The notes under the pieces: generated by a model
Databases searched by the model: none
What the model was told of the DNA's origin: nothing
What the model saw: only the letters and a program-made list of their open reading frames with translations
Assembly: GCA_002441305.1 (NCBI GenBank)
Contig: DJVT01000009.1
Coordinates: forward strand, 345,210 to 409,209
Origin: Candidatus Omnitrophica bacterium UBA6249
Lineage (GTDB): Bacteria > Omnitrophota > Gorgyraeia > Gygaellales > Profunditerraquicolaceae
Length of the DNA: 64,000 bases
Direction: 5' to 3'
Shown here: positions 1 through 64,000 of the stretch, piece by piece
Numbering within the stretch: position 1 is the stretch's first letter
Layout: every line of letters starts with the position of its first letter
Position numbers and translations under genes: made by a program

Positions 1-460
1 TGCTGTGGGCTATAGCCAGCGCCAAGGCGTCGGTAACATCCATATAGCGCGGCAAAACCTTAAGCCCCAATACGGAAGCTACCATATTCTGCACCTGGGA
101 TTTTGAAGCCAGCCCCTTGCCCACTATCGCTTTTTTTATTCTCGTTGCGCTATATTCAAAGAAATTTATTTTTTTGCTTGCGGCGGCCAGGCAGATAACC
201 CCCCTCGCCTGCCCCAGGATATACGAAGTGGCGGGATGCCGGTAATGGGAATAAATCTTTTCCAGCACCATGCAGTCCGGCTTCGTATCTTCTATCAATT
301 TTGTTACGCCGAGGTATATCTTATACAGGCGCCGGGAGACGTCCTCTTTCACGGAAGTCTGGATTATCCCCGCTTCATGCAAGACAAGCGGCCCTTTTCC
401 CGCGCCAATCACCCCGTAACCGGTAATGGCGAGAGCCGGGTCAACCCCCAGTATAATCAT
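1..460 (-). CDS. ruvC: Crossover junction endodeoxyribonuclease RuvC (3' end runs off the window)
   Basis: My own translation from the ATG at 460 reads MIILGVDPALAITGYGVIG...GQARGVICLAAA...DVTDALALAIAH. This is RuvC-like, with the catalytic Asp in GVDP and a C-terminal DALA motif. It has a 4-nt ATGA overlap with the yebC stop. It is missing from the ORF track because it is open at the window edge. Confidence 0.85.
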   Translation of the reverse strand, partial: MIILGVDPALAITGYGVIGAGKGPLVLHEAGIIQTSVKEDVSRRLYKIYLGVTKLIEDTKPDCMVLEKIYSHYRHPATSYILGQARGVICLAAASKKINFFEYSATRIKKAIVGKGLASKSQVQNMVASVLGLKVLPRYMDVTDALALAIAHS

Positions 461-1212
461 TCTTCGGAAGCTGCCTCCTTCATAATCTCTTCCGGTATGT
501 CGAAATTGGCATAAACCTGCTGCACATCGTCATGGTCCTCAAGCGCCTCCACCAGGGCCAGCACCTGTTTTGCCTCGTTTCCTTCAACTTTGATCGTAGA
601 AGAAGGGATCATGGTCAACTCCGCATCTTCCCATTTTATGTTCTTTTCCTGCAAGGCCTGTTTTACCTTTTCGAAATCCTGCACGGAAGTGTATATTTCA
701 TATACATTATCCTCGTGCTTCATATCTTCGGCTCCCGCATCCAGGACAATATTCATAAGCTCGTCTTCCTTGATCAGGTCTTTGGCTACGGAAATATACC
801 CCTTCTGGGTAAACATCCAGCTGACCGAACCGGCTCCGGCCATGTTCCCGCCCCTTTTGGAGACAATATTGCGCAGCTCCGCGGTTGAGCGGTTTTTGTT
901 GTCCGTGAGCGAATCGATGAGTATGGCTACGCCCCCCGGCCCGTAAGCTTCATACATTACCGCCTCATAGACCACCCCGGGGAGCTCGCCCGTCCCCCTC
1001 TTTATCGCCATTTTCACGTTATCCGAAGGCATGTTTGCCTCTTTTGCCTTCTGCATTATAGCGCGCAGGCGCGGGTTGCTGTCCGGGTTTCCTCCCCCGT
1101 CCCTTGCTACCACGGTCAGTTCCTTGATAATCTTAGTAAAGGTAGCCCCCCTCTTTGCGTCGGCTATCCCCTTTTTCCCTTTATTTGTCTTCCATTTAGA
1201 ATGACCTGACAT
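457..1212 (-). CDS. yebC: YebC/PmpR family DNA-binding transcriptional regulator
   Basis: 251-aa ORF with the family-typical N-terminus MSGHSKW..NKG..DAKRG..FTK. It has the usual yebC-ruvC adjacency. Confidence 0.9.
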   Translation of the reverse strand: MSGHSKWKTNKGKKGIADAKRGATFTKIIKELTVVARDGGGNPDSNPRLRAIMQKAKEANMPSDNVKMAIKRGTGELPGVVYEAVMYEAYGPGGVAILIDSLTDNKNRSTAELRNIVSKRGGNMAGAGSVSWMFTQKGYISVAKDLIKEDELMNIVLDAGAEDMKHEDNVYEIYTSVQDFEKVKQALQEKNIKWEDAELTMIPSSTIKVEGNEAKQVLALVEALEDHDDVQQVYANFDIPEEIMKEAASEE

Positions 1213-1257
1213 AACCCCTCCTCTGACTTTAATGAATAATGTTCATTCTCTTTTTTA

Positions 1258-1611
1258 AAAAACAGGCAGGATAAGCCGGGTTCTGTATAGATGCCTGCAG
1301 GCTAAACGCATCATCAGTGGCTATTCCTCTCAACCGGAACGTTACCGTTCCGGCTTTAGCAGCATACCCGAGATTGTCTCCCGTAAAAACGGAAGGCGCG
1401 CCGGACAGGCGCTCATCTCCTATTCTACATTGCTCCGCGCAGAGATTGCCGCGTTTCACCTCGCCTTGCGCCTTACGGCGTAAAGCTACTCGTCTCTGTG
1501 GCTCTGATCCGCTTGCCTTGCGGGCAAGGACGGGTATTACCCGCTGCGCTGTCCTGGGGAGCCCGGACTTTCCTCCCTATCTAACGATAGGGCAGCCACA
1601 TCCTGCCTGTT
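1258..1611 (-). ncRNA. rnpB: RNase P RNA, bacterial type A
   Basis: The minus strand carries the conserved blocks GAGGAAAGUCCGGGCUCC (complement of 1558-1575) and ACAGAACCCGGCUUA (complement of 1272-1286). A perfect 12-bp P1 helix forms between 1600-1611 and 1261-1272. The length of about 350 nt fits type A. Confidence 0.9.
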
Positions 1612-2033
1612 CAATAAACTATTCCCCCCTTTAACTTCTTCTTTACTGCTTCCGTAGCCAGCTTATCGGCTAACGCATTCTTCTCCCTGGGGATATGTTC
1701 AATGGAAAAATTCTCAAAGCCGCTTATGAGGCGCATCGCACGCTCATACAGGCTTATCAAGCCTTCATGCCTTACTTTATAAATTTTATTTATCTGCCTG
1801 GCCAATAACTGGCTGTCGGTATTTACTTTTACGTTACCGGCCTTAAGCAAAAGGGCCTCCTCCAAAGCGTATATCAGCGCCGTGTATTCGGCTATATTGT
1901 TTGTCGTCTCACCTATATAGCTCGATACGCTCTTCAGCAATCCGCCGTCAAGGTAGATTGCGATACCTATCCCGCTATGCCCCGGGTTGCCCTTGGAGGC
2001 TCCATCTATATAAATTTCAAAACTACGGCTCAT
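1611..2033 (-). CDS. rnhA: Ribonuclease HI
   Basis: 140-aa ORF with the RNase H fold motifs IYIDGASKGNPG, TNNIAEYTALIYALE and NALADKLA. Confidence 0.85.
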   Translation of the reverse strand: MSRSFEIYIDGASKGNPGHSGIGIAIYLDGGLLKSVSSYIGETTNNIAEYTALIYALEEALLLKAGNVKVNTDSQLLARQINKIYKVRHEGLISLYERAMRLISGFENFSIEHIPREKNALADKLATEAVKKKLKGGIVY

Positions 2034-2749
2034 TCAGGAATGTAAAAAATACGGTTGCACACTTCGCAAGTAACGATATGCTCATACATCTTGATCGAAT
2101 TGATCACCTGCGGCGGCAGGGACATATGGCAGCCGCCGCAGGAGTTATTGATTACCCCCACTATAGCCAGGCCGTCGCGGCTGGAAAGGATTCTTTCGTA
2201 CTCAGAAAGTATCTTGGCGTCTACGCCCTGCACGGCTTGTTCTCTTTGAGCCTGCAGCTGTTTTAAAATATCGTCTATTTCCTTCTCGCGCGACTCGACC
2301 GCCTTTTTCTGCTCGAGGAACTTCTTTTCTTCTTCTTTAAGCCGGTTTTTTTCTTCCTCGACTTTCACCTTCAGCTTATCCGAATCCTCGAAAGAAACAA
2401 GGATCTTCTCCTCGATCAGGGATCCATCTGCCTTGGTATCGGCAATCTGCTGCAGCATAGCCTGGAATTCCTTGTTCGTCTTAAGCGAATACAACTGTCC
2501 CTGCAGTTTTTTCACCGCTTCCGCGTTAGCCGCCAGCTCGAGCTCTTTTTCCTTCCTCTGTTTCTGTAATTCCAGGGATTCTTTTTCGAGGTTAGCCAGG
2601 TTCTGCTTTTTTGCCTCGAAAGCCTCCTCTACAGCCTTAACCTCCAGAGGTTTACCCGCCTTTTCATTATTTAAAGCGTAAATCCTGCTGTCCAGCTCCT
2701 GTAATTTAACTAAAGCGGCGATCTGCCCTTTTAAATCCGGCACAGACAA
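2030..2749 (-). CDS. Coiled-coil protein with C-terminal C4 zinc ribbon (COG1579/DUF164 type)
   Basis: 239 aa. A long charged coiled coil is followed by CGGC...CEVC zinc-ribbon cysteines. It has a 4-nt overlap with rnhA. Confidence 0.7.
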   Translation of the reverse strand: MSVPDLKGQIAALVKLQELDSRIYALNNEKAGKPLEVKAVEEAFEAKKQNLANLEKESLELQKQRKEKELELAANAEAVKKLQGQLYSLKTNKEFQAMLQQIADTKADGSLIEEKILVSFEDSDKLKVKVEEEKNRLKEEEKKFLEQKKAVESREKEIDDILKQLQAQREQAVQGVDAKILSEYERILSSRDGLAIVGVINNSCGGCHMSLPPQVINSIKMYEHIVTCEVCNRIFYIPE

Positions 2750-2773
2750 TTTCCTCTCCCATAGTTAATAAAT

Positions 2774-2847
2774 TGGGCGATAGAGGACTCGAACCTCTGA
2801 CATCTACAATGTGAATGTAGCGCTCTAACCAACTGAGCCAATCGCCC
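2774..2847 (-). tRNA. tRNA-Val (anticodon CAC)
   Basis: A 74-nt cloverleaf folded by hand: acceptor GGGCGAT/ATCGCCC, anticodon stem CTACA/TGTAG with loop TTCACAT, and T-arm AGAGG-TTCGAGT-CCTCT. Confidence 0.9.
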
Positions 2848-2903
2848 GCTAAGAAATGACCCGGCTCAGCTGCAGCCTTACCGCGATCAATCGTTTTATT
2901 CAC

Positions 2904-2977
2904 TGGGCCCACAGGGACTCGAACCCCGGACCAATTGATTATGAGTCAACTGCTCTAACCGACTGAGCTATGGGCCC
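2904..2977 (-). tRNA. tRNA with CAT anticodon (elongator Met, or Ile2 if lysidine-modified)
   Basis: A 74-nt cloverleaf: acceptor GGGCCCA/TGGGCCC, anticodon loop CTCATAA, and T-arm CGGGG-TTCGAGT-CCCTG. It lacks the three G-C pairs in the anticodon stem expected of an initiator. Confidence 0.85.
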
Positions 2978-3032
2978 CAAATTAATATTATATGATACTA
3001 TTTTTAATGTGTTTTGGCAAGATAAAAAGGTT

Positions 3033-6000
3033 TTATTTTTCTTTTTTGACAACGGTAAGGAACTGGCTGACTATCCTCGGGTCAAATTGCGTTCCGGAGG
3101 CCTTTTTAATCATTTCAATGGCCTTGGACTTGCTGAATGCCTTATGGTAGGGACGGTCGCTGATCAACGCCTGGTATACATCGGCTATGGCTATTATCCT
3201 AGCCCCGATGGGGATATCCTCCCCTTTTATCCCGCTCGGATAACCCTTCCCGTCCCATCTTTCATGGTGGTAGAATATGAACGGTATCAGGGCATGCAGG
3301 AACTGGATCGGCCTGATAATGTCTGCGCCGATCTGGGGATGTTTTTTTATCTCATCGAATTCCTTCTTGTTGAGCTTCCCTTTTTTCAAAAGGATATTCT
3401 CGCTTACTCCTATCTTTCCCAGGTCGTGCAGCATGGCGGCCTGCTTTATCAACTCTATATCCTCGCGCGGCAGATCCAGGCACTTGGCGATCTCCGTAGC
3501 GTAATGGACTGTATTCTCTACATGCTCCCCGGTATAGTGGTCTTTCAATTCGATTGTCTTGGCAAAGGCGAAAATCGATTCGGCAAGCCCCTGCTTTGAC
3601 TGCATAGTCAGCTTATCGATCGCCTTTTTCAGCACCTTCACCCCGGCCTTCTTGAATATACCGCCTTTCCCTGATAGTTTTCTTGCATCCAGAGTAGAGT
3701 AAGCCCGGTTGCCCCCCTGTTCTTTGGCTTTCTCCAGCACGCTGCTGGCGAGATTGACAAGATCGGTGCCGCTTTTAGCCCTGTCCTCGGGAAAGGACAC
3801 CGCTGCCAGGCTCAACTTCAGTTTTACCCCATGGGCTTTATTGCCGAAATTGATAAAGCTCAATGATTCCAACAGCCTTTGTGCCATGCTGAAAGCCGAA
3901 TCCCTGTTTAGGCGGGGAGAAATGATCAGAAACTCCTCCCCGTCGTAACGAATAAGGGTATCGTATCGTCTGACCATGCGTTTAAGGTGGGCGGAAAGCT
4001 GCTTTAACACCACATCCCCGAAGGCAATGCCGTAGACATCGTTTATCGACTTGAAATAATCTATATCGAGCATAATCACCGCCAGGCTATGGGCAAACCT
4101 CCGCGTACGGTGGAATTCGACTTCCACCATATCCTGGAGGTACCTGCGGTTATACAATCCGGTTTGCGAATCCACCAGGGAAAGGCTCTTGAGCTTCTTG
4201 TAGGATTTAAGGAGCTCCCCGTGAAGTTTGGTTTTTTCCGCCTCCGCTTTCTTATGCAAAGCGACTTCCTCGAGCAGGTCGGATGTCCTTTCTTCAACTA
4301 TCTCCTCAAGGTGCTCCCTGTAACGCCTAAGCCCCTCTTCGATCTTCTTCCGCTCGCTTATATCGACGTGCACCTCCGCGACCAACCATTCTCCATGTTC
4401 ATTCTGGAAAGGAATGGTGGTAACGGCGGAAGGACGGTTCGCCTCCCTGACCAGGGTTTCCTGGCTGATTACCGTTTTTTTGGTCTTGAATGCCTTTTCC
4501 ACGGCGCAGTCGGGGCAGGGTGATTTACGGCCCATAAAATAATCGTAGCATTTCTTACCTTGCCACGGTCCGTACAGCCTCGCCCATTCCGGGTCGATAT
4601 ACCGTATGCAATAGTCCTTGTCTATAATATCCAGCCCCGTCTTGGTTGCCCCCAATATAAATTCAATCTGCTGGCGCAGCTGCTTAGCCTGGAATTCGGC
4701 GGCCTCTTTAGACCTTACTTCCGCCTCCAGTTCTTTGGTGCGGTGGTCAACCAGAAGCTCGAGTTTCTCGCGGTAAACCTGCAGCTCGAATTCATACTCC
4801 TTGTTTTTCGTAATGTCGCGGTTGCTCGCCCTGCGCCCGAGTAACCTGCCCTCCTTATCGTAAATAGGAACGCATGCATGGCTCACCCAGCGCGTCTGCC
4901 CGTTACGGTTGACTATACGGAAATTCATCTCCAGCTTGGAACTGTTCTTCACCGCTTCATCGATCTTCTTTTTCACGGACCCCAGATCTTCTTTATGCAC
5001 TATCTTGTCCAAAAGCCCGGGGTCGGAAAGGAATTCCTTCTGGGAATATCCGGTTATCCTTTCGCAGGAAGGGGACATATAAATGATCTTATCGTCCATT
5101 CCCTGCCAATACTCCCAATCGTAAGTGAAATCAGCTATCGTGCGAAATCTTTCTTCGCTTAGCCTTAAAGCCTCCTCCGCCTTTTTCTTTTCGGTGACAT
5201 CCCTGGCATACTCTATAACCCCGATAAGTTTATTGGTTTTTTCTTCGATCATAGGGAAGCTGTAAAGGTCCAGATAGCCTATAAGCTTGTTGTTCTCGTC
5301 ATGAAAAGAGGCTACCTTGAAAGCGGGTTTCAAAGTCTTGATCGTTTCGCGCACCGGGCACTCCTCGCAAGGTTTGCTCCTTCCGTGAAAAGCGGCATAG
5401 CATTTTTTGCCTATCATGGGCATATTATGCTTATGCCATCTCTCCTTCGTGGGGTTGACGCGCAAGACATTCATCTCCGGGTCCAAAACACTCAACCCGT
5501 CCTGGATGCTCATAAAGACGCTATTCAGGAACCCGCTTGCGGCGAGCAGCCCCTCTTCGGCCTTGGCGCGCTCCTTGATCTCCTTCCTCAGGTTTTCGTT
5601 CAGGCTGGTCAACTCGGCGGTCCTCACCTTAACCCTTATCTCCAGCTCGGAACGGATATCCCTCTGTTTTTCCTCTTCTTTCCTGCGTTGAGAAACATCC
5701 CTGGCTATGCCGGTAGTCCCGATTAAGTTACCCTGGTCGTCGAATATAGGGGTCTTCACTGTTTCTATCCAGACCTCCCCGTTTTCTTTATTCATCAGCC
5801 TTTCTTCTATGCACTTTTGCTTCCGGCTGTTCATTACCTCCCTGTCGTCTGAACGGTAGCTTTCAGCCAGGTCCTTGGGCCAAAGCTCCAGGTCTGTCTT
5901 GCCGACTATCTCGTCCACGCTGAAACCGCAGGCCCTGGCAAAAGCGTCGTTAACCACAATAAACCTGCCCTCGGTATCTTTCAGCCAGGCCATATCCGGG

Positions 6001-6128
6001 ATATTATTCAAAACGGCTTTTTGGCGCAATTCAGCATTGCGCAAAAGCCGGGCTACGGCCAAATCGTGTTCCCGTTTAAGCGAGTCCATTCCCTCGCTCT
6101 CTTTAGCCTGTGAATCCGCCTTACCCAT
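3033..6128 (-). CDS. Multi-PAS sensor with GGDEF-like domain (motif DGEEF) and C-terminal HD-GYP phosphodiesterase domain
   Basis: 1031 aa. It has repeated PAS-type segments separated by coiled coils. The GGDEF region reads RRYDTLIRYDGEEFLII. The HD-GYP region reads HDLGKIGV...HHERWDGKGYP. Confidence 0.8.
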   Translation of the reverse strand: MGKADSQAKESEGMDSLKREHDLAVARLLRNAELRQKAVLNNIPDMAWLKDTEGRFIVVNDAFARACGFSVDEIVGKTDLELWPKDLAESYRSDDREVMNSRKQKCIEERLMNKENGEVWIETVKTPIFDDQGNLIGTTGIARDVSQRRKEEEKQRDIRSELEIRVKVRTAELTSLNENLRKEIKERAKAEEGLLAASGFLNSVFMSIQDGLSVLDPEMNVLRVNPTKERWHKHNMPMIGKKCYAAFHGRSKPCEECPVRETIKTLKPAFKVASFHDENNKLIGYLDLYSFPMIEEKTNKLIGVIEYARDVTEKKKAEEALRLSEERFRTIADFTYDWEYWQGMDDKIIYMSPSCERITGYSQKEFLSDPGLLDKIVHKEDLGSVKKKIDEAVKNSSKLEMNFRIVNRNGQTRWVSHACVPIYDKEGRLLGRRASNRDITKNKEYEFELQVYREKLELLVDHRTKELEAEVRSKEAAEFQAKQLRQQIEFILGATKTGLDIIDKDYCIRYIDPEWARLYGPWQGKKCYDYFMGRKSPCPDCAVEKAFKTKKTVISQETLVREANRPSAVTTIPFQNEHGEWLVAEVHVDISERKKIEEGLRRYREHLEEIVEERTSDLLEEVALHKKAEAEKTKLHGELLKSYKKLKSLSLVDSQTGLYNRRYLQDMVEVEFHRTRRFAHSLAVIMLDIDYFKSINDVYGIAFGDVVLKQLSAHLKRMVRRYDTLIRYDGEEFLIISPRLNRDSAFSMAQRLLESLSFINFGNKAHGVKLKLSLAAVSFPEDRAKSGTDLVNLASSVLEKAKEQGGNRAYSTLDARKLSGKGGIFKKAGVKVLKKAIDKLTMQSKQGLAESIFAFAKTIELKDHYTGEHVENTVHYATEIAKCLDLPREDIELIKQAAMLHDLGKIGVSENILLKKGKLNKKEFDEIKKHPQIGADIIRPIQFLHALIPFIFYHHERWDGKGYPSGIKGEDIPIGARIIAIADVYQALISDRPYHKAFSKSKAIEMIKKASGTQFDPRIVSQFLTVVKKEK

Positions 6129-6278
6129 CCCGGTATACCCCTCTTTTACTTATGTTTACCCAAACAAAAAAGCAGGGATTATGAAAATCTCTGCTTTTTA
6201 GGTTCGAAACTCCAAACATATTATTTCTCCCGATTAAAAATGCTTGCACCGTATTTTGTAACCTCGTCCTCCGGTATA

Positions 6279-7832
6279 CTAATACTCTCTTTGATGCGCC
6301 AAAGTCATATCCATAAAAGTGCGCAGCCTGCGTGAACGCGACGGATGGCGTAGCTTCTTCAGGGCCTTTGCCTCGATCTGCCTCACCCTCTCCCGGGTAA
6401 CCCTGAATACGTTGCCCACCTCTTCAAGGGTACGCGGAGAGCCGTCCTGGATGCCAAAACGCAAGATAAGGATTTTTTTCTCCCTTTCGGTAAGCGTGCC
6501 CAGGGCTGAATTCATTTCATCCTTGAGCATCGAACGCACAGTCTCGTTAGCGGGAGAAACCGCTTTTTTATCCTGGATAAAATCCCCAAAATGGGTATCC
6601 CCTTCATCGCCTATAGGCATCTGCAGGGAAATCGGCTCCTGGGCTATCTTAAGTATTGCCTTGATCTTGCCCTGGGGAAAACGCATTTTATGCGCGATTT
6701 CCTCGGGAGTAGGCTCTCTCCCGTTTTTCTGGACAAACACTCTCGAAAAACGGATTATCTTGTTTATCGTCTCGGTCATATGCACGGGGATTCTTATCGT
6801 GCGCGCCTGGTCGGCAATCGAGCGCGTGATCGCCTGGCGTATCCACCAGGTAGCGTATGTAGAAAATTTATACCCTCTCTTGTATTCGAATTTTTCCACG
6901 GCGCGCATAAGCCCAATATTGCCTTCCTGGATCAAATCCAGGAAAGAAAGTCCGCGGTTTGTATATTTCTTCGCTATGCTCACCACCAGGCGAAGGTTAG
7001 CCTCGACGAGCTTCTTCTTCGTGCGGCTGAATTTGAGGTGCGCTGATTTTATCAGTTTCAGCTGCTCTTTGGTTTTAGCGTAAGGTTCTGCGATTTGTTT
7101 CAGGATGTGCGATTTGCGCTCATTCTTGAGCCTTCCGGAAGAACGTTTCAGATGATCCAGCTCCCTGACCATAAGACCGAGTTTCCGCACCGCCGATTCG
7201 ATTACGGAAGTGGTAAAATTAAGCTGAAGGATCAGGTTTATCGAATTATTCTCGCTGCGCGAACGCTTGGTTTTCGCCACAAGCCGTTTAAACCTTCCCA
7301 GGACATTATTCTTTTTTATCTTGATGTCTTCCTTGGTCACTTCTTCCATATTGACCTTCTCCGCGAGCACGTCTTCGGCCACGGAAAGGATTTCGTTTCT
7401 GGCGAATTTTGTGGCTAACACCAGGCGCTTGAACCTGTCTTCCGCCTCTTCGATTTTCTTTGCCAGCTCTATCTCGTTCTCCCTGGTAAGCAGGGAGATA
7501 GACCCCATCTGCTTAAGGTACATCTTTACCGGGTCATCCAGGGGCATGAAGCGTTCCTCGCTTTTAAGATGCTCGCTTAAAAGCTCCTCTCTGCCCTGCG
7601 CAAGAGAATGCTTATCCTGCTGTATGCGGCCAGACAAACCGGGCTCTCCATCCCCCTCCACCACCTGAATATCCTCGTTACCGAGCAATTCGAAAAGGTG
7701 GTCTATGGCTACCGTGCTGGAGAAATCCTCGGGAAGCAGGTCGTTGACCTCATCGTAGGTAAGAAACCCTTTACGCTTGCCAAGGGCAATAAGTTTCTCC
7801 ATATCCTTGGTAGGCTGTTCTCTCTTTTTCAT
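6279..7832 (-). CDS. rpoD: RNA polymerase sigma-70 factor RpoD
   Basis: 517 aa. Region 2 reads [37 protein letters not shown] and region 4 reads [28 protein letters not shown]. It lies downstream of dnaG. Confidence 0.95.
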
Positions 7833-7834
7833 CG

Positions 7835-9610
7835 TTAATCGCCTTTCTTTAACAAATTATGGAACTCCCTAAAAAGCACCCCGAGCCTTTCCTTGTCCCC
7901 GACAGACTGGGCGTCCTTGATCTGCAGGTGCAGCTGCTCCCTTTTTGACCTCAACCTTTGAACCTTGATACGCGTAATACAATCCCTGACCGCCTTTTCC
8001 CTCTCCTGCCCAAGCAGGTCGGGCATGAACATAGACTCGCAGACAATCTGCCCGGCGGTATCTTCGCCGAAATAATTCATCAGGACGCTGGGCTCGACAT
8101 TCTTTCCCTGGGAGCACAAATCGTGCATCAGGGAAAATACTTTGGCCGTACGCTCATCCGCAAAGTCGCTCGGGGAAAGCTCCTGCATAATTCTTTCGGC
8201 TAATTCCTTTTCCTCAAGCATAAATTTGATTAAAAGCTTCTCTGCGGGGTGTATCTTCACAACGCTCCTGGCCGGAGGCTGCGCCGAATCGGCATCATGC
8301 CGGCGCGACGGAGGCCCTGCTTTTAATTTTTTAAGCTCTTCAAGCACTGATCCTTCGGAGACCCCCAGTTCTTCGGAAAGACGTTTAATATATTCCGCCC
8401 TGAGTATGGCATTCCCTATCTTGCCGATCGTAAAAAGCATTTCTTCGGCAATCCTGCTTTTACCGTGGGCGTCTTTTATGTCATGCCTGTTCTTTAAAAC
8501 CTTCAATTTAAAATCAAACAGGCTTACCGCATTGTTTATTTTATCCCTCAGGCAGTCCGGGCCGTCCCTGCGTACCAGTACGTCGGGATCCGCGTCTTTT
8601 GGAAGCGGGACCACCTTAACTGCCATCCCTTCTTCGACAAACATATCCAGCCCTCTTAACGTGGCCATCTCCCCCGCGGAATCGCCGTCGTAAATCATCA
8701 CTACGTTATGCGTATATCGTTTTAAAAGCCTGATCTGGTCTGCGGTAAGCGCCGTACCCTGGGAGGCCACAAGGTTGTTTACCCCCTCCTGAAAAGGCAG
8801 GATGAAATCCATATACCCTTCCACGATAAGAGCCAGGTCGTTTTTGCGTATGTGGTCCTTGGAAAGGCTCAAACCGAACAGGTTCTTGCCCTTGGTATAA
8901 ACCGCTGTTTCGGGAGAATTCATATATTTGGGAAGAGAGCTATCCATAACCCTCCCCCCGAAACCGATCAGTCTCGAACGAATGTCAAAAATAGGGAAAA
9001 TAACCCTGTTGCGGAAACGGTCATAATACCCGCCTGAATCCTTGGGCAATATAAGCCCGGCTTTTTCCATCAGGGATAAAGCTACATTCTTGGACCTTAA
9101 ATACGTAATCAGGCCGTCCCACCTGGAAGTAGCGAACCCCAGCCTGAATTCCCTGGCAGTCTTGGGCTTTATGCCCCTGCTTCCCAGGTAAGCGCGGCAG
9201 GCCGCGCCGGATTCGCCATACAGGTTGCCTTCGTAAAACTCCAGGGCCAGCTCATTGACCTTGTACAACCGCTCGTTCAGGCTGGCCTGCCTCGAAGGAA
9301 CGGCGCTTTCCTGCGCGGGAAGTATCACCCCGGCTTTTTTTGCCAGGGCCTCGACCGCCTCCGGAAAATCCATTCTTTCGTGGCGCATCAGGAATTTAAA
9401 TGCGTTCCCGGATTCACCGCAACCGAAACAATGGTATATCTGCCGGTCGGGAGAAACCGTAAAAGAAGGGGTCTTTTCGTGATGGAAAGGGCAATTAGCC
9501 TTGAAATTGCGCCCCGCTTTTTTCAGCGGGATATAGCTGGAGATGAGTTCGACTATATCTATCCTGCTGAGTATGTCTTCCAGTATGTTTTCCGGTATCC
9601 GCATCGCCAT
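7835..9610 (-). CDS. dnaG: DNA primase DnaG
   Basis: It has the zinc finger [29 protein letters not shown] and the TOPRIM segment LIVEGYMD...YDGDSAG. I prefer the ATG at 9610 (MAMRIPENI), just after the upstream stop, over the ORF-track start at 9652. Confidence 0.9.
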
Positions 9611-9611
9611 T

Positions 9612-10496
9612 TTAACGCCTCTTGATCCTTGTAAAACCCGAACACTCAACAACTTTTAATTCCTGCTTAAAATGCCTTTCGATTCCGTCGAGAAGAAGAT
9701 TCAGCCCGAGGACGTCGCTGGAGATATGCCCGGCGATTATCACGCTGAGATTCGCCTCCCTGGCTTTCTTGAGATGCTCCTCGCTCGAATGCATGGAGAT
9801 CAAAGTCCTTACCCCGGCCCGGTAAAGTTTGTCCATCGCTTCTTTAGGCCCCTCTGTCCCGCCGGTCATCTCCAGCATAATCTTCCCTGTCTTGCGAGCC
9901 GGGTTACCCAGGACCACTCGCGGGCCGACCCCAAACCTTTCCGCTATCCTGTATTCCGGAATAGCCTTTAACGCATTGACCGCCTCCCCCAGCGTGCGGG
10001 AGGAGATACAGTTCTTTTTGAAAAAATCCTCGAGGAAAGCATGCACCTGGTTATCCGCGGGAGTATGCAGATTCATGAACGGCAGCCCCAGGATCTTCGC
10101 GGCATCAACCGCCCTGTTATGGTTCTGGGAGAGTATCCTGCGTTCGACCTCGCGCCTTCTCTCCTCAATAAGCCTCGAGGCTGTTCCAGCAGGCAATCCC
10201 GCCTGCTTCAGCAGGTCGACCTGCAAAGAAATCACCTCATGCAAATGCGCATAAGAGCGGCCTTCGGGGTGATGCGCGATTACCAGGTCGAGCTTATCCT
10301 TCTGGCGAATACGGTCAGCCAAAAGTATCTCACCGACCTCCACGTCGATCCCCACCATTACGCTGGACACCTGCGTATCCGGATCGCCGCACAAGATCGA
10401 AGAATCAGCAAAAGACTTGATTCCTCCTTTGCGTTTCCGCGGGTCAGCGCACCTGCCCAAACGGACCGCCTGGCTGTAAAAATCAATCAACTTCAT
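9612..10496 (-). CDS. NIF3 (DUF34) family metal-binding protein, tentative
   Basis: 294 aa with VIAHHPEG and a C-terminal IIAGHISSD, which resemble NIF3 metal ligands. NIF3 homologs sit beside dnaG-sigA operons in other bacteria. Confidence 0.55.
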   Translation of the reverse strand: MKLIDFYSQAVRLGRCADPRKRKGGIKSFADSSILCGDPDTQVSSVMVGIDVEVGEILLADRIRQKDKLDLVIAHHPEGRSYAHLHEVISLQVDLLKQAGLPAGTASRLIEERRREVERRILSQNHNRAVDAAKILGLPFMNLHTPADNQVHAFLEDFFKKNCISSRTLGEAVNALKAIPEYRIAERFGVGPRVVLGNPARKTGKIMLEMTGGTEGPKEAMDKLYRAGVRTLISMHSSEEHLKKAREANLSVIIAGHISSDVLGLNLLLDGIERHFKQELKVVECSGFTRIKRR

Positions 10497-11074
10497 TTTT
10501 TGGCAAAATCGTTTTTGGTTTCCTCTACGACACTGTTAAGCCTCTCGCGGGAGGAAAATTTGGAAAAGACTCCGTTCCACAATATCTGATAGGTATTTGC
10601 CGAAACCACGGAAAACCTGTCGCCCAAATAAGAATGTTTGACGGAACCGATCATGTAACTTACGCTTGAAATCATCAGGATGTAAATCAACAGCCCTACC
10701 GTAAAATACCATCTGAATATCCCGAGGATAAGCCCCCCGTACCTGTTTACGTTAGGAAGCGCCTCCATCTTTATGAAATGCTGAAGCGCCCCGCGCAGGA
10801 GGGAAAATACAAGATAGACAAATACTGAAAGCAGGATAAAAACAATAAAATCGGCAAACTCCAGCGGCATGGTATCGGAAGCATAATGGCGGCGCAGGAT
10901 ATCCGAAATTGACGTATAATAATGAGAAGATATGAATATTGCGGCTACAATCCCTAAAAGTTTAAAAGCCTCCGCAATTACCCCGGACTTAATAGCAACG
11001 TAACATATTCTAAATAATACAATTAGGATAATTAAATCCAGATAATTCATCTGCTGTATGATGCCGGCGAGCAT
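10493..11074 (-). CDS. cvpA: CvpA family membrane protein
   Basis: 193 aa with four hydrophobic helices. The N-terminus (MNYLDLIILIVL...) is typical of the colicin V production family. Confidence 0.65.
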   Translation of the reverse strand: MLAGIIQQMNYLDLIILIVLFRICYVAIKSGVIAEAFKLLGIVAAIFISSHYYTSISDILRRHYASDTMPLEFADFIVFILLSVFVYLVFSLLRGALQHFIKMEALPNVNRYGGLILGIFRWYFTVGLLIYILMISSVSYMIGSVKHSYLGDRFSVVSANTYQILWNGVFSKFSSRERLNSVVEETKNDFAKK

Positions 11075-11147
11075 TTTCCCTCCATTTTATAAAATAATGA
11101 AAAGTATAACATATATCTGCCTGTATTGTCAAGGAAAGGGCTTTCTT

Positions 11148-12098
11148 TTACCTCTTGAACCAGGCAATCGTCCTCTTTAGGCCTTCTTCAAGGGGAATTG
11201 ACGGTTTCCAGGAAAGGATTTTCTTTGCCCGGGTTATATCGGGGCGGCGCTGGCGGGGGTCGTCAACAGGAAGCTCCTTATGGATTATCCTGCTCTTGGA
11301 AGGTATCATCTTCAGCACCAGTTTCGCAAGCTGCATAATCGTAAATTCTCCCGGGTTGCCAAGGTTGACCGGATAATTTTCTTTCGAAAGCATAAGGCGG
11401 AATATTCCTTCAGTCAAGTCATCGACGTAACAGAAGCTTCTCGTCTGCCTTCCGGTCCCGTAAACGCTCAGGTTCTTATTGTTCAACGCGGAAAATATGA
11501 AATTGGGAACCACTCTGCCGTCGTTATGCCTCATCCTCGGCCCATAAGTGTTAAAAATACGCACAATCTTGCTGTCCAATCCGTGCACGCGGCGGTAAGC
11601 CATGGTTAAAGCTTCCGAGAAACGCTTGGACTCGTCATAACACCCTCTCTCGCCTACCGGGTTCACATGGCCCCAGTAGCTTTCGTTCTGCGGATGGACA
11701 AGTGGATCCCCGTAGACTTCGGAAGTGGAAAAAAGCAGAAAAACGGATTTCTTCTTCTTGGCCAGGCCCAGGGCATTATGCGTACCCAGGGAGCCCACTT
11801 TTAAAGTCTCTATCGGATGTTCCAGGTAATCCTTGGGGGAAGCCAAAGAAGCGCAATGCAGGACATAATCCACCGGGCCGGGGATATCTATGCGCCTGGA
11901 AACATCGCACAGCTTGAAATCAAAATCCTTCGCCTTAAGCAGAGGCCTGATATTGCCTTCGCAGCCGGTAGCGAAATTATCCAGGCATATCACGGAATAT
12001 CCATTCTCGATAAGTTTCTCGCACATATGCGAACCGATGAAACCTGCGCCTCCGGTAATCAGAACCTTTTTCTTACGCATGGCTCCTCCAGTAATCAA
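11148..12098 (-). CDS. uxs: UDP-glucuronate decarboxylase (UDP-xylose synthase, SDR family)
   Basis: It has [19 protein letters not shown] and [10 protein letters not shown]...DGRVVPNFI, which are typical of UXS. The true start may be the internal [11 protein letters not shown] at 12080. Confidence 0.8.
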
Positions 12099-13023
12099 TA
12101 GTTATTTTCAAGCCGTTCAGAAAATCTACGGCCGGGGCAAATTTAAGAGACTTTAACGAATTGCTTATATCCGCAGACATCCTGAAGATATCTCCTGCCC
12201 GCTTCTTTTTAAATTCAGGGCGGATATGTTTTTTCAATATCCTGTTAAGGGTAGAAACCAGGTTAAGCACGGTTATATCCCTGCCCCCGGCTATATTAAA
12301 AATACCGCAACCCTGGCGGGGGAATTTTACAGCAAGCATATTCGCCTCCACCACGTTCTCTACGAAAGTAAAATCCCTTGATTGCAGTCCGTTCCCGAAC
12401 ACCGGTGGGCGGCGGCTACGCAGCAGGCAATTGATGAACTTCGGGATAACCGCCGAATACTCGTCGTCAAAAGGCTGCCTCGGTCCGAATACATTGAAAT
12501 AACGCAGAATGACTGTGGGCAGTCCGGAGTGCATGCTGAACATCCGGCAATAATGCTCTCCCGCAAGCTTTGTCAGGGCATAAGGAGAAATCGGGGCAAG
12601 GACAGAATCTTCTCTTACAGGGAACTTCTTTACCTGCCCGTATACCGAACTTGAGGAGGCAAAGACAAAGCGCTTGACTTTATTTGCCCTGGCAGCCTCG
12701 AGCATATTCAGGGTGCCTCCGATATTCACCCGGTTGTAGGCGCCGGGGTTCCTGAACGAACAGGGAACGCTTCTCAAGGCAGCCTGGTGCAGGATGAAAT
12801 CCGTATCCCGGGATGCCTTGCGGCAATCCTCAGGAACACAGATATCCCCTTTTACAAGGTCTATCTTGCCCTTCGAATCTTTCAGGTTAGAGATGCGGCC
12901 GCTGGAAAGATTATCCAATACGCGCACATAATGCCCGCGCCTGACCAGGGCGTCGACAACATGCGAACCGATGAAACCGGCGCCCCCGGTAACCAAAAAT
13001 CTGCTCACGCTCCCTCCGCTCAT
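12073..13023 (-). CDS. NAD-dependent nucleotide-sugar 4-epimerase (WbpP/TviC-like)
   Basis: It has [20 protein letters not shown] (the YxxxK catalytic motif) and [10 protein letters not shown]. It is paired with the upstream NDP-sugar dehydrogenase. Confidence 0.75.
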
Positions 13024-14334
13024 TTACAGGCGCTCTACCTTCTCCTTGTGCGCCCCTTTAAAAACATTCCTGGAATCGAATATCATCCTTGAGCTTTCAA
13101 GAAGAATCCCGTAATCCAGGGATGAATGGTCGGTGGCAATGAGCACGCAATCGAACTTCCTGATATTCGCGGGGCTTAAAACTGCGGACTTCAGATCGAT
13201 CCCTTTCAGTTTCAGGAAAGGGATAAGCGGATCGGAATAAGAAACAATTGCGCCATGCTTTTTCAGGCTGAGTATCACGTCTATGCTCGGAGATTTACGC
13301 AAGTCCTTGACGTCTTTCTTGTAAGTTACCCCCACGACCAGTATCTTTGCTCCGGCGATCCTCTTGCTCCTTTTTGAAAGAGCCAGCTCTAACCTTTTTA
13401 CGACGTATTCCGGCATGCGGTTGATCATTCCGGAAGCCAGCCGTATGAAACGCGAATGGAAACCGAATTTCTTGGCCTTCCAATGCAGGTAAAGCGGGTC
13501 CTTGGGAATGCAATGCCCTCCCACTCCGGGCCCCGGGTAAAACGGCATAAAGCCGAAAGGCTTGGTAGCAGCTGCTCCGATCACCTCCCAAATATCTATA
13601 TTCATTTTATGGGCCATCATGGATAACTCGTCGATCAAACCTATATTGATCAACCTGTAAGTATTCTCCAGCAGCTTGACCGTTTCCGCGCAGCGCGCGC
13701 TGCTTACCGGCACGACTTTATCTATAATAATCCCGTACACCATGCAGGCCAGGCGCCCTGCTTTAGGATTTAAGCCCCCCACAACCTTGGGGATCTTGTT
13801 TACGGGGAAACGCTTGTTGCCCGGGTCGATCCTTTCCGGGGAAAAACAAAGATAGAAATCTTTCCCGTGTTCAAGCCCCCGGGAACGGAATATGGGCAAT
13901 ATCTCTTCTTCCGTGGTTCCCGGATATGTAGTGCTCTCCAGGATGACAAGCGCTCCTTTTTTGATATTCAAAGCCACATCCCCGACCGCTTTTTTTATGA
14001 AAGAGATATCCGGACGGTTCCTGCCTTTCAAAGGGGTAGGCACGCATATCAGTACCGCATCCGCTTCTCCGATATCCTTAAAATTTCCGCTTGCATTAAA
14101 ACAGCCTTCGGAAACGAGCCTCCCCAGTTCCTTATCGCTGATATCGCTTATATACGAAATCTTTTTCCCTATGGAGCTGAGCCTGTCGCGGTCGATCTCT
14201 ATGCCGGTCACCCGGACGCGCTTCCTGGCAAAAGCCGCGGCCAGGGGAAAACCCACGTATCCCAGGCCTACAACCGCCAAACGCAAGCTCCGTTTGTTTA
14301 TTTTAACGCGCAGGTTCCTTATCTCTTTATCCAT
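13024..14334 (-). CDS. Nucleotide-sugar dehydrogenase (UDP-N-acetyl-hexosamine 6-dehydrogenase type, WbpA/TviB-like)
   Basis: 436 aa with the Rossmann motif VVGLGYVGFPLA and the catalytic-region motif GPGVGGHCIPKDP. Confidence 0.75.
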   Translation of the reverse strand: MDKEIRNLRVKINKRSLRLAVVGLGYVGFPLAAAFARKRVRVTGIEIDRDRLSSIGKKISYISDISDKELGRLVSEGCFNASGNFKDIGEADAVLICVPTPLKGRNRPDISFIKKAVGDVALNIKKGALVILESTTYPGTTEEEILPIFRSRGLEHGKDFYLCFSPERIDPGNKRFPVNKIPKVVGGLNPKAGRLACMVYGIIIDKVVPVSSARCAETVKLLENTYRLINIGLIDELSMMAHKMNIDIWEVIGAAATKPFGFMPFYPGPGVGGHCIPKDPLYLHWKAKKFGFHSRFIRLASGMINRMPEYVVKRLELALSKRSKRIAGAKILVVGVTYKKDVKDLRKSPSIDVILSLKKHGAIVSYSDPLIPFLKLKGIDLKSAVLSPANIRKFDCVLIATDHSSLDYGILLESSRMIFDSRNVFKGAHKEKVERL

Positions 14335-15625
14335 TGCCTTTACCCACTCCTATATATGAGAACCCCAACTTCCGCAACGGACGCGGGTCGTATATATTCC
14401 TGGCGTCGACCAAAAGCGGCCTGCGGAGCATCTTCTTTAATTTTACAAAATCCAGCTCTTTGAACTCATTCCACTCCGTGGCGACAATCAGGCAATCCGC
14501 CCCTTTGGAGGCATGGTACAGATCTTTGCAGAAAACGGCGTTTTGCAGGAGGTCCTTTGCCCTGGACATTGCCTTGGGGTCATAGACCCTTACCCTGGCG
14601 CCGTCCTGCAAAAGGGAATTGACCAAGTCCACGCTCGGGGCGTTCCTTAAATCGTCCGTATCGGGTTTAAAAGCCAGCCCCAGGACGGCTATAGTTTTAT
14701 CCTTTACGATCCATAATTCATCCTTGATTTTCTGCAGTACGAACTTTTTCTGCTCCTCGTTCGTATTCCTTACCGCCTTCAAAATCTGGAAGTCATAGCC
14801 TATCTTCTCGGCTATGCTGATAAAAGCCTCCAGGTCTTTGGGAAAACAGGAACCCCCGTAGCCTATCCCCGCGCGCAGGAAATGCCTGCCTATGCGGCTG
14901 TCCAGCCCCATCCCCTGGGCGACCTCTTCCACGTCCGCGCCGACTTTATCGCAGATTCTGGATATGGCGTTGATAAAAGAAATCTTTGTCGCCAGGAAGG
15001 CATTGGAGGCGTGCTTGATCAACTCGGCGGATTTTATATTGGTAAACAGGATCGGGCGGTTAAGCGGCTGGTAAAGGCTGGACATGATCCTCCTGGCCTT
15101 GGAGCTCTCCACCCCCAGGATGATGCGGTCGGGGCGGGTAAAGTCGTTTATCGCCGACCCCTCCCTGAGGAACTCCGGGTTTGAAACCACATCGAATTTA
15201 TGCCCTTTTTTCACGTAAGTAGCGATGGTCTTCTTTACCCAGGCGCAGGTCTCCACCGGCACGGTGGACTTCTCCACGATCAGCCGGTAGCCGTCCATAT
15301 TCTGCGCTATGCTGCGGGCTACATTTTCTATGCCTGTCAGGTCGGCCTCGCCGTTTTCAAGGGGAGGGGTCCCTACGGCGATAAAAATAACCTCGCTGCC
15401 CCTGACGGCAGACCTGATATTCGAGGTGAATTTCAGCCTTTTGTTTTCCCGGTTTTTTCTTACCAGCTCCTCCAGGCCCGGTTCGTAGATAGGAACCGCC
15501 CCTTTATTCAAAAGAGAGACTTTTTTTGAATCGCTGTCCGCGCAAATAACATTATTCCCCAGCTCGGCAAAGCAAGTTCCGGTAACCAGGCCGACGTATC
15601 CCGCCCCTATGATAGAAATGTTCAT
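14327..15625 (-). CDS. ugd: UDP-glucose 6-dehydrogenase
   Basis: 432 aa with MNISIIGAGYVGLVTG, GYGGSCFPKDL and GLAFKPDTDD. Confidence 0.9.
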   Translation of the reverse strand: MNISIIGAGYVGLVTGTCFAELGNNVICADSDSKKVSLLNKGAVPIYEPGLEELVRKNRENKRLKFTSNIRSAVRGSEVIFIAVGTPPLENGEADLTGIENVARSIAQNMDGYRLIVEKSTVPVETCAWVKKTIATYVKKGHKFDVVSNPEFLREGSAINDFTRPDRIILGVESSKARRIMSSLYQPLNRPILFTNIKSAELIKHASNAFLATKISFINAISRICDKVGADVEEVAQGMGLDSRIGRHFLRAGIGYGGSCFPKDLEAFISIAEKIGYDFQILKAVRNTNEEQKKFVLQKIKDELWIVKDKTIAVLGLAFKPDTDDLRNAPSVDLVNSLLQDGARVRVYDPKAMSRAKDLLQNAVFCKDLYHASKGADCLIVATEWNEFKELDFVKLKKMLRRPLLVDARNIYDPRPLRKLGFSYIGVGKGNG

Positions 15626-15645
15626 TTAATCCCCCGGTATAAAGT

Positions 15646-17838
15646 TTATTGGGAACCGGATTTCTTCTCGCTCATCGACTGATCGAACCCGAATTCGTTC
15701 TCGGGGAAGGCCTTGAGCCTGAAGGTAAAGAATATGGTCGTCCCGGTATCCTCTTTCTTGTTCAACGCCATATCCAATTCCCAGCAGTGCAGGTCCCTGG
15801 TAAGGCCGTATTCCTGTTCCTGCCATCCGCTGTCAAGGTAAGAAGTCTGCTTGAAATTAAAACGCTGGTACACCCTGAATCTCCATTTCGGGGTTAACTT
15901 CCAATTAAAACCGAGCGTGGCCTCGTTCTTGCCTTTTCTCTCATAACGCTGCCCGATGCTCAAAGAACGCCCCTTGCCCAGATCAAAAACAAGGTCATAG
16001 TTAGCCAAAGAAAAACTCCCGTAATTCACATTATCATGGTCCGAATGTTCATAGGTCGCCTCGCCTTCCAGGCGCATCCAGGAATAAGGAATTATTTTCA
16101 GCTTAAACAATACGTCGGAAAGCTGGCTTTTCAGCTCGTTCCCAGTATTGGTAAGAATGCTGTTTTGCCCGGTTTTCGGATCGAACACATATTCGGTGGT
16201 AATAAGCAAATCCACGAAATCCACGCTATTGCCGTCGCGTTTCGTCTGCAGTTTATTGGACAACCCCAATGAAGCGGTGTTGCCCCGGGTTATCGAATCC
16301 ACCCCGTCTATCTGCTTGATGTTGCTGACGGGGATCGTGGGGGCATGCGTATACAGATAGCCCACGGAAGGAGTGATTACATGGCGCAGCCCATTTATAT
16401 CCAGCCCGAGAAAATCGCTCTTGACGTTATAAATACGGTAGAACTTCGTGCTCACGTCCGCCCCTCCGTAAAAGATCGTCCTGATAATCCCGCTCTCCCC
16501 GTTTTCGCCCTTATCGTAAAAAGTCTGGCGGCTCGAGACATAGGGACGGAACTGGAGAAAAGCGATCTTGGTGGGCAGGGAAACGGTATTAGTGGTATCC
16601 AGCCGCGTAGAGGTTACGTCATCTGCGGTTTTGGGTTCGGTATCCGCTTTCTTGTCGTAAGAGCCGAACTGCGTGGAGTTCTCGAAATACAGCGGGGTCC
16701 CCTCCAGCTGGAGGGCCGGCAGGCTGTAATTTATCTCCGGCATCTTGTCGACCTGGTCGAACCAGTGGTTGGTGCGTTTCTGCATGAGTATATCGATGCT
16801 GGAATAATTAAAAGAGTGGTGAAAGAGCGCGTAGCTTAAAGGTTCGGAATCCTTTTCATATTCGCGGAAAAAATAATCCTTCAGTATGTTCCGTTCCGGA
16901 TCGTATTTTCTTCTCTTGTCCCCGATTTTATAAAGTTCTGCTACCAAATTAGTCTGGGGGTCGATATCCCATTTATGGCGCCAGCGCAGAAAATAACGCT
17001 GGAATTTATCCGGCGCCCCGGGGGATTTGCTGTCACCGTCTTCATCGGTATAATAAAACTTGAAATCCCCTCTCCCGAAAGGCCCGCGGCTATAATTAAG
17101 CCCAAACCCCTCCCCCCAGCCCAACTTGTTGCGGTAATCCAGGAAAATCCTGCCGTTCAGGCTTTGCGTAAGGTTGTAACGCCAGGCGCTCAACATATAA
17201 GCCCCCCAGTCCTTGCGCGTCCCCGGCTCCAGCTGCACATGCATTATCGGTTCTTCCATGGAATAGTTGAACTGCGGCAGGGATATGACCGGTATTGCGC
17301 CCAGGTATAAAATTACCTTCCTGGCGCGCACCTTATCCCCGGGAAACATATTGATTCTCTTCGAGGCTATGCGAAAATGAGGATGGTCCATGCTGCAGGT
17401 GGTAAAATAGCCGTTCTTTGCCACGAACTCTTCATCGCTCACCTTCTCTACCGTCCTCGCCCTGCCAAAATAGGGATTGGCGCGGAAATTAGCATCATAG
17501 ATTATCCCCGACTTGCTGGTGAAATCGTAAACTATCCTCTCCCCCGTAACCACGCCCTTCTCATCCTCAAGCCTCGCGTTGCCCTCGGCGGTAGCCTCCT
17601 TAGTCTGCATATTGACCTTCAATTTGTTGCAAGTAAGCTTGGAGCCTTTATATATTACCTCTATGTTCCCCGTAGCGGTCACCTCTTTGTTATCCGCAGA
17701 ATATTCCACATTATCCCCGTTTATAATTATAGGGGACTCCTTGCCTTCTTCGGCAGGAAGCGCCCGCGGGGCAAAAACCAGGAAAAACAAGGTAGCCGCG
17801 AGGATAAAAGTATTCGGGGGAAATCGTTTATTTGACAT
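15646..17838 (-). CDS. lptD: LPS-assembly outer membrane protein LptD (OstA)
   Basis: 730 aa with a signal peptide. It has an N-terminal OstA-like region ([21 protein letters not shown]) and a long beta-barrel-type C-terminus. Confidence 0.8.
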
Positions 17839-18487
17839 TACCGGCCTTGGGAATTTTTTTATAATCTTCCAGAAACTTGCTTAAACCCGCATCCGTCAGG
17901 GGATGCTTAAGCAGTTGTTCGATCACTGCAAAAGGAATCGTTGCTATATCGGCGCCGATCAAAGCGGCCTTGGCAACGTGCACGGGATTGCGCACTGAAG
18001 CAACTATTATCTGCGTTTTGAATCCGTAATTATCATATATCTTTTTTATGTCCCCGATCAAGCCTATGCCTTCCTGGGCGACATCATCGAGCCTGCCGAT
18101 AAAAGGCGAGATGTAAGTAGCTCCCGCCTTTGCCGCGAGCAGCGCCTGCACGGGGGAAAAACAAAGGGTAACATTGGTCTTGATCCCCTCCGAAGAAAGT
18201 ATCTTTACCGCCTTCAAGCCTTCTTTTATCAAAGGTATCTTGATTACGATGTTCTTGGCGATTTTCACCAGTTCGCGAGCCTCATCCGTCATACTAGAAG
18301 CTTCCACGCTGATTACCTCTGCGCTGACCGGTCCGTCGACTATCGCGCATATTTCTTTCAAAACCTGGGTTGGATTACGCCCTTCCTTGGACATCAGGGT
18401 GGGATTGGTTGTCACCCCGTCGATTAAACCGAGGCTTGCAGCCTCCGCTATATCCTTCACATTCGCCGTATCGATGAATATCTTCAT
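17828..18487 (-). CDS. Fructose-6-phosphate aldolase / short-form transaldolase
   Basis: 219 aa reading [10 protein letters not shown]...GVTTNPTL...NIVIKIP...TNVTLCFS...ISPFIGR. Confidence 0.9.
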
Positions 18488-19423
18488 TTAACACCTTCCT
18501 TTCAGAATCCTATCCCTCACCAGGCAGGCGGCCCCTATCATCCCCGCATCGTTACCCAGGCTGGCCCTAAGCACCTTGACTCTCTTTGCCTGCACGCTCA
18601 TCGCCCTCAGGCGGATATTCCTCTTCACGCTCTCCAGGAGGACTTTCCCGGCTCCGGCAACTCCTCCCCCGATCACCACGGCGTCAAGATTGAGCAGGTT
18701 TACCGCTCCGCTTAAAGCCAGACCTATCCTTCCTCCGATCTTTTCCCAAAAGGCAGCGGCGGCGGTATTCCTTGACTTGGCCATCAGGCTTAATTTTTCA
18801 AGAGTGATCCCCGGCCCGAATATCCTGCGCGCATCCTTCAATATCCTGGAATTCCCCACATACGCTTCAAGGCATCCCCGTGACCCGCAACCGCAAACCG
18901 GACCGCGTTCGTTAATGGGGATATGCCCTATCTCTCCGGCCGCATTATCGCTCCCCCGGTAAAGCGAGCCTCCGATGATCAATCCGCCCCCTACCCCGGT
19001 GCCGAGAGTGATGCATAAGGCGTTCCTGTAACCTTTCGCCGCTCCGAGTTCATGTTCGGCAAGCGCCATAAGCTTGGCGTCGTTATCGATAAAAATCTTC
19101 AATCCCGTCTGGCGTTCAAGCAGCTCTTTAAGCTTTACCTCTTTCCACCCTTTTATGTTGGGAAGGAAATGCACCAGCCCCCTGGATGCGTCTACCGGCC
19201 CGGGAAGGCCGATCCCCACCCCTGCTATATCCCTTCCTGACAAATCAAGCTTTGCGATAAAATTATTTATCGAAAAGGCTATCCCGCGGATAAGTCTTTC
19301 TTTATCGATAAAACTCTTTGTGCTGAAAGAACTTCTGTCCTTGATCCTCAATCCGCTGTCGAACAGGCAGCATTTAAGGTTCGTTCCGCCCAAATCTATG
19401 CCCACAATCAGTCGTCGGTTCAT
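18488..19423 (-). CDS. ROK family sugar kinase (glucokinase)
   Basis: 311 aa with the ATP motif GIDLGGTN and the ROK zinc motif GHIPINERGPVCGCGSRGCLE. Confidence 0.85.
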   Translation of the reverse strand: MNRRLIVGIDLGGTNLKCCLFDSGLRIKDRSSFSTKSFIDKERLIRGIAFSINNFIAKLDLSGRDIAGVGIGLPGPVDASRGLVHFLPNIKGWKEVKLKELLERQTGLKIFIDNDAKLMALAEHELGAAKGYRNALCITLGTGVGGGLIIGGSLYRGSDNAAGEIGHIPINERGPVCGCGSRGCLEAYVGNSRILKDARRIFGPGITLEKLSLMAKSRNTAAAAFWEKIGGRIGLALSGAVNLLNLDAVVIGGGVAGAGKVLLESVKRNIRLRAMSVQAKRVKVLRASLGNDAGMIGAACLVRDRILKGRC

Positions 19424-19488
19424 GGGTGGTATTTTATATTAAAAAACCCGTCCTTTCAAGGAGATTCTGGCAGTGCGGGAGGATGGCT

Positions 19489-20484
19489 TTACGAAGGATA
19501 AAAACATACCTTGTTCTTCCCGGTCTCTTTAGCCAGGTAAAGCGCCTGGTCCGCCATCTCGATAAGCTCCTGCATTTTTTCGTTATTATCGGGACATGCC
19601 GATATCCCTATGCTCACGGTAACCCTCAGCTCTTCGTCATAAGCCTTGATCACGGAAGATTCTATGGCCTGACGGATACGCTCTGCGGCAAAACCCGCCT
19701 GCTCCTTGTCCGTTTCCGCAAGCACGACCGCAAGCTCTTCCCCTCCATAACGCCCGATAAAATCTATCTGCCTGATCATCTCGCTTATCTTCCTGGATAC
19801 CTGGCGCAGTATAGCATCGCCCACCAGGTGCCCGTAACGGTCATTGAACTGCTTGAAATTATCCAGGTCAATCATCAAAAAACATAAATGCAGTTTATTC
19901 TTCCTGGAACGCTTGAGCTCTTCGCTGAAACGCTCGAGAAAATACCTGCGGCAATACGCCTGGGTAAGGGCATCCATAATGGCCATGTCCTGTATCTTCT
20001 TGTATAAATGCGCCCTTCTCAAGCCGATAAGGAGCTGCTGCACCAGGATGCCGAATTTATCCTTGTCCGATTCGGGGACCCCTTCCACCGCCAGGTATCC
20101 GGCATCCTGGTTTTCGGCGGTATTCAGCGGCATTACCATAAAATCGCCGTATTTGATCAAATCGGCGTCATTCTTGATATAATGGCAGCTCTTGAAATTT
20201 ATGTGCTTGGCGAGGTTGTCCCTGAAAACAGCGAATATCTTTTCCTCATCCAAGCTCTTGCAGATATCCTTAGTAAGCTCATACAGCGCCAGGGTATCGA
20301 CAAAAACCTTGTTCAATTTTACATTCTTCGAATCAAGGTCTTTCTTCCCCTGCTCCAGCCTCTCGAACTGGGAAAGAAGCAGGCTGTACTCCTGGTCCTT
20401 CCTTTTCGCCCTCCCGGCAAGTATCTCGCGCAGGAAGGTTATCCAGCAGAATGTAATTATGAAAAACAAGGCTATGTGGAGCAT
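19489..20484 (-). CDS. Membrane-anchored diguanylate cyclase (GGDEF domain, motif GGEEL, RxxD I-site)
   Basis: 331 aa with an N-terminal TM helix and MIRQIDFIGRYGGEELAVVL. Confidence 0.8.
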   Translation of the reverse strand: MLHIALFFIITFCWITFLREILAGRAKRKDQEYSLLLSQFERLEQGKKDLDSKNVKLNKVFVDTLALYELTKDICKSLDEEKIFAVFRDNLAKHINFKSCHYIKNDADLIKYGDFMVMPLNTAENQDAGYLAVEGVPESDKDKFGILVQQLLIGLRRAHLYKKIQDMAIMDALTQAYCRRYFLERFSEELKRSRKNKLHLCFLMIDLDNFKQFNDRYGHLVGDAILRQVSRKISEMIRQIDFIGRYGGEELAVVLAETDKEQAGFAAERIRQAIESSVIKAYDEELRVTVSIGISACPDNNEKMQELIEMADQALYLAKETGKNKVCFYPS

Positions 20485-21755
20485 ACCCGGTTTCTGCCTT
20501 TCTTCTTGGCCTCGTACATGGATTTATCCGCCATTTGTATCAGCTCATCCTCGTCTTTGGTATCCAGCGGCATACAGGCCACCCCTATGGAAACGGTGAC
20601 AGAGGTATTCTGCCGCCTTAAGAGGATCGTCTCGGTCTGTATCCTGCGGCGCAGCTCTTCGGCAACCTCCAAAGACCTGTGTTTGTCCAGCCCCGGGAGC
20701 ATCACCAGGAACTCTTCTCCCCCGAACCGGCATAATAAAGGGTTAAACTGGGCGAGCGTCTCCTTAAGCAGGGAACCCACCTTCTTCAACACGAAATCCC
20801 CGGCGATATGCCCGAACTTGTCGTTATACTGTTTGAAAAAATCTATATCGACCATGAACATGCATATGCGCTGATCGAGGCGGTTGCACCTTTTCGCTTC
20901 ATCCTTGAGCCTGCCGATAAAATACTGTTTTGAGTATAACCCGGTAAGGTCATCATGTATTGCCAAATCCTGGGTCTTCTGGAATAACAGGCTGTTCTCC
21001 AGGGCTACCGCGCCCAGCCCGGAAACCAGGGAGAGGAAACGCAGGTCATCCTGGTTAAAGGACCCCCTTTTGTCGCTTTCAAGCCTCAATATCCCGAGAA
21101 GCGAATGGTGGCTGATCAAGGGTGAGCTGATAAGGGAAAGGACCGGGCGCATCTCCTGGCTCCTTACCGTATCCAGGTCAAAACGGAAATCGTTTTTCAA
21201 ATCCTCGATGATCAATTCATGGGAATGCCTCAATACCCAGTAATCGAATATGTCCCCCTCCTTGGACAGAATGACCATCCCGCTGTTTTCTTTCACCGAA
21301 TGTATCAGGTTTAATTTCTGGCTGCGGCTGTCCAGAAGATAAAAAAGAACCGTCCCCGAAGAATTCGAAATCAGGGAATAAACCGTGGAACTGAGCACAT
21401 TGACCAATACCTCCAATCTCAGGCTGCGGTTCAGGTCCTCGATCACTTTCTTTAAATTGTCATAACGGGTAATCTTGAATTTAAGGGAAGCGCCCAGCTC
21501 CAGTGACTTTCTGCTCTCCGCATTTATCACATTGATCCGCTCTCTGGTTTTTTCTATGTTCGACTCAGAGAGGAATATTTTTTCGGAGAAGAAGCGTATC
21601 AGGAAGAAAGAAACGGTCAGGTTCAGCGCCGCGAAGGCGAGAAAAAATACAGGCTGTATTTTATGGTGGAAAAGGAATATATCTGCCGACAGCCCGACAA
21701 GACAAACCAACAAAGCTAAGAAACAAGCCTGTTTACGGAAATTTTGTTGCCGCAT
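20472..21755 (-). CDS. Membrane GAF-GGDEF diguanylate cyclase
   Basis: 427 aa with two TM helices, a GAF-like middle region and CRFGGEEFLVML. It overlaps the next GGDEF gene by 13 nt. Confidence 0.8.
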   Translation of the reverse strand: MRQQNFRKQACFLALLVCLVGLSADIFLFHHKIQPVFFLAFAALNLTVSFFLIRFFSEKIFLSESNIEKTRERINVINAESRKSLELGASLKFKITRYDNLKKVIEDLNRSLRLEVLVNVLSSTVYSLISNSSGTVLFYLLDSRSQKLNLIHSVKENSGMVILSKEGDIFDYWVLRHSHELIIEDLKNDFRFDLDTVRSQEMRPVLSLISSPLISHHSLLGILRLESDKRGSFNQDDLRFLSLVSGLGAVALENSLLFQKTQDLAIHDDLTGLYSKQYFIGRLKDEAKRCNRLDQRICMFMVDIDFFKQYNDKFGHIAGDFVLKKVGSLLKETLAQFNPLLCRFGGEEFLVMLPGLDKHRSLEVAEELRRRIQTETILLRRQNTSVTVSIGVACMPLDTKDEDELIQMADKSMYEAKKKGRNRVCST

Positions 21756-21785
21756 ATACCCCTCTAAGTAACCCCGGGAGGGAAT

Positions 21786-22889
21786 TTAGACGATAGTCTC
21801 TTCGGTGCCCTTGTCGAAGAAATGGACTTTGCTCATATCGAAGACCACATCCATCTCCTGGTTGACCTTCGGCCGGTCATGTGCGCCGACACGGGCGATA
21901 AAGGTATGCCTGCCCGTATTCAAATAAAGGTACACCTCTGAACCCATCGGTTCGAAGACTTCGCAATTAACCTTTACGATGTTCTCGGGAGGAGCCTCGG
22001 ACACAAACAGCTTATCGTAGATGTCCTCCGAACGTATGCCGAAAAGCACATCTTTGCCGACATAAGGAAGCATTTTCTTGTACATATCCTCGACGACCTT
22101 GACCTGTATCTTACCCTCGTCGAAATAAAGCCTGCCCTCTTTTTTGATTATCCTGCCCTGCATGATATTCATAGGAGGGGAACCGATAAAGCTGGCTACA
22201 AATTTATTCTTGGGATGGTCGTATACGTCTATCGGGTCATCCAGCTGGTTAAGCACCCCGTCTTTCATTACGGCGATGCGGTCCCCCATGGTCATGGCCT
22301 CCACCTGGTCATGGGTAACATAAATAATGGTGGTCTGAAGCCTTATGTGCAGTTTGTGGATCTCCGTGCGCATCTGCACGCGCATCTTGGCGTCAAGGTT
22401 GCTCAGGGGCTCGTCAAACAAGAAAACCATGGGCTTGCGTACGATCGCCCTGCCCACGGCCACTCTCTGCCTTTCCCCCCCGGAAAGCTCGCGCGGCTTC
22501 CGGTTAAGCAGGCGTTTTATCCCCAGGATGTCCGCGGCCTCGTTGACCCTCTGGGCGATCTCCTGCTTGGGTATATGCCTCAGGCGCAGGCCGAAAGACA
22601 TATTCTCAAAAACGGTCATATGCGGATACAAAGCGTAATTCTGGAAAACCATGGCTATATCTCGGTCTTTCGCCGGGATATCGTTTACGCGCTTGTTGCC
22701 TATAAATATATCCCCCGAACTTATATCCTCAAGCCCGGCGATCATCCTCAAGGTCGTGGACTTGCCGCATCCCGAAGGGCCGACCATAACCATGAATTCT
22801 TTGTTCTCGATACCCAAGTTAACATTATTCACCGCCATTACGTTTCCCGGAAAGATCTTACAGACATTCTTTAAGCTTACCTGAGCCAT
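21786..22889 (-). CDS. ABC transporter ATP-binding protein, MalK/UgpC/MsmX type
   Basis: 367 aa with Walker [10 protein letters not shown], signature LSGGERQR, Walker [10 protein letters not shown] and a C-terminal regulatory TOBE-like domain. No permease gene lies adjacent. Confidence 0.9.
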
Positions 22890-22937
22890 TTTCCTTTACT
22901 CCTTAGTATGGTGATTATATATATTCATTATATAGGC

Positions 22938-23777
22938 TCAACCGAAATAATCAAGTAAACGGCTGAGATTTTCTTTCATGTTCTTGCGGTGAACGATCAT
23001 ATCGATAAGGCCGTGCTCCAGGAGAAACTCGGAACGCTGGAACCCTACCGGCAGTTTCTGCCTTATGGTCTGCTCGATTACCCTCGGCCCGGTAAAGCCT
23101 ATCAAGGCCTTGGGTTCAGCCATGATTATATCCCCTACTCCTGCGAAAGAAGCCATTATCCCCGCCATAGTAGGATTGGTAAGCACGGACACGTATAGAA
23201 GGCCCGCTTTGCGGTGGTAAGAAAGCGCTCCGCAGGTCTTGGCCATCTGCATGAGGCTGAACATCCCTTCGTACATACGCGCCCCGCCGCCCGAGCCGGA
23301 AACTATGATCACGGGAAGCTTACTCTTGGTAGCGAACTCTATCGCCCGGGTTATCTTTTCCCCCACCACGGATCCCATAGACCCCATGATAAAACGGGAG
23401 TCGGTAACCGCGATCACCGCGCGTATTCCGTTGATTTTTCCTTCGCCCGAGACCACGGCATCCTTTAACCCGGTAGCCTCCTGGTCCTGCTTGAGCTTCT
23501 CTTTATATGTCTTCGGCCCCTTGAAATCGAGGGGATCGGCAGAAACCATATCCTTGTCGAACTCTACGAAAGTGTCCTTATCGAAAAGCAGGTTCATCCT
23601 TTCGTATGCGGTCAGCCCGAAGTGATAGTTGCATTTTGGGCATACCCTGAAATTTTCCTCGAGAGTCTTGTTGTAAAGCGTCTCCGAGCAATCCTCGCAT
23701 TTGGTCCACAGCCCCTCGGGGATCTCCTTTTTCTTTACGCGTACTATGGTATATTTCGGCTTGCCGAATAAGGCCAT
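22938..23777 (-). CDS. accD: Acetyl-CoA carboxylase carboxyltransferase beta subunit
   Basis: 279 aa with the N-terminal zinc ribbon CEDCSETLY...CPKCNYH and a carboxyltransferase core. Confidence 0.9.
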   Translation of the reverse strand: MALFGKPKYTIVRVKKKEIPEGLWTKCEDCSETLYNKTLEENFRVCPKCNYHFGLTAYERMNLLFDKDTFVEFDKDMVSADPLDFKGPKTYKEKLKQDQEATGLKDAVVSGEGKINGIRAVIAVTDSRFIMGSMGSVVGEKITRAIEFATKSKLPVIIVSGSGGGARMYEGMFSLMQMAKTCGALSYHRKAGLLYVSVLTNPTMAGIMASFAGVGDIIMAEPKALIGFTGPRVIEQTIRQKLPVGFQRSEFLLEHGLIDMIVHRKNMKENLSRLLDYFG

Positions 23778-23782
23778 CTTCG

Positions 23783-25078
23783 CTAAATATCCCTTTCTTC
23801 CAGTTTATTGATTGCCAGCCCGGAAAGCACCTTGGGATAAAAATAAGTGGATTTCGGAGGCATCTTATTACCACCCAGGGCCACGTTGATAATCTGTTCT
23901 ATCTTCACGGGATTCAGAAAAAAAGCTATTTTCATCGGGTCGGCATCCACCTCCCGGACAAACTCCTCCGCGTCCGGCTCATACCTTACGTTCGGCAGGT
24001 TGTCCAGGTCAAAATCGAGGATATTTTTCAAGACGAGGTAATTCAGGATCGCCACATCCAGGGTCCTGTATTCCTTCGGCTTATCGGAAATAATCCTGTC
24101 CAGTATTTTTATATTCTTCAACCTGAGCAGGAAATATTTTCCGTCTTTATAGACGCCTATAAGGTGCTCCGAACAGCCGGCCTTTTCCAGGAGAAAAAAG
24201 AAACGCACTTTATCCTTGACCTGGTCAACATCGAAGTATTCTTTCGCCCTGGAGATAAAATCATTCAGGTCCAGCTCTTTGCCGAGAGTAAAAAGACGGT
24301 GGATGGGTGAAATGGAAAGCCCCCGGGAATCGGTATTTGTAAAATACGACATGCAATAATTAAAATCCTCTTCGCCGGAAAAGTTCTGGCCCAGTTTCTC
24401 GCGCATGAGATTGCGGTAAGCGCACGATACTTCGTAACGGTGGTGGCCGTCGGCTATAAACATATTCTCGCTCTCCATGCTCGATTCCACCATCTCAAGA
24501 ACCTCCGGGTCATCCAGCCTCCACAACCTGTGGATCGTCTTTTCGCCGTCAACAACCTCGATAAAAGGGCGCTTGCTCCATATATACTTATGGAAAAGAC
24601 GCTGGATAATCCTTTTCTTATCCAGAAAGATAACAAAAATCGGGCTGAGGTTGGCTTTTACCTGTTTGACCAGGTTGAAACGGTCCTGCTTGGCTTCCGC
24701 GTGGGTATTCTCATGCCCGAAAACCGCCGAACCTTTCTCATCCCCCAGCCTCAACAAGGATATGAAGCCATGGCGGGTCTTCTTTTCCCCCCTGATAACG
24801 TACTGCTGGCTGTAAAAATAAATCGCCGGCTTTGCGTCACGGACAAGTATATCGTCTTTTAGCCATTCCCGGAACAAAGAAGCGGCATTGCTGTACTTGT
24901 CTTTTCCCGAAGAATCCCTGGAAAGCAAGATATGGATAAGGTTATAAGGCGACCTCTCCCGGTAAGACTCCTGGGCCGAAGGAGAAATAACGTCGTATGG
25001 AGGACACACGACGTTATTGAAATCTTCTATACGCTCCGGGTTATATACTAACGCTTGGAAAGCTTTTACCTTGCTCAT
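23783..25078 (-). CDS. DUF1015 family protein
   Basis: 431 aa with the family-diagnostic FIADGHHRYE motif. Confidence 0.75.
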   Translation of the reverse strand: MSKVKAFQALVYNPERIEDFNNVVCPPYDVISPSAQESYRERSPYNLIHILLSRDSSGKDKYSNAASLFREWLKDDILVRDAKPAIYFYSQQYVIRGEKKTRHGFISLLRLGDEKGSAVFGHENTHAEAKQDRFNLVKQVKANLSPIFVIFLDKKRIIQRLFHKYIWSKRPFIEVVDGEKTIHRLWRLDDPEVLEMVESSMESENMFIADGHHRYEVSCAYRNLMREKLGQNFSGEEDFNYCMSYFTNTDSRGLSISPIHRLFTLGKELDLNDFISRAKEYFDVDQVKDKVRFFFLLEKAGCSEHLIGVYKDGKYFLLRLKNIKILDRIISDKPKEYRTLDVAILNYLVLKNILDFDLDNLPNVRYEPDAEEFVREVDADPMKIAFFLNPVKIEQIINVALGGNKMPPKSTYFYPKVLSGLAINKLEERDI

Positions 25079-25166
25079 TAAAAATACATTAAAGTTTGGT
25101 TAAAACAATATGTAGAGTATTTTATCATATAAAACAATAAAAACAATGATTTTAAAGCTTTTTTAA

Positions 25167-25427
25167 TCAATGGCTGGAACAACCGGTGCAGCCCTGGCCG
25201 GCTTGGGGGCAGGAAACAGGCTTACTATCCCCTGAAGGGACACCCGCCTTTTTGTAGTCCGTAGCGTAAAACCCGGGGCCCTTGAATATAAACCCCCCGG
25301 TACTGCTGATAAGCTTCCTCACCTTCTTGGAGCACTTGGGGCATTTTGTCACAGGCTTGGCTTTTATGCTCTGCAAAACCTCGAATCTATGCTTGCATGA
25401 TAAACATTCATATTCATAAGTAGGCAT
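25167..25427 (-). CDS. FmdB family zinc-ribbon protein
   Basis: 86 aa starting MPTYEYECLSCKHRFEV...CPKC. Confidence 0.8.
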   Translation of the reverse strand: MPTYEYECLSCKHRFEVLQSIKAKPVTKCPKCSKKVRKLISSTGGFIFKGPGFYATDYKKAGVPSGDSKPVSCPQAGQGCTGCSSH

Positions 25428-25444
25428 ACAATTCTCCTTTTGTC

Positions 25445-26608
25445 TTACCGGAATGTCTTCTTTATCCTTTCACTGAAGCTGTCTTTCGGGTTATCTGACT
25501 CCCCGCCGGCTTTGGCAAATTCCTCGATCAATTGCCTTTGCCGTCCGGACAGCTTGGTGGGAATATCTATGTTCACTTTAACCAGCTCGTCCCCGATATC
25601 GCGTGAATGCAGATCCGGGAATCCTTTTCCCTTAAGGCGGAATGTCTTTCCGCACTGGGTTCCCGGGGGGATCTTCATCATCATCCTTCCGTCCAGCCCC
25701 GGGACCTCCGCCTCCCCCCCGAGTATGGCCTTGGTCAAGCTGATATTCACCGAAGTCGAGATATCATTATGGTGCCTTTCAAAGATATCATGCGGCCTTA
25801 CCTCGATCACAACATACAGGTCGCCGCGGCTGGCCGTTCCAGCTTCGCCTTCCTGGCGTACGCGCAGCTGTGACCCCGTGTCCACCCCGGCCGGGATCTT
25901 GACCTTTATCTTTTTAGTGACCCGCATCCGGCCTTCTCCGTGGCACTCCGGGCAGGGGGCTTGTATTATCGAGCCTTCCCCTCCGCAGCGCTGGCATGTC
26001 TGCGCGAGCTGGAAAAAACCGTTGGAAACCACCGTCCTTCCGGACCCCTTGCAATGGGGGCAGGTGGTCTTCTTCGTTCCCGGTTTCGCCCCGCTGCCTG
26101 CGCATACAGAGCATATTTCATAACGCGGCACGCTGATTATTTTTTCAACCCCGGAAAAAGCCTCCTCCAGGGAAATATCGATAGTTATCTGCAGGTCCCT
26201 GCCGCGCTTCCTTCCCTGCTGCCCCTTGGAATGGCGGGTGCCGAAAATATCAAATCCAAGATCGCTGAATATCTCTTCGAAAATCCCCCCTCCCGAAGAG
26301 AATCCCCCGCCCATGCCCCCAAAGATACTGCTGAAATCCGCGCCTTTGAATATATCCTCCTGGGCATACCTCTGGTCAATCCCTGAATGCCCGTATTTAT
26401 CGTATAAATCCCTTTTCGCGGAATCGGAAAGCACGGCGTAGGCCTCGGAAACCTCCTTGAACCTCTCTTCAGCCTCTTTTTTCTCTTCCGCAGGGACCCT
26501 GTCGGGGTGGAACTTCAAAGCCATCTCGCGGTAGGATTTTCTTATATCCTCCGCGGAAGCATTCTTGGGAATCCCCAGGATTTCATAATAATCACGTTTT
26601 GCGGACAT
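25445..26608 (-). CDS. dnaJ: Molecular chaperone DnaJ
   Basis: J domain (DYYEILG...HPD), G/F-rich linker and four CxxCxGxG zinc repeats. Confidence 0.95.
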
Positions 26609-26669
26609 CTACGCACTTCTTTCTATGGACTTTTGGAATACGGACCCCATACAGGGTTTTTCCGTATAC

Positions 26670-28607
26670 TTATTTTTTGTCGTCTTCTTCCTTGTACTCC
26701 GCATCTATAATATCCTCCTTGCCGGGCTGCGAAGAAGGGGCATCCTGCTCAGGCTTTGCCTCCTTTTCCCCTGCCCCTGCCGAAGCGGAAGATTGCTTTG
26801 CGTCTGCCTGCTGCTTGGCCGCCGCCTGCTTGTAAATCTCCTCGGCAAGCTTATGCGAAGACTTGGTCAGGTCGTCCATCCCTTTCTTGATCCTCTCCAC
26901 ATTCTTGTCTTTTACCGCGCCTTTTAAGTCGTTAAGCTTTGCCTCTATATCCGCGCGTTCGGCCTGGGTTACCTTATCGCCGTAATCCTTGAGCGATTTT
27001 TCCGTAGCATAGACAAGATTGTCGGCCTGGTTTACCACCTCGACCTCTTCCTTCTTCTTGCTATCTTCAGAAGCGTACTTTTCGGCCTCGCGCACCATTT
27101 TTTCTATCTCTTCTTTAGACAGCTTTTTCGGGGCGGTAATCTTAATGGACTGCTCCTTGCCCGTGCCAAGGTCCTTGGCGGAAACGTGCACTATGCCGTT
27201 AGCGTCTATATCGAAAGCAACCTCCACCTGGGGCACTCCGCGCGGCGCGGCGGGAATACCCACCAGGTCAAACCTGCCCAGCTCCACGTTGCCCTCTGCA
27301 TCGGCAATCGGGCGTTCCCCCTGGATAACCCTGATAGTAACCGCGGTCTGATTATCCGCTGCCGTGGAGAAAACCTGCGATTTGCGCGTAGGGATAGTAG
27401 TATTTCTTTCTATCAGCTTGGTGTTTACCCCTCCCAACGTCTCGATCCCCAGGGACAGCGGGGTCACGTCGAGTAAAAGCACATCCTTAACATCCCCCTT
27501 GATAATCGCCGCCTGGACCGCAGCGCCAAGCGCCACGCACTCCATAGGGTCTACGCCGCGCTCTATCTTCTTGCCGGTAAAATCCTCCACGAACTTCTGC
27601 ACTATAGGCATACGTGTGGGGCCGCCGACCATGATAATCTTGTCCACCCCTTTATCCGCAAAACTAATCCCTTCTTTCTCGAACGACTCCTTGGCATCTT
27701 TTAAGGCGTTCTCCAGCGGGATCCTGCAGCGCTCTATTATAGGAGCAACCAGCTCCTCCAGTTTCGCCCTGTTGATGCTCATAGTCAAATGCTTCGGGCC
27801 AGAGGCATCCGCAGTAATAAAAGGAAGGTTGATGTCTGTGGTAACCGTGCTGGAAAGCTCCACCTTCGCTTTTTCCGCCGCTTCACGCAGCCTCTGCATA
27901 GCCATCTTGTCGTTTTTAAGGTCTATGCCTGTCTCCTTTTTGAACTCCTTTACGATGTGGTCGATCAAGGCGTTATCCATATCCGTCCCGCCGAGCTGCG
28001 TATCGCCGCTGGTGGCCATTACCTTGAAGCCGCCCTCTTTCCACATCTCCATTATCGTTACATCGAGAGTCCCACCGCCCAAATCAAAAACCAGTATCTT
28101 CAGCTCTTTCCCCGCCTTCTCCAAACCGTAAGCCAGGCATGCGGCTGTAGGCTCGTTTATGATCCTGAGCACCTTCAATCCCGCTATCTCCCCGGCATCC
28201 TTGGTAGCGGTTCTCTGGTTGTCATCAAAATAAGCCGGGCAGGTTATGACTACCTCCTCCACCTTATCCCCCAGATAAGCCTCCGCGTCCTGCTTGACTT
28301 TTTGAAGGATAAAAGAAGATATCTGCTGAGGAGTATATTCTTTTCCAAAAACATTGAACTTGTAATCAGAACCCATTTTGCGCTTAGCCGCCTGAATCGT
28401 GCCTTCGGCGTTTATGGCCGCCTGGCGCCTTGCCGGCTCGCCCACAAGCTTCTGCCCGTCTTTAGTAAAGGCTACGAAAGAAGGGAAAGCCTTGCCTGAG
28501 GCCACTCCCGCGCCTTCGGCCGAAGGGATAATTACCGGTCTGCCGCCTTCCATCACCGCAGCAGCCGAATTGGATGTACCTAAGTCTATTCCGATTACTT
28601 TTGCCAT
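26670..28607 (-). CDS. dnaK: Molecular chaperone DnaK (Hsp70)
   Basis: 645 aa with [18 protein letters not shown] and an acidic C-terminal tail. Confidence 0.97.
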
Positions 28608-28636
28608 GTTTTCCTCCTTATTGCTATTGCTGAAAT

Positions 28637-29185
28637 TTATTTTTTGGAAACTTTCACCTTGGCGGTCCTGATTACCCGCTCATGCATCAAATAACCCTTT
28701 TGCAACACCTCGACTATAGTATTCTCGGGAAGGTCCTTGTTTTCTACCTGCATCAAGGCTTCATGGTAATTCGGGTCAAATACCCGCCCTTCTGCATCGA
28801 CCGGTTTTACCCCGTGCGTCTTAAGCAGTTCATAGAGATGCGCCAATATCATCTCTACGCCTTTCAGGAAAGCATCGAGGTCCTCGTGCTTATCCTCTGC
28901 CAGATTGATAACCCTTTCCAGATCGTCCAATATATTGAGCAGCTCCAGGACTACCCCCTCGCTGGCATACTTAAAAAAATCCTGCTTTTCTCTCTCCAGA
29001 CGTTTACGCATATTCTCAAAATCCGCCTGGGAACGAATCATCCTATCCTGCAGCTCTTTGGCTGTTTCAAAGGCATTCTTGAGTTCGGCGTACTCGGATT
29101 CCTTAATCGTCACCATGCCGTCATTCTTGGCATCCTTGGCTTCTTTATGGCTTTCCTGGTTGTCTTTCTTGTCTTCCGTCTTCAT
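28637..29185 (-). CDS. grpE: Nucleotide exchange factor GrpE
   Basis: 182 aa with [12 protein letters not shown] and a C-terminal beta domain. It lies in the hrcA-grpE-dnaK-dnaJ order. Confidence 0.9.
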
Positions 29186-29916
29186 ATCTCGTTAAGCACC
29201 TCCGTTAAAACGTCGGAAATATACCGCATGACCGGGATAATGTGGTCATATTCCATGCGCATCGGGCCGAGTACGGCAAGCCTCCCGGAAGGGCGGTCAT
29301 TGATCCTGTAGCTGGTGACTATGAGCGAGCAGTTCTCCATCTCCGGAAGGCCTATCTCCCCGCCGATATAAATTTTTACCTTATCCGAAAAATCGCGGTT
29401 GACGATATCCAAAAGCCTGCTTTTATCTTCTACCAGCCTTACCAGGAGCCTTATCTTGTCGATATCCCTGAATTCCGGCTGATCCAGTATGCGGCTTATC
29501 CCCTTATAGAACATCTTGTCCTGCCACTCCAAAAAAGAGACTATGCCGGCATAATGGGTAATCTCGGAGATCACCTCGGAGGTATTCTCCAGAGCATCAT
29601 CCAGGCGGCGTATCTTTTTCTTGCATTCTTTGAGGATACTCTCCTTCTCCTCGTCGAGAAGCTCGATTTGATTGATGAGGAAATCCACATAGTAACGGTA
29701 CCCCCTATCCGTAGGCACCCTCCCCCCGGAAGTATAAGGATGTTTTAAATACCCGGACTCATCGAGTTCGGAGAATATATTCCTTATGGTAGCCGAACTC
29801 AAATCAAACTCTTCGGCCATATCCTCGGAGGCTACGGGAACCGCGCTCCTGATATAACGGCTGATTGCCGAGTTCAAGATCATTTTCCTGCGGGAATTAT
29901 AATCGATATTACGCAC
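29182..29916 (-). CDS. hrcA: Heat-inducible transcription repressor HrcA (short form, 244 aa)
   Basis: Its N-terminal winged helix reads PVASEDMAEEFDLSSATIRNIFSELDESGYL..P.TSGGRVPTDRGYRYYVD. A CIRCE operator lies upstream. Confidence 0.85.
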   Translation of the reverse strand: MRNIDYNSRRKMILNSAISRYIRSAVPVASEDMAEEFDLSSATIRNIFSELDESGYLKHPYTSGGRVPTDRGYRYYVDFLINQIELLDEEKESILKECKKKIRRLDDALENTSEVISEITHYAGIVSFLEWQDKMFYKGISRILDQPEFRDIDKIRLLVRLVEDKSRLLDIVNRDFSDKVKIYIGGEIGLPEMENCSLIVTSYRINDRPSGRLAVLGPMRMEYDHIIPVMRYISDVLTEVLNEI

Positions 29917-29993
29917 GCTTCTCCTCTTTCATAAGCTCTTAAAATTTACGCTAAGGGGTAATTTTAGCACAAACTGGCGCTTTGTCAATAATA

Positions 29994-30020
29994 TTAGCAC
30001 TTAAATCATGAGAGTGCTAA
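29994..30020 (-). promoter_or_regulatory. CIRCE operator (HrcA binding site)
   Basis: TTAGCACTT-N9-GAGTGCTAA matches the consensus TTAGCACTC-N9-GAGTGCTAA at all but one position. It sits 78 nt upstream of the hrcA start. Confidence 0.9.
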
Positions 30021-30036
30021 TATCAGGTTAAAAAAA

Positions 30037-30291
30037 TCAGAACTCTTTCTCCAGTATGATTTTCACGCCATGAATGTTCACGTGTTTCTTCTCCATCAAA
30101 TAATGCACGTATTCGAGTTTTTTCAGGTCTTTGAATGAATACAGGCGGTTCCCTTTACCTGCCCGCTTAGCGCGCACCACTCCCGCCTTATCCAGCTGCC
30201 GCAAGGTCCATACAGGTATATCCACCAGCCTGCACACCACCCCGATCACATACACCGGGTCTTCCGGGTCTATTTTTACCCTATAAGGCAT
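30037..30291 (-). CDS. MerR family HTH regulator (HspR-like position upstream of the dnaK operon)
   Basis: VYVIGVVCRLVDIPVWTLRQLDKAGVV is a MerR-type HTH. I moved the start to the ATG at 30291 (MPYRVK, preceded by GGAGGGG) because the promoter below overlaps the longer ORF-track start. Confidence 0.65.
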   Translation of the reverse strand: MPYRVKIDPEDPVYVIGVVCRLVDIPVWTLRQLDKAGVVRAKRAGKGNRLYSFKDLKKLEYVHYLMEKKHVNIHGVKIILEKEF

Positions 30292-30309
30292 GCCCCTCCG
30301 CATGGAAAG

Positions 30310-30338
30310 AGTATAACACAACTAATACATATTGTCAA
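30310..30338 (-). promoter_or_regulatory. Sigma-70-type promoter candidate for the MerR-like gene / heat-shock operon
   Basis: The minus strand reads TTGACA (30338-30333), a 17-nt spacer, then TATACT (30315-30310). Confidence 0.5.
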
Positions 30339-30365
30339 GTAGAATGATTATTATAATTAGATAAT

Positions 30366-31625
30366 CTAACAGATAATGCGCATCTCGCCGTGCCTGTTGA
30401 GCTGCTCGAAAAGGCTGCGCGGCATCCTGAGGCTTATGCTTACCCCCTCCTCGAGATAGTCTATTTTGTCTATCCTGGCCTGGCGGTAAAGCATATCCAC
30501 AAGCTTCATCGAGGAATGCGGTACGAGGACTTTTAAATCCGCGATCATTCCCGAAAAATACTCCCCCATGCGCCTGATCAGCCCTTCCATATTCTCGCCG
30601 GTCTTTGCGGACAGCACCACAGCTTCGGCAAACTCGTTTTTTTGCAGTTCCAACCAGCTCCTGTCGCAAACCAGGTCGACTTTATTCAAAGCTGTAAGGA
30701 AAGGCTTGTCGGACAGTCCAAGCTCATCCAGCACTTCGCGTACCGATTCTTCGTGTTCATGCACGCGCTGGTCGGATATATCAAGCACATAGATGAGTAG
30801 ATCCGCTTCCTTCACCTCCTCCAGTGTGGCCTTGAAGGCCTCGATCAGATGATGCGGAAGCTCATGCAGGAACCCAACGGTATCTGAAATAATAACATCC
30901 TGTCCGTTTTCCAGCCGCAGGGCTTTCGAGAGCGGGTCCAGCGTGGTAAAGAGTTTTTCCGATACCGGCTGAGACGATCCCGTCAAGCGGTTAAGCAAGG
31001 TGGATTTTCCCGCAGAGGTATAACCGATAAGCGCCACTAAGGGCAGGCAGCTATTCTTCCTTCTCTTATTGATCGTACGCCGGTGCGACCTGAATGATTC
31101 CAGGTCGCTCTTTAATTTCCCTATCCTCTTCCTGACCTGGCGCCGGTCGACCTCGAGTTTCGTTTCTCCCGGCCCTCTAGTCCCTATGCCGCCGCCTAAA
31201 CGCGAAAGCATAATCCCTTTGCCTGTCAGGCGGGGAAGAAGATACTCCAGTAAAGCGAGCTCCACCTGGGTCTTTCCCTCGGGGCTTTTGGCCCTCTTGC
31301 TGAAAATATCAAGGATCAGCTGGGTGCGGTCTATGGTCTTCCTACCTATGACGCCCTCCAGATTACGCTGCTGGGTGCCGGAAAGGTCATGGCTGAAGAT
31401 CACGGTATCGGCATTCTCATCCGCGGATAAGAGGGCGATCTCCTCCACCTTGCCTCTTCCTACGAGATAAGCAGCGGACGGCTTCTCGCATACGCAAACA
31501 AGATGCCCGGCAATCCCTACACCGGCCGAGGAAACAAGCTCCTCAAGTTCGGAAGAAACATCCTCCATGCGCCAGCGCCGCCTTTCGCTCTTTATTTCTA
31601 TACTTACCAAAACAGCTCTTTCCAT
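30366..31625 (-). CDS. hflX: GTPase HflX
   Basis: 419 aa with the HflX N-terminal domain and the G motifs GYTSAGKST, DTVGF and NKVD. Confidence 0.9.
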   Translation of the reverse strand: MERAVLVSIEIKSERRRWRMEDVSSELEELVSSAGVGIAGHLVCVCEKPSAAYLVGRGKVEEIALLSADENADTVIFSHDLSGTQQRNLEGVIGRKTIDRTQLILDIFSKRAKSPEGKTQVELALLEYLLPRLTGKGIMLSRLGGGIGTRGPGETKLEVDRRQVRKRIGKLKSDLESFRSHRRTINKRRKNSCLPLVALIGYTSAGKSTLLNRLTGSSQPVSEKLFTTLDPLSKALRLENGQDVIISDTVGFLHELPHHLIEAFKATLEEVKEADLLIYVLDISDQRVHEHEESVREVLDELGLSDKPFLTALNKVDLVCDRSWLELQKNEFAEAVVLSAKTGENMEGLIRRMGEYFSGMIADLKVLVPHSSMKLVDMLYRQARIDKIDYLEEGVSISLRMPRSLFEQLNRHGEMRIIC

Positions 31626-31626
31626 A

Positions 31627-32544
31627 TCAATCCCCGTCTTTCAAAAGAGAATAAATCCTTCCGGCGATACGCTCCGGTGCATCCCTCCTGCCGGCTTCAA
31701 CCCAAATAATGCGCTTATCCTTTCTGAACCAAGTAAGCTGGCGCTTGGCGTAACGCCTGCTGTTCCTTTTGATAAGCTCCTTGGCGCTGTCCAAAGAAAT
31801 TTCGCCCTTAAAATAACTTTTAAGCTCCCGCAACCCTATGGCATAACGCGCGGTCCTGCTCAGCCTGCGCCCAAGCAGACTCTTGGCCTCTTTTAACAGG
31901 CCAAGCGAAAACATCTTCTCCACTCTCGCGTCTATCCTGGCATACAGGTCATTACGATCCATACTCAAACAAAATATGCGCACGGTATGCGTATCCGCCA
32001 GCCCGTTGCGCCTCTTTTGCAGGGCGGATATGGGATGGCCGGTGCTCTCGTACACCTCGAGAGCGCGCACGATACGTTTTTTATCGTGGAGATGTATCTT
32101 CTTAGAGGCCTCCGGGTCAACCTTGGCCAGGCGCCTGGCCAAGATTCCGCCGTCCAATGCCTCCAGGCTTGCGCGCAGCCCGGGCAGGGTTTCCCGTTCC
32201 TCGAATATGCCATCGACAAGAGAAGAAAGATAAAGGCCGGTTCCGCCGGTAAAAAGCGGTGTCCTCCCCCTGCTGAAAATTTCCTTCACGGACTTCAAGG
32301 CCAGACGCCTGTATGCGGAAACGTTCCACTCCTTTTGCGGGCTGACTACTCCCAGCAAATGATGTTTAACCGATTTCAACAAAGCCCTGCGCGGGGCTGA
32401 GGTAATTATATTCATATCCTTGTATATCTGCATTGAATCGCAGGATATGATTTCTCCTCCTATCTTCTTCGCCAATTTCACCGAGACTTCGGTCTTTCCG
32501 ATCCCGGTCGGACCCACCAAGAATACCACCATGTCACAAGGCAC
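31627..32544 (-). CDS. miaA: tRNA dimethylallyltransferase MiaA
   Basis: 305 aa with the P-loop GPTGIGKT and DSMQIYKDMNIITSAP. Confidence 0.9.
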   Translation of the reverse strand: MPCDMVVFLVGPTGIGKTEVSVKLAKKIGGEIISCDSMQIYKDMNIITSAPRRALLKSVKHHLLGVVSPQKEWNVSAYRRLALKSVKEIFSRGRTPLFTGGTGLYLSSLVDGIFEERETLPGLRASLEALDGGILARRLAKVDPEASKKIHLHDKKRIVRALEVYESTGHPISALQKRRNGLADTHTVRIFCLSMDRNDLYARIDARVEKMFSLGLLKEAKSLLGRRLSRTARYAIGLRELKSYFKGEISLDSAKELIKRNSRRYAKRQLTWFRKDKRIIWVEAGRRDAPERIAGRIYSLLKDGD

Positions 32545-34390
32545 GTTCCGCCCCTCTCAGCCTGCTTTCGATAAAATCCTTCTCCCTGCGCTGCCATTTG
32601 CGCACCTTATTTTGAGCCTCGATCAGCATCTTGCCGGACATTTCGGAATCTCCGGATTTCTCATAAGCGTAAGCCATCTCGAGGTAAAGCCCAGGGTCGT
32701 CGGGGACATAACGCAGGCCCTGCCGCAAGATATCCAGCGCATCGTCCCAGCGCCCAGACCTGTTATACATATACCCGAGATTGTAATAAGCGTCCGGATA
32801 AAAAGGTGCCTCTTCCAGCACGCGTTTAAATAACCGCTCCGCCTTTTCATATTCGCCCAGCTCATAATATACGGCGGCAAGGGAAAACAAAACCCTGGGG
32901 TTTTCCGGATGCAGGTTTAATGCCGAATTAAGCTCCTTCAGTGCTCCGTCGTAATCTTTGTCCTTTGCAAAATTTACCCCGGAAAGGAAATGGCCCCGAA
33001 AGGAAGCCTCTTGGGAGGATGCCGAGGCATTACGCAAAGCAAGGTGCCTGGAGAACAAGAGCGCAAGTGCGCACAGAAGTGCGATAACGGCAGGTTTGAA
33101 ATATTTCTTTTGTTTTAAACCCTCCCAGAATACGCAAACCGCCAATCCGGAAAATACCGACAAAAAAGGTACCATCATTATCCGGTTTTTGGAGATAACA
33201 AAGAAAATCACCGTGTTCAGGGAAAACCCGACGACTGCCAGGCATAACAGCGTCTTCAGGCGCGATCCCGGGGCAAAAAACAATCCTGCCAGGGCAAGCG
33301 GCATAATTAACGCCAAATCGCTCATCTGCCCCCCAGGCATACCCCCTCCCCCGGAAACGATTTTATACTCCGGGTCGCATATATTCTCCTCCGGGGAAAA
33401 AGTAAACAAGATTTTCTTTAAAAGCAGGCGTCCGTACTTGCAGGGACTCTTTGAAATAAAAGACCATGATTTTCCCAGCCAATAACTGCATACCTCAAAA
33501 ACAGAAGGGTCCTTCCCCTCGTAGAGCCCGGCTTCTCCGCGGGCCTCCCTGTATAAAGATTCCTGGTTTGGAGTGAAATGTTTCGGGAGATAATAAGAAC
33601 CTGCAGACTCGGGATTATTCCCCAGGTAAAAATTAAAACCGGCATTCCGGGAAAAGAACGCCGGTTTTCCGTCGCTCGCAAAATTCATCCCGGTGAGCAA
33701 AGCGGCAACCAGGAGAAAACCCGCGCAAAAAGAAAAAAACATTTTTAGCCTGCCGGGTAATCCTGGCGTAGCCCCGCTTAACGCCCAAAACAACCCCAAA
33801 AAACCAAAAACCAGAATGCCCCCCTGCAGGGAAACGCATATGCCGAGAAACAACCCGCCCCAGAAAAACAGGCGCAAAGAACCGTTTTTTCCCAGCAGTA
33901 ATATAAAGAGAAAAAACAGCGAATTCAAGAAAATGGCGGGCGAAGTATAAATAAGCAGGTTATCGTAAAATACGAATAGCCCGTAGAAAACACATAATAA
34001 ACCGGCCGCAAACCCTGCTATCCTGCTGCCGCATAATCTACCGATAAAATAAACCAGCACGCAATTCAACGCCCCGAGGATATTTTGCGCCATATAGGCC
34101 AAGGCCAGGGAACCATGCCCCAGCTTGAGGAAAAAGGCCAGAATGTAAGAATAAAGCGGCCAGCTTATAAATATCTTCCAGCTCAAGAAATCGCCGCTGT
34201 TTATATCCAGGGCGCGTAAATAGTAAAAATAACTGTCGGAATAAGGCAGGAGCGGGTATGCCTGGGTTAAAGAGTACTGGCGCAGGTACAAAAGCCGGAA
34301 CGCCATGGCAAGCGAAAACAGTATGAGAATAAACGCCGAATCTTTTCTGGAGACGGATATTTTAGAATCTGGGAATAGGCGATGAGGCAT
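32534..34390 (-). CDS. Polytopic membrane glycosyltransferase-like protein (GT39/ArnT-like) with C-terminal TPR repeats
   Basis: 618 aa. About 11 hydrophobic helices are followed by TPR-type repeats (AVYYELGEYEKAERLF..., AYYNLGYMYNRSGRWDDA...). Confidence 0.5.
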   Translation of the reverse strand: MPHRLFPDSKISVSRKDSAFILILFSLAMAFRLLYLRQYSLTQAYPLLPYSDSYFYYLRALDINSGDFLSWKIFISWPLYSYILAFFLKLGHGSLALAYMAQNILGALNCVLVYFIGRLCGSRIAGFAAGLLCVFYGLFVFYDNLLIYTSPAIFLNSLFFLFILLLGKNGSLRLFFWGGLFLGICVSLQGGILVFGFLGLFWALSGATPGLPGRLKMFFSFCAGFLLVAALLTGMNFASDGKPAFFSRNAGFNFYLGNNPESAGSYYLPKHFTPNQESLYREARGEAGLYEGKDPSVFEVCSYWLGKSWSFISKSPCKYGRLLLKKILFTFSPEENICDPEYKIVSGGGGMPGGQMSDLALIMPLALAGLFFAPGSRLKTLLCLAVVGFSLNTVIFFVISKNRIMMVPFLSVFSGLAVCVFWEGLKQKKYFKPAVIALLCALALLFSRHLALRNASASSQEASFRGHFLSGVNFAKDKDYDGALKELNSALNLHPENPRVLFSLAAVYYELGEYEKAERLFKRVLEEAPFYPDAYYNLGYMYNRSGRWDDALDILRQGLRYVPDDPGLYLEMAYAYEKSGDSEMSGKMLIEAQNKVRKWQRREKDFIESRLRGAERAL

Positions 34391-34394
34391 AACT

Positions 34395-35162
34395 TTAAGG
34401 AATGACCTTTGTAGGGTGCCCCTGCCGGGAAAGCCTCTTGCCTATGCTCGAAGCCTGCTCACGCGAACTAAATTTCCCCACCCTTACCCTGTAACCTCCG
34501 GAAGAGCTCTCTACGTAAGCCGGGTACCCTGCAGCGAAAAGCTTGTTTTTCAATTTAAGGGCGTTTTTCTTGTTGGCGAAAAAACCTACCTGGACGGCAA
34601 AACTTTCCGGCTCATTCTGCAAAATCCCCGCCGCAGAAAAGGCGTCTTTAGAATATCTTAAATCGAGGCTCAAGGGGAAATCCCTCTTCAGCTTAAAAAG
34701 GTACTCTTCAGAACGCTCCTTCTCCAGCCCCTTGTTAGCCAAACGGCTCAAACGGAATAATACGCTTGCCTTGAGGCTTGTCCCTGGGTAATCCTCCAGC
34801 AGTTTCTTATACGCATATTCGGATTTACGCAGGCGGCCCTCGAGTAAATCCACATCCGCCAGCGAGAATAAGGCGCGCTCCCTATTCCTGCTGATTGGAT
34901 TGTTCGCTACCCGGCGGAGGCATTCTTCCGCCTTGCCCAGGTTGCCTGCCTTCATATAGCTTAATCCTAAAAGGTAATTTAAATCGTCGGCGCCCTGGAT
35001 ATTGAAATACCCCAGCTGCGCCTCCGCCTCGCTTATCACCCTATGGTAGTTCCCTTTCAGAAAATAAATTTTCACGCTGTCCAAACCGGCAGCCATGAGA
35101 AAAGAAGGAAAAGACAATACGCATAAAATAAATATGCCTGTTCTTGCCATCAGCTTGTGCAT
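34395..35162 (-). CDS. TPR plus SPOR domain protein (peptidoglycan-binding)
   Basis: 255 aa with a signal peptide, TPR repeats and the C-terminal SPOR segment FAVQVGFFANKKNALKLKNKL...YRVRVGKFSSREQA. Confidence 0.7.
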   Translation of the reverse strand: MHKLMARTGIFILCVLSFPSFLMAAGLDSVKIYFLKGNYHRVISEAEAQLGYFNIQGADDLNYLLGLSYMKAGNLGKAEECLRRVANNPISRNRERALFSLADVDLLEGRLRKSEYAYKKLLEDYPGTSLKASVLFRLSRLANKGLEKERSEEYLFKLKRDFPLSLDLRYSKDAFSAAGILQNEPESFAVQVGFFANKKNALKLKNKLFAAGYPAYVESSSGGYRVRVGKFSSREQASSIGKRLSRQGHPTKVIP

Positions 35163-36349
35163 TACCGGCCCCTCAATCTATTGGAAATCTCTCTCTGTAA
35201 ATCAAGAATGCGTTTATGCCTGTCTTCCTTTTCTTCCTGGGTAAGGGAATCGGCCAGTTTAGAAGACTGCGTATTCGGCCTGGGGGAATATTTGAATATA
35301 TATGAAGCGTTAAACCCGACGTTCTTGAGCAAGGCACAGGTCTCCTGGAAATCCCCCTCTGTTTCTGTGGGGAAACCTACGATAATATCCGTAGTCAATG
35401 TACCCCCTGTAACGATTCTACGATAAGAGTCGGTTAAAGCCAAGTACTCTTTTACGGAGTACCCGCGGTTCATAAGCTTGAGTATCCTGTCCGAACCGGA
35501 TTGCACCGGAAGATGCAGGGATTTCTCCAGCTTCTCCAGGTCCCTGATGGCGCGGAAAAATTCTTCATTGGCGTCTTTAGGGTGGGAGGTGAAAAAATTA
35601 AAACTCTCCAGCCCTTCCAGCGCGTTTACCTCTTCAAGAAGCCCCCTGAAACCGGAATCCCCCTGGCAATAAGCGTTTACATTCTGCCCCAGGAGGGTAA
35701 TCCTGGATATACCCGAACCCAATGCCCGGAGGATCTCCTCTATAACGCTGGACTGCGCGCGGTGGCGCAATGGCCCGCGCACATACGGAACAATACAATA
35801 CGAACAAAAATTTGAACAGCCCTCGGAAATAACCACGTAAGCATGACTCTTGTCCGCGCGGAAAGAAGTATGATAGACCTCATCCGGCCTCTCCTTGGCC
35901 GCAGTCTCCCAGACCTTCCGCTGGAATAACCCCTCATCCTGGCTCTGTCCTAAAGCAAGAAGCCGGTCAAGAATCGAGGGTATTTTGCCGATATCCTGCG
36001 GCCCCACCACAAAAGAAATCGCCGGGTCGCGCTGGAACGCCTTGTCTTGATAATTCTGCGCCATGCACCCGGCCAACCCGATAATCTTACTGCCTTTATA
36101 ACTCCCGATCAGGCTCCAGACACGGTCCTCGGCATGCTTGCGTACGGAGCAAGTATTAAAGATCACGACATCGGCGTCTTGATCGGAATCACAGACCCGG
36201 TAACCGGCACCCTGGAGAAGCCCGCAGATAATCTCGGAATCCCGGACATTCATCTGGCATCCGAAGGTACGCAAAAGCACACGTAGCTTCTTCGGGCTTT
36301 TGCCTCCGGAATCGCCTGTATTGTCGTCTTTTCGTTCGTTTTCAACCAT
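35162..36349 (-). CDS. miaB: tRNA-i6A37 methylthiotransferase MiaB. The 5' end (36278-36349) is supplied by the integrated element.
   Basis: 395 aa with the UPF0004 domain LRTFGCQMN, the radical-SAM CSNFCSYC motif and a TRAM C-terminus. The first 24 codons lie to the element side of the 20-bp att core and overlap the integrase 3' end in another frame. Confidence 0.85.
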   Translation of the reverse strand: MVENERKDDNTGDSGGKSPKKLRVLLRTFGCQMNVRDSEIICGLLQGAGYRVCDSDQDADVVIFNTCSVRKHAEDRVWSLIGSYKGSKIIGLAGCMAQNYQDKAFQRDPAISFVVGPQDIGKIPSILDRLLALGQSQDEGLFQRKVWETAAKERPDEVYHTSFRADKSHAYVVISEGCSNFCSYCIVPYVRGPLRHRAQSSVIEEILRALGSGISRITLLGQNVNAYCQGDSGFRGLLEEVNALEGLESFNFFTSHPKDANEEFFRAIRDLEKLEKSLHLPVQSGSDRILKLMNRGYSVKEYLALTDSYRRIVTGGTLTTDIIVGFPTETEGDFQETCALLKNVGFNASYIFKYSPRPNTQSSKLADSLTQEEKEDRHKRILDLQREISNRLRGR

Positions 36350-37935
36350 TTCATCCCCTCTTCATAGCAAGTCTTCCAAGGCTCATTCAACTCAAACTTC
36401 ACGATTTCCTGATTCTGGATAGTAATCGACTTAAAGACAATCCGCATGAACGTCTTTATAAGGTAGTCCAATTGGTGATTGTCGCTTTCGGGCGTACTGC
36501 GCAACCTTAAAAGGAAATCCTGCGTCGCTTTCACCAAATTGACGGAATTGCGCTTGTCCAGAATCTTAAGATGAATGGCCTTGATATCCTGCTTTAGTTT
36601 TTTCTCCTCATTACTTAAAAGCTCGGCTCTGTCCTTATAAAGCCCCATATTTATTTTGTCTTCTGAAAATAATTCGTATATAGCCCTTTGCTTCTCCACG
36701 TTCTTTTTAAGAAGCGCTTCCTTCTCCTCCAACTGCTCCATATATACCCGCTCCGGCTCAGAAGCGTTAAGCCGAATCATGTCGCCTAATTCTTCCAGCA
36801 CGTGAAGATTTTTTCTAATAACTTCAACGATATCCCAGACCTGCTTATTGATAGCATCAGCAGTCACGGATTTATTGTTGCACTTAATATACCGAATCCC
36901 TCTAGACGAACATCTATACCACGGACGCCTCATTTTGGTGCGGTGATTAACGATATGCGTCATCCCGCGATAATTACCGCCGCATTCATTGCATTTTAAT
37001 ATACCGGAAAGATGATAAACATTATTCCTGAATCTAACTATGCCATTAGTGCGGTTTCGCTTGAGAAGCGTGGAAGCCTCGTCAAACTCCCTTTGCGAAA
37101 TAATCGGCTCGTGCGTATTCGGGACCTCGATGATCTTGGAAGGATCATTCTTGATATAGCAATATCCCTTTCCCTCGCCATTTTTAGTCTTGATCTTTGT
37201 ATCGTAACGCCGCTTATTCCAGACCAGCATTCCCAAATACACTTTATTTTTAAGGATATCCGAGATGAATTTAGTATAAAACTTCCCGCCCTGCCGCGAA
37301 GGGATACCAAGCATGTAATAATGCCCGGCAATCTGCGAAGTGCTCTTGCCATTTATATACATCGAGAAAATTTCTTTGACGATTTTCGCTTCTTCAGGGT
37401 GGACTTCCAGTTTCTTGGCTTCCTTATTATAACGATAGCCATACGGCGCGTAACGCGCTCCCTGCCAATGCCCCCGCTTAACACCTACAACCATACCCGG
37501 AAAAACGCGCTCAACTAAACGATTACGCTCAAATTCCGCGCAACTGCCAAGCATTTGAATCGCCATTTTGCCCGCGCTCGATGTAGTATCAAACGGCTCA
37601 GTCGCTGATTTATAGCCAACACCCAAAGAATCAATCTCCTCAAGCAATCCTAACAGATCCTTGAGCCGACGACTTAAGCGATCTTGTTTATACACCAAGA
37701 CCAAATCAAACTGCTTATTGCGGGCATCGAAGAGAAGCCTCTGTAATGCCGGTCTATCCATATTGCCGCCGGAATAGCCGTCATCCATATAAACATCCCG
37801 GCCCGACATACTGCAAAAAACATCCCAGCCGAAGTTCTTCGCATATTGCAAAAGATACGTTCTCTGCACCTCCAGCGAAAATCCTTCGCGAGCTTGATCC
37901 TCTGTGCTAACTCTTGTGTATAACGCTACCCTCAT
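36250..37935 (-). CDS. Large serine recombinase (integrase 1)
   Basis: 561 aa with the resolvase catalytic domain ALYTRVSTEDQ, a recombinase domain, the zinc ribbon CNECGGNY...CSSRGIRYIKC and a coiled coil. Its last codons cross the att core. Confidence 0.9.
   Translation of the reverse strand: MRVALYTRVSTEDQAREGFSLEVQRTYLLQYAKNFGWDVFCSMSGRDVYMDDGYSGGNMDRPALQRLLFDARNKQFDLVLVYKQDRLSRRLKDLLGLLEEIDSLGVGYKSATEPFDTTSSAGKMAIQMLGSCAEFERNRLVERVFPGMVVGVKRGHWQGARYAPYGYRYNKEAKKLEVHPEEAKIVKEIFSMYINGKSTSQIAGHYYMLGIPSRQGGKFYTKFISDILKNKVYLGMLVWNKRRYDTKIKTKNGEGKGYCYIKNDPSKIIEVPNTHEPIISQREFDEASTLLKRNRTNGIVRFRNNVYHLSGILKCNECGGNYRGMTHIVNHRTKMRRPWYRCSSRGIRYIKCNNKSVTADAINKQVWDIVEVIRKNLHVLEELGDMIRLNASEPERVYMEQLEEKEALLKKNVEKQRAIYELFSEDKINMGLYKDRAELLSNEEKKLKQDIKAIHLKILDKRNSVNLVKATQDFLLRLRSTPESDNHQLDYLIKTFMRIVFKSITIQNQEIVKFELNEPWKTCYEEGMKWLKTNEKTTIQAIPEAKARRSYVCFCVPSDAR
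36258..36277. repeat. att core copy 1 (CATCCGAAGGTACGCAAAAG), the junction between miaB and element 1
   Basis: Identical 20-mer to 54295-54314. It lies inside miaB codons LLRTFGC and inside the last codons of integrase 1. Confidence 0.8.
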
Positions 37936-38113
37936 TAGTATCCTTTAGTGTCTCCCGCCATTCTTTAATCTTGGCGATACACTCGTCCGTAAACACGGGC
38001 CAGTCTTTGTAGTCGCGCTTGGGCTTAACCCAACCCTTGCGGATCCAATTGATCATGGTCTGCCGGTGAACACCCAGCTTTTTTGCCGTCTCTGTCATGG
38101 TGTAAGTTTTCAT
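37907..38113 (-). CDS. Excisionase-type (MerR-like, HTH_17) DNA-binding protein, a candidate recombination directionality factor
   Basis: MKTYTMTETAKKLGVHRQTMINWIRKGW...; 51 of 58 aligned residues are identical to the element 2 copy. Its 3' end overlaps the integrase start by 29 nt. Confidence 0.65.
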   Translation of the reverse strand: MKTYTMTETAKKLGVHRQTMINWIRKGWVKPKRDYKDWPVFTDECIAKIKEWRETLKDTNEGSVIHKS

Positions 38114-38139
38114 AATTGGCACCCTCTAAGATTAGTGCC

Positions 38140-38168
38140 CAGTATACCGTATTATACAACCCTATACA
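38140..38168 (-). promoter_or_regulatory. Promoter candidate for xis-int (conserved in both elements)
   Basis: The minus strand reads TTGTAT (38168-38163), a 17-nt spacer, then TATACT (38145-38140), with an internal TATAAT. The same block recurs near 56705-56735 in element 2. Confidence 0.4.
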
Positions 38169-38365
38169 AGGGTTTTCTTCTCCGCGTCATACGAGGACAG
38201 GAACATTTTTGACAACAACTCAATGCCTTCAAAAAAGGATTTACGCGCCTCCTGAATCTCAATGCTGGATAGGCCGCGGCCTTTTAGCTTTATCTCTAAA
38301 GCATCCCAGCCCCTAAGGCTAACCGCCTGATCATTATTTGTGCGTACATCCTTGCTCATTTTCAC
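38162..38365 (-). CDS. Conserved small element protein, unknown function
   Basis: 67 aa. SLRGWDALEIKLKGRGLSSIEIQEARKSFFEGIELLSKMF aligns with the element 2 ORF at 56734-56928. Confidence 0.55.
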   Translation of the reverse strand: MKMSKDVRTNNDQAVSLRGWDALEIKLKGRGLSSIEIQEARKSFFEGIELLSKMFLSSYDAEKKTLV

Positions 38366-38373
38366 CGCTACCC

Positions 38374-38456
38374 ATTAGGACATTAGGACATTTTTCGTGT
38401 CGTATGATGTCCGGTTTCACTGACATACTGACATAACTCGTGTCAGTGAATGTCAG
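38374..38456. repeat. Short-word arrays upstream of the small ORF (operator/iteron-like)
   Basis: ATTAGGAC occurs twice in tandem (38374-38391). CTGACAT occurs twice (38420, 38428), followed by inverted TGTCAG twice (38441, 38451). Confidence 0.6.
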
Positions 38457-38600
38457 TCAAAACACCCCTCAAAACCATCGAAATACCCCAAAATTGACAC
38501 TTTTTCCGCAAAGAATGCCTGTTTTGAGCCTTCCTGACCACATTTTGACGCTCTCCGGATAACCCCATATGACATGACATCACTTTTTCAAAATTTTAGA

Positions 38601-38712
38601 TCACTGACAAACTGCGCCTCGCCCGACCCTCACCCGACACCGGCTGCCAAGGACCCGTAAACAAAATGCGTGCGGAGGAGGGCGGAAGGTGTCGCCCTCT
38701 GCCAGACGCATT
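38601..38712. repeat. Conserved GC-rich motif copy 1 plus adjacent hairpin
   Basis: TCACTGACA..GCGCCTCGCCCGACCCTC..AAGGACCC (38601-38656), with an invariant 18-mer at 38614-38631. A hairpin AATGCGT...ACGCATT follows at 38665-38712. Confidence 0.8.
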
Positions 38713-38781
38713 TATCTGGCAAAACTTTCGCGATGGAAGAAGTTAACAAGAACATCGATCCGGTTCCTCCGCATTAGATTG

Positions 38782-39465
38782 TTACTCAGCAACCAACTCT
38801 ACCTGCTCCACTGGCTTTGCGGGCTCAGGCCGATATTTTTTCATAAGGTTATTAATCTCCTGCTCGAGGTCGAAATGCGATACCCAGTGATCCCTGACAC
38901 GGATATCCTCCTCGATATCTGCCGTTGTCGGCCTGCGAAGCTCGGCGATACCCTTTTCTTTCTCAGCATGAAAAATACTGTGCGGCTCTGTTCCTAAACT
39001 GGGGCTAAACGCGGGGTAATCTTCCAAATGCCGTCGGGTAGTCTCTGGATGACCGTAGATAGCAAATGCTAAGGCAAACAACCGGCCCTTCGCCTTCCAC
39101 AGATCGAGGATCAACGTCTCCTTCTCTCTGTTCATGGCTTTACGGTCTTCGATGAGCCTTTTCATCTCTTCGTCCCGCTTCTCCGTCAACGCTTCCTCCA
39201 TTTTCGTCTTGAGTTTAGCGAGGCTCTCGGCAACGACATCGAGATTGATATTGCATTCCTCCAACGCCAAATCCGCTAGCTTCACAGCCTCGGGATTAAT
39301 CCTCTCGCCGCACATAACCCGGCTTCTGATTTCTTTTGCTTTCTCTTTAGCTTCAGTTTTTTCCTGCTCGCAGAGCTTCTGCTTTTCTTCAAGCGCCACA
39401 ATCTGCTCGGCGATCTCTTCCGGCGTGCTTTTGCCCTTTAACACGTTTAAAAAATTCAGTTTCAT
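38782..39465 (-). CDS. Coiled-coil hypothetical protein (variable slot of element 1)
   Basis: 227 aa, charged and helical. I recognise no motif. It occupies the position held by the Nu1-like gene in element 2. Confidence 0.5.
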   Translation of the reverse strand: MKLNFLNVLKGKSTPEEIAEQIVALEEKQKLCEQEKTEAKEKAKEIRSRVMCGERINPEAVKLADLALEECNINLDVVAESLAKLKTKMEEALTEKRDEEMKRLIEDRKAMNREKETLILDLWKAKGRLFALAFAIYGHPETTRRHLEDYPAFSPSLGTEPHSIFHAEKEKGIAELRRPTTADIEEDIRVRDHWVSHFDLEQEINNLMKKYRPEPAKPVEQVELVAE

Positions 39466-39559
39466 TTTTCGTTCCTCCTGTATTTGTTGATTTGAATTAC
39501 TATTCTTCTGCCTTGGTTTTTACGTTTGCCTACATCTTTCACCTCCCCTTTTTCTACCC

Positions 39560-39772
39560 TCTGAACGTTGTGAACATTGACTACTCTTATTTTTCTAACT
39601 GCCTCTAATGACCCCCTACAAGGGGCTTTCCCTCTTTCTCTTTTCTTTTTTAGAAAAGGAAAGAAACGACATTCACAATATTCATGAATCCCACATCCTC
39701 TTGTAGATTATGAGGATAATCCGTGACCAAAGCTGTGAACGTAGCCCGTCCACAGTCACAATGGTCACACCT
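39560..39772. repeat. Iteron-like word pairs and an AT-rich tract downstream of primase 1 (replication origin candidate)
   Basis: TGAAC occurs at 39562 and 39571, TTCA(C/T) words at 39671 and 39680, and GTCACA at 39755 and 39764. Each pair is 9 bp apart. An A/T-rich imperfect palindrome lies at 39630-39665. Confidence 0.4.
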
Positions 39773-42136
39773 TTAATACGGCCTTGGATCGTCTTCATCA
39801 CAAAAATCCTTTCCTTGTTCACCTTCATTCACGCCTTCGTTCACACTGCCTTTAAAAAGCGAATTACCCTTTATCCTGCGTAAGATAACCAGCTTCCTGC
39901 CGGTACCGGCTTCACGCTTTTCCGGACGTAAAATATCAATGCCCACACTGCGCATAACCGGAGCGATGCGCATAAGCTCTGAACCAAGTGCCCGGGCGTT
40001 GCCGGGTAGCGTCTTATCAAAACCGGTTTCCGGCTTAATGCTCTCAAGCAGTGTGGTCGCAGAACCCGCCCACTCGCCTCCGTTTGACTCCACAAGATAG
40101 ACCAACTTTTGCGCGAATGTGCTCTCTTCTGCGGTGTCCTCCCATTTATGATCAACCGATTGCTGATACCGCTTAAAAAATTCCTCCCGGGAGAATCCCA
40201 AATGCTGTGACAACGCCGCACCCCACTGCGCGAAATCCGACATCCTAAAACGCTCATGCCCGGACACACCGTCAATAACTGCCATTGCGTTTGAAATTGC
40301 CGAAAAGAAACCGCCGAGAATACCGGGAAGCGAAGCCCGCCATTCGTAAGCGATGACTTTCTCCGGCCTTGTCTCTTTTAAGATTGGTATATCGAAGATA
40401 ACTGAACGGTCTAATAGATCCGGACGGCATATAGCACTGCCGATACCGTTTAAAACGAAACATCGGCGATAGGTCCTGATGAATTCCTCATCATTGGTGT
40501 AAAGCGATCGCTTCATATCTCCCTCGCCTGTTACTGCCCGGCATAAAAAATCACTGAACCACTCAGACACGCGAGAAAAATTGTCGAAATTATTCAACCA
40601 GTGTTTATCCGCGATCATCTGCGCCTGCTCTAAATCCTTAGGCACAGAAATGGACATCACCTTGGAAGGATCGCACAGGCTTTTAATCATCCGGGAGTTG
40701 TTAGACTTTCCTGTTCCCTGCTCGCCTATCTGCACTGGTATGACATGAGGAATATCGGGAATAAAGAAAGTCGCTACCGCCGTCATGAATAGACAAGCGT
40801 CATCTTTATTGATATTGCAAAACTCCAAAAGCTTTTTAGGATCAGAGCCCTTGACCGGAAAAACCTGCTCTGCCTGATGGGGGTATCGCTTGAATATTGG
40901 AGGCAGGAAAACAACTTCCCATCCATCTTTAGTAATAATGACCCCGCGCCAGTCTTGAGTGGTCAGGTCATAATAAATAGCCCCGTTATGCCAACCGACA
41001 CGGTTATATAGCTCAACCTGCCTTCCGCCTTCGCACTTCGCCTCAATCTGAACTTTCGCCTGCTTTATAGCTTCGCTCCCGGGCGGATGGCCGAAGTCCT
41101 GCCGGTAACGCAGAGCGCAGTAATTCCTGAAGCGGGAACTGCTTGTCTGGCAAACCTCAAGATGTTTATCAAACGGAAGAACAACGTAAGGATTACCTTG
41201 TTGGTCGCGCAGATATTCGCTAACCGTTTCTTCACAGTCACGGGTGATAATTTCGCCTTGGGTAAGTTTCTTCTGCTTCGGAGATGTTGACGCCTCAAAT
41301 ACATTTTCGGTGTCTTGGACGGCCTTCTGAATAACGCTTTGCCCGTAAGTCTTGCCGTCACCAAAATGTTTCTCATCCCACTTCGGCCGCATAAGCCCCG
41401 ACTGCCGGAACAACGCATCCATCTGCCCGGCGTCTTTGCTTGTCCAAAACGCCAGCTTGTTGCACAACGCCAGATCCGCCTCACTTTGAGAGGGATAATC
41501 GGTCTGCCACTGGCCCGAATAAAGCCGCTGAAACCTCTCCGCGTCTTTACTCTTGGCGATCAAGGTAAGAATGTCGTCTGCGGGCCCTTTATCCACAAAC
41601 CGGCTGAATATATCTTTAAGCGCATCAGTGCACTCGTTAAGCTCAGCCGGATAATTTTCAAGGCGGTTGCCGGTAACGGTAAAGAATCGGCCATTGGTAT
41701 AAATCTCCAAGCCGATCTTGGAAATTTTGCAGGCCCGGGCGATCTCGCCTTTACAAAGGATATGAATACCTGTGCCGCTTGGCGAATATTCGGAATATGA
41801 ATTAATCGCCTTGAGAATCTCAACCGCATACGGCGCGATTGATCCGTCTTTGACGCAGTGGTCAATATCCACGCCCACATACGGCGGCTGAAACATAAAG
41901 CCAATGCCCGCGTAGTTACGCTGAATCGCCAAATCTAAAGCCATTTCAAAATCAGTCCATGTTGCAGGATCGTTGCTTTTCGCAGGCGCGCCGGTCATAA
42001 CATTCATCGGAATCTTGTCAACACGGCCATTGTTCTCTCTGGTGACATAACCCACCCACGCCTTTTGAGACCTAATCTCGGCGGGAATAATTGAAGGCAT
42101 CTTGTTAAAATCTATCATTGCTGTTTGCATCGCCAC
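39773..42136 (-). CDS. Prim-Pol (AEP) primase fused to a DUF3987-like P-loop helicase
   Basis: 787 aa with the N-terminal AEP motifs VGVDIDHC and SPSGTGIHIL, and the PriCT-like block YPSQSEADLALCNKLAFWT...LFRQSGLMRPKW. The Walker A motif is GEQGTGKS. Confidence 0.8.
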   Translation of the reverse strand: MAMQTAMIDFNKMPSIIPAEIRSQKAWVGYVTRENNGRVDKIPMNVMTGAPAKSNDPATWTDFEMALDLAIQRNYAGIGFMFQPPYVGVDIDHCVKDGSIAPYAVEILKAINSYSEYSPSGTGIHILCKGEIARACKISKIGLEIYTNGRFFTVTGNRLENYPAELNECTDALKDIFSRFVDKGPADDILTLIAKSKDAERFQRLYSGQWQTDYPSQSEADLALCNKLAFWTSKDAGQMDALFRQSGLMRPKWDEKHFGDGKTYGQSVIQKAVQDTENVFEASTSPKQKKLTQGEIITRDCEETVSEYLRDQQGNPYVVLPFDKHLEVCQTSSSRFRNYCALRYRQDFGHPPGSEAIKQAKVQIEAKCEGGRQVELYNRVGWHNGAIYYDLTTQDWRGVIITKDGWEVVFLPPIFKRYPHQAEQVFPVKGSDPKKLLEFCNINKDDACLFMTAVATFFIPDIPHVIPVQIGEQGTGKSNNSRMIKSLCDPSKVMSISVPKDLEQAQMIADKHWLNNFDNFSRVSEWFSDFLCRAVTGEGDMKRSLYTNDEEFIRTYRRCFVLNGIGSAICRPDLLDRSVIFDIPILKETRPEKVIAYEWRASLPGILGGFFSAISNAMAVIDGVSGHERFRMSDFAQWGAALSQHLGFSREEFFKRYQQSVDHKWEDTAEESTFAQKLVYLVESNGGEWAGSATTLLESIKPETGFDKTLPGNARALGSELMRIAPVMRSVGIDILRPEKREAGTGRKLVILRRIKGNSLFKGSVNEGVNEGEQGKDFCDEDDPRPY

Positions 42137-42351
42137 GTCCGTATTTGGTTAAGTATTGCCCGGAGTTTACTGTCGTTATATGGCACGCGACAGGTATAAA
42201 GCCACATCTCGACCTCTGAGGCGCGAAACATAACTTCCCCGCTTGGTAGCCTAAAATGCGGGATAAGCCAATTCTTCACCAGATAGTCAATCTGGCTCCG
42301 CCTTAGATTGAGATGAGTCATAAGCCGTTCAACAGTCAATAAGCCTTCCAT
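42115..42351 (-). CDS. AlpA/excisionase-family HTH regulator
   Basis: 78 aa. LLTVERLMTHLNLRRSQIDYLVKNWLIPHFRLPSGEVMFRASEVEMWL matches the HTH_17 pattern. It overlaps the primase start by 22 nt. Confidence 0.6.
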   Translation of the reverse strand: MEGLLTVERLMTHLNLRRSQIDYLVKNWLIPHFRLPSGEVMFRASEVEMWLYTCRVPYNDSKLRAILNQIRTWRCKQQ

Positions 42352-42460
42352 GTGATATCCTCCTCGCGAATTTCTTTTCTACTTGGAGTTTATCACTGGA
42401 AAAATCATGCCTTCCCAGCTTTACCCAAATTTGCTCAAATTTTTACATTGATTGTGCGTA

Positions 42461-42488
42461 AAAAAGAAAAAACGCCCTAAGGCGTTTT
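42461..42488 (-). terminator. Rho-independent terminator after the 203-aa gene
   Basis: The minus strand has the stem AAAACGCC / GGCGTTTT with a 4-nt loop, followed by a T-run. Confidence 0.7.
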
Positions 42489-42522
42489 AGTGGGAATTAC
42501 TGCTATTTTTGTTTTGGAAATA

Positions 42523-43134
42523 CTACTGAGAGGAGTCTTGATCGTCAGCGGTAGGAAGTTCTTCGGCGGCGATCTGCCATTTGCTTCCGATCTTGCGGGC
42601 TAATAACTGATTATTCTCAAGCCAGTTTTGCATGGTCTTACGGCTGATATTAAAAACCTTGGCCCAATGCGTGATTGGATACGGGCTTGACCAGCCGCTA
42701 CGCGGGATTAATTTCGGTCTTATTCTAAACTCAGAAGACATTATCCTGTTTCTTGCACCCATAATACGGTGCATCATCCCAAGTTGCATATCTTTCGTCT
42801 TTTCACACCATTCATTGTAGCCTCCGGGAAGCCACGTTGGAAGCTCAGGGATAACCGGTGTTTCATTCGGCCCGAATAGATATTCTATAATGGGGATAGC
42901 CGCTTGATTGGCTTCCTGATAAAGATTTCCCAAGTCAGGCTTTTTTACTTTATGCTTCTTTAGCGTTTTCTCATACTTGTGGAATACATCATCTTTTGTC
43001 AGCCAATCATAGGAATCGATTGATGAAAGACCGAGCCTTTCAATAGTCAACACCCACTCACTGGAGGCCTTCTCATACGCTGACCACTTTTTCCAGAACT
43101 CCGTAACGCAATCGAGTTTATTCTTTTTATCCAC
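42523..43134 (-). CDS. Conserved 203-aa element protein with C-terminal excisionase-type HTH
   Basis: It aligns along its whole length with 60633-61244 of element 2. The C-terminus reads ITHWAKVFNISRKTMQNWLENNQLLARKIGSKWQI. Confidence 0.7.
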   Translation of the reverse strand: MDKKNKLDCVTEFWKKWSAYEKASSEWVLTIERLGLSSIDSYDWLTKDDVFHKYEKTLKKHKVKKPDLGNLYQEANQAAIPIIEYLFGPNETPVIPELPTWLPGGYNEWCEKTKDMQLGMMHRIMGARNRIMSSEFRIRPKLIPRSGWSSPYPITHWAKVFNISRKTMQNWLENNQLLARKIGSKWQIAAEELPTADDQDSSQ

Positions 43135-43179
43135 AACGGATTATCCTAATCATTGTTAAAATGACCAACATCGCTTCAT

Positions 43180-43395
43180 TTAATCAATACGTAAAGTGCT
43201 GTCCTTAAAAATATTTTTTTCTTCATTCTGGTTCAGTTTTCTAAAAACAAATAGGTGTTCATGCATGATTAAAAGGAAATCCTTGTCCTGCGCGCTCCAG
43301 TATCTGGTAGTCGAACAATTGTGTTGTACTTTTATAACATCTTCTTTGAGTAGGAATCCGGCTTTTAAGAAGCGTCGCATAACAGAAAATGCCAA
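43180..43395 (-). CDS. Hypothetical 71-aa ORF (weak)
   Basis: An ORF with no motif in AT-rich DNA. An equally long antisense ORF overlaps it. Confidence 0.25.
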   Translation of the reverse strand: MAFSVMRRFLKAGFLLKEDVIKVQHNCSTTRYWSAQDKDFLLIMHEHLFVFRKLNQNEEKNIFKDSTLRID

Positions 43396-43462
43396 CGGAA
43401 CATAATGCCTGCGTCGGCGAGTATCTCCGATGAGGATGGCGCAATATTGAAGGCCAATTTAC

Positions 43463-43681
43463 TCAGTCAGCTTTTTCTATATCTTTTTCCTCCTCTGAAA
43501 CACGATTATCTTCACCGCATTGAATAGACAGGACAAGCGGCCCCTTTGCAAAATTCATACAAATTACACCCTGCGAGTCAACAACACCGTTTATATCGGT
43601 ATCTTCCGATAACTGCCAGCCACTATTTTTTAATGTGGCTAATATTTTCTTCGCCTCTTGAATATGATTTTTATCGAGCAT
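43463..43681 (-). CDS. Small hypothetical protein translationally coupled to the DpnI-like gene
   Basis: 72 aa from the internal ATG (MLDKNHIQEAKKILATLKNSGWQL...). It overlaps the DpnI-like stop by 11 nt. Confidence 0.4.
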   Translation of the reverse strand: MLDKNHIQEAKKILATLKNSGWQLSEDTDINGVVDSQGVICMNFAKGPLVLSIQCGEDNRVSEEEKDIEKAD

Positions 43682-44468
43682 TTTCTTCCTTATGCTCCAA
43701 CGGCGTAAGCCGATACTTGCCACGACCGATGAATTCCAAATACCCTTTATCACGTAAAATTTGCAATTGCTGCCTGATCTTATCCTTGATGTGTTTATTG
43801 CCAGGATAAGCTCTCTTTAATTCCTCTTCAAATTTATAAACATCATCTAACAAAAAGTCTTTTTTGTCTAAACGGTCGATGCATTTCATAACCGTTAATG
43901 TCCACCCTCTCGATTCAGATCGGGAAGATTCCCTTAAAAATAGAGTCCTCCGCCATTCAGCCGACACCTTGTCTTTTGGCGAAACCTGATGATCACGTAT
44001 AAAATATATCTTCCCGGCCTCAGGGATAGAACGAAGCAGAATATTGCAACCAACCCAATGGCTCCGCCTAGCCTCAGGTGAGAGCGGTTTTCTCATCTCA
44101 ATAATATCGGCCGTAAAAAAATGTTTTGGGATTACCAAAAAATTTACAACCGCCCATGATGTAATCGAATAATTCAAAAAGAAAAAATTTGGATTATTTA
44201 GATCTTTTAGTCGCTCGAGCATCGTCTCATAAGCGCCATCGACTACTTTATCTCCGATTTTGTCTTTTTTGCTCTTTAACTCAAATTCCTCTCTACAACT
44301 TAGGCAAAAGAAATCCGCGACAGGCCTGCTATTCGGAAATTGCCTAAGAGAAAGCCCACAATTGGGACAATATATCTCTCGCTCAACCCAGTTCTCGGTA
44401 AGAACTCTGGCCTTCTGAGAAGGACTTTTGTATGCCGCCGATAGGCGCTGATCAAGATCGAGGTTCAT
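43671..44468 (-). CDS. DpnI-like methyl-directed type IIM restriction endonuclease (Dam-replacing family)
   Basis: 265 aa that aligns throughout, from memory, with S. pneumoniae DpnI. Shared blocks are SQKAR.LTE.WV....YCPNCG, NRPVADF.C..C.EEFELKSKK, NPNFFFL, SRGWT and NHIK.KIRQQLQILRDK...F.GRGKYR. Confidence 0.85.
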   Translation of the reverse strand: MNLDLDQRLSAAYKSPSQKARVLTENWVEREIYCPNCGLSLRQFPNSRPVADFFCLSCREEFELKSKKDKIGDKVVDGAYETMLERLKDLNNPNFFFLNYSITSWAVVNFLVIPKHFFTADIIEMRKPLSPEARRSHWVGCNILLRSIPEAGKIYFIRDHQVSPKDKVSAEWRRTLFLRESSRSESRGWTLTVMKCIDRLDKKDFLLDDVYKFEEELKRAYPGNKHIKDKIRQQLQILRDKGYLEFIGRGKYRLTPLEHKEENAR

Positions 44469-44622
44469 ATTGGATAGCCGTAGCCAGTCTCCTTAAAACC
44501 GAATAAATATGATCACAATCCTCACCGGCTTCTAGCCAGTTTTTCTTTTCATCATCCCAGCAATAATCCAAGACACGCCTAATATCATCTTCCACCTGCT
44601 CATTCATTATTATTGATCGCAT
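44452..44622 (-). CDS. Possible 56-aa ORF overlapping the DpnI-like start (below the ORF-track cutoff)
   Basis: My own translation is MRSIIMNEQVEDDIRRVLDYCWDDEKKNWLEAGEDCDHIYSVLRRLATAIQYEPRS. Its stop lies 17 nt inside the DpnI-like gene. Confidence 0.3.
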   Translation of the reverse strand: MRSIIMNEQVEDDIRRVLDYCWDDEKKNWLEAGEDCDHIYSVLRRLATAIQYEPRS

Positions 44623-44634
44623 AGGCCTCGTTGA

Positions 44635-45768
44635 TCACCTTTTTTCTTTTGATGCCGAAGAATCTTTTAATGCCCGCTCAATTTCTTTAATTGTCGGCAA
44701 ACTTGATTTCAATTCCTTAGGTAATGCCCGTGTAATTTGATATTCAGACACCCCGATGGCTTTGGTTACGCCTTTCAAAGCATATTCGGCAATAATCTGA
44801 TTCTTATCCTGACACAGGATAAGTCCTATCGTTGGCCTATCTTGTTCATGACAAAGTTGGGCGTCTACCACATTACAATAAAAATTCATTTTTCCCGCGT
44901 ATTCTGGTTTAAATGGCCCCCGCTTGAGATCTACGACAATGAAGCACCGCAAACGCAAGTGGTAAAATAAAAGATCCAGATAAAATTCTTTCGCGCCTAT
45001 GTTCAAGAGATACTGTCGGCCTACAAATGCAAAGCCCTGCCCTAACTCAAGGAGGAATTTCTCAACGTGTGCGAGAAGGCCCAACTCAAGTTCTCGCTCA
45101 TGAAAAGGTTCCGATAAAGTAAGAAAGTCAAAGATATACGGGTCCTTTAAACTTTGCTCTGCAAGATCCGATTGAGCTGGCGGCAATGTCCGCGAGAAGT
45201 TATGAATCACTTTTCCAGAACTTCGATGAGCTGCTGATTTAATCATTGCGCTCAATCTATCGCGACTCCAGCCCTGTTCTATCGTCTGCTGCATATACCA
45301 CAATCTATCATCAAGATCACTTACTTTCTCCATGAGAAGCACATTATGAAACCATGGCAATTTTGCAGCAACCTGCTGCAAAATTAAAGAATGCTTCTGA
45401 CGAGCTTTATTTTTTGCAGCACCCTGCTGCATAATTAACGGCTTCCCATATTCCCGGGCAAAGCGAATCATATACCCAATATTTCTCTCCGAAAAACCCT
45501 TTACCTCTGGCATTTCATTCCGAATATCCCTGGCTAATTTAGGAATAATTGCCGCGCCCCAACCAGCTCTTGCTTGACGTTCAATAATGGCCCGTCCGAT
45601 ATCCCAATAAAGGACAACCATTTCATTATTGACAGCGAACGTGGCTTTAACTTGTGCCGACCGAATACGCTCTTTCACCGCTTTTAAAAAAACAGGATAG
45701 TCGGAAGGCAACCCTGATAACTTTTTAACAGATAGTGAATTACTTGATGGCGACATCTTTTTTGTCAT
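44635..45768 (-). CDS. DUF1016 / YhcG family PD-(D/E)XK nuclease-domain protein
   Basis: 377 aa with the typical YhcG N-terminus (..RIRSAQVKATFAVNNEMVVLYWDIGRAI...). The C-terminal nuclease core reads YLDLLFYHLRLRCFIVVDLK. Confidence 0.8.
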   Translation of the reverse strand: MTKKMSPSSNSLSVKKLSGLPSDYPVFLKAVKERIRSAQVKATFAVNNEMVVLYWDIGRAIIERQARAGWGAAIIPKLARDIRNEMPEVKGFSERNIGYMIRFAREYGKPLIMQQGAAKNKARQKHSLILQQVAAKLPWFHNVLLMEKVSDLDDRLWYMQQTIEQGWSRDRLSAMIKSAAHRSSGKVIHNFSRTLPPAQSDLAEQSLKDPYIFDFLTLSEPFHERELELGLLAHVEKFLLELGQGFAFVGRQYLLNIGAKEFYLDLLFYHLRLRCFIVVDLKRGPFKPEYAGKMNFYCNVVDAQLCHEQDRPTIGLILCQDKNQIIAEYALKGVTKAIGVSEYQITRALPKELKSSLPTIKEIERALKDSSASKEKR

Positions 45769-46397
45769 AAATCATCCTCTAAATTAGGAATCGTATGGAC
45801 TACTACTCCCTGAGCCTGAAAATCATTTCCCGCCACAATAGGTTTATGATTTTTATTCGTCGACCGTGGTTTTAATACCACCGTATGGGCAGAAGCCGAA
45901 TATTCTTTGATTGTAACCTCATTATCGACTAAAGCAACGATCGCCTCTCCGTTTTCGGCGGTTCGTTGTTTCTTAACCAGAATAAAATCCCCATCGTTAA
46001 TTCCTTTTTTATTCATAGAATCACCCTTGGCGCGCAAAAGGAAGTATTTATGCGGAGGTTTAGCGAGTTTCGTTGAGACAGGAAATACAGCTTGAATATT
46101 CTCTTCAGCAAAAATCGGCATTCCACATGGGGCCGTACCCACCAAAGGGATATCAATCGTTTGAATATTAGCCTTATCCTCAAAATCCCGGACGATTTGT
46201 AAAGATCCGATCGGGCTCCTACGAAGAATACCCTTCGAGATGAGTTTATTAACTAACAGAGAAGCAGATCGAGGTGAGCGGTATCCCAGCGTCTTCATCA
46301 AATCGCGCAATGAAGGACATCGACCAAAATTAATTATCGAGCTTCTTATTTCTTTTAGGGCAATATTTTCTTTATCTGAAAGCGTTAATGTTCTCAT
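45765..46397 (-). CDS. LexA-like repressor (winged-helix plus S24 peptidase)
   Basis: It has a LexA-type DNA-binding N-terminus (PSLRDLMKTLGYRSPRSASLLVNKL) and an S24 core (GDSMNKKGINDGDFILVKK, catalytic Ser/Lys context). I use the ATG at 46397. It has a 4-nt overlap with the DUF1016 gene. Confidence 0.8.
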   Translation of the reverse strand: MRTLTLSDKENIALKEIRSSIINFGRCPSLRDLMKTLGYRSPRSASLLVNKLISKGILRRSPIGSLQIVRDFEDKANIQTIDIPLVGTAPCGMPIFAEENIQAVFPVSTKLAKPPHKYFLLRAKGDSMNKKGINDGDFILVKKQRTAENGEAIVALVDNEVTIKEYSASAHTVVLKPRSTNKNHKPIVAGNDFQAQGVVVHTIPNLEDDL

Positions 46398-46414
46398 GTA
46401 TACAATTGTATACA
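46397..46414. promoter_or_regulatory. Perfect 18-bp palindrome abutting the lexA-like start (operator candidate)
   Basis: TGTATACAATTGTATACA is two self-complementary TGTATACA octamers joined by AT. It has an SOS-box-like TGT...ACA periphery. Confidence 0.6.
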
Positions 46415-46687
46415 ATATGAATAAGAAGTCAATGATTTTTTGCGAATTTTATAAGACAAATGTCAGTAGTGCCAAATGTCCATTTGCCAGCAAATATTAA
46501 ATTCTCGTGGGCATTTTCATGTCCATCCATGTCCATCAAAATGCCCTTTTTCGGCCTTCCCGGGAGTCCCTAAAACACCCCTAAAATCGCCTATTTCCCG
46601 TCGCTGGACGCTCATTTTGGCCGGGTTGACCACTTATGCCCAAACCCCAAAAGTGATGGACATGGACATCGATTTTTTTAACCACTA

Positions 46688-46815
46688 TCACTGGCTCCTT
46701 GCGCCTCGCCCGACCCTCACCCAAGCCCCCTTCCAAGGACCCAGTGCCACTTAACAACATATTTCGTAAATACAAGAATCCTCCCGCAATAAGGCATTAC
46801 GGAAGGATTCTTGTA
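46688..46815. repeat. Conserved GC-rich motif copy 2 plus adjacent hairpin
   Basis: TCACTGG..GCGCCTCGCCCGACCCTCACCC..CCAAGGACCC (46688-46742). A hairpin TACAAGAATCCT...AGGATTCTTGTA follows at 46771-46815. It is preceded by GGACAT/ATGTCC word arrays at 46461-46536 and 46656-46669. Confidence 0.8.
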
Positions 46816-46911
46816 AAAACATTACTTCTTTCTCTTTTTAGCCTTCTTCTTATTTGCGACCTTATCCCCCATCGGTTCTCACCCCCCTTCTATTTTTTAA
46901 CGCTTATAATA

Positions 46912-47328
46912 TCAAGAGAGAGCTTCGCCGTTCGCTTCCGGTTGATAAATGATTTTTTCAACCTGCAGTTTCGCAACACCTGCAGGCACTTTCCATTCAA
47001 TAATATCCCCAACGCTATATCCGAGTAATGCCGTACCAATCGGCGCTAAGATTGAAACTCTCCCCTGACTAGCATCGGCCTGATCGGGGAAAACCAATTG
47101 ATACGTTATTTCTTCTTTTGTGTTTAAATCTCGCAAATGAACTTCCGAGCTCATCGTGATAATGTCCTGCGGAATATCTTGAGATTTTATGATTTTGCCC
47201 CTGTTCAGCTCAGCTTCTAAATCCTGCAAATACTTCTCTTCTTCTTTTTTAAATTGTCTCGCAACCATTATCAATTCCCGTAATCTTCTCATATCATTAT
47301 CGGTAATATATATAGTTTTACTTGTCAT
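46912..47328 (-). CDS. rnk: Rnk / GreA-GreB family regulator (nucleoside diphosphate kinase regulator-like)
   Basis: 138 aa that aligns from memory with E. coli Rnk. Shared blocks are ...VVTM.S.V...........L V.P........VS.LAP.G.ALLG..VGD.I.W..P.G......V....YQPEA. Confidence 0.75.
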   Translation of the reverse strand: MTSKTIYITDNDMRRLRELIMVARQFKKEEEKYLQDLEAELNRGKIIKSQDIPQDIITMSSEVHLRDLNTKEEITYQLVFPDQADASQGRVSILAPIGTALLGYSVGDIIEWKVPAGVAKLQVEKIIYQPEANGEALS

Positions 47329-47345
47329 TTTTACCCCCTCCCTTT

Positions 47346-47663
47346 TTATCCAACAACACGGTTGACATTCATTACAAAAAGAATACCTTGTCCCGGCTCT
47401 TTTAAGTTACCATGTTTTTCCAGTACTTTGATGAGTTTCTCTCTGTTAACATCCAGCGTCAGAAGAATTAAAATCTCTCTAGATGAACCAATCTGCAAAC
47501 CAATTGTGCGTCTACCAGCTTCTGTACACAGCCCCTTACCGGAAAGCACAGTAGCGCCAAAAATCCCAGTGTCTTTAAGGACTGGCATTATTGCCTTTAT
47601 TTTTCCTTTCGGAAGAATAGCCACAATCAGTTTAAGCATCCCGAACCTCTTTCTCTTCATCAT
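47346..47663 (-). CDS. PII-like small signalling protein (beta-alpha-beta x2 pattern)
   Basis: MLKLIVAILPKGKIKAIMPVLKDTGIFGATVLSGKG..., then a T-loop-like segment, then ...GQGILFVMNVNRVVG. The probable start is the internal MLKLIV at 47639. Confidence 0.5.
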   Translation of the reverse strand: MMKRKRFGMLKLIVAILPKGKIKAIMPVLKDTGIFGATVLSGKGLCTEAGRRTIGLQIGSSREILILLTLDVNREKLIKVLEKHGNLKEPGQGILFVMNVNRVVG

Positions 47664-47985
47664 TTCATATCCCCTTTAACTTGTTTTAAATATCCAGCCA
47701 ATAGATCTCATCGACCAATCTGATATGTTCTAGCATCTTCCGAAAGTTTATAAAAACCACGGCTCAAACCGTAACATTAAATTTTATGCCAAATTATCAT
47801 TCGGATTACGGTATAAGCCTGAAAATAATCGAATTCAGCAATAGGCCTCCAGTGTTTTTCTGAGATTGCAGGAGGCCCATTGATCCATGAAGGTTTATCG
47901 TCCCTTTCGTTTTTTACCTTTTTTTGATCGCCACATAATCCCCATCGCCATTCACCTCCTTTCAAGGTCAATGTCGGACAGATTA

Positions 47986-48441
47986 TTAAACGTTTAATAC
48001 TTCTTTCACCCTTCGTTTAATATATTCCATATTAAAAGGCTGATATACCCACTCTTGCACCCCCAATTCAATTAACTTCTCTTTGCCTCTGATATCTTGT
48101 AACGATGACACCACAATAACGCAGGTCCTTAAGCTCATCTTTTTGATTTGCCGCATTATACTTTCGCAATACTCAATCGTCGTTGTAACCCCAACAATAA
48201 CCATATCCACGCGCTTTTGAGCTAACAACTCAAATATTTCCGAATGGCTGGACAGAGAAACCGTATGATAGCCGGATTTTTCCAGAAGCTCTCTAAGGCC
48301 CCGGCCGGGATCATAGTATTTTTGAGCGATCAAAATGGTCAGTTTCGTTCCAATTTTATAGTCCTGCCTCTGTCTAAATAACCGGATTAAGACGCGCCAC
48401 ACCTCTGACATCCTCAATGGTATAAAAAGCACCTTGATCAA
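47986..48441 (-). CDS. Receiver-like domain protein lacking the phospho-acceptor Asp (pseudo-receiver)
   Basis: It has the REC-type pattern LTILIAQ...VDMVIVGVTT...CVIVVSS...KP-like FNM. The canonical DD pair and phospho-Asp are replaced (QK.. and G). The start is uncertain because the ORF overlaps the upstream gene. Confidence 0.5.
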   Translation of the reverse strand: MIKVLFIPLRMSEVWRVLIRLFRQRQDYKIGTKLTILIAQKYYDPGRGLRELLEKSGYHTVSLSSHSEIFELLAQKRVDMVIVGVTTTIEYCESIMRQIKKMSLRTCVIVVSSLQDIRGKEKLIELGVQEWVYQPFNMEYIKRRVKEVLNV

Positions 48442-48910
48442 ATTTCTTTATTATGCCTAAAACGTTATCTAACAACTTGCGCCGGACAATGACAAAAACA
48501 ATCTTCACCGGCCCCGCTGTCCCCTGTCCGTCAATCGTCGTTGCGCCGTATCCTTTGGAACGAAAATATCTCAATAAACTAGCCGGATTTTTATTCGTTA
48601 TAAACTGGACAGCTAAATTGCCTATGGCGATTTTTCGTTCGATTGTAATACCTACAAAAGTGCCCATACTAAAGCCGCCCGCAAAAGCGATATAGCTGAT
48701 CGGGTTATTCAAATTCTGCATAATTTGCGATATGCCGATAAGCCAAACAAGCATCTCAAAAAATCCAATAATAGCAGCTAATGCCCTTATCCCTCGGCTG
48801 ACAAAAATAATCCTGACAGCAGCCATACTGACGTCTGCCGCCCGCGCGAGAAAAATTAAAATAGGAATCAATATTGGAACAAAATCATTTTGCGGAATAA
48901 CAAAAGACAT
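48374..48910 (-). CDS. UPF0316 family membrane protein with DUF2179 domain
   Basis: 178 aa with three TM helices (...ARAADVSMAAVRIIFVSRG...) and a C-terminal soluble domain (GYGATTIDGQGTAGPVKIVFVIVRRK). Confidence 0.6.
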   Translation of the reverse strand: MSFVIPQNDFVPILIPILIFLARAADVSMAAVRIIFVSRGIRALAAIIGFFEMLVWLIGISQIMQNLNNPISYIAFAGGFSMGTFVGITIERKIAIGNLAVQFITNKNPASLLRYFRSKGYGATTIDGQGTAGPVKIVFVIVRRKLLDNVLGIIKKFDQGAFYTIEDVRGVARLNPVI

Positions 48911-48957
48911 GTCTAAAATACCTCCTTTTTAATTCTCGCTACTTAACACTGGCTAAG

Positions 48958-49140
48958 TTATTTTTCCCTTATGGACTCCTGGAATCCTATAGGCCACCCA
49001 GTTTTAAATTGATAAAACACACACCTTATAAAACTACCACGGCAATGTTCTTCCTGTCGTTTCTCACTGGGAGAAAAGGCATTACTCGATACTCCTTCGC
49101 AAAAATTATTCCTTTCTTTCGATATAAAATACGGACACAT
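48958..49140 (-). CDS. Small 4-Cys protein, paralog 1 (MCPYF...C...C..F..C..YQ)
   Basis: 60 aa. It shares MCPYF, four Cys at matching spacing, and a terminal YQ with the ORF at 50606-50797. It starts 3 nt after the dual-REC stop. Confidence 0.55.
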   Translation of the reverse strand: MCPYFISKERNNFCEGVSSNAFSPSEKRQEEHCRGSFIRCVFYQFKTGWPIGFQESIREK

Positions 49141-49142
49141 GA

Positions 49143-49871
49143 TTAATTTCCTCTGCCAACATTAAGAATGCGCTCAACTTTCTCTATGAGGATGCTGACA
49201 CCTTCCGCTTTATCAAAATAATCGTCCGCTTCTTTGATTAAAGACTGCTGATCATCTTTCGGAAAGACGCTAGACACTATGATTTTTACTGGAGGGGTTC
49301 TTCCCTTGATTCTTTCATAAACTTCCATGCCGATTTTCTTGGGAAGCGCGATATCAAGAATGACTAATCCAATACCCCGCTCTTTAGCAAACAATTCAAG
49401 TCCCGACTCTCCGTCTTCGGCTTCCAGAGTGCGGTATCCAAGATTCTCCAATTGGTTACTGAATAACTTTCTTATTTTGAATTCATCTTCGATAATAAGT
49501 ATCGTGTTTAACGGCATTAAACTGCGCGCAACTTTCTTGATTTTCTCAAGCAAAATATCGACACCTTGAGCTTTGTCATAGTACTCTGCGGCATCTTTCA
49601 TTATTTCCCGCTGTTCTTCAACAGGATAAACGCTCGTTACAATTACTTTTATGCTCTTATGAAATACCTGCATAAGATCAAACAATACGCTTCCATAAAC
49701 ATGAGGAAGGTTGATGTCCAGCAGGATAATATCAAAATGTTTTCTAAGTAAAATTTCGCTGGCTTGCACGGCGTCAGAAACGCTTACCACTGCATACCCT
49801 TCGCTTTCAAGCAATTCCGCATGTAACTTTCGCACCTTGTCCTCATCTTCAACTATCAATATCCTCATCAT
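49143..49871 (-). CDS. Response regulator consisting of two tandem receiver domains and no output domain
   Basis: 242 aa. REC1 reads ILIVEDE...FDIILLDINLP and REC2 reads ILIIEDE...GLVILDIALP. Both end with a similar ..DDYFDKA.GV.IL.EK motif. Confidence 0.8.
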   Translation of the reverse strand: MMRILIVEDEDKVRKLHAELLESEGYAVVSVSDAVQASEILLRKHFDIILLDINLPHVYGSVLFDLMQVFHKSIKVIVTSVYPVEEQREIMKDAAEYYDKAQGVDILLEKIKKVARSLMPLNTILIIEDEFKIRKLFSNQLENLGYRTLEAEDGESGLELFAKERGIGLVILDIALPKKIGMEVYERIKGRTPPVKIIVSSVFPKDDQQSLIKEADDYFDKAEGVSILIEKVERILNVGRGN

Positions 49872-49943
49872 TTAGAATTCCCGTCTTTTATTCGTTTAAT
49901 AAGCAGCAGTAAGGCTGGGAAAGCGTAAAATTGCGAATAATTC

Positions 49944-50609
49944 TCAAATCTTGGCAATATTCACAGTGTGCGTAGCAATATCTCTTACGCTCTGAATAAT
50001 AAATAATAAAACAGTTTCGCCTCTCACCGTCGATTCTGCTGTTTTATTTGTCTCTATTAACTCATCCTGTCTACGGCTGCATATCTTTTTTAGTGTCAGG
50101 CTTGTTAAAACAGTTTTCTTCGCTAACGCCGTGTCTTGTTTTAAAAATGAAATGACCGAATCCCAAACTATATTTTGAAAAATTATAGCGAATTGAGAAA
50201 TATTGATTTTATCCTTGTCAGGGATATTTGTATTCAAGCTTAATAAGCTCTCCGCAATACCGGCGGTTAAGTCCGTAATTTGTTTTAATTCGCTACTAAT
50301 GTTTATGCTTGAAGAGATGAATTTCAAGACACTGTCCTCGGGGTGATATTGTCTAACGATATTAGTAAAATATTCTTCGTAAGCGACGCAAAGAACCCTT
50401 ATTTTTTTGTTATTATCTATTATCTCTTGCGTATTCTCGGCATCAAAACGCATCAGAACGCCAGAAATGTTTCTTATTGCCTCCTGCGTCAAACGGCAAA
50501 TTTGAAGTAAATCATCGTTTAATTTCCGAAGTTCTTTCTCAATGGCTATCATTAAAACATCCTCCGTATTCATCCAATAATTGCGCAATAACCAAACTAA
50601 AATATTCAT
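49944..50609 (-). CDS. PhoU-domain-like protein
   Basis: 221 aa in two helical repeats ending in PhoU-like ...ELKQITDLTAGIAE and ...SVRDIATHTVNIAK. Confidence 0.5.
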   Translation of the reverse strand: MNILVWLLRNYWMNTEDVLMIAIEKELRKLNDDLLQICRLTQEAIRNISGVLMRFDAENTQEIIDNNKKIRVLCVAYEEYFTNIVRQYHPEDSVLKFISSSINISSELKQITDLTAGIAESLLSLNTNIPDKDKINISQFAIIFQNIVWDSVISFLKQDTALAKKTVLTSLTLKKICSRRQDELIETNKTAESTVRGETVLLFIIQSVRDIATHTVNIAKI

Positions 50610-50797
50610 GCCTCATCACTTTTTGATCCCCGCACGGATTTGATAATAATGGACTTCATTTGTAATTGATAGAGTGGGCAATTCATAAATTTACCGACAC
50701 AATATTGTCTTTTGCGTTTGATGTTGGGGCGAAATAAACCGTCTCCGTAACATCCGCAATGACCAATCGGTCTTGTAGCAACAAAATAAGGACACAT
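50606..50797 (-). CDS. Small 4-Cys protein, paralog 2
   Basis: 63 aa from the internal ATG (MCPYFVATRPIGHCGCYGDGLFRPNIKRKRQYCVGKFMNCPLYQ...). It has a 4-nt ATGA overlap with the PhoU-like gene. Confidence 0.55.
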   Translation of the reverse strand: MCPYFVATRPIGHCGCYGDGLFRPNIKRKRQYCVGKFMNCPLYQLQMKSIIIKSVRGSKSDEA

Positions 50798-50967
50798 GAT
50801 GCATTTCCTCTTAATAAGCAGCAACCCCTGGCCCCTGTAAAATTGAGGCTGCGAGAAAATGTTAAACAATCTCAAATCGTTGAATATTTTTTAAGCCCCT
50901 TAGCTGCTACAAATGTATCAAAAAGGGGATTAACGAAAGGTTAAATAATAATTAAAATTTTTAATGA

Positions 50968-52026
50968 TTATTCGTGAGGATTCGGAGGGATATCGCCGGC
51001 AATTCGAGGCAGGTCTACGGTAAAAACAGTGCCTTTTCCGATTTGACTGGACACCGTTATTTCACCTTGATGAAGTTTTGCTATTGATTGTGCGATGCTT
51101 AACCCTAATCCACTGCTGGGAGCAGTATCTTTTATTTTCTCACCAATCCGAAAGAACTTATCAAAAAGTCGCGGAAGGTTTTCTTGTTCGATGCCGATAC
51201 CGGTATCAGCGATGGAAATTCTGATGCGATCAGTTTCAAAATGGGCAACAATATCTATTTTCCCATCCTGCGGCGTGTATTTTATAGCATTATCAATAAG
51301 ACTTAAAAATAAACGCCGAAGATTTGGTTCATCCGCATTCACCAACGCCGTTGTGTCGGGAACTTGAGCATTGACCGCTATATTCTTTCCCGTGGCTAAA
51401 ATCTTGGCCTTTTCAAACAACACTATAACAAATTGACTTAAATCCAAAGGCTGTAGCTGCAAATCGTTGGAACGATAATTGACGCGAGTCAACAATAAGA
51501 GGTCTTCAATGATCTTAAACATCCGTCGCGTTTCTTCTAAGCTACCGATAATAACTTGCTTATACTCTTCTTTATCCCGTTCCTTTTTTAGGGCAACTTC
51601 CGCCTCTCCTCTCATGATTGCGAGAGGCGTTTTTAGCTCATGGGCAATATACGAACTCGATTCGGTGATATAGGCAAAGGCGGCTTCAAGGCGAGAAATC
51701 ATGTCATTGAAAGCCTTAACTAAAAACTGCGTCTCTTCACCGGCATTCTCGACCTTAACTCTTCTGCTTAAATCCTCATGAGTAATGCCCTCAGCTACCT
51801 CGGCAACTTCCTTGATTGGTTTAATAATCTTTCCTATTGAAATCTGGCTCATTAAATAACCCAGCAAAAAAACCGGAGGTAAAGGCATTAAAAGATAACA
51901 AATCATTTCAATATTCCGAAAATTGGGACGAAGCAAAAAAAGAACAGTATAATAACCCCCTAAAAATACACTCAATAATATGATGTATAAAAAACTGCGT
52001 TTAAAGCTAACGGTTTTGAAACGCAT
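50968..52026 (-). CDS. Sensor histidine kinase (2 TM, HAMP, HisKA, HATPase_c)
   Basis: 352 aa with H-box HELKTPLAIMRG, N-box LIDNAIKYT, and G-boxes DTGIGI and GLGLSIA. Confidence 0.9.
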   Translation of the reverse strand: MRFKTVSFKRSFLYIILLSVFLGGYYTVLFLLRPNFRNIEMICYLLMPLPPVFLLGYLMSQISIGKIIKPIKEVAEVAEGITHEDLSRRVKVENAGEETQFLVKAFNDMISRLEAAFAYITESSSYIAHELKTPLAIMRGEAEVALKKERDKEEYKQVIIGSLEETRRMFKIIEDLLLLTRVNYRSNDLQLQPLDLSQFVIVLFEKAKILATGKNIAVNAQVPDTTALVNADEPNLRRLFLSLIDNAIKYTPQDGKIDIVAHFETDRIRISIADTGIGIEQENLPRLFDKFFRIGEKIKDTAPSSGLGLSIAQSIAKLHQGEITVSSQIGKGTVFTVDLPRIAGDIPPNPHE

Positions 52027-52697
52027 TATTCCTCCCTTATCGTGTAACCTTTACCATGAATGGTATGAATAAGCGGTTTCTTAAAATCTTTATCTATCTT
52101 ATTACGTAAAAAACTGATAAATACATCAATAACATTGGTGAAACTATCGAAATCCTCATGCCAGACATGCTCAGAAATCGTTGTCCGGGTAACAACATGA
52201 TTGGCATTAAGCATTAGGTATTCCAGAAGCGCGAATTCCTTACTGCTGAGCTGAATTTCTTTTCCCGCTCTTTTAACGTTATGACGTAATTGGTCTAGTT
52301 CTAAATCTCCAATTTTTAAAATGCCAGTCTTATCATCCCTATTCCTTCTTAGTAATGCTCCGATCCTAGCCGAAAGCTCTTCGAAATCAAACGGCTTCGC
52401 AAGATAATCATCCGCTCCGGAATTTAATCCTAAAACCTTATCCCTCACCTGATTTTTTGCGGTAAGCATTAAAATGGGCACGTTGATCTTCTTTTTTCTT
52501 AACTCTCGGCATATAGTGATCCCGTCTATATGCGGAAGCATGACATCAAGAATAATCAAATCATACGGGTTTATTTCCGCCAGAAACATGGCTTTCTCCC
52601 CATCGGTCGCCACATCAACAACATAATTCTCTTCTTTCAGCCCGCGCTCAATAAAATTAGCTATTTTTATTTCATCTTCTACTAATAATATCCGCAT
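52026..52697 (-). CDS. OmpR-family response regulator
   Basis: 223 aa with the REC domain ILLVEDE...DLIILDVMLP...LTAK and a winged-helix C-terminus. Its stop overlaps the kinase start. Confidence 0.9.
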   Translation of the reverse strand: MRILLVEDEIKIANFIERGLKEENYVVDVATDGEKAMFLAEINPYDLIILDVMLPHIDGITICRELRKKKINVPILMLTAKNQVRDKVLGLNSGADDYLAKPFDFEELSARIGALLRRNRDDKTGILKIGDLELDQLRHNVKRAGKEIQLSSKEFALLEYLMLNANHVVTRTTISEHVWHEDFDSFTNVIDVFISFLRNKIDKDFKKPLIHTIHGKGYTIREE

Positions 52698-52714
52698 TAT
52701 TTGCTCCTAAGAAT

Positions 52715-54175
52715 TTATTCTTTTAATCGTGCCAAAGCACATTGCAAAACAGAAAAATCTTCCGCATTTGCCAGCACCAATAAAACATCGCCGCCCTCGA
52801 TCACGGTTGACCCGGACGGAATAACAAATTTGTCGTTGCGCGAAACAAGCATGATCAGGCATTTCACCGGAACATTCAATTCCTTGATCATCTTGCCAAT
52901 AGCCTCTGAATTATACGGCACGATAACATCCGTCAGTTCCGCGTCAATGCCTTCAACTTTCTCAAATTCTATAGGGTATGCTTTCTTGTCAGGCAAAGGC
53001 ACATCCAACTTTAGCAGTTTTGAAACCAGAGGAATTGACGTGCCCTGAATAAAAACAGAAGCAATGACAATGAAAAACACGATATTAAAAATTGTCTCGG
53101 CCTGAGGAATGCCTGCCGCGAGCGGAAATGTGGCCAAGATGATCGGAACCGAGCCCCTCAATCCTACCCACGAAAGCATGATCTTTTTCGGCACGGCGAA
53201 TTTAAACGGAAGTAAGCAGAGAAAAACGCTCAAAGGCCGGGCAATAAACATGAGGACAATCGTAACCAGCAACCCTGTTCCGATAAGCGGAACCAAGTGA
53301 GAAGGATAAACGAGCAAACCTAAAGTCACGAACATGGCAATTTGGCTGATCCAAGCCAAACCGTCATGAAATTTCATAATGGATTTCTTATTAGGAAATT
53401 CCGTCTGCGCTAGACCGAGCCCAGCAAGATAAACCGCAAGGATCCCGTTTCCCTTTAAAAGAACTGCAATAACGTAAGTAAACAAGATCAATGAAATTGT
53501 TATAATTGGATAAAGGCCTTCATAATCTAATTTAAGCCGCTTGATAAAGAAAACGATGGCCTTCGCCATTAAATAACCGACAAGCGCCCCCATCCCCATA
53601 TCCAGAACGAATCTCGGAATCAGCGAAACGAGCCCTGATCCTTTCACGGTCAAAAGGCTCAAAAACCCCATTGTCAGAAAAATAGCCATCGGATCATTAC
53701 TGCCGGACTCGAATTCGAGCAACGGTTTCAATGGCTTCTTCAAACTTATGCGTCTTGATCTTAGAATAGCGAATACGGCGGCGGCGTCTGTAGATGAAAC
53801 GATAGATCCAAGCAACACACCGTCTAATAGAGAAAATTTGAGGACATAAACAGCAAACAACCCCGTAATAATTGCCGTAACCAATACTCCAAGAGTCGAA
53901 AGCACGATCCCCGGGAGAATAATTGGTCTTGTGTCTTTCCAGTTAGTATCAAGCCCGCCTGAAAAGATAATAAATATAAGTGCCAAAATACCGATCTGCT
54001 TCGCCAGTTGAGCATTATCAAAATAGATCTTGCCGATCCCTTCCGATCCGGCAAGCATCCCAACCGCCAAAAATAACAACAACACGGGAACCGCGAACTT
54101 GTCCGATATCTTGCTCGAAACAACGCTCACGAACATTAAAACCGAAGCCCATAATAAAATAGTTTCAAATGCCAT
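52715..54175 (-). CDS. nhaP2: K+/H+ antiporter NhaP2/CvrA type (CPA1) with C-terminal TrkA-C (RCK_C) domain
   Basis: 486 aa with about 12 TM helices, an N-terminus typical of NhaP2 and a C-terminal RCK_C-like segment (VIPSGSTVIEGGDVLLVLA). Confidence 0.8.
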   Translation of the reverse strand: MAFETILLWASVLMFVSVVSSKISDKFAVPVLLLFLAVGMLAGSEGIGKIYFDNAQLAKQIGILALIFIIFSGGLDTNWKDTRPIILPGIVLSTLGVLVTAIITGLFAVYVLKFSLLDGVLLGSIVSSTDAAAVFAILRSRRISLKKPLKPLLEFESGSNDPMAIFLTMGFLSLLTVKGSGLVSLIPRFVLDMGMGALVGYLMAKAIVFFIKRLKLDYEGLYPIITISLILFTYVIAVLLKGNGILAVYLAGLGLAQTEFPNKKSIMKFHDGLAWISQIAMFVTLGLLVYPSHLVPLIGTGLLVTIVLMFIARPLSVFLCLLPFKFAVPKKIMLSWVGLRGSVPIILATFPLAAGIPQAETIFNIVFFIVIASVFIQGTSIPLVSKLLKLDVPLPDKKAYPIEFEKVEGIDAELTDVIVPYNSEAIGKMIKELNVPVKCLIMLVSRNDKFVIPSGSTVIEGGDVLLVLANAEDFSVLQCALARLKE

Positions 54176-54229
54176 AAGTGAATTCTGTTTTTACCTTAAC
54201 CAATTCAATTTTTTTGCATAACTTCTTAA

Positions 54230-56110
54230 TCAATCTGCACCTATCAACGCCTCCGCCAAATCCGCCATGCTGTGTCTATAAGGTAGACAACGGCCATCCG
54301 AAGGTACGCAAAAGTATACGCTTTCCCTTCGGGGAACCTTCGCCTTCGGCTCGGTTTCCTCGGTGCTTTTCTTCGCCTTTTTTGGCGTCATTTCTCTCTT
54401 TGTTTGACATTTTACTCCTTCTTTCAAACTGTCATCCTGAGGAAGGCCGCAGGCCGACCGAAGGATCTCATCCTTAGCCAGATTCTTCGCCTTCGGCTCA
54501 GAATGACGGACTTTCAGTGCCTCGTCATAGCACATCTTCCACGGCTGATTAATATCAACCTTAACAATTTCCTGATTTTGAATATATATCCCTTTAAATA
54601 TAATCCTCATAAACGTCTTTATAAGGTAATCCATCTGCTGGGTGTTGGGATTACTCCTCAATTTCAATAGAAAATCCTGCGTGGCTTTCACCAGATTAAC
54701 CGCGTTACGTTTTTCAAGGATCTTTAACTGGATCGACTTTATATCCTGTCTGAGCTTCTTCTCCTCATTCCTGAGAAGTTCAGCCTTGTCTTTATAAATA
54801 TCAATATTGATCTTATCCTCTGAGAAAACCTCATAAAGCGCCTTCTGTTTTTCAAGGTTCTTGGCCAACGCCTTTTCCGTATCTTCCAACTGCTCGATAT
54901 AACACTGTTCAGGCTCAGTTGCGCTTAACTTGATCATGTCCCCCAGTTCTTCGATAACATGCAAATTTCTACTTATCGTATCAATAATATCCCAAACCTG
55001 TTTGTTGATCCCATCGGCCGTAACTGATTTATTCTTGCACTTAACATACGATACACCGACAGATGAACAGCAATACCACGGCCTACGTTCCTTCGTCCTG
55101 TGGTTCTTCGTTAAAGTCAACCCTCGGTAATTTCGCCCGCATTCATGGCATTTTAAAACACCGGACAGGTGATAAACATTGTTGCGAAATCTCACGACTT
55201 TATTTGTGCGGTTTCTATCAAGCAGTTTCTGCGCCTTATCAAACACCTCTTGAGTGATGATCGCTTCATGGCAATCCTTCACCTCAATAATCTTAGACGG
55301 ATCATTATTCACATACTTGTATCCCTTACCCTCGCCATTATGCGTTTTCTCTTTTTTCTCATACCGCTTTTTATTCCACACCAGCATGCCCAGATACGTC
55401 TTATTCTTGAGAATCGATGAAATAAATTTGGTATAAAACTTCCCGCCCTGACGTGATTTGATGCCTAAATTATAATAATGCCCGGCGATCTGAGACGTAC
55501 TTTTACCGCTAATATACATATCAAAAATCTCTTTAACGATCTTCGCTTCTTCGTCGTGGACTTCCAGCTTCTTGATCTCTTTATTGTAACGGTAACCATA
55601 AGGAGCATACCGTGCGCCTTGCCAGTGCCCACGCTTAACTCCCACAACCATGCCCGGGAATACGCGCTCAACCAGACGATTGCGTTCAAACTCCGCGCAA
55701 CTGCCCAACATCTGTATTGCCATCTTACCCGCGCTTGATGTGGTATCAAACGGCTCAGTCGCTGATTTGTAACCGATCCCTAACGACTCAAACTCCTCAA
55801 GTAACGCCAAAAGATCCTTTAACTTCCTGCTAAGCCTGTCCTGCTTATAAACCATTACCAAATCAAACTGCTTATTCTTCGCGTCAAACAAAAGCCTCTG
55901 CAAAGCTGGCCTGTCCATATTTCCACCGGAATAACCGTCATCCATATAAACATCTTTACCGGACATCGTGCAAACAACATCCCAGCCAAAGTTCTTGGCA
56001 TACTGCAAAAGGTAATCCCGCTGAACTTCCAGCGAAAACCCCTCCCGCGCCTGATCCTCTGTGCTGACTCTTGTGTATAAAGCTACTTTCATGTTCTCCT
56101 GCTCTGTCAT
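54230..56110 (-). CDS. Large serine recombinase (integrase 2) carrying an in-frame repeat insertion near the C-terminus
   Basis: 626 aa, collinear with integrase 1 (ALYTRVSTEDQAREGFSLEVQR..., zinc ribbon, coiled coil). The probable start is MKVALY at 56092. The tail reads across the att core into the distal arm of element 1. Confidence 0.9.
   Translation of the reverse strand: MTEQENMKVALYTRVSTEDQAREGFSLEVQRDYLLQYAKNFGWDVVCTMSGKDVYMDDGYSGGNMDRPALQRLLFDAKNKQFDLVMVYKQDRLSRKLKDLLALLEEFESLGIGYKSATEPFDTTSSAGKMAIQMLGSCAEFERNRLVERVFPGMVVGVKRGHWQGARYAPYGYRYNKEIKKLEVHDEEAKIVKEIFDMYISGKSTSQIAGHYYNLGIKSRQGGKFYTKFISSILKNKTYLGMLVWNKKRYEKKEKTHNGEGKGYKYVNNDPSKIIEVKDCHEAIITQEVFDKAQKLLDRNRTNKVVRFRNNVYHLSGVLKCHECGRNYRGLTLTKNHRTKERRPWYCCSSVGVSYVKCKNKSVTADGINKQVWDIIDTISRNLHVIEELGDMIKLSATEPEQCYIEQLEDTEKALAKNLEKQKALYEVFSEDKINIDIYKDKAELLRNEEKKLRQDIKSIQLKILEKRNAVNLVKATQDFLLKLRSNPNTQQMDYLIKTFMRIIFKGIYIQNQEIVKVDINQPWKMCYDEALKVRHSEPKAKNLAKDEILRSACGLPQDDSLKEGVKCQTKREMTPKKAKKSTEETEPKAKVPRRESVYFCVPSDGRCLPYRHSMADLAEALIGAD
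54295..54314. repeat. att core copy 2 (CATCCGAAGGTACGCAAAAG), the junction between element 1 and element 2
   Basis: Identical to 36258-36277. It lies in the 3' end of integrase 2. Confidence 0.8.
54431..54507. repeat. Inverted pair of the GTCATYCTGA...GAAGRATC repeat family (miniature element) inside the integrase 2 ORF
   Basis: GTCATCCTGAGGAAGGCCGCAGGCCGACCGAAGGATC (54431-54467) faces GATTCTTCGCCTTCGGCTCAGAATGAC (54481-54507). The pair is translated as RHSEPKAKNLAKDEILRSACGLPQDDS. Confidence 0.8.
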
Positions 56111-56138
56111 TCTGAGGCCCCGCAGGGGCCGAAGAATC
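56106..56138. repeat. Solo copy of the same repeat family between xis2 and int2
   Basis: GTCATTCTGAGGCCCCGCAGGGGCCGAAGAATC. It is absent from the homologous xis1/int1 junction, where the two genes overlap. Confidence 0.8.
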
Positions 56139-56314
56139 TAATCTTTCAAAGTCCCCCGCCATTCTTTAATCTTCTTAATACACTCATCCGTAAACACCGG
56201 CCAATCCCTGTAATCGCGCTTCGGTTTGATCCAGCCTTTACGCACCCAATGGATCATAGTCTGGCGATGCACCCCTAAAATCTTTGCCGTCTCTGTCATC
56301 GTGTATGTCTTCAT
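56138..56314 (-). CDS. Excisionase-type HTH protein, RDF candidate (element 2 copy)
   Basis: MKTYTMTETAKILGVHRQTMIHWVRKGW...; 51 of 58 residues are identical to the element 1 copy. Confidence 0.65.
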   Translation of the reverse strand: MKTYTMTETAKILGVHRQTMIHWVRKGWIKPKRDYRDWPVFTDECIKKIKEWRGTLKD

Positions 56315-56323
56315 AAGCAAGTT

Positions 56324-56360
56324 GTCATCCTGACCCTGAACGAAGTGAAGGGGAAGGATC
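56324..56360. repeat. Repeat family copy on the 3' side of the GIY-YIG gene
   Basis: GTCATCCTGACCCTGAACGAAGTGAAGGGGAAGGATC. It ends at the GIY-YIG stop codon. Confidence 0.8.
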
Positions 56361-56653
56361 TAAATAATACTTTCATATAAATCCTTCCACTCCGGGTTAT
56401 TCTTTTCAATTAAAGCGATCTTCTTTTTCCTAAGCCATCCTTTAATCTGCTTCTCTCGTTCTATAGCTGTCATCATGTCATCCGAAACTTCAAAATGAAC
56501 CAATTTATGCACATTGTATTTTTTGGTAAATCCATCGACCATTTTATTCTTATGCTCATAAACCCGCTTAACCAGATCACTCGTTACACCTGTATAAAGA
56601 ACCTTATTATGCACATTCGTTAAAATGTAAACGTATCCTTGTTTTTCTCTCAT
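56360..56653 (-). CDS. Small GIY-YIG nuclease-domain protein (UPF0213/COG2827 type)
   Basis: 97 aa with GYVYILTNVHNKVLYTGVTSDLVKRVYEHK (GIY...YTG), then ..E...IK.W.R.KK. Confidence 0.85.
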   Translation of the reverse strand: MREKQGYVYILTNVHNKVLYTGVTSDLVKRVYEHKNKMVDGFTKKYNVHKLVHFEVSDDMMTAIEREKQIKGWLRKKKIALIEKNNPEWKDLYESII

Positions 56654-56658
56654 CTTCA

Positions 56659-56693
56659 GATCCTTCGGTCGGCTTCGCCTCCCTCAGGATGAC
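56659..56693. repeat. Repeat family copy on the 5' side of the GIY-YIG gene, inverted relative to 56324-56360
   Basis: GATCCTTCGGTCGGCTTCGCCTCCCTCAGGATGAC, which is the reverse complement of GTCATCCTGAGGGAGGCGAAGCCGACCGAAGGATC. Confidence 0.8.
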
Positions 56694-56733
56694 GTGCCGT
56701 TCATTGAAGGCCAGTATACCTCATTATACAACC

Positions 56734-56928
56734 TTATACAAGAGGATTCTTCTCCGTATCATAGCAAACCAAAAACATTTTCGATAAGACCTCTATCCCA
56801 TCATAAAACGATTTACGAGCCTCCTGTATTTCCGCGATAGACATACCCCGGCTTTTGAGTTTTTCCTCTAAAGCCTCCCATCCCCGCGAATTCTCCGTAA
56901 TTGTTCTATTCTTCTGCTTCTCCATCAT
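56734..56928 (-). CDS. Conserved small element protein (element 2 copy)
   Basis: NSRGWEALEEKLKSRGMSIAEIQEARKSFYDGIEVLSKMF aligns with 38162-38365. I chose the start by homology (MMEKQKN). Confidence 0.55.
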   Translation of the reverse strand: MMEKQKNRTITENSRGWEALEEKLKSRGMSIAEIQEARKSFYDGIEVLSKMFLVCYDTEKNPLV

Positions 56929-57532
56929 GACCTTTACGTACACCGGCAAATTCGTCGATAATATCGGCTATCGCCTCATAAAGAAGCGTTTCAATTTCCC
57001 GAGGTTCTCTCATCGCTAAACGAGGCGCCATTATTGTCGGCAATGCTAAAAATGACCGCTTAACTACCATGATCCTCTCAATTCTTCCCTTCTCAACTTC
57101 ATCTCTTGGCAAGACCTCGCCTAAAGCCTTTTTTAAATCAATCTCTGACAAAAGAGCCTTGTTCTTCCGATATTCAATATCCCATTTTTCCTTCTCGGTA
57201 TCCCGCACATCCCGATAACTCTGCTGAGTCATTCGCCATGCCTTAATTTCCAAAAGATCGTAATGACCTTCGGGCGTCACAGGCATTCCTTCTTTCGCCC
57301 AGTAGTAAACAGTCCTGACAGACACATTCAAAGCCTTGGCGACCTTCTCTTTGGTATCCACAATACCGTTAGGTAAATCAGATTCCGCCTCAAGCCTTTC
57401 AAGTTCTTTAAGCTCTGCTGGTGTTAGCGGCGTACCGCTATGAAGCTTCTCATACAGATATAAGTGCCGCTTTTTCCGTGCTATCTCCACGATATTGGGT
57501 TTCTTGTTTTCCGCTGTTTTATTCTCTTCCAT
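56906..57532 (-). CDS. HTH protein resembling a phage Nu1-type small terminase subunit (tentative)
   Basis: 208 aa. KEKVAKALNVSVRTVYYWAKEGMPV...YDLLEIKAW, followed by a coiled coil, parallels the lambda Nu1 layout (HTH, ..GMPV.., ..W.., helical C-terminus) as I recall it. Confidence 0.4.
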   Translation of the reverse strand: MEENKTAENKKPNIVEIARKKRHLYLYEKLHSGTPLTPAELKELERLEAESDLPNGIVDTKEKVAKALNVSVRTVYYWAKEGMPVTPEGHYDLLEIKAWRMTQQSYRDVRDTEKEKWDIEYRKNKALLSEIDLKKALGEVLPRDEVEKGRIERIMVVKRSFLALPTIMAPRLAMREPREIETLLYEAIADIIDEFAGVRKGHDGEAEE

Positions 57533-57687
57533 ACTGAAATCCTCCGTTTCAAAATTTGCAGGTTATTAACCCCTGATTCAGACCTTAAAATCTTTAAATA
57601 CTCCTTTTTCTATAGGGAAAATACACTTCTCCCTTGCTTCGCCGCTTCAATCTTATTGAACATGCAACCTAAAAATTGAAGTTAATA

Positions 57688-57790
57688 TCACTGACAGACC
57701 GCGCCTCGCCCGACCCTCGGCAAACCCCCGTGGTAAGGACCCATTGTTTAAAAGATGCCGGAGTTACATGTAGTCGCAAGACTACACTCC
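57688..57790. repeat. Conserved GC-rich motif copy 3 plus adjacent hairpin
   Basis: TCACTGACAGACCGCGCCTCGCCCGACCCTCGG..GTAAGGACCC (57688-57742). A hairpin GGAGT..GTAGTC-GCAA-GACTAC-ACTCC follows at 57760-57790. Confidence 0.8.
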
Positions 57791-57899
57791 TGCCCTCAGG
57801 CGACGGAAAACGCGCGTCCACCCAGAATCCCGGTTTCCATTTCTTCTTTTTCTTTTTTCTATACCAGTTGTAGTAATACATTTCTTATTCTCCCTTTCC

Positions 57900-58035
57900 G
57901 TCATGCGCCGAATGACAGAAATGACAACTTTTCCCACACTTATTTATTTTTTCTTTCCTGCTTTCATCCCCTTCCACTCCTCCATCCCTAAACACAATTA
58001 ATGAATATTCCTGTCATTCTTGTCATAGTTGTCAT
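57900..58035. repeat. Inverted iteron clusters flanking an AT-rich spacer at the primase 2 stop (origin candidate)
   Basis: ATGACA occurs at 57912 and 57921. The inverted word TGTCAT occurs at 58012, 58021 and 58030. All recur at a 9-bp period and are separated by about 85 bp of T-rich DNA. Confidence 0.5.
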
Positions 58036-60176
58036 TAATAAGGCCGTCCGGAAATATCCACTTCACCCTCTCTGCGAAGCCGAATGCCTTTCCACGTCCT
58101 CGCGGAACTACACCTTCCTTTATTAACCGAATCATATTGCCGGATTAATTCACGGCCGAAAGTGATCTTGCTAAGCGGCCGATACCCGCTATCCAGACAC
58201 CAGTTGTTATATGCCTGATACAGATCATCCTTGCTGATATCATCATGCGCATCGAGAACACACATCTCCTCGACAAAGATGATCACGTTATTGTTCTCCT
58301 TGCGATACTCATCTTTTACGTTAAGCATTGAGGCGCTTTCCTCAAAATATCCACGATCCCTTAACCTCTTCAGTCCGTTAAGCGCCCACAAGAAAATGCC
58401 ATCAAGCTCACTTGAAGCGATCTTGTATTTAAGTTTATGATCACGTTCTTCTTTATTGAATTGACGGTTAAAAGGCAGGATTAAAAGACGGCGGTAATAC
58501 CCTTCGCTCTTATCACCCACGCGCGGCATATTGTTTGTCGAAAATAGAAGCTTGCAGTAAGGCTTAAACTGAAAAGGCTGTCCATACTTCTCATCAGCCG
58601 AAATCGTATCGCCGGTAACGATGGCCTTGAACATATTGTCATAGACATTCGTCTTAGCATTGGTCTCAAGGCTGATATTGACCAGCTTGTCCCGAAGCCG
58701 GGCGATATAGTGCGAATCATTAAACTTCTCAAGCGCGATCGATGAACAATTTTCTTTGCCGATAAGCTCCTCAAGCACATACAAAACAACACTCTTGCCG
58801 TTCGCTCCCTCGCCAAATAAAAAGAGTGCCTTCTCATAATCATTTTCCCGCGTCAGGCAATACCCGAAAAATTCCTGCAGTAACTCAATACGCTCCGCGT
58901 CATTTTCAAATATCTGATCCAGACTCTTTTTCCATACCGGACAGTCGGCATCATCCTGATACGTCACATTAAGCTGATTAATGGAATACACATCCGCTGA
59001 ATGCGGAACAAGCCGCATATTATCAATGTCATAAAGCCCGTTTTTGACATTCAGAAAAGAAACACCATTAATAATGTCCGGCTTAATAAATGTCTCGGTC
59101 TTTAACGCCACAAGCACATTGCGAAGCCTGCTTGCCGAAAACATCGCCCCGCAAACATCCTTGATCCATTTCTGCACCTCTTCGATAAAAAGCGACCGGT
59201 AACAACCGCTTTGGTATTCATAATATGTATCCGCGAAATTAATCAGCCTGTGCTTCTCAAGAATGGCGTCCGCCACTTCATTGGAGTTTATCTTCTTAGG
59301 TGTATATTCTGATGAATTGCCCGCGCTGTAAACATCACGGCAACCGGCAATAGCTTTAGCGATAGTATCCGCACCGTACGTCCTGCCGTCACTGAAATGC
59401 GCTTCATCCCATTTCGGCCGCATAAGACCCGATGAACGAAACACAAGATCCATAAGCCCGGCATCTTTACCTGTCCAGAACGCCAGCTTATTGCAAAGCG
59501 CCAGATCCGCTTCACTTTGCGAAGGATAATCCGCATGCCAATTCCCTTCATACAGCCGGAAAAACGCGTCCTTATCTTTACTTCTCTTGACCCTGTTCAA
59601 AATCGTCTTAACGCTCTTGCCCTGTTTCTCTGTTCCCTGAACCTCCGCGAAAACCCGATTCAATTCATCCTTACGAGTCTCAATGGAGCTCTTGCCCGCA
59701 ATAATCCGTCCGGTGATCGTAAAAAACCGGTTTTTCGAATACATCTCAACATTACAAGAGCTGAACTTGCGTTCACGCGCGATCTCACCCTTACAGATAA
59801 TATGTGCGCCCTTGCCGCCGGGAGAATATTCCGTATAACTGTTTAATGTGGAAATAATCGTTCGGGCGAGTGATGACATACCGTCGTCAGTCATGCAACT
59901 GTCTATATCAATCCCGACATACGGCGAAGTGATGGCAAACCCTATCGCGTCCAAATTAAGCGCCTCAACTCGCTCCAATAACTCATCAAACGAACACCAT
60001 GTGCTTGAATCATTACACTTGGCAGGCCCGCCGGTTTTGATATTTATAGGAACTTTCTTCGGCTTTTTCCTGGGTTGAGGCAGAAATTTAAATCCAACCC
60101 AGATAGAAAGGTCTTTTAACTCTTGAGGGATATTATCAATATCCCACCTTTTCTCTTTTCTTCTCTCTTCGTTCAT
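58035..60176 (-). CDS. Prim-Pol (AEP) primase fused to a P4/D5-type SF3 helicase
   Basis: The N-terminal half is homologous to primase 1 (VGIDIDSC, SPGGKGAHII, YPSQSEADLALCNKLAFWTGKDAG...). The C-terminal half is of the P4-family type, with FLFGEGANGKS. I place the start at MNEERRKEKRW (60176), 4 nt after the upstream stop. Confidence 0.8.
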   Translation of the reverse strand: MNEERRKEKRWDIDNIPQELKDLSIWVGFKFLPQPRKKPKKVPINIKTGGPAKCNDSSTWCSFDELLERVEALNLDAIGFAITSPYVGIDIDSCMTDDGMSSLARTIISTLNSYTEYSPGGKGAHIICKGEIARERKFSSCNVEMYSKNRFFTITGRIIAGKSSIETRKDELNRVFAEVQGTEKQGKSVKTILNRVKRSKDKDAFFRLYEGNWHADYPSQSEADLALCNKLAFWTGKDAGLMDLVFRSSGLMRPKWDEAHFSDGRTYGADTIAKAIAGCRDVYSAGNSSEYTPKKINSNEVADAILEKHRLINFADTYYEYQSGCYRSLFIEEVQKWIKDVCGAMFSASRLRNVLVALKTETFIKPDIINGVSFLNVKNGLYDIDNMRLVPHSADVYSINQLNVTYQDDADCPVWKKSLDQIFENDAERIELLQEFFGYCLTRENDYEKALFLFGEGANGKSVVLYVLEELIGKENCSSIALEKFNDSHYIARLRDKLVNISLETNAKTNVYDNMFKAIVTGDTISADEKYGQPFQFKPYCKLLFSTNNMPRVGDKSEGYYRRLLILPFNRQFNKEERDHKLKYKIASSELDGIFLWALNGLKRLRDRGYFEESASMLNVKDEYRKENNNVIIFVEEMCVLDAHDDISKDDLYQAYNNWCLDSGYRPLSKITFGRELIRQYDSVNKGRCSSARTWKGIRLRREGEVDISGRPY

Positions 60177-60180
60177 TTCT

Positions 60181-60411
60181 CTACACTCCGTTTTGAAATA
60201 AAAAGTCTTTAACTTTGCGGTAGCACTGAAAAAGTTCTTCTTCTTTAGAATTATTAAAAAACTTATCCGCGAGCTTCTTCGCCTTCTCGCAATCCTCGAA
60301 TAGAACACGCTTTTGACGGCCGTAACCCGAAAGCGCCTTCATCACACAACCCTTCTGAACTAAATACGCGGCCAGATATATGTTTCCCGCTTCAAAATAC
60401 TTCTCTTCCAT
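60181..60411 (-). CDS. Small protein upstream of primase 2 (possibly DUF5659-like)
   Basis: 76 aa reading MEEKYFEAGNIYLAAYLVQKGCVM.... It occupies the slot held by the AlpA-like gene in element 1 but is not homologous to it. Confidence 0.4.
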   Translation of the reverse strand: MEEKYFEAGNIYLAAYLVQKGCVMKALSGYGRQKRVLFEDCEKAKKLADKFFNNSKEEELFQCYRKVKDFLFQNGV

Positions 60412-60544
60412 TGTTCTCTACTCCCCACTATAGGTATTACGTTTTTGGCTTCAGAATTTCGCTTCTATTTTGAGTTTATCAGAAGAAAAAATGAGCCTTC
60501 CCGGTTTTACCCAAGATTGCCCAATTTTTATCAAAGACTAAGCA

Positions 60545-60583
60545 TAAAAAAATGGAGACAGCCCAATGAAGGACCATCTCCAT
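60545..60583 (-). terminator. Rho-independent terminator after the 204-aa gene
   Basis: The minus strand has the stem ATGGAGA / TCTCCAT followed by TTTTTTTA. It is positionally equivalent to 42461-42488. Confidence 0.6.
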
Positions 60584-60632
60584 AAAAGAAATTATTCAGA
60601 TTTTTTTGCTATTTAGGAATAAAAGGAATCAA

Positions 60633-61244
60633 TCAGAAGGAAGAATCTTTGTCATCCGAAGCGGGAAGTTCTTCGCAGGCGATCTGCCATTTAGTGCCGA
60701 CTTGGCGGGCTAGGATCTGGTTATTCTTAAGCCAGCTCTGCATGGTTTTGCGGCTTATATTGAAAACTTCAGCCCAATGAGTTATTGAGTGAGGATTTGA
60801 CCACCCGCTTCGAGGAATCAATTTTGGTCTGGTCTTAAACTCCGAAGATAATATTCTATTCCTTGCCCCCATAATACGGTGCATCATATCAATGTCCATA
60901 TCTCTCGTCTTTTCACACCACTCGTTATAACCGCCGGGAACCCACGATGGGAACTCGGGTATAACCGGCGTCTCATTAGGCCCGAATAAAAACTCCAAAA
61001 TAGGTATAGCCGCCTGATTAGCTTCCTGATGAATCTTTGCTAAATCAGGCTGTTTTACTTTATGCTTCTTGAGTGTTTTCTCAAACTTATTAAACACATC
61101 ATCTTTTGTCAGCCAATCATAGTGATCGGTCGATGAAAGTCCAAGGCGGTCAATAGCCAGCACCCACTCACTGGCGGCTTTTTGGTATGCCATCCACTTC
61201 TTGGCAAATTCCGACACACAATCAAGTTTACTTTTCATTTTCAT
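60633..61244 (-). CDS. Conserved 204-aa element protein with C-terminal excisionase-type HTH (element 2 copy)
   Basis: It aligns end to end with 42523-43134. I chose the start MKMKSKLD (61244) by homology instead of the 240-aa ORF-track start. It overlaps the stop of the giant ORF by 17 nt. Confidence 0.7.
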   Translation of the reverse strand: MKMKSKLDCVSEFAKKWMAYQKAASEWVLAIDRLGLSSTDHYDWLTKDDVFNKFEKTLKKHKVKQPDLAKIHQEANQAAIPILEFLFGPNETPVIPEFPSWVPGGYNEWCEKTRDMDIDMMHRIMGARNRILSSEFKTRPKLIPRSGWSNPHSITHWAEVFNISRKTMQSWLKNNQILARQVGTKWQIACEELPASDDKDSSF

Positions 61245-64000
61245 TATGAAATTCTTCCCATACAGGCTTGAGGAAATGAACCCCGCGCCTTCCATATGTC
61301 GAACAAATAAAATCAGCGTCCTTTGCGTCACCTTTAGTAAATATTCTTCGAACAATTAGCTCTACATCTTCTTGTCTAAACGTAGGCGTCATATTTTCTA
61401 AGATTTTTTTAAAAATACGTCCTATGCGTAGAACACTTTCATCATCATCGTATTGCGCCAAGTATTCAATAAAAAAAGTAGATCTATGCTGTCGATCGAC
61501 ATGAGGCGCGCTCAAAAGCAGCCATTTTTCTTCTTCTTCACCAATTCTATCTAAAATAATTGTCAATTCTGCCATCCTGCCAAGAAAATCCTCATATTCG
61601 TCCTTAAGGTTATCTTTTACAATATCTGGGTTATTAAACGTCCAGCGCCAGAATTCCAAGATTTTATTCTTATGATCTTCCGGAAGTTCTTCTTTTGAAT
61701 CCTTATCTGCATCTTTTTTACGTTTAGTCCGTCCAGTAATAGACCAAAAAAATCCGGCTATTTCCATCCAGCGATCAGGTTTACCTAGTTTTCCAGCATC
61801 CATTAAAACCTTCCAAAACAAACTCTCATCTCCGTCATCATTCTTTTCGCTTAGAGATTCTCCCAAGTTTAAATAGCCTACACAAATATGCTCAACAAGC
61901 CGTTTATCGACACGATCATCAAACACATTACAAGATATGCCTTTTTTATAATTTTCTCTCATGAGATCATATAAATCCTTATAGACCCGCGCACCTGTTA
62001 AATAACCCTCCATGAACATTTGCCATTGAAAATCAAAAACAGTTTGCTTGGAAAAATAATTTATCTTTGCCTTTGCGTAATCAGCATCTAAATAATTAAT
62101 TTGAGGCAAATAAGACCCCATCCAAATATAGCCGTCTATACCTATGGGCAGAAAACGTTCAAATTTATCATTACCCCAGTTTTCCTGCTTTTTCTGGGTA
62201 GCCCTTGCCACCCTCAAGGAAAATGAAAGATAATTCATAACTGTTCTTCCAAGCGTAGTATTTAATACATACGTCAATGCGTCACGTTGCGTATCCGGCT
62301 GAGCCTCACCTTTTAGAAACGGTATTATCAGATCAAAAACTTTCTCAGCTTGATCAAAATATTTAGCATCAAAGGCACGTTTATCATCCTTAGAGCCATC
62401 TGCAATCAAGTCTGATAGGCTCTCGATAATCCATAAATAACGACCTTTACCGCTATCCTCTCCTTGAGCAGAAAGGGCTTCTTTAATAATTAACTCTTTT
62501 CCCCTGCTTAAATAAGTAATACAAAAAGCAAAATATTTCTCCCAAGCTATATCTTTCCCCTCATTCCAAGCGTCTTTGATTCCCCGAATGATTCTGTGTA
62601 AGTAAAAATAATCTATGTCGATACATTGTTGCAAAGCATCCATAAATTTATCAGGTTCATCTTTTACCGTAGACTGCAAAACATCAGCTAATCCTTCTTT
62701 ATCCGGCTCTCCTTCAAATGTCCCATGCCAAAAATCGGCCCCTTTGAATTCATTCAAATACTTAATAATTTCAGCAACGGGCATCTTCAATATTTCTTCT
62801 TTTGAAAGGGGAGATTTATGTGTTACAAAGCCACCCTTAAATGTCGAACGCTCAGGCATATAATCTTTCCCATCCTTCGGGGCGGCCTTATCTTTAGCTT
62901 CTTCATACAAGGAAACAAAGTCTTCATTATCCTTGAGGGGAGAAAGCCATTTAAATTTCCAGTAAAAGGTAAGTTTTTCTCCCTCTTTTAAGTAATATTC
63001 AGGAACGGCATTAATAAAGACCTTTATCCTGCTCTTGATTTCATCATCAAATTCTGAATTATGATGAAGTAGAACATCATATAATTCGACTTCCAGATCA
63101 GACTCCTCTAAAACATTTGGTATCAGTTCGAATAGTTTCTTTAAAAGATGATGACAATCTTCCCAATACATATCAACACATAGAAGAATAAACCTTTCAA
63201 ATATAGGAAAATCGTATTTAGGCTCCAGAAATAATTCCAGAATCTCCTTTGCCTCTGCAATATCATTTTCACATTTAGATAGCAAAATCTTCTTGAAGAT
63301 AGTCGTTAAAACTTCTTCTGCGCTACTGGCGTGATCGCTTACGCCATTAGCCAAAGAACGACACCATATATGCGAATAATCAGAAAATAGACCTTCATAA
63401 ATCCCCTCAATCTTTTTAATGAATTTTGCATCTTTTTCCCAATCTACCCCATCAGGTAGGTTTTCCTTAATTCTGTCAAACATCTCTTTCTTATCAGATG
63501 ACTCAAGCTCAAAGCTTTTTATTATGTCGTTTGGAGCTTCTTTATGAAGCGCCCAGAAATCAGCTTCCCGATTTGTCTTCTTTAATTGATCTTCGGTGTA
63601 TTTGCTTATTACACAAGAATAAAAATTGTCTTTAAATCCTAAGGGACGCGATTCATCTTCTATCCTTCCGACCCAAATTCTATAAACCTCGTTCTCTGAT
63701 ATTTCAATAGTGGCATAATAATTTTTCTGCTTAAATTGTAATGCTAACCTGAGCTGATCTGCTATCCCAAGTAAAACTTTAGAAGAACACTTCTTGCCAA
63801 TTTCATCACCATGTTTATTGAAAGCTTGGTTTATCCAGTAGGCATCCCACTCCATTCTCGCATCTTCTCGCTTGGTTATTCCCCGAACATTGCCCCCCGA
63901 TTTGATTTGCGTTATCGCATCTATAATAATATTTGCGTATTCGTAGTCAGGCCCGTAATCATCATTAAGAAATTTTGGCAATAATTTTTCGCCTATATCG
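61228..64000 (-). CDS. Large orphan protein of more than 917 aa, mostly alpha-helical. The reading frame is still open at the window edge.
   Basis: It is a long uninterrupted ORF in visibly AT-rich DNA. The track start at 63981 is a TTG, and the 19 nt upstream to position 64000 contain no in-frame stop. I found no Walker A or other recognisable catalytic motif in the visible part. Confidence 0.7.
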   Translation of the reverse strand, partial: DIGEKLLPKFLNDDYGPDYEYANIIIDAITQIKSGGNVRGITKREDARMEWDAYWINQAFNKHGDEIGKKCSSKVLLGIADQLRLALQFKQKNYYATIEISENEVYRIWVGRIEDESRPLGFKDNFYSCVISKYTEDQLKKTNREADFWALHKEAPNDIIKSFELESSDKKEMFDRIKENLPDGVDWEKDAKFIKKIEGIYEGLFSDYSHIWCRSLANGVSDHASSAEEVLTTIFKKILLSKCENDIAEAKEILELFLEPKYDFPIFERFILLCVDMYWEDCHHLLKKLFELIPNVLEESDLEVELYDVLLHHNSEFDDEIKSRIKVFINAVPEYYLKEGEKLTFYWKFKWLSPLKDNEDFVSLYEEAKDKAAPKDGKDYMPERSTFKGGFVTHKSPLSKEEILKMPVAEIIKYLNEFKGADFWHGTFEGEPDKEGLADVLQSTVKDEPDKFMDALQQCIDIDYFYLHRIIRGIKDAWNEGKDIAWEKYFAFCITYLSRGKELIIKEALSAQGEDSGKGRYLWIIESLSDLIADGSKDDKRAFDAKYFDQAEKVFDLIIPFLKGEAQPDTQRDALTYVLNTTLGRTVMNYLSFSLRVARATQKKQENWGNDKFERFLPIGIDGYIWMGSYLPQINYLDADYAKAKINYFSKQTVFDFQWQMFMEGYLTGARVYKDLYDLMRENYKKGISCNVFDDRVDKRLVEHICVGYLNLGESLSEKNDDGDESLFWKVLMDAGKLGKPDRWMEIAGFFWSITGRTKRKKDADKDSKEELPEDHKNKILEFWRWTFNNPDIVKDNLKDEYEDFLGRMAELTIILDRIGEEEEKWLLLSAPHVDRQHRSTFFIEYLAQYDDDESVLRIGRIFKKILENMTPTFRQEDVELIVRRIFTKGDAKDADFICSTYGRRGVHFLKPVWEEFHNENEK

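What the first reader, a model, noticed from the sequence alone, without database searches (positions are those of the whole stretch)
36250..64000. Two related integrative elements inserted in tandem into the 5' coding end of miaB, delimited by an identical 20-bp repeat
CATCCGAAGGTACGCAAAAG occurs at 36258-36277 and again at 54295-54314, a 20/20 match. The sequence on the low-coordinate side of the two copies is unrelated. Copy 1 lies inside the MiaB codons LLRTFGC. Immediately to the high-coordinate side of each copy is the 3' end of a large serine recombinase gene. The same gene order then follows in both: Xis-like HTH, small ORF, variable gene, Prim-Pol/helicase, small HTH, and a 203/204-aa HTH protein. 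The repeat-to-repeat distance is 18,037 bp. Left of 36258 the DNA is housekeeping, and right of it the DNA is accessory. The simplest reading is that element 1 and element 2 both used the same attB in miaB and now form a tandem array. A third repeat copy and the original miaB 5' end should then lie beyond position 64000.
Basis: partly seen in the sequence, partly recalled or inferred. Interest (0 to 1): 0.85.

Follow-up and report, generated by a model that had tools for sequence, protein, structure and literature searches.

The report
Tandem serine-recombinase islands inserted in miaB
Two (probably three) mobile islands sit head-to-tail inside the start of the tRNA-modification gene miaB of an Omnitrophota bacterium; each was inserted by a serine recombinase whose own gene tail also encodes a replacement start for miaB, so the host gene is probably still expressed.

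Summary
The 20-mer is real at both coordinates, and the tandem-island reading holds, with one correction of mechanism. The window is part of a 473.7-kb Omnitrophota contig. E1 (18,037 bp, window 36260-54294) and E2 (about 24.1 kb, from 54297 to beyond the window) each end in a large serine recombinase (LSR) gene.

Independent contigs break synteny exactly at the 20-mer. E2 directly abuts a different host's miaB. The E1 left arm is fused to ten different native miaB starts.

The variable base in GGN-TG places the crossover at TG, the first two bases of the Cys codon in MiaB's GCQMN motif. The 20-mer is therefore 18 nt of element-borne attP arm plus that TG. It is not a duplicated target.

The predicted third copy is only 12/20 identical. 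It sits about 14.4 kb past the window as an orphan miaB start. A second orphan start with a TATAAT box lies 1,090 bp further out, beyond a recombinase-less DUF2971 module.

Across the family (Omnitrophota, Elusimicrobia, Margulisiibacteriota) the LSR gene spans attP. Its stop codon comes from miaB's ATGAAY. In another frame it carries a ribosome-binding site, an ATG and a substitute MiaB N-terminus. The closest analogues are SCC/Ccr cassettes and dusA islands.

The parts
35162..36257 (-). Host miaB body (B' arm onward), from the third base of the Cys codon of GCQMN to the stop codon
   Evidence: NCBIfam TIGR00089 MiaB/RimO scores 372 bits against a cut-off of 251. The MiaB equivalog scores 341.5 against 355.3, and no TRAM domain is found. 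An identical protein body occurs in public assemblies with three different N-termini.
36233..36284 (-). attR (P1 arm - TG - B' arm). The crossover dinucleotide TG is at 36259-36258. The extent of about 50 bp is inferred.
   Evidence: The E1 recombinase, 100% identical in protein, with an identical 45-nt P arm is joined to different B' arms in L008 and L089-L092.
36258..36277 (.). 20-mer copy 1 (18 nt of P1 arm plus crossover TG)
36260..36360 (-). E1-encoded replacement miaB 5' end: SD GAGGGG (36360-36355), ATG (36349-36347), then MVENERKDDNTGDSGGKSPKKLRVLLRTFG. It overlaps the rec1 3' end in another reading frame.
   Evidence: The ATG is retained in 23 of the 25 distinct junctions tabulated, most of them preceded by a purine-rich SD-like stretch.
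36250..37935 (-). rec1, large serine recombinase of E1 (561 aa). Its last 2 codons and the stop (GCC AGA TGA) are host miaB DNA.
   Evidence: Pfam Resolvase, Recombinase and Zn_ribbon_recom domains; family C-termini; best NCBIfam hit CcrB at 196 bits against a cut-off of 900.
37907..38122 (-). E1 excisionase-like HTH (candidate directionality factor)
   Evidence: Pfam HTH_17 and MerR_1; PHROG excisionase families, E about 1e-5.
38162..39465 (-). E1 small ORF (38162-38365) and variable 227-aa gene (38782-39465), function unknown
   Evidence: no family hits
39773..42136 (-). E1 primase-polymerase (NrS-1 polymerase HBD)
   Evidence: Pfam PF22763, E=1e-30; PHROG DNA primase, E=2e-84.
42115..43134 (-). 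E1 small HTH (42115-42351) and 203-aa HTH protein (42523-43134)
   Evidence: These are homologous to E2 60454-61238 at 74% DNA identity.
43671..46415 (-). E1 defence and regulation cargo: DpnI-like endonuclease, YhcG/DUF1016 nuclease, LexA-like S24 repressor
   Evidence: The same genes lie next to the core module in L002 and L088.
46912..54175 (-). E1 physiological cargo: GreA-like, P-II-like, response regulators, DUF5698/DUF2179, PhoU-like, histidine kinase, OmpR-type regulator, Na+/H+ antiporter
   Evidence: This stretch is 98-99.8% identical in contigs whose left flank is another host's miaB start.
54270..54321 (-). Internal attP-like junction (P2 arm - TG - P'1 arm). TG is at 54296-54295. 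P'1 is GCCGTTGTCTACCTTATAG...
   Evidence: L096 breaks away exactly here. P'1 is fused to ten B arms. Dyad CCTTCGGA-TG-GCCGATGG is seen by eye in the E2 attP reconstructed from the P2 and P'2 arms; it was not scored statistically.
54295..54314 (.). 20-mer copy 2
54276..54420 (-). E2 replacement miaB 5' ORF, unused in this array: SD AAGGAG, ATG 54410-54408, MSNKERNDAKKGEEKHRGNRAEGEGSPKGKRILLRTFG, then WPLSTL* read from P'1
   Evidence: In L096 the same ORF is fused in frame to CQMNVR... of a miaB gene.
54230..56110 (-). rec2, large serine recombinase of E2, in its long (P-P') form with the tail GRCLPYRHSMADLAEALIGAD. It contains an in-frame 88-nt hairpin insert at 54425-54512.
   Evidence: The 607-aa short form ending SDVK* occurs in L096.
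56138..57881 (-). E2 excisionase-like HTH, GIY-YIG protein, small ORFs, and a 208-aa protein resembling a terminase small subunit
   Evidence: PHROG phrog_57, E=2e-20.
58035..61244 (-). E2 primase-polymerase/D5-type helicase, DUF5659 protein, 203-aa HTH protein
61228..64000 (-). 3' part of the E2 1072-aa protein gene, which runs off the window. Beyond the window E2 continues with SIR2_2, type I R-M, AbiEii/DUF6088, a hybrid-cluster protein and other genes, reaching its left junction at window-equivalent 78,385.

Best explanation
The region is an array of site-specific integrative islands built at one attB inside the first codons of miaB.

Each autonomous island (E1, 18.0 kb; E2, 24.1 kb) carries a large serine recombinase gene at its miaB-proximal end. 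The island's attP, about 50 bp, spans the last codons of that gene. Recombination exchanges strands at the dinucleotide TG, the first two bases of the Cys codon in MiaB's T-F/Y-G-C-Q-M-N motif.

Integration has three consequences. First, the native promoter and the first 7-20 codons of miaB are moved to the far end of the island. Second, the island's P arm supplies a ribosome-binding site, an ATG and 22-40 codons ending ...LLRTFG, in frame with the remaining gene, so a chimeric full-length MiaB can still be made. Third, the recombinase ORF, read one base out of frame through the same DNA, now ends three codons after the crossover at a TGA made from miaB's ATG-AAY. In a P-P' junction (free circle or internal array junction) it instead runs on for 7-40 more codons.

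The P arm mimics a native miaB start over about 20 nt next to the crossover. Each attR therefore looks like a fresh attB, so further islands can land there and arrays build up.

Shown here: the junction anatomy, the crossover position, the independent mobility of E1 and E2, the orphan miaB starts, and the family-wide dual coding.

Inferred: catalysis by these recombinases, function of the chimeric MiaB, co-transcription with the recombinase gene, the order of insertion, and the role of the excisionase-like HTH as directionality factor.
For: The 20-mer occurs at both sites. The LSR domain architecture and the invariant R-V-S-T-E-D-Q active-site block are present.

About 100 of the 120 listed homologues end in [DAVG][AV][RK]*. 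This is the +1-frame reading of GGN TGY CAR ATG AAY. In the genome scan, 23 of the 24 family loci tabulated, from three phyla and down to 40% identity, have the recombinase 3' end within about 250 nt of GGNTGYCARATGAA, and it abuts the motif directly in most. The 24th (L029) lies next to a GCKVNQYE sequence.

E1's recombinase, 100% identical in protein and with an identical 45-nt P arm, sits next to a different host's miaB, in a miaB-NadA neighbourhood. E2 is 100% identical up to 54295 and then continues into another host's miaB.

The P'1 arm plus E1 cargo is fused to ten distinct native miaB starts, with N of GGN-TG varying by host. An eleventh contig has a different LSR tail instead.

The outer junctions were found in the Logan contig that is 100% identical to the window over their 13.4-kb overlap: MENKTVKKNTVFLRSFG|P'2, and 1,090 bp further out MVKERVYIRTFGCQM|P'3 with a TATAAT box. 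The HsdR and DUF2971 proteins of that stretch are also on record on a 473,718-bp contig, the length of the window's source contig.

An SD and ATG in the miaB frame are kept in 23 of the 25 distinct junctions tabulated. The same MiaB body carries three different island-encoded N-termini in public assemblies. The P arms match the B-arm consensus T..TT.T....AC.T..GG.TG. G+C drops across the boundary.
Against: No empty attB and no circular junction was recovered. Reconstructed empty-site MiaB proteins and five predicted circle-form recombinases are absent from the exact-match collection.

Canonical LSRs do not recombine attP with attL or attR, so array growth needs either the attB-mimicry proposed here or relaxed, Ccr-like site choice. 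Neither was tested.

The left end was read from near-identical contigs, not from the window's own record.

No sigma-70-type promoter was detected in the last 650 nt of rec1, so how the rebuilt miaB is expressed remains unproven.

The DNA upstream of the outermost miaB remnant has G+C of 0.40-0.46, below the 0.50 of the housekeeping side. The array could therefore extend further, or border another variable region.
Confidence: 0.85

Rival explanations
1. E2 plus E1 (plus E3) is a single composite island that moves or is inherited only as a unit. On this view the second recombinase and the internal junction are relics, not evidence of two separate insertions.
For: The E2-to-antiporter junction is identical in three assemblies (window/ENA, Logan SRR5323233_16, JGI 3300001592). 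The MENK arm stays attached to E2 even in the contig where E2 abuts a different miaB, so joint movement of E3 and E2 is plausible.
Against: E2 occurs without E1, directly on a miaB (L096). The E1 right end occurs on other hosts' miaB genes, and the E1 left end is fused to ten different native miaB starts with no E2. Both recombinase ORFs are intact.
Confidence: 0.06
2. The array grew at the distal end (a new island recombining with attL), or by integration of a pre-formed multimeric or composite circle, rather than by insertion into the attB-like attR next to miaB.
For: The final arrangement is the same for either order, so the sequence alone cannot decide. The evidence that E3 and E2 travel together shows that composite circles probably exist.
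Against: attR keeps both a B-like left half (the P arm matches the B-arm consensus) and the true B' half. attL carries a P' half. The most decayed module (E3, no recombinase) is the most distal from miaB, as expected if new arrivals land next to the gene. A closely related host strain carries an E2-like N-terminus directly on the same MiaB (P0242).
Confidence: 0.3
3. The 20-mer is merely a conserved piece of recombinase coding sequence, the true island boundaries lie elsewhere, and the antiporter/two-component block is ordinary chromosome.
For: Seven exact matches of 20 nt or more exist between the homologous parts of E1 and E2. Near-variants of the 20-mer are conserved in the closest relatives.
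Against: Two independent sets of contigs break synteny exactly at the end of the 20-mer. The block 43-54 kb has G+C of 0.36-0.44 against 0.50 for the chromosome. The same block is found, nearly identical, next to ten different host sequences.
Confidence: 0.03
4. The E2|E1 junction is an assembly chimera that joins an integrated E1 to an episomal or differently located E2.
For: In one public MAG (L008), the contig carrying the identical recombinase on a different host's miaB ends 696 nt upstream of the recombinase gene. Several short contigs also start or stop at junctions. Both observations show that assemblers struggle at these sites.
Against: The same junction appears in three assemblies made with different pipelines, at 99.9-100% identity. 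The shared exact repeat is only 20 nt, below the usual k-mer sizes.
Confidence: 0.03

Closest known systems
SCC/SCCmec cassette chromosome elements and their Ccr large serine recombinases (also the Enterococcus cassette chromosome)
   Same: Both use an LSR to insert islands at one site in the end of a conserved housekeeping RNA-modification gene while keeping that gene intact. Both form head-to-tail composite arrays that can include recombinase-less cassettes, and both carry defence and adaptive cargo. CcrB and CcrC are the best-scoring curated models for rec1 (E=1e-57 and 4e-46). The SCC biology is from my own knowledge and from the abstracts listed.
   Different: The score is far below the Ccr cut-off (196 against 900 bits), so rec1 is not a Ccr orthologue. 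The target is the 5' end of miaB, not the 3' end of rlmH. There is one recombinase per island. The recombinase gene itself spans attP and doubles as the donor of the target gene's new start. The hosts are uncultivated Omnitrophota, Elusimicrobia and Margulisiibacteriota.
dusA-specific genomic islands and prophages (DAI integrases; Farrugia et al. 2015, PMC4482086)
   Same: These islands integrate in the 5' end of a tRNA-modification gene and replace that 5' end with island-supplied sequence, leaving an orphan 5' remnant.
   Different: Those integrases are tyrosine recombinases with a longer shared core. Here the enzyme is a serine recombinase with a 2-bp crossover, and the replacement 5' end is dual-coded with the recombinase C-terminus.
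attP-inside-a-gene systems: SSV-type archaeal integrases (PMC7253208) and integration-dependent immunity of mycobacteriophages (the latter from my own knowledge)
   Same: The attachment site lies inside an element ORF, so the product differs between the free and the integrated state.
   Different: SSV-type integrases are tyrosine recombinases whose gene is split in two. Here only a short C-terminal tail is exchanged, and the catalytic and DNA-binding domains stay intact. No state-dependent function has been shown.
Tandem integrative-element arrays, and the 'attP fragment' strategy for preserving target genes (Mageeney et al. 2020, PMC7192596)
   Same: That work describes the general principles seen here: arrays form because integration regenerates a usable site, and islands restore the interrupted gene.
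   Different: It is described mainly for tRNA genes and tyrosine integrases with duplicated cores. For an LSR, the only true duplication is 2 bp, so arrays here need mimicry of the B arm by the P arm.
Serine-integrase prophage in rimO of Variovorax boronicumulans J1 (PMC9658991, Table 2)
   Same: A serine recombinase targets a MiaB-family methylthiotransferase gene.
   Different: The paralogue, the reported repeat (GTCGCCGGTCTTGGCG) and the host phylum all differ. No relationship to this family was tested.

Membership tests
Large serine recombinases (serine integrases) | N-terminal resolvase catalytic domain with the nucleophilic serine in a conserved Y-x-R-x-S-x-x-x-Q block | tested here: met
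   Pfam Resolvase hits, E=8e-34 and 1e-34. Y6 T7 R8 V9 S10 T11 E12 D13 Q14 are invariant across 13 family members.
Large serine recombinases (serine integrases) | C-terminal recombinase domain plus a zinc-ribbon domain (with an embedded coiled coil) | tested here: met
   Pfam Recombinase and Zn_ribbon_recom hits in both proteins. Full-length matches to the SPbeta integrase structures. The coiled coil itself was not modelled.
Large serine recombinases (serine integrases) | Short att sites of about 40-50 bp that share little beyond a 2-bp central crossover | tested here: met
   Comparative junction mapping gives TG as the only invariant shared dinucleotide between the B and P partners. N of GGN-TG follows the host. 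Rough dyad symmetry around TG in attP was seen by eye.
Large serine recombinases (serine integrases) | Catalyses attP x attB integration, with excision requiring a directionality factor | not testable with these tools
   An excisionase-like HTH gene lies directly upstream of each recombinase gene. This is a lead only.
SCC-type cassette chromosome elements (Ccr recombinases) | Recombinase is a CcrA, CcrB or CcrC orthologue | tested here: not met
   NCBIfam CcrB scores 195.8 bits against a cut-off of 900, and CcrC 157.7 against 900.
SCC-type cassette chromosome elements (Ccr recombinases) | Integration at the 3' end of rlmH (orfX) | tested here: not met
   The target is the 5' end of miaB.
SCC-type cassette chromosome elements (Ccr recombinases) | Composite tandem arrays, including cassettes without a recombinase | tested here: inconclusive
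   The E2-E1 tandem is shown. E3 (1,090 bp, DUF2971 gene only) is bounded by junction-like sequences, and short contigs start and stop at those junctions. Its independent mobility was not shown.
dusA-type 5'-end-replacing islands | DAI-clade tyrosine integrase | tested here: not met
   The recombinase is of the serine type.
dusA-type 5'-end-replacing islands | The island replaces the 5' end of the target gene and leaves an orphan 5' remnant at the other end | tested here: met
Phage satellites of PICI type | Integrase, regulators, primase/replication module and packaging-redirection genes such as a small terminase, with no virion structural genes | tested here: inconclusive
   E2 has a primase/D5 helicase and a protein resembling a terminase small subunit (phrog_57, E=2e-20). 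E1 has no such hit. No helper phage or induction data exist. A related LSR sits on a phage-like IMG/VR contig.
MiaB (tRNA i6A37 methylthiotransferase), identity of the target gene | Passes the MiaB equivalog model and has the UPF0004, radical-SAM and TRAM domains | tested here: inconclusive
   The TIGR00089 MiaB/RimO subfamily model passes (372 bits against 251). The MiaB equivalog scores 341.5, just under its cut-off of 355.3, and no TRAM domain is present. miaA lies two genes downstream.

The most novel reading that the evidence does not exclude
The exchange of the recombinase C-terminus may be a built-in state sensor. The short form ends ...PSD-A-R when the island sits next to miaB. A 7-40-residue tail with a recurrent R/D-W...Y/L pattern is added in the free circle or at an internal array junction. 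The tail would alter recombinase activity, stability or directionality, so that only the miaB-proximal island or the free circle is competent. At the same time the island would take over transcription and translation initiation of an essential-pathway tRNA-modification gene. This would be a serine-recombinase counterpart of integration-dependent immunity.
Probability: 0.15. Interest if true: 0.8.

Novelty: new variant of a known kind. Interest (0 to 1): 0.6.

Why it matters
The finding defines a large, previously undescribed serine-integrase family, with 834 homologues at E<=1e-30 among the candidates scored. I found no paper in the held library describing it. Its attB is written in one of the most conserved short motifs in bacteria, the T-F/Y-G-C-Q-M-N start of MiaB-family enzymes. 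The family demonstrably tolerates many different left arms, with ten hosts seen for one island.

That is the profile wanted for broad-host-range, landing-pad-free genome integration in non-model bacteria. The attP, the attB consensus and the crossover dinucleotide are now predicted precisely enough to synthesise and test.

Biologically it shows how an LSR, which duplicates only 2 bp, can still preserve its target gene and still build arrays. It does both by dual-coding a mimic of the gene's start inside its own 3' end. It also identifies miaB as a hotspot for defence and physiological cargo (DpnI, type I R-M, SIR2, AbiE, antiporter, two-component systems) in Omnitrophota and neighbouring uncultivated phyla.

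Tried and rejected
- Exact look-ups of the window's 917-aa ORF and the 626-aa rec2 found nothing. The first runs off the window. The second is called from Met7 in the collection.
- A search for a third copy of the 20-mer with up to 4 mismatches in the 7.2 kb beyond the window found none. The outer junctions match only 12/20.
- A search for attL within 10 kb upstream of the 24 recombinase loci examined found none in Omnitrophota, because the islands are longer than 10 kb.
- Reconstructed empty-site MiaB proteins (MVKER... or MENK... joined to the body) are not in the collection.
- Five predicted circle or composite-circle recombinase forms are not in the collection. This is weak negative evidence only, because the look-up needs an exact full-length match.
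- Rfam searches of 35-64 kb gave no hits.
- The conserved 60-nt motif has no significant fold.
- No sigma-70 promoter or intrinsic terminator was found in the last 650 nt of rec1.
- I rejected the idea that the 20-mer is a duplicated target core, as in tyrosine-integrase islands, on the junction evidence.
- Literature searches for miaB as a serine-recombinase target, and for mobile elements of Omnitrophota, found no description of this family.

Full report
**Observation**

The 20-mer CATCCGAAGGTACGCAAAAG occurs exactly twice in the window, at 36258-36277 and 54295-54314, with none expected in shuffles. All genes here are on the minus strand.

On that strand, copy 1 reads CTT TTG CGT ACC TTC GGA TG. 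This is LLRTFG(C) of a MiaB/RimO-family ORF (35162-36349) and continues CCAGATGAAT, which is (C)QMN. Copy 2 continues GCCGTTGTCTACCTTATAG and runs into a Na+/H+ antiporter gene.

Both copies lie inside the 3' ends of large serine recombinase (LSR) ORFs: rec1 at 36250-37935 and rec2 at 54230-56110. Both carry Resolvase, Recombinase and Zn_ribbon_recom domains. It runs excisionase-like HTH, small ORF, variable gene, primase-polymerase, small HTH, then a 203-aa HTH protein. G+C falls from about 0.50 to 0.36-0.46 across 36 kb.

One caveat applies. The two elements are homologous at 72-76% DNA identity and share seven exact matches of 20 nt or more. The length of the repeat alone proves nothing; its position does.

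**Source**

rec1 is on record on ENA ERZ27315056 contig k141_274781 (473,718 bp). The window is positions 64573-128572 of that contig, reversed (L088, 100% identical over 21.7 kb). The organism is a Candidatus Omnitrophota bacterium.

**The recombinase gene spans the attachment site**

About 100 of the 120 best homologues end in ...[FY][CW]xP[ST]-[DAVG]-[AV]-[RK]-stop. This is what GGN TGY CAR ATG AAY (G-C-Q-M-N) gives when read one base out of frame: GNT is D/A/V/G, GYC is A/V, ARA is R/K, and TGA is stop. These genes are therefore caught in the integrated state, with their last codons and stop codon supplied by miaB.

A minority, including rec2, run on with tails such as GRWLRYRGTM....

In a scan of one genome per species, 23 of the 24 family loci tabulated have the recombinase 3' end within about 250 nt of GGNTGYCARATGAA, and it abuts the motif directly in most. 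These loci come from Omnitrophota, Elusimicrobia and Margulisiibacteriota and go down to 40% identity. The 24th (L029) lies next to LGCKVNQYE, which on my reading resembles an MtaB-type paralogue.

**E1 and E2 are separate mobile units that end at the 20-mer**

- E2 is 100% identical to window 64000..54295 in JGI contig Ga0378408_0005247 (L096). It then continues GGATG|TCAAATGAACGTCCGCGAT..., another host's miaB.
- The arm on the low side of copy 2 was searched for in metagenomes. It occurs in 11 contigs together with E1 cargo at 94-99.8% identity. The shortest contigs hold only 0.1-1.8 kb of that cargo, and L102 covers window 54305..46765. In ten of the 11 it is fused to a different native-looking miaB start, for example ATGAAAAAAATCTTTTTGATAACCTACGGA-TG or ATGAATAAGAAAATTTTTCTTCGAACTTTTGGC-TG. 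In the eleventh it is fused to another LSR tail.
- The E1 recombinase, 100% identical in protein and with an identical 45-nt P arm, also sits on a different host's miaB, in a miaB-NadA neighbourhood.

Hence E1 is window 36260-54294, which is 18,037 bp from TG to TG and includes the DpnI, YhcG and LexA-like genes and the 7-kb antiporter/two-component block.

**Crossover**

In the ten attL junctions, the base N of GGN-TG varies with the host (A, G, T or C), while TG and everything to its right are constant. The exchange therefore occurs at TG, the first two bases of the Cys codon.

Around TG, the attP shows rough dyad symmetry, seen by eye and not scored: CCTTCGGA-TG-GCCGATGG in the E2 attP reconstructed from its two arms. 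The P' arms of different islands are homologous, with TTATAG 13 nt after TG.

The 20-mer is thus 18 nt of element-borne P arm plus the 2-bp crossover. It is not a duplicated target.

**Beyond the window**

A look-up with the E2 203-aa protein, followed by walking with HsdR and then with a DUF2971 protein, recovered Logan contig SRR5323233_16. This contig is 100% identical to window 64000..50633. A 99.9% identical JGI contig was also recovered. HsdR and the DUF2971 protein are both also on record on a 473,718-bp contig, the length of the window's source contig.

E2 continues with a 1072-aa protein, SIR2_2, a type I R-M system, AbiEii/DUF6088, a hybrid-cluster protein, Rrf2, hemerythrin and a transpeptidase. 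It ends at ATGGAAAATAAGACAGTTAAAAAGAATACGGTGTTCCTGAGATCATTCGGT-TG|GCCGATGGCCGGGTTATAG, which is MENKTVKKNTVFLRSFG plus the P'2 arm. This junction is at window-equivalent 78,385, so E2 is 24,090 bp.

A second miaB start lies 1,090 bp further out, behind a TATAAT box: MVKERVYIRTFGCQM, followed by a P'-like arm. Only a DUF2971 gene lies between the two. Short contigs begin and end exactly at these two junctions. The MENK arm also stays with E2 in the contig where E2 abuts another host's miaB.

I read this 1,090-bp piece as a recombinase-less cassette (E3), with about 0.5 confidence. The total array is about 43.2 kb. Both outer arms match the 20-mer at only 12/20, so the predicted 'third copy' exists only in degenerate form.

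**Gene preservation**

In the miaB frame, 23 of the 25 distinct junctions tabulated keep an ATG inside the recombinase 3' end, most of them preceded by a purine-rich SD-like stretch (GAGGGG, GAAGGAG). The encoded 22-40 residues end in ...[LIV][LIV]xT[FY]G.

The identical MiaB body occurs in public assemblies with three different island-encoded N-termini. No promoter-like or terminator-like site is seen in the last 650 nt of rec1. I therefore infer co-transcription with the recombinase gene.

**How arrays form (inference)**

An LSR duplicates only 2 bp, and canonical LSRs do not use attL or attR as substrates. Here the P arm matches the consensus of the native B arms over the proximal about 20 nt (T..TT.T....AC.T..GG.TG), because it must encode the same peptide. 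attR (P-TG-B') is therefore a near-perfect attB.

On this model new islands land next to miaB, and the oldest, most decayed module (E3) ends up furthest away. The alternative orders cannot be excluded.

**What kind of elements**

No capsid or conjugation genes were seen. Both islands have a primase-polymerase, HTH regulators and an excisionase-like gene. E2 also has a protein resembling a terminase small subunit (phrog_57, E=2e-20). They may therefore be mobilisable islands or PICI-like satellites. A related LSR in P-P' form sits on a phage-like IMG/VR contig.

**Comparison with known systems**

The best curated matches of rec1 are CcrB and CcrC of SCC elements, but far below their cut-offs. 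Structurally solved relatives include the TP901-1 and SPbeta integrases.

In behaviour, the system resembles SCC cassettes: an LSR, the end of a housekeeping gene, and composite arrays. It also resembles dusA islands, which replace the 5' end of their target (PMC4482086). Tandem arrays and the 'attP fragment' strategy are general principles (PMC7192596).

Searches of the held library found no description of miaB-targeting LSR islands or of this family. A serine-integrase prophage in rimO of Variovorax is listed in PMC9658991.

**Limits**

No empty site or circle junction was found. Nothing was tested biochemically. The left end comes from near-identical contigs rather than the window's own record. 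The DNA outside the outermost miaB remnant has lower G+C than the housekeeping side.

Noticed in passing
L109:1286-2413 (window-equivalent about 78,385-79,510, beyond the window): A 1,090-bp module holding only a DUF2971 gene lies between an outer miaB 5' remnant (MVKERVYIRTFGCQM, TATAAT box) and the E2 left junction (MENKTVKKNTVFLRSFG). Short contigs L117 and L118 start or stop exactly at its ends. It may be a recombinase-less cassette mobilised in trans.
   Followed up: partly
L030:9480-11625 and L031:90-2230: In two Elusimicrobia family members, a perfect inverted copy of at least 50 nt of the P arm plus core lies about 2 kb upstream on the opposite strand. The two copies bracket the recombinase gene. 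This looks like an invertible segment at the miaB start rather than an insertion.
   Followed up: no
window 54425-54512: An in-frame 88-nt hairpin-forming insert (-39.1 kcal/mol, z=-3.8) lies in the rec2 C-terminal linker and translates to HSEPKAKNL...EILRSACGLPQDD. Close relatives carry other variants (RFRGND, LRMTEGKPLRMAE). It is probably a REP/MITE-like palindromic repeat, and it accounts for the stretches of 65 nt (E1) and 191 nt (E2) that do not align.
   Followed up: partly
window 38592-38656, 46687-46742 and 57679-57742: A conserved motif of about 60 nt (GGGTCCTTGG...GAGGGTCGGGCGAGGCGC...CAGTGAT) occurs twice in E1 and once in E2. The E1 copies lie between the long ORFs; the E2 copy overlaps a 70-aa ORF of unknown status. 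It has no Rfam match and no significant fold. It could be an operator or a replication origin.
   Followed up: partly
window 56906-57532: The E2 208-aa HTH protein matches terminase small subunit phrog_57 (E=2e-20), which hints that E2 is a phage satellite. E1 has an unrelated 227-aa gene of unknown function at the same position.
   Followed up: partly
window 35162-36349: The target MiaB is short (395 aa) and lacks a detectable TRAM domain. It scores just under the MiaB equivalog cut-off (341.5 against 355.3). The next gene starts at its stop codon. miaA lies two genes downstream.
   Followed up: no
P0242, P0243, P0244/P0246 (cluster of the window's MiaB): The same MiaB body occurs with three different island-encoded N-termini in public assemblies: MVENERK..., MSEKERNDAKKGEEKPQGKRILLRTFG and MQHIEKPGDSNKNTDRPRSVYIATYG. 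This shows turnover of the island next to miaB within one host lineage.
   Followed up: partly
L119 (IMGVR_UViG_3300029286_003022, 17.3 kb): A family recombinase (81% identical) in the long P-P' form is flanked on both sides by phage-like genes (internal virion protein, DnaD-like loader, a tyrosine integrase fragment). The family may therefore also serve temperate phages.
   Followed up: partly
L029:3970-4030: One family member lies next to a gene beginning ...KFLTLGCKVNQYETQG, which on my reading resembles an MtaB-type methylthiotransferase, instead of GCQMN. This suggests retargeting to a paralogue.
   Followed up: no
L111 versus L112, positions 1-1914: The DNA outside the outermost miaB remnant (ArsP, DsbD, SBF, methyltransferases) has G+C of 0.40-0.46. 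It differs between two otherwise near-identical contigs upstream of position 1914. It may be another variable region bordering the array.
   Followed up: no

What the first reader, a model, noticed from the sequence alone, without database searches (positions are those of the whole stretch)
36250..36349. The element supplies a replacement N-terminus and ribosome-binding site for MiaB, giving a 100-nt dual-coding overlap with the integrase 3' end
The first 24 MiaB codons (MVENERKDDNTGDSGGKSPKKLRV) lie on the element side of the att core. They are preceded by GAGGGGATGAA-ATG, a plausible Shine-Dalgarno sequence and spacing. The same 100 nt encode the integrase 1 C-terminus (...EEGMKWLKTNEKTTIQAIPEAKARRSYVCFCVPSDAR) in another frame on the same strand. 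So integration does not simply disrupt miaB. The gene is rebuilt as a chimera that would be expressed from element-derived signals, probably by read-through from the integrase gene. This would couple tRNA ms2i6A modification to element transcription.
Basis: partly seen in the sequence, partly recalled or inferred. Interest (0 to 1): 0.65.

Follow-up and report, generated by a model that had tools for sequence, protein, structure and literature searches.

The report
Mobile element rebuilds its target gene
An 18-kb mobile element inserted into the start of a tRNA-modification-type gene brings its own ribosome-binding site, start codon and 30 replacement codons, so the gene stays readable; this trick is known for other elements, but here a different recombinase family does it and the replacement codons overlap the end of the recombinase gene itself.

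Summary
On the minus strand, a large serine recombinase gene (36250-37935) and a MiaB-family gene (35162-36349) overlap by 100 nt in two frames, and GAGGGG lies 5 nt before the miaB ATG.

The central reading holds, with corrections:
- The exchange point is the TG of the Cys codon in the GCQMN motif (36259-36258). The element therefore supplies codons 1-30, not 24.
- The window holds two tandem elements. E1 is 18,037 bp. E2 starts at 54296 and runs off the window. E2 carries the same kind of ribosome-binding site, ATG and leader.
- In 21 related loci from Omnitrophota, Elusimicrobia and Margulisiibacteriota (integrase identity 40-100%), the same architecture recurs.
- Ten metagenomic far-end junctions show displaced native miaB starts (for example MNKKIFLRTFG) fused to the E1 right end.
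- Synonymous resampling indicates that both reading frames are kept open by selection.
- In 20 of 22 loci the integrase ends at the TGA inside the host's ATG-AAY.

Transcription by read-through from the integrase gene, and the proposed coupling to ms2i6A, remain untested. The protein lacks a TRAM domain and scores just below the MiaB equivalog cut-off.

The kind is known (dusA islands, SXT in prfC, Mx8 attP inside int). This is a new variant.

The parts
36250..36349 (-). Dual-coding overlap: miaB codons 1-33 and the last 33 integrase codons plus the stop, in frames offset by one base
   Evidence: both frames are maintained across lineages
36355..36360 (-). Shine-Dalgarno-like GAGGGG, 5 nt upstream of the miaB ATG; in the integrase frame it encodes part of YEEGMK
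   Evidence: a purine-rich motif is present upstream of the leader start in all 22 related junctions; host genes have similar motifs
36260..36349 (-). Element-encoded MiaB leader, codons 1-30 (MVENERKDDNTGDSGGKSPKKLRVLLRTFG). The last roughly 9 residues replace beta-strand 1 of the N-terminal domain
   Evidence: 100% nucleotide identity to L001 up to 'ggatgcca', then 30-60%; the PDB 7MJV alignment starts at residue 22
36258..36259 (-). Inferred crossover dinucleotide TG (first two bases of the Cys31 codon): junction between the E1 left arm and the host
   Evidence: Far-end junctions keep the host's GGN (all four bases seen) plus T, then the element's GGCCG; the base after TG is host Y at one junction and element G at the other
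35162..36349 (-). Chimeric MiaB/RimO-family radical-SAM methylthiotransferase gene (395 aa, no TRAM domain)
36250..37935 (-). Large serine recombinase Int1 (561 aa in the integrated state). Its TGA stop (36252-36250) lies in host DNA inside ATG-AAT (Met-Asn of GCQMN)
37907..38122 (-). 71-aa HTH_17/MerR-like gene that overlaps the integrase start; a possible directionality factor or regulator (inferred)
36260..54296 (-). Element E1, 18,037 bp counting one copy of TG. Genes: integrase, HTH, NrS-1-type primase-polymerase, DpnI, YhcG nuclease, LexA-like, Rnk, two-component system, PhoU, Na+/H+ exchanger
54295..54314 (-). Second copy of the 20-nt core: junction of the E2 left arm with the E1 right arm (attP-like hybrid), with TG at 54296-54295
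54276..54410 (-). E2 leader ORF, MSNKERNDAKKGEEKHRGNRAEGEGSPKGKRILLRTFG|WPLSTL*. It is preceded by AAGGAG (54420-54415) and cut short here because E1 lies downstream
54230..56110 (-). Large serine recombinase Int2 (626 aa, 79% identical to Int1). Its last 21 codons are read from the E1 right end (GRCLPYRHSMADLAEALIGAD*), which shows the attP-type tail
52715..54175 (-). First E1 cargo gene (Na+/H+ exchanger with TrkA_C), 120 nt downstream of the far-end junction. In a single insertion it would sit behind the displaced native miaB promoter (inferred)
30366..35162 (-). Tightly packed host genes downstream of miaB: SPOR/TPR, TPR membrane protein, miaA (IPPT) and hflX. Gaps and overlaps are 11 nt or less, so their transcription probably also depends on what enters from the element
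   Evidence: same synteny in element-free loci L093 and L094

Best explanation
The 100 nt are the integrase-proximal junction of an 18-kb integrative element (E1). E1 is moved by a large serine recombinase and is inserted at the TG of the Cys codon in the conserved GCQMN motif, near the 5' end of a MiaB-family methylthiotransferase gene.

The element's attachment site lies inside the 3' end of its own integrase gene. That same arm carries, in the adjacent frame, a Shine-Dalgarno sequence, an ATG, a hydrophilic leader, and a mimic of the first beta-strand (K-K-L-R-V-L-L-R-T-F-G). Integration removes the native promoter, ribosome-binding site and first 10 or so codons. It joins the element's 30 codons in frame to Cys31 onward and so rebuilds a complete ORF.

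The integrase ORF then runs 8 nt beyond the crossover dinucleotide into host DNA. It stops at the TGA that every MiaB gene offers inside ATG-AAY. In the excised or attP form the integrase instead reads into the element's other end and is about 19 residues longer.

Shown: the junction anatomy, the crossover position, the displaced native 5' remnants, and the conservation of both frames, the start codon and the ribosome-binding site across a wide family.

Inferred: that the chimera is translated and active, and that its mRNA starts inside the element.
For: 1. Two copies of the core and two tandem elements, each with a ribosome-binding site, an ATG and a leader in frame with LLRTFG.

2. L001 has an integrase 99.8% identical to Int1, yet its MiaB is only 43% identical. 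Nucleotide identity is 100% up to 'ggatgcca' and then collapses. The same leader is fused to TRAM-less and to canonical MiaB genes.

3. All 21 related genome loci with downstream DNA have a MiaB-family gene overlapping the integrase 3' end. Each has a purine-rich motif and an ATG (TTG in two loci) 9-36 codons before GCQMN.

4. Ten of eleven metagenomic copies of the E1 right end are fused to different native miaB starts, such as MKKIFLITYG|, MLKVFLQTYG|, MNKKIFLRTFG| and VQKKVFIRTFG|.

5. Element-free loci start MKKVFIRTFGCQMN after a 97-160-nt intergenic spacer.

6. The miaB frame being open is not a by-product of the integrase peptide: per-locus probability 0.01-0.60, product about 1e-11. 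The integrase residue over the ATG alternates between W and C, which share only TG. After insertions in E2 and L005, a second EEGVK[W/C] module sits next to the junction.

7. Four of four checked orthologues that gene callers had truncated to 'MNVRDSE' have this integrase ending 4 nt into the call. In the three whose leader contains an ATG (L092, L140, L141) a conserved ribosome-binding site and ATG lie upstream. L139 has only a GTG-start leader.

8. The structure-based alignment (PDB 7MJV) starts at residue 22, so the leader lies outside the fold and the replaced segment is strand 1.
Against: - There are no expression data of any kind.
- No sigma-70-like promoter (9 or more of 12 matches) was found in the last 1.2 kb of the integrase gene on the coding strand, so the source of miaB mRNA is unknown.
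- The leaders are poorly conserved in sequence and length (10-37 aa). Selection is therefore visible only on openness, on the start signals and on the strand-1 mimic.
- The far end of the array, with this host's own native remnant, lies outside the window. Displacement of the native start is shown only in related loci.
- The lineages used in the resampling products were grouped by eye and are not formally independent.
Confidence: 0.8

Rival explanations
1. Integration inactivates the gene. The in-frame ATG and open frame are incidental, and any protein made starts at an internal codon (for example Met33 in QMN) and is non-functional.
For: Gene callers do start 31 of 120 orthologues at the QMN methionine. 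There is no direct evidence of expression. Some tRNA-modification genes are dispensable in other bacteria (for dusA, stated in PMC4482086).
Against: A start at Met33 would remove the first cluster cysteine. The truncated calls are explained by callers avoiding a long same-strand overlap (my inference). The start codon, the ribosome-binding site and the open frame are kept in 22 of 22 junctions, down to 40% integrase identity. The chance of that, given the integrase peptide, is about 1e-11. The strand-1 mimic is also conserved.
Confidence: 0.07
2. The chimera is expressed, but from a dedicated outward-facing promoter inside the integrase 3' region, as shown for the dusA element IMEVchUSA3. It is not expressed by read-through of the integrase mRNA. 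miaB expression would then be constitutive and uncoupled from element activity.
For: The precedent was tested with lacZ fusions (PMC8409611). In prophage relatives (L095) the integrase is expected to be weakly expressed in the integrated state, while miaB-miaA-hflX need expression (inference). A weak candidate, TTGTCT-17-CAGAAT, lies at about 36440-36412; one relative (L008) has TATAAT at that position.
Against: No candidate reaches 9 of 12 matches. The candidate hexamers overlap conserved integrase codons, so their conservation is uninformative. Promoter consensus in Omnitrophota is unknown.
Confidence: 0.4
3. The overlap exists mainly for the integrase. Placing attP inside int gives two integrase isoforms: long when excised, short when integrated and ending at a host stop codon. 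As in Mx8, these would differ in activity, and the MiaB leader would be a secondary adaptation.
For: In 20 of 22 loci the integrase frame is open to exactly the host TGA. Its openness is unlikely given the MiaB peptide (product about 3e-6). Two different right ends extend the ORF by 17-19 residues beyond the point where the host TGA would stop it: GRCLPYRHSMADLAEALIGAD in E1 and WRQCYIPILQLLGDVHMKA in L096. The Mx8 precedent is described in PMC6070905.
Against: The tail after CYEEG is not conserved as protein beyond what the shared nucleotides impose. It tolerates large insertions. Only two right ends are available. This rival does not exclude the main explanation, because both frames appear to be selected.
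Confidence: 0.3
4. The leader is native host sequence and the recombinase gene merely sits upstream. There is no insertion into miaB.
For: Some native N-termini look similar (MSDKEKKKNKVFLRTFGC in element-free L094).
Against: The identical leader and upstream DNA are joined to MiaB genes only 43-56% identical. Native starts are found at the element's other end. A second core copy lies 18 kb away. The resemblance is better explained by the leader having descended from a captured native 5' end.
Confidence: 0.01

Closest known systems
dusA-specific genomic islands and prophages (DAI integrases; IMEVchUSA3)
   Same: These elements insert in the 5' end of a tRNA-modification gene. [quoted passage not shown] The native 5' end is left at the far boundary. 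For IMEVchUSA3, a new promoter and continued expression were shown with lacZ fusions (PMC4482086; PMC8409611).
   Different: Those elements use tyrosine recombinases, occur in Proteobacteria and target dusA. No overlap of the replacement codons with the integrase ORF is described in the passages I read. Here the recombinase is a large serine recombinase, the target is the MiaB/MtaB family in Omnitrophota, Elusimicrobia and Margulisiibacteriota, and there is a conserved two-frame overlap.
SXT/R391 integrative conjugative elements in prfC
   Same: [quoted passage not shown]
   Different: The recombinase is a tyrosine integrase and the elements are conjugative. No dual coding with int is mentioned in that summary.
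Myxophage Mx8 (attP inside int)
   Same: The attachment site lies in the integrase coding sequence, so integration gives the integrase a new 3' end (PMC6070905).
   Different: Mx8 uses a tyrosine integrase. In the account I read it is not described as rebuilding a host gene. Here the new integrase end is only two residues plus a host-supplied stop.
tRNA/tmRNA-gene islands that regenerate their target
   Same: The island carries a copy of the displaced gene segment, so the target is restored and the displaced fragment marks the other end (Islander, PMC4383910, abstract).
   Different: In those cases an RNA gene is restored, usually at its 3' part (my own knowledge), so no translation signals are needed.
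Large serine integrases of phages that insert into protein genes (A118 in comK, SPbeta in spsM, Bxb1 in groEL1)
   Same: They belong to the same recombinase class, have a 2-bp crossover, and target sites within genes. These examples come from my own knowledge and were not checked here.
   Different: In those cases the target gene is split and inactive until excision. Here it is rebuilt.

Membership tests
Large serine recombinase (integrase) | N-terminal resolvase catalytic domain, then recombinase domain, then zinc-ribbon domain | tested here: met
   Pfam: Resolvase residues 3-157 (E 8e-34), Recombinase 180-294 (E 2e-22), Zn_ribbon_recom 309-368 (E 5e-11). The Ser in YTRVSTEDQ was read directly from the sequence.
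Large serine recombinase (integrase) | Recombination at a 2-bp central dinucleotide shared by attP and attB | tested here: inconclusive
   Comparison of junctions confines the exchange to TG. This fits the expected mechanism, but no biochemical mapping was done.
Integrative elements that rebuild the 5' end of their target gene (dusA-island / SXT-prfC type) | Site-specific insertion inside the 5' coding region of a conserved gene | tested here: met
   The same codon (Cys of GCQMN) is used in 21 genome loci and 10 metagenomic far-end junctions.
Integrative elements that rebuild the 5' end of their target gene (dusA-island / SXT-prfC type) | Element-borne in-frame replacement 5' coding sequence with translation signals | tested here: met
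Integrative elements that rebuild the 5' end of their target gene (dusA-island / SXT-prfC type) | Displaced native 5' end at the opposite boundary | tested here: met
   Met in related loci L081-L085 and L087-L091. It cannot be seen in the window because the far end of E2 lies beyond base 64000.
Integrative elements that rebuild the 5' end of their target gene (dusA-island / SXT-prfC type) | Element-borne promoter that keeps the target expressed | not testable with these tools
   The consensus scan found nothing convincing. This needs 5'-RACE or a reporter fusion.
dusA-associated integrase (DAI) family | Tyrosine recombinase specific for dusA | tested here: not met
   The recombinase is a serine recombinase and the target is a methylthiotransferase gene. 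It works like the DAI elements but is not a member.
MiaB (tRNA i6A37 methylthiotransferase) | UPF0004 N-terminal domain with three Cys, and a radical-SAM CxxxCxxC motif | tested here: met
   Pfam UPF0004 residues 23-116 and Radical_SAM 172-340. GCQMN, NTCSVR, GCMAQ and CSNFCSYC are all present in the translation.
MiaB (tRNA i6A37 methylthiotransferase) | C-terminal TRAM domain | tested here: not met
   There is no TRAM hit. The alignments to 7MJV and to TIGR01574 both stop at about position 371-390 of 437-457. The whole clade of 360-400-aa orthologues lacks it.
MiaB (tRNA i6A37 methylthiotransferase) | Score above the NCBIfam equivalog cut-off (TIGR01574, 355.3 bits) | tested here: not met
   The score is 341.5 bits. 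The protein passes only the MiaB/RimO subfamily model TIGR00089 (372 bits against a cut-off of 251). Conserved linkage to miaA supports a MiaB-like role.
attP-inside-int arrangement (Mx8 type) | Integrase ORF crosses the attachment site, so its 3' end differs between the excised and integrated states | tested here: met
   Int1 ends in host DNA. Int2 reads across the hybrid junction into the E1 right end. The attP-form contig L096 gives a 575-aa integrase.

The most novel reading that the evidence does not exclude
The two-frame junction is a state sensor and a promoter swap.

- When the element is integrated, its integrase is cut short by a stop codon that only the host's GCQMN codons provide. 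When it is excised, the integrase carries a roughly 19-residue tail read from the other end of the element. These two isoforms would bias recombination direction.
- The displaced native miaB promoter would drive the element's distal cargo. In turn, the miaB-miaA-hflX cluster would depend on transcription and ribosome traffic coming out of the integrase gene.
- Because the rebuilt junction mimics the native target, it would stay a usable attachment site. That would explain the tandem array in the window and the occupancy of about 30% of related miaB genes.
Probability: 0.2. Interest if true: 0.72.

Novelty: new variant of a known kind. Interest (0 to 1): 0.55.

Why it matters
It extends the strategy of inserting into a gene's 5' end and bringing a replacement from tyrosine-recombinase islands of Proteobacteria to a large-serine-recombinase family in poorly studied phyla (Omnitrophota, Elusimicrobia, Margulisiibacteriota).

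The family appears common. About 36 of the 120 closest MiaB clusters look occupied: 31 calls truncated at the QMN methionine plus 5 with element-type leaders. All four of the truncated calls that I checked are occupied.

There are practical consequences:
- Gene callers systematically truncate the rebuilt gene at the QMN methionine. Annotation of these genes, and any N-terminal comparison built on it, is biased.
- The conserved module offers a natural, compact example of a serine-integrase attachment site that must also encode two proteins and a ribosome-binding site.
- The module defines a well-delimited attB (the GCQMN codons with a TG centre) for a set of integrases spanning 40-100% identity. 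These could be tested as genome-engineering tools.

If expression does depend on integrase transcription, a tRNA-modification and heat-shock-linked gene cluster would be wired to the state of a mobile element.

Tried and rejected
- I looked for a third core copy and for this host's own displaced miaB start in the window. Only two copies exist, and the last ORF of E2 runs off the end at base 64000.
- I looked for far ends within 8 kb upstream of the integrases in related loci. None were found, except inverted copies in L021 and L022.
- A sigma-70 promoter and terminator scan around both junctions gave nothing above shuffled expectation on the coding strand near the junctions.
- I aligned the last 230 nt of 13 integrase genes to look for a conserved promoter. 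Conservation there cannot be separated from the coding constraint.
- I did not attempt codon-based dN/dS for the overlap, because the leaders are too short and too rich in indels to align. I used synonymous-codon resampling of each frame instead.
- Full-text searches for miaB with serine recombinase or attB, and for Omnitrophota with serine recombinase, found no description of this family in the held library.
- I considered that the integrase frame stays open purely because the leader is T-poor. I rejected this as a full explanation because resampling gives only 0.12-0.59 per locus.
- I considered that the tandem array is an assembly chimera. This is unlikely, because the two integrases are only 79% identical and the shared exact repeat is only 20 nt.
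Full report
**What is in the sequence**

All relevant genes are on the minus strand. A 395-aa ORF (35162-36349) has the UPF0004 and radical-SAM domains of the MiaB/RimO methylthiotransferases. A 561-aa ORF (36250-37935) has the three domains of a large serine recombinase. The two share 36250-36349 in frames offset by one base. GAGGGG (36360-36355) lies 5 nt before the ATG at 36349. Similar motifs precede 27 of 37 long ORFs in the window.

**Where the element ends**

The 20-mer CTTTTGCGTACCTTCGGATG occurs twice, at 36258-36277 and 54295-54314, with none expected by chance. The second copy lies in the 3' end of a second serine recombinase, Int2 (54230-56110, 626 aa). Int2 is 79% identical to Int1 up to the motif PWK.CY(E/D)E and diverges after it. 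Just upstream of the second copy sits AAGGAG-TAAA-ATG, followed by an ORF in frame with LLRTFG: MSNKERNDAKKGEEKHRGNRAEGEGSPKGKRILLRTFG. That ORF then runs into unrelated DNA and stops (WPLSTL*). The window therefore holds two tandem elements. E1 runs from the miaB junction to 54296. E2 runs from there past base 64000, because its last ORF has no upstream stop within the window.

E1 carries an NrS-1-type primase-polymerase, DpnI, a YhcG nuclease, a LexA-like protein, an Rnk/GreA-like protein, a two-component system, PhoU and a Na+/H+ exchanger. It has no virion genes.

**Comparison with orthologues**

The host is a Candidatus Omnitrophota bacterium, judged from the source names of the closest hits. 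Most of the 120 closest orthologues start M.KK(V/I)F(I/L)RTFGCQMN. Five exceptions carry element-type leaders:
- P0029 and P0105 are only 67% and 63% identical over the body, yet they have exactly the window's first 24 residues.
- P0003 and P0002 have close variants of that leader.
- P0001 has a leader like that of E2.

A further 31 of the 120 were called from the Met of QMN. I checked four of these (P0073, P0097, P0062, P0112). In each, a serine recombinase ORF ends 4 nt into the called gene. In three of them an uncalled ribosome-binding site, ATG and leader lie upstream, and the fourth (L139) has only a GTG-start leader. I infer that gene callers avoid the long same-strand overlap. Two element-free loci (P0111, P0023) have a 97-160-nt spacer and a short native start.

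**Related elements**

A scan of one genome per species, using the alignment of Int1 and Int2, returned 24 relatives at 40-100% identity. They come from Omnitrophota, Elusimicrobia and Margulisiibacteriota. Every one with enough downstream DNA has a MiaB-family gene overlapping the recombinase 3' end. Each also has a purine-rich motif and an ATG (TTG in L015 and L016) 9-36 codons before GCQMN, in the miaB frame.

L001 has an integrase 99.8% identical to Int1, but its MiaB is only 43% identical. Its nucleotide identity to the window is 100% through 'ggatgcca' and then falls to 30-60%. The same leader is joined to TRAM-containing genes that pass the MiaB equivalog cut-off (L001, L002) and to TRAM-less ones (window, L004, L092). 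In L021 the target passes the MtaB cut-off. More distant recombinases (37% identity or less) have no such neighbour.

**The other end, and the crossover**

An exact-match scan of metagenomes with 24 nt of the E1 right end gave 11 loci. In ten of them, that identical right end is joined to different upstream sequences. Each upstream sequence ends in a native miaB start, for example:
- aggaggatttttATG...MLKVFLQTYG|
- MKKIFLITYG|
- MNKKIFLRTFG|
- VQKKVFIRTFG|
- MTEDKKTILIQTFG|

Each is followed by WPLSTL*. The eleventh locus (L086) joins the left arm of another element to the E1 right end, as in the window.

The host-derived side keeps its own GGN Gly codon (all four third bases occur) plus T. 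The base after TG is the host's C or T at the integrase-side junction and the element's G at the far junction. The exchange is therefore confined to TG, the first two bases of the Cys codon (window 36259-36258 and 54296-54295). That fits the 2-bp crossover of serine recombinases, which is established knowledge. It follows that E1 is 18,037 bp and that the element supplies codons 1-30, not 24. The 20-nt 'core' is similarity between the left arms of E1 and E2.

**Are the two frames selected?**

I held the MiaB leader peptide fixed and resampled synonymous codons. The integrase frame then stays open with a probability of 0.12-0.59 per locus. Holding the integrase tail peptide fixed, the miaB frame stays open with a probability of 0.01-0.60. 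Both frames are open in essentially every lineage. My products over about 12 lineages are roughly 3e-6 and 1e-11. The lineages were grouped by eye, so these numbers are indicative only.

Three further points favour selection on the miaB start signals:
- The integrase residue over the ATG is W or C, which share only TG.
- The integrase motif (Y)EEG.K doubles as the ribosome-binding site.
- In E2 and L005 an insertion separates the body of the integrase from the junction, yet a second EEGVK[W/C] module sits next to the junction.

On the integrase side, 20 of 22 ORFs end at exactly the same place: the TGA inside the host's ATG-AAY. In the attP-type arrangement the ORF continues into the element's other end. 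It reads GRCLPYRHSMADLAEALIGAD* for the E1 right end (read in Int2) and ...SDARWRQCYIPILQLLGDVHMKA* in the 17.3-kb IMG/VR contig L096. By joining the two arms of E1, I infer a 580-aa excised form of Int1, against 561 aa when integrated.

**What the replaced segment is**

The alignment to the solved Bacteroides uniformis MiaB (7MJV) begins at residue 22 (LRVLLRTFGCQMNV against KKLFIETYGCQMNV). Residues 1-21 are therefore an extension outside the fold. The element-encoded KLRVLLRTFG replaces the first strand leading into the first cluster cysteine, which is itself host-encoded. Native N-termini such as MSDKEKKKNKVFLRTFGC (element-free L094) resemble the element leaders. This suggests that the leader descends from a captured native 5' end (inference).

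**What remains open**

- The source of miaB mRNA is unknown. No terminator separates the integrase gene from miaB. No sigma-70-like promoter reaching 9 of 12 matches lies in the last 1.2 kb of the integrase gene, and Omnitrophota promoters are uncharacterised. Read-through and an internal promoter are about equally plausible. The dusA precedent had an element-borne promoter.
- miaB heads a tight cluster (SPOR/TPR, TPR membrane protein, miaA, hflX) that is conserved in element-free relatives. Whatever transcribes miaB probably also feeds these genes.
- The protein has no TRAM domain and scores 341.5 against the 355.3 MiaB equivalog cut-off. The link to ms2i6A is therefore probable, supported by linkage to miaA, but not shown.

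**Comparison with what is known**

Three known systems come closest:
- Genomic islands with tyrosine integrases insert in the 5' end of dusA. They supply a new 5' end that includes a replacement first strand (PMC4482086). [quoted passage not shown]
- SXT does the same at prfC (cited).
- Mx8 has attP inside int, so integration changes the integrase 3' end (PMC6070905).

The present case combines both features in a serine-recombinase family with a different target, and it adds a conserved two-frame overlap and a host-supplied stop codon. I found no description of it in the searchable library. I therefore class it as a new variant of a known kind, of moderate interest.

Noticed in passing
L022:7513-7620 versus L022:9518-9625; also L021:75-119 versus about 3957-4001: In an Elusimicrobiales genome and one Omnitrophota genome, the whole leader module (ribosome-binding site, ATG and leader up to ..TFG plus TG) is repeated in inverted orientation. 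In L022 the copy lies about 450 nt upstream of the integrase gene and encloses a roughly 2.1-kb segment that holds only the integrase; in L021 it lies about 2.2 kb upstream and encloses about 3.9 kb. This looks like an invertible segment or a minimal element rather than a normal insertion.
   Followed up: partly
window 35162-36349 (minus strand): This 'MiaB' and its whole Omnitrophota clade (360-400 aa) lack the TRAM RNA-binding domain and fall just below the NCBIfam MiaB equivalog cut-off. They are nevertheless always linked to a SPOR/TPR gene, miaA and hflX. Other Omnitrophota genomes in the set carry a canonical TRAM-containing MiaB.
   Followed up: partly
L001:2283-3707, L002:9587-10951, L021:3937-5226: Near-identical elements use different methylthiotransferase targets: TRAM-less MiaB-like genes, canonical MiaB genes and, for a distant relative, MtaB. 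All are hit at the homologous Cys codon. Target choice therefore follows the conserved (T/L)(F/Y/L)GC motif rather than one gene.
   Followed up: partly
window 36260-54296 and 54296-64000: Two different elements of the same family sit in tandem at one site. The rebuilt junction mimics the native target, which may let it serve again as an attachment site.
   Followed up: no
window 43671-45768; L092:1-2669; L095:254-7818: The same integrase-and-leader module is attached to very different cargo. E1 has DpnI and a YhcG nuclease. A relative on a 590-kb contig (L092) has ThsB-type TIR genes. Another relative (L095) has phage-type genes (weak T7 gp13/gp14-like matches, small terminase, Rep O).
   Followed up: no
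window 52715-54175 and the far-end junctions in L081-L091: The first E1 cargo gene (Na+/H+ exchanger) starts 120 nt after the far junction, with no predicted terminator in between. In single insertions it would sit directly behind the displaced native miaB promoter and a 16-residue remnant ORF (M..FG|WPLSTL*).
   Followed up: no
P0031, P0038, P0040 and 28 other hits: Public gene calls start 31 of the 120 closest orthologues at the Met of GCQMN, which removes the first cluster cysteine. All four that I checked are artefacts of the overlap with the integrase. This is a systematic annotation error for genes occupied by these elements.
   Followed up: partly
window about 36440-36449 and about 54281-54290 (minus strand): The 10-mer CTACCTTATA occurs both in the integrase 3' region (the DYLIKT codons, also conserved in E2) and in the E1 right end just after the crossover, within GTCTACCTTATAGAC. 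This could be chance or a protein-binding site.
   Followed up: no

What the first reader, a model, noticed from the sequence alone, without database searches (positions are those of the whole stretch)
36250..43134. The core module resembles a phage satellite (P4/PICI-like logic) but is built on a large serine recombinase
Both elements carry the same set: integrase; a small Xis-like HTH; a Prim-Pol/helicase replicase preceded by a small regulator gene (AlpA-type HTH in element 1, a non-homologous 76-aa protein in element 2); iteron-like repeats next to the replicase; and a cargo slot at the far end. Element 2 additionally encodes a candidate Nu1-type small terminase (56906-57532). There are no capsid, tail, lysis, relaxase or type IV secretion genes in the 18 kb of element 1 or in the visible 9.7 kb of element 2. 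This gene content fits helper-dependent satellites or integrative mobilizable elements. Described satellite families mostly use tyrosine integrases, so a serine-integrase version that targets miaB would be a distinct lineage.
Basis: inference. Interest (0 to 1): 0.8.

Follow-up and report, generated by a model that had tools for sequence, protein, structure and literature searches.

The report
Serine-integrase phage-satellite-like islands in Omnitrophota miaB
Two related mobile islands sit in tandem in the miaB gene of an uncultivated Omnitrophota bacterium; they carry a serine integrase, their own replicase, anti-phage cargo, and a small-terminase gene plus a DNA site shared with one family of Omnitrophota phages. 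They therefore look like a new family of phage satellites, although packaging has not been shown.

Summary
Window 36258-54296 is a bounded 18.0-kb element (el1). A related element (el2, about 25.2 kb, running past the window end) lies in tandem. Both insert at the TG of the Cys codon in MiaB 'T(F/Y)GCQMN' through 79%-identical large serine recombinases, and each supplies a new MiaB N-terminus.

- **Mobility:** el1's int end is 99.9% identical in a host whose MiaB is only 43% identical. Its far end is joined to 10 different miaB-type 5' ends in 8 metagenomes.
- **Gene content:** neither complete element has virion, lysis, relaxase or T4SS genes. Cargo is mostly defence systems.
- **Small terminase:** the Nu1-type call survives profile, structure-database and synteny tests.
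- **New link to phages:** an invariant 18-mer, GAGGGTCGGGCGAGGCGC, with variable hexamer repeats occurs three times in the window. In 42 viral contigs it precedes the ParB/MTase-TerS-TerL(gpA)-portal operon of one phage family, which is found as prophages in Omnitrophota. The hexamers track TerS type, as in a lambda-like cosN/cosB arrangement.
- **Test system:** the closed genome of Ca. Velamenicoccus archaeovorus holds both an el1-type island and such a prophage.

Serine-integrase satellites already exist (PLE, marine VEIMEs), so this is a new variant of a known kind. Packaging is inferred, not shown.

The parts
36258..36277 (-). Right junction J1 (P-O-B'): shared core CTTTTGCGTACCTTCGGATG. 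Crossover is at the TG (36259-36258) of the Cys codon of MiaB 'TFGCQMN'. The element supplies the new MiaB N-terminus (MVENERKDDNTGDSGGKSPKKLRVLLRTFG).
   Evidence: Identity to L071 (99.87%) stops at 36249. All 11 far-end junctions have TG before the P' arm.
36250..37935 (-). el1 large serine recombinase (561 aa). Its ORF crosses the att core and ends inside miaB.
   Evidence: Pfam Resolvase + Recombinase + Zn_ribbon_recom; PHROG 95 integrase 6e-111. In 24 of 24 related genome loci it abuts miaB.
37907..38122 (-). 71-aa MerR/HTH_17-type protein, candidate recombination directionality factor (Xis-like).
   Evidence: Weak HTH matches. Conserved next to int in relatives down to about 50% identity. 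Function is inferred.
38162..38365 (-). 67-aa conserved protein of unknown function (homologue of el2 56734-56949).
   Evidence: No family hit. Conserved in L071-L084.
38366..38560 (-). Control region with arrays of TGTCAG, TGTCCT and inverted CTGACA heptamers upstream of the p67-xis-int genes.
   Evidence: Same arrays in L072, L074, L077, L167.
38565..38665 (-). Phage-shared site, copy 1. GGGTCCTT...GC box with invariant 18-mer at 38631-38614, then AGTGAT, an A-rich stretch and TGTCATGTCAT (38579-38569). Candidate cos (cosN-like box plus cosB-like repeats).
38782..39465 (-). 227-aa all-helical protein with a long coiled-coil hairpin, function unknown. It follows a PrimPol/helicase gene in other elements too.
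   Evidence: No Pfam/PHROG/PADLOC hit. 115 homologous clusters, all unnamed. AlphaFold pLDDT 85.7, no significant PDB match. Context in L165.
39560..39772 (-). Short imperfect GTGAC/GTCAC/TTCAC repeats just 3' of rep1: candidate origin (weak).
39773..42136 (-). el1 replicase: PrimPol (NrS-1-like) N-terminal half plus an unclassified C-terminal half.
42115..42351 (-). 78-aa HTH_17 protein before the replicase (AlpA-like; weak).
   Evidence: 97% identical in L072.
42523..43134 (-). 203-aa core protein with a C-terminal HTH_17/excisionase-like domain. Last core gene before the cargo slot; homologue of el2 60633-61355.
43671..46415 (-). Variable cargo slot: DpnI-like methyl-directed restriction enzyme, PDC-S02 (YhcG) nuclease, and a LexA/S24-type repressor with its own palindrome TGTATACAATTGTATACA (46397-46414).
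   Evidence: Replaced by other cargo in L072 and L167.
46500..46750 (-). Phage-shared site, copy 2: 18-mer at 46718-46701, TGTCCATGTCCAT, and about 130 nt further an inverted pair ATGGACATGGATGGACAT (46537-46518). Homologous over about 250 nt to the intergenic region of the L008-type phages.
46765..54175 (-). 7.5-kb far-end cargo module: GreA/Rnk-like, P-II-like, response regulators, PhoU, histidine kinase, Na+/H+ exchanger.
   Evidence: 99.8% identical in L155 and about 99% in L156, in other hosts.
54269..54314 (-). Junction J2 (P2-O-P1'): att core 54314-54295 plus the el1 far-end arm GCCGTTGTCTACCTTATAGACACAGC. This marks the end of el1 and the start of el2.
54230..56110 (-). el2 large serine recombinase (626 aa), 79% identical to int1. 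Its last 24 codons are read from the el1 P' arm.
56138..56949 (-). el2 Xis-like 60 aa (56138-56320), stand-alone GIY-YIG nuclease 97 aa (56360-56653), 71-aa homologue of p67 (56734-56949).
56906..57532 (-). el2 small terminase, Nu1 type (N-terminal winged HTH).
57640..57760 (-). Phage-shared site, copy 3: 18-mer at 57718-57701, followed by a private repeat set GGTTGCATGTTCAATAAGATTGAA, about 170 nt upstream of terS.
57911..58036 (-). Iteron-like repeats 3' of rep2: three ATGACA(A/G) and two inverted TGTCAT. Candidate origin.
58035..60176 (-). el2 replicase: PrimPol + D5_N + P4-family primase/helicase (713 aa from the ATG at 60176).
60181..61355 (-). DUF5659 76-aa protein (60181-60411) and the p203 homologue (60633-61355).
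61228..64000 (-). Start of el2 cargo: C-terminal (sensor) part of a split Dsr1 defence protein, which runs off the window. Beyond the window come SIR2, type I R-M, AbiE and more, up to a native miaB 5' end about 15.5 kb past the window end.

Best explanation
El1 (window 36258-54296, 18.0 kb) and el2 (54295 to about 15.5 kb past the window end, about 25.2 kb) belong to one family of integrative, self-replicating islands of Candidatus Omnitrophota. They most likely spread as phage satellites.

Shown:
- A large serine recombinase inserts the circular element at the TG of the Cys codon in MiaB 'T(F/Y)GCQMN'.
- The int-proximal arm carries a replacement MiaB N-terminus, so miaB stays intact.
- A second element can insert next to a resident one, giving tandem arrays.
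- The family moves between distantly related hosts.

Inferred mechanism:
1. The small HTH protein next to int acts as directionality factor for excision.
2. The PrimPol-helicase replicates the circle from the iteron-like repeats 3' of its gene.
3. The conserved GC box (invariant 18-mer) with its flanking TGTCNN repeats is a lambda-like cos site. The box is the TerL (gpA-type) nicking region. The repeats are TerS binding sites.
4. Elements without terS (el1) are packaged by the complete terminase of a helper phage of the ParB/MTase-TerS-TerL(gpA)-portal family.
5. Elements with their own Nu1-type TerS and private repeats (el2) redirect the helper's TerL to themselves.

The cargo slot beyond the p203 gene carries defence systems and regulatory genes that benefit the host.
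For: **Integration and mobility**
- Att core and junctions.
- In 24 of 24 related genome loci, int abuts miaB with conserved host synteny beyond it.
- L071 is 99.87% identical over 2383 nt up to the core, but its MiaB is only 43% identical.
- The far-end arm plus cargo is 94-100% identical but joined to 10 different miaB-type 5' ends, and once to another LSR gene, in 8 metagenomes.
- An el1-type island (95.5-99.2% identical) sits in the closed genome CP019384.1.

**Satellite logic**
- There are no virion, lysis or conjugation genes in complete el1 or el2. There are also no TerL, portal or capsid homologues in 31 related loci.
- The TerS identification is supported.
- TerS homologues occur in relatives L073, L075 and L081.

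**Shared DNA site**
- The 18-mer occurs 3 times in the window against 0.06 expected.
- Exact copies occur in 42 viral contigs, all of one phage family and always just upstream of ParB/MTase-TerS-TerL(gpA)-portal.
- It is a DNA site, not a structured RNA.
- Between phage classes, TerL is 72% and ParB/MTase 74% identical, but TerS only 36%.
- The five repeat classes partition exactly with TerS identity, and not with Rep identity.
- Recombinant L025 has L001-type ParB (97%), TerL (94.5%) and portal (98.5%), but its own TerS (73%) and its own repeats.
- TerS-encoding elements have private repeats.

**Hosts**
- TerL homologues of 70-96% identity are named in Omnitrophota and Margulisiibacteriota genomes, including a prophage with the site in Ca. 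Velamenicoccus archaeovorus.
- Phage contigs with the site come from the same samples as el2: 3300001592 and 3300037067.
Against: - There is no direct evidence of excision, replication or encapsidation. No circular (P-O-P') junction was found in the one metagenome scan. Neither the elements nor their far-end arm are in IMG/VR.
- No phage was found with the repeat class of el1's first site, TGTCATGTCAT. The prophage in the same Velamenicoccus genome has a third class, TGTCAAT.
- El1-type elements carry two copies of the site in direct orientation, which is awkward for a simple cos model.
- In the phages a 1.3-kb gene lies between the site and terS, unlike lambda.
- TGTCA-type repeats also occur in origin-like positions, so their binding protein is not settled.
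- The elements (18 and 25 kb) are larger than classical satellites.
- No capsid-size redirection gene was recognised.
Confidence: 0.6

Rival explanations
1. The elements are still satellites, but the shared site is not cos. It is the late-operon control region of the phage family: an activator- or sigma-dependent promoter with operator repeats. The elements copied it so that helper late-gene activation switches on their terS or p67-xis-int genes, as P4 Psid is switched on by P2 Ogr.
For: - The site always lies at the start of the phage packaging and late operon, in the same orientation as downstream genes.
- No sigma-70-like promoter is predicted there, and upstream hairpins end the preceding genes.
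- Two copies per element pose no problem for a promoter.
- The Velamenicoccus prophage encodes a sigma70_r2-like protein just upstream.
- A second repeat set lies at or inside the start of the first late gene.
Against: - The 18-mer is invariant across phages whose regulators and replication modules differ. That fits a site read by the conserved TerL better.
- The repeats follow TerS type rather than flanking genes.
- TerS-encoding elements have private repeats, which would uncouple them from a helper activator.
- LexA-like gene 45765-46415 has its own sigma-70-like promoters and operator downstream of copy 2.
Confidence: 0.25
2. The elements are SCC-like cassettes or integrative mobilizable elements. 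A serine recombinase plus a PrimPol-helicase moves defence cargo, and transfer occurs by conjugative mobilisation, transformation, vesicles or generalized transduction. The terS gene and the phage-like site would be leftovers of phage ancestry, or regulators.
For: - LSR plus primase/helicase plus cargo plus tandem arrays is the logic of staphylococcal SCC elements (own knowledge).
- El1 has no terS.
- The elements are absent from IMG/VR.
- Their size of 18-25 kb is above that of classical satellites.
Against: - No relaxase, oriT-type or T4SS protein was found in either complete element.
- The terS ORFs are intact and conserved in several relatives.
- The 18-mer is kept exact in elements whose flanks have diverged, which argues for current function.
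Confidence: 0.12
3. The elements are decaying prophage remnants trapped in miaB.
For: The PrimPol, TerS and LSR all have phage relatives.
Against: - All core ORFs are intact.
- The same architecture recurs in many genomes.
- The element is 95-99.9% identical in hosts whose MiaB is 43-56% identical.
- It is joined to 10 different host flanks.
Confidence: 0.03

Closest known systems
PICIs (phage-inducible chromosomal islands), including cos-type SaPIbov5 and Gram-negative PICIs such as EcCICFT073
   Same: Integrase at one end, a small HTH regulator, a primase/helicase replicase with an adjacent origin, no virion genes, accessory or defence cargo, and either a helper-type cos site or its own TerS. 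The profile of the el2 TerS family also hits the TerS chain of the RppC-TerS complex, 6hn7_B.
   Different: Serine rather than tyrosine integrase. Insertion inside a protein-coding gene with 5' end replacement. A size of 18-25 kb rather than about 10-15 kb. A Nu1-type TerS combined with a cos-like site, whereas known TerS-encoding SaPIs are pac-type and known cos satellites lack TerS (own knowledge). No Stl-like divergent repressor, Ppi, Cpm or Rpp was recognised. The host phylum is Omnitrophota.
Satellite phage P4 (with helper P2)
   Same: Rep2 carries the P4-family primase C-terminal domain (TIGR01613, 7.7e-81). There is an AlpA-like small HTH, a candidate shared cos with the helper, and a defence hotspot next to the core.
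   Different: No Sid, Psu, Delta or Epsilon homologues were found. The integrase is a serine recombinase. Rep1 lacks the P4-type domain.
PLE of Vibrio cholerae, and marine VEIME module 3
   Same: These are satellites that use a large serine recombinase (PMC9618062). They are defence-oriented islands without virion genes.
   Different: No protein homology beyond the recombinase superfamily was seen in family scans. The target gene, replicase (PrimPol rather than RepA_N; own knowledge), helper type and host phylum all differ. VEIMEs are defined by recovery from particles, which is not shown here.
SCC elements of staphylococci (SCCmec)
   Same: A large serine recombinase inserts at the end of a conserved housekeeping gene. 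They have a helicase/PrimPol replication module, variable cargo, and recurrent tandem composite arrays at one att site (own knowledge).
   Different: The target is the miaB 5' end rather than the rlmH 3' end. The present elements carry TerS and a phage-shared site. They are unrelated at sequence level beyond domain families.
dusA-specific integrative islands (PMC4482086)
   Same: Insertion in the 5' end of a tRNA-modification gene, with the element restoring the 5' end.
   Different: Those use a tyrosine (DAI) integrase and target dusA. Here it is a serine recombinase and miaB.

Membership tests
Large serine recombinase (phage-type serine integrase) | N-terminal resolvase catalytic domain + recombinase domain + zinc-ribbon domain, with a long C-terminal coiled-coil region | tested here: met
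   All three Pfam domains are above cut-off in int1 and int2. PHROG 95 integrase 6e-111.
Large serine recombinase (phage-type serine integrase) | Conservative site-specific recombination at a 2-bp crossover, giving hybrid junctions without target duplication | tested here: met
   J1, J2 and 11 independent far-end junctions all switch sequence at one TG. The enzymology itself was not tested.
Nu1-type terminase small subunit | N-terminal winged HTH DNA-binding domain like lambda gpNu1 | tested here: met
   The 13-sequence profile hits 7lwr (4.6e-5), 1j9i gpNu1 (9.2e-5), 6hn7_B (1.2e-4) and 7lw0 (3.3e-4) as the four best PDB matches.
Nu1-type terminase small subunit | Encoded directly upstream of a gpA-type large terminase | tested here: met
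   This holds for the phage homologues (30-61% identical) in the viral loci that reach that far. In el2 itself no TerL follows, as expected for a satellite.
Lambda-type cos site | Staggered nicking by TerL that produces cohesive ends at the site | not testable with these tools
   Needs virion DNA end mapping. Contig ends cluster near the site, but at variable positions (-146 to +80), so they are assembly breaks and not ends.
Lambda-type cos site | A conserved nicking region next to TerS-specific binding repeats, placed upstream of the terminase genes | tested here: inconclusive
   The pattern fits: an invariant 18-mer, with repeat classes that follow TerS type. However, a 1.3-kb gene intervenes in the phages, and el1 has two copies.
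PICI | Tyrosine integrase at one end | tested here: not met
   The integrase is a serine recombinase.
PICI | Primase/replicase with adjacent origin, and absence of structural and lysis genes | tested here: met
PICI | Packaging hijack function (TerS, Ppi, Rpp or capsid morphogenesis genes) | tested here: inconclusive
   TerS is present in el2 and in relatives L073, L075 and L081. Nothing was recognised in el1. The 227-aa coiled-coil protein has no match.
PICI | Induction by, and transfer with, a helper phage | not testable with these tools
   Only co-occurrence is available: the same samples and the same closed genome.
P4-like satellites | Sid, Psu, Delta, Epsilon and the alpha primase-helicase set | tested here: not met
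   Only the P4-family primase domain is present, and only in rep2. No other marker was found in Pfam or PHROG scans.
PLE | Serine recombinase plus PLE-specific genes (RepA_N initiator, NixI, TcaP and others), and the ICP1 helper | not tested
   Only the recombinase class is shared. No PLE-specific profile set was available. Generic scans gave no such hits.
Integrative mobilizable or conjugative element | Relaxase and/or oriT, coupling protein or T4SS | tested here: not met
   None was found in el1 or in complete el2 by Pfam, PHROG or precomputed Pfam hits. oriT cannot be excluded by sequence alone.
MiaB (target gene) | UPF0004 + radical SAM + TRAM domains; MiaB equivalog model | tested here: inconclusive
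   MiaB/RimO family model is above cut-off (372 against 251 bits). The MiaB equivalog scores 341.5 against 355.3, and no TRAM domain was detected in the 395-aa ORF. In Ca. V. archaeovorus, miaA lies two genes downstream.

The most novel reading that the evidence does not exclude
These are the first phage satellites of the uncultivated phylum Omnitrophota, with a packaging strategy not yet described. Some members would encode a Nu1-type TerS with a private cosB that captures the helper's lambda-type TerL. Others would carry two cos sites of different TerS specificity, which would let one island ride two helper lineages. A serine integrase would tie the whole cycle to an essential-gene codon, and its own C-terminus is rewritten by integration (24-aa tail in the circular or tandem form, 3 residues in the integrated form). 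That rewriting might contribute to directionality.
Probability: 0.25. Interest if true: 0.85.

Novelty: new variant of a known kind. Interest (0 to 1): 0.66.

Why it matters
Omnitrophota are widespread, mostly ultra-small and uncultivated bacteria, and their gene-transfer routes are essentially unknown. This family is actively moving defence systems and regulatory cargo between hosts whose MiaB proteins are only 43-56% identical.

The work gives a concrete phage-linked mechanism to test. It also gives a sequence tag (the 18-mer) that finds both the phages and their candidate satellites. Current satellite finders key on tyrosine integrases and would miss these elements.

The closed genome of Ca. 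Velamenicoccus archaeovorus, which grows in an enrichment culture, holds both an el1-type island and a phage of the family. The hypothesis is therefore directly testable there.

The integrases, with their short defined att sites in a conserved codon context, may also be useful as tools.

Tried and rejected
- **Known RNA family:** Rfam scan of 35-64 kb at E<=1 gave nothing.
- **Structured RNA:** RNAalifold on 39 distinct copies of the site gave -5 kcal/mol, and z-scores were about 0. A structured RNA is rejected.
- **Cultured phages:** the site and the TerS have no match in 50,697 isolate phage records.
- **Elements in viromes:** the PrimPol has only 29-43% identical relatives in IMG/VR, all in 25-46 kb phage contigs. 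The el1 far-end arm is absent from IMG/VR.
- **Cognate helper for el1 site 1:** 18-mer + TGTCATGTCAT gave no hit in IMG/VR.
- **Contig ends as virion ends:** rejected, because the positions vary.
- **p227 as a divergent TerS:** hhalign probability 0.1%. Its model is confident, but Foldseek against the PDB gave only generic coiled-coil matches with E>0.4.
- **LexA-like repressor as master regulator:** its palindrome occurs only at its own gene, so there is no evidence that it controls the core.
- **The site as replication origin:** disfavoured. Separate iteron-like repeats lie nearer the rep genes, and the 18-mer is invariant across phages with unrelated replication modules.
- **Far-end junctions within 10 kb of int in relatives:** none were found, so the elements are longer than that.
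- **46.9-54.2 kb as host DNA rather than element:** rejected by the 11 far-end junctions.

Full report
**1. What is in the window**

All genes from 30 to 64 kb lie on the - strand. G+C falls from about 0.50 in the first 36 kb to 0.46-0.50 at 36-42 kb, and to about 0.36-0.44 beyond 43 kb.

The el1 core at 36250-43134 has this gene order:
- A large serine recombinase (LSR) with Resolvase, Recombinase and Zn_ribbon_recom domains.
- A 71-aa MerR/HTH_17-type protein.
- A 67-aa protein.
- A 227-aa protein.
- A 787-aa PrimPol replicase with an NrS-1 HBD domain.
- A 78-aa HTH_17 protein.
- A 203-aa HTH_17/ANT-like protein.

A second set starts at 54230 (el2): LSR, 60-aa HTH, GIY-YIG, 71 aa, a 208-aa protein, PrimPol + D5_N + P4-type primase/helicase, DUF5659, and a p203 homologue.

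The two integrases are 79% identical. The replicases share only the PrimPol half. The cores are 70-78% identical in DNA. The 'AlpA-type' and 'Xis-like' labels rest on sub-threshold HTH matches.

**2. Boundaries, target and mobility**

The 20-mer CTTTTGCGTACCTTCGGATG occurs twice, at 36258-36277 and 54295-54314.

At the first copy the sequence runs on into the rest of a MiaB/RimO-family gene (CQMNVRDSE...). The element supplies the first 30 codons of that gene, and the integrase ORF itself ends a few codons into miaB.

At the second copy the int2 end is joined to a different arm, GCCGTTGTCTACCTTATAGACACAGC. A metagenome scan for that arm returned 11 contigs:
- The arm and the Na+/H+-exchanger side are 94-100% identical to the window.
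- The other side differs every time. Ten are different miaB-type 5' ends, for example ATGAAAAAAATCTTTTTGATAACCTACGGATG|GCCGTT. One is the 3' end of yet another LSR gene.
- Every junction switches at a TG.

Hence el1 is a bounded 18.0-kb element (36258-54296). Its crossover dinucleotide is the TG of the Cys codon in 'T(F/Y)GCQMN', and tandem arrays recur.

Further evidence on target and spread:
- In all 24 genome loci with an integrase at least 40% identical (Omnitrophota, Elusimicrobia, Margulisiibacteriota MAGs), the gene abuts miaB and the host genes beyond it are syntenic.
- L071 carries the el1 int end at 99.87% identity up to the core, but its MiaB is only 43% identical.
- Host proteins of the window are named Candidatus Omnitrophota by NCBI.

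**3. The unseen part of el2**

Exact-protein look-ups extended el2. Beyond the window come:
- The rest of a split Dsr1 (SIR2 plus a 1037-1072-aa sensor).
- A type I R-M system.
- AbiEi/AbiEii.
- Cupins, a hybrid-cluster protein, Rrf2, TrmO_N, DsrE, hemerythrin, a transpeptidase-like protein and DUF2971 (PDC-S31).
- Finally a native miaB 5' end, ATGGTTAAGGAACGAGTCTATATTAGAACTTTCGGCTG.

El2 is therefore about 25.2 kb and holds no relaxase, T4SS or virion gene.

El1 cargo is a DpnI-like methyl-directed restriction enzyme (1.5e-114), PDC-S02, and a LexA/S24 repressor. It also includes a 7.5-kb regulatory and transport module that is 99.8% identical in other hosts.

Phage TerL, portal and capsid proteins have no homologue in the window or in 31 related loci. 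The 10 kb upstream of int in 11 relatives is dominated by R-M, methylase, SIR2/TIR and regulator families.

**4. The small terminase**

The 208-aa el2 protein is supported as a Nu1-type TerS by three lines:
- It matches PHROG 57 (2e-20).
- A profile of 13 homologues has terminase small-subunit DNA-binding domains as its four best PDB hits, including lambda gpNu1.
- Its homologues (30-61% identical) lie directly upstream of a gpA-type TerL (GpA_ATPase 5e-78, GpA_nuclease 3e-68) and a lambda-family portal in viral contigs.

Relatives L073, L075 and L081 also encode TerS. El1, L072, L074 and the Velamenicoccus island do not.

**5. A DNA site shared with one phage family**

A 61-nt repeat occurs three times in the window. 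Its core, GAGGGTCGGGCGAGGCGC, is exact in all three copies, against 0.06 expected by chance.

The exact 18-mer occurs in 42 IMG/VR contigs. All belong to one phage family with the order: replication genes, site, ParB_N/N6_N4-methylase, TerS, TerL(gpA), portal, capsid.

The conserved stretch is about 90 nt. It reads GGGTCCTT, a G-rich box with an 11-nt periodic GGGCGAGG repeat, AGTGAT, an A-rich run, and then a pair of TGTCNN repeats. A second set of the same repeats lies 130-190 nt further on. It is not a known or structured RNA.

The key pattern is as follows:
- The 18-mer never varies, while the repeats fall into five classes: TGTCAG, TGTCGT, TGTCCA, TGTCGG and TGTCATGGTCA.
- These classes partition exactly with TerS identity.
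- Between the L001 and L008 classes, TerL is 72% and ParB/MTase 74% identical, but TerS only 36%.
- Rep identity overlaps between classes.
- Recombinant L025 has L001-type ParB (97%), TerL (94.5%) and portal (98.5%), but its own TerS (73%) and its own repeats.

This is the lambda/21 situation: a common cosN read by a conserved TerL, and a cosB that co-varies with Nu1. This comparison rests on established knowledge of lambda terminase.

The elements fit the same picture:
- TerS-encoding elements have private repeats (el2/L081 GGTTGCATGTTCAATAAGATTGAA; L073 CGTGTCATGGTTGTCAC).
- TerS-less elements share TGTCATGTCAT.
- Copy 2 of el1 is homologous over about 250 nt to the L008-type phage region.
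- The TerS-less element L079 shares both the one-mismatch box and the TGTCAAT-type repeats of the Velamenicoccus prophage.

I therefore read the site as a cos-like packaging site, with probability about 0.55-0.6 given that these are satellites. A helper-responsive late promoter is the main rival.

**6. Hosts of the phage family and a test system**

TerL homologues of 70-96% identity are named in Omnitrophota and Margulisiibacteriota genomes.

In the closed genome of Ca. Velamenicoccus archaeovorus (CP019384.1) there is a prophage with this order: LSR (26% identical to int1), a sigma-like gene, HTH_36, the site (one mismatch, TGTCAAT repeats), ParB/MTase, TerS, TerL, portal, tail.

The same genome carries an el1-type island in miaB. 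It is 95.5% identical over the 6.9-kb core and 99.2% over the GreA-to-site-2 stretch, has both site copies, and carries different cargo.

Phage contigs with the site also come from the two JGI samples that hold el2.

**7. Weaknesses**

- Nothing here shows excision, replication or packaging.
- No circular junction was seen, and the elements are not in IMG/VR.
- No phage with the repeat class of el1's first site was found.
- The co-resident Velamenicoccus prophage has another class again.
- Two sites per element, a gene between the site and terS in the phages, and TGTCA-type repeats in origin-like places all leave room for the regulatory reading.
- The 227-aa coiled-coil protein and the 67-, 70- and 203-aa proteins remain without function.

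**8. Comparison and novelty**

In logic the elements are PICI/P4-like: an integrase, a small HTH regulator, a primase-helicase with an origin, TerS or cos, a defence slot, and no virion genes. They fail the membership tests for PICI (tyrosine integrase) and P4 (Sid, Psu, Delta).

Serine-integrase satellites are already known. These are PLE, and marine VEIME module 3, in which 91% of members carry one (PMC9618062). LSR plus PrimPol/helicase cassettes that form tandem arrays are known as SCC elements (own knowledge).

I found no paper on Omnitrophota satellites, on LSR insertion in miaB, or on this site.

The new features are the host phylum, the miaB codon target with 5' end replacement, a Nu1-type TerS on a satellite-like island together with a cos-like site, and the two-site architecture.

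Verdict: this is a real and well-bounded feature, a new variant of a known kind, with interest 0.66.

Noticed in passing
window 54230-54314 and 36250-36277; P' arms of L151-L161: The integrase ORF reads across the att core. In the P-O-P' configuration (int2 here, or any circular form) it gains a 24-aa tail, GRCLPYRHSMADLAEALIGAD, encoded by the far-end arm. In the integrated P-O-B' form (int1) it ends ...SDAR. Integration therefore rewrites the enzyme's C-terminus.
   Followed up: partly
L162:1272-1380 (el2 far end, about 15.5 kb beyond the window end): The native miaB 5' end ...ACTTTCGGCTG is followed by TCAAATGGATGCAGTTCTACGCTACGGCTGTGCCGTTTTTGAG. This looks like a second, partial 'xLRYGC + GCCGTT' junction 30 nt further on, possibly a scar of an earlier insertion.
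   Followed up: no
window 43671-44468, versus phage loci such as L001:2221-3519: El1 carries a DpnI-family methyl-directed restriction enzyme. Every phage of the motif family encodes a ParB_N/N6_N4 DNA methylase as the first gene after the shared site. The island might cut methylated helper or competitor DNA. This is untested.
   Followed up: no
window 46765-54175; L155, L156, L086: The Na+/H+ exchanger, two-component, PhoU and GreA-like module is about 99% identical in elements with different backbones. L155 diverges from the window exactly after the GreA terminator hairpin at 46765. A 71% identical exchanger with GreA-like genes sits in a distant relative, L086.
   Followed up: partly
window 46397-46414: A perfect palindrome, TGTATACAATTGTATACA, overlaps the start of the LexA/S24-type gene. 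It is probably that gene's own operator and is unique in the window. L072 and L156 have an extra ORF of about 90 aa between site copy 2 and this gene, which the window lacks.
   Followed up: partly
window 61228-64000 and L162:15446-19464: The Dsr1 defence protein is split into two genes: a SIR2 domain of 302 aa, and the remaining 1037-1072 aa.
   Followed up: partly
L166:7700-7770 (Ca. V. archaeovorus prophage): Three GTGACA-N4-6-TGTCAC palindromes lie inside the 3' end of the HTH_36 gene, like an origin within an initiator gene. They share the TGTCA core with the repeats of the packaging-side site.
   Followed up: no
window 38614-38660, 46701-46745, 57701-57745 (- strand): The G-rich strand of the shared site has four or more G3 runs with short loops (GGGGG-N6-GGG-CGA-GGG-TC-GGG), which is a potential G-quadruplex. 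It also has an 11-nt periodic GGGCGAGG repeat.
   Followed up: no
L165 (CAZUJQ010000009.1): A different island type: divergent HTH_3 repressor/Cro-like pair, Prim-Pol/D5 helicase, p227 homologue, HTH_17, then R-M cargo. The p227 family is therefore replicase-associated beyond the miaB elements.
   Followed up: no
window 35162-36349; L167:11587-14637: The target gene product (395 aa) lacks a detectable TRAM domain. In Ca. V. archaeovorus the gene is followed by a SPOR/TPR gene and then miaA (IPPT), which supports a MiaB role.
   Followed up: partly
window 2774-2977: tRNA-Val(CAC) and tRNA-Met(CAT) genes on the - strand. The first 36 kb (host side) was not otherwise examined.
   Followed up: no
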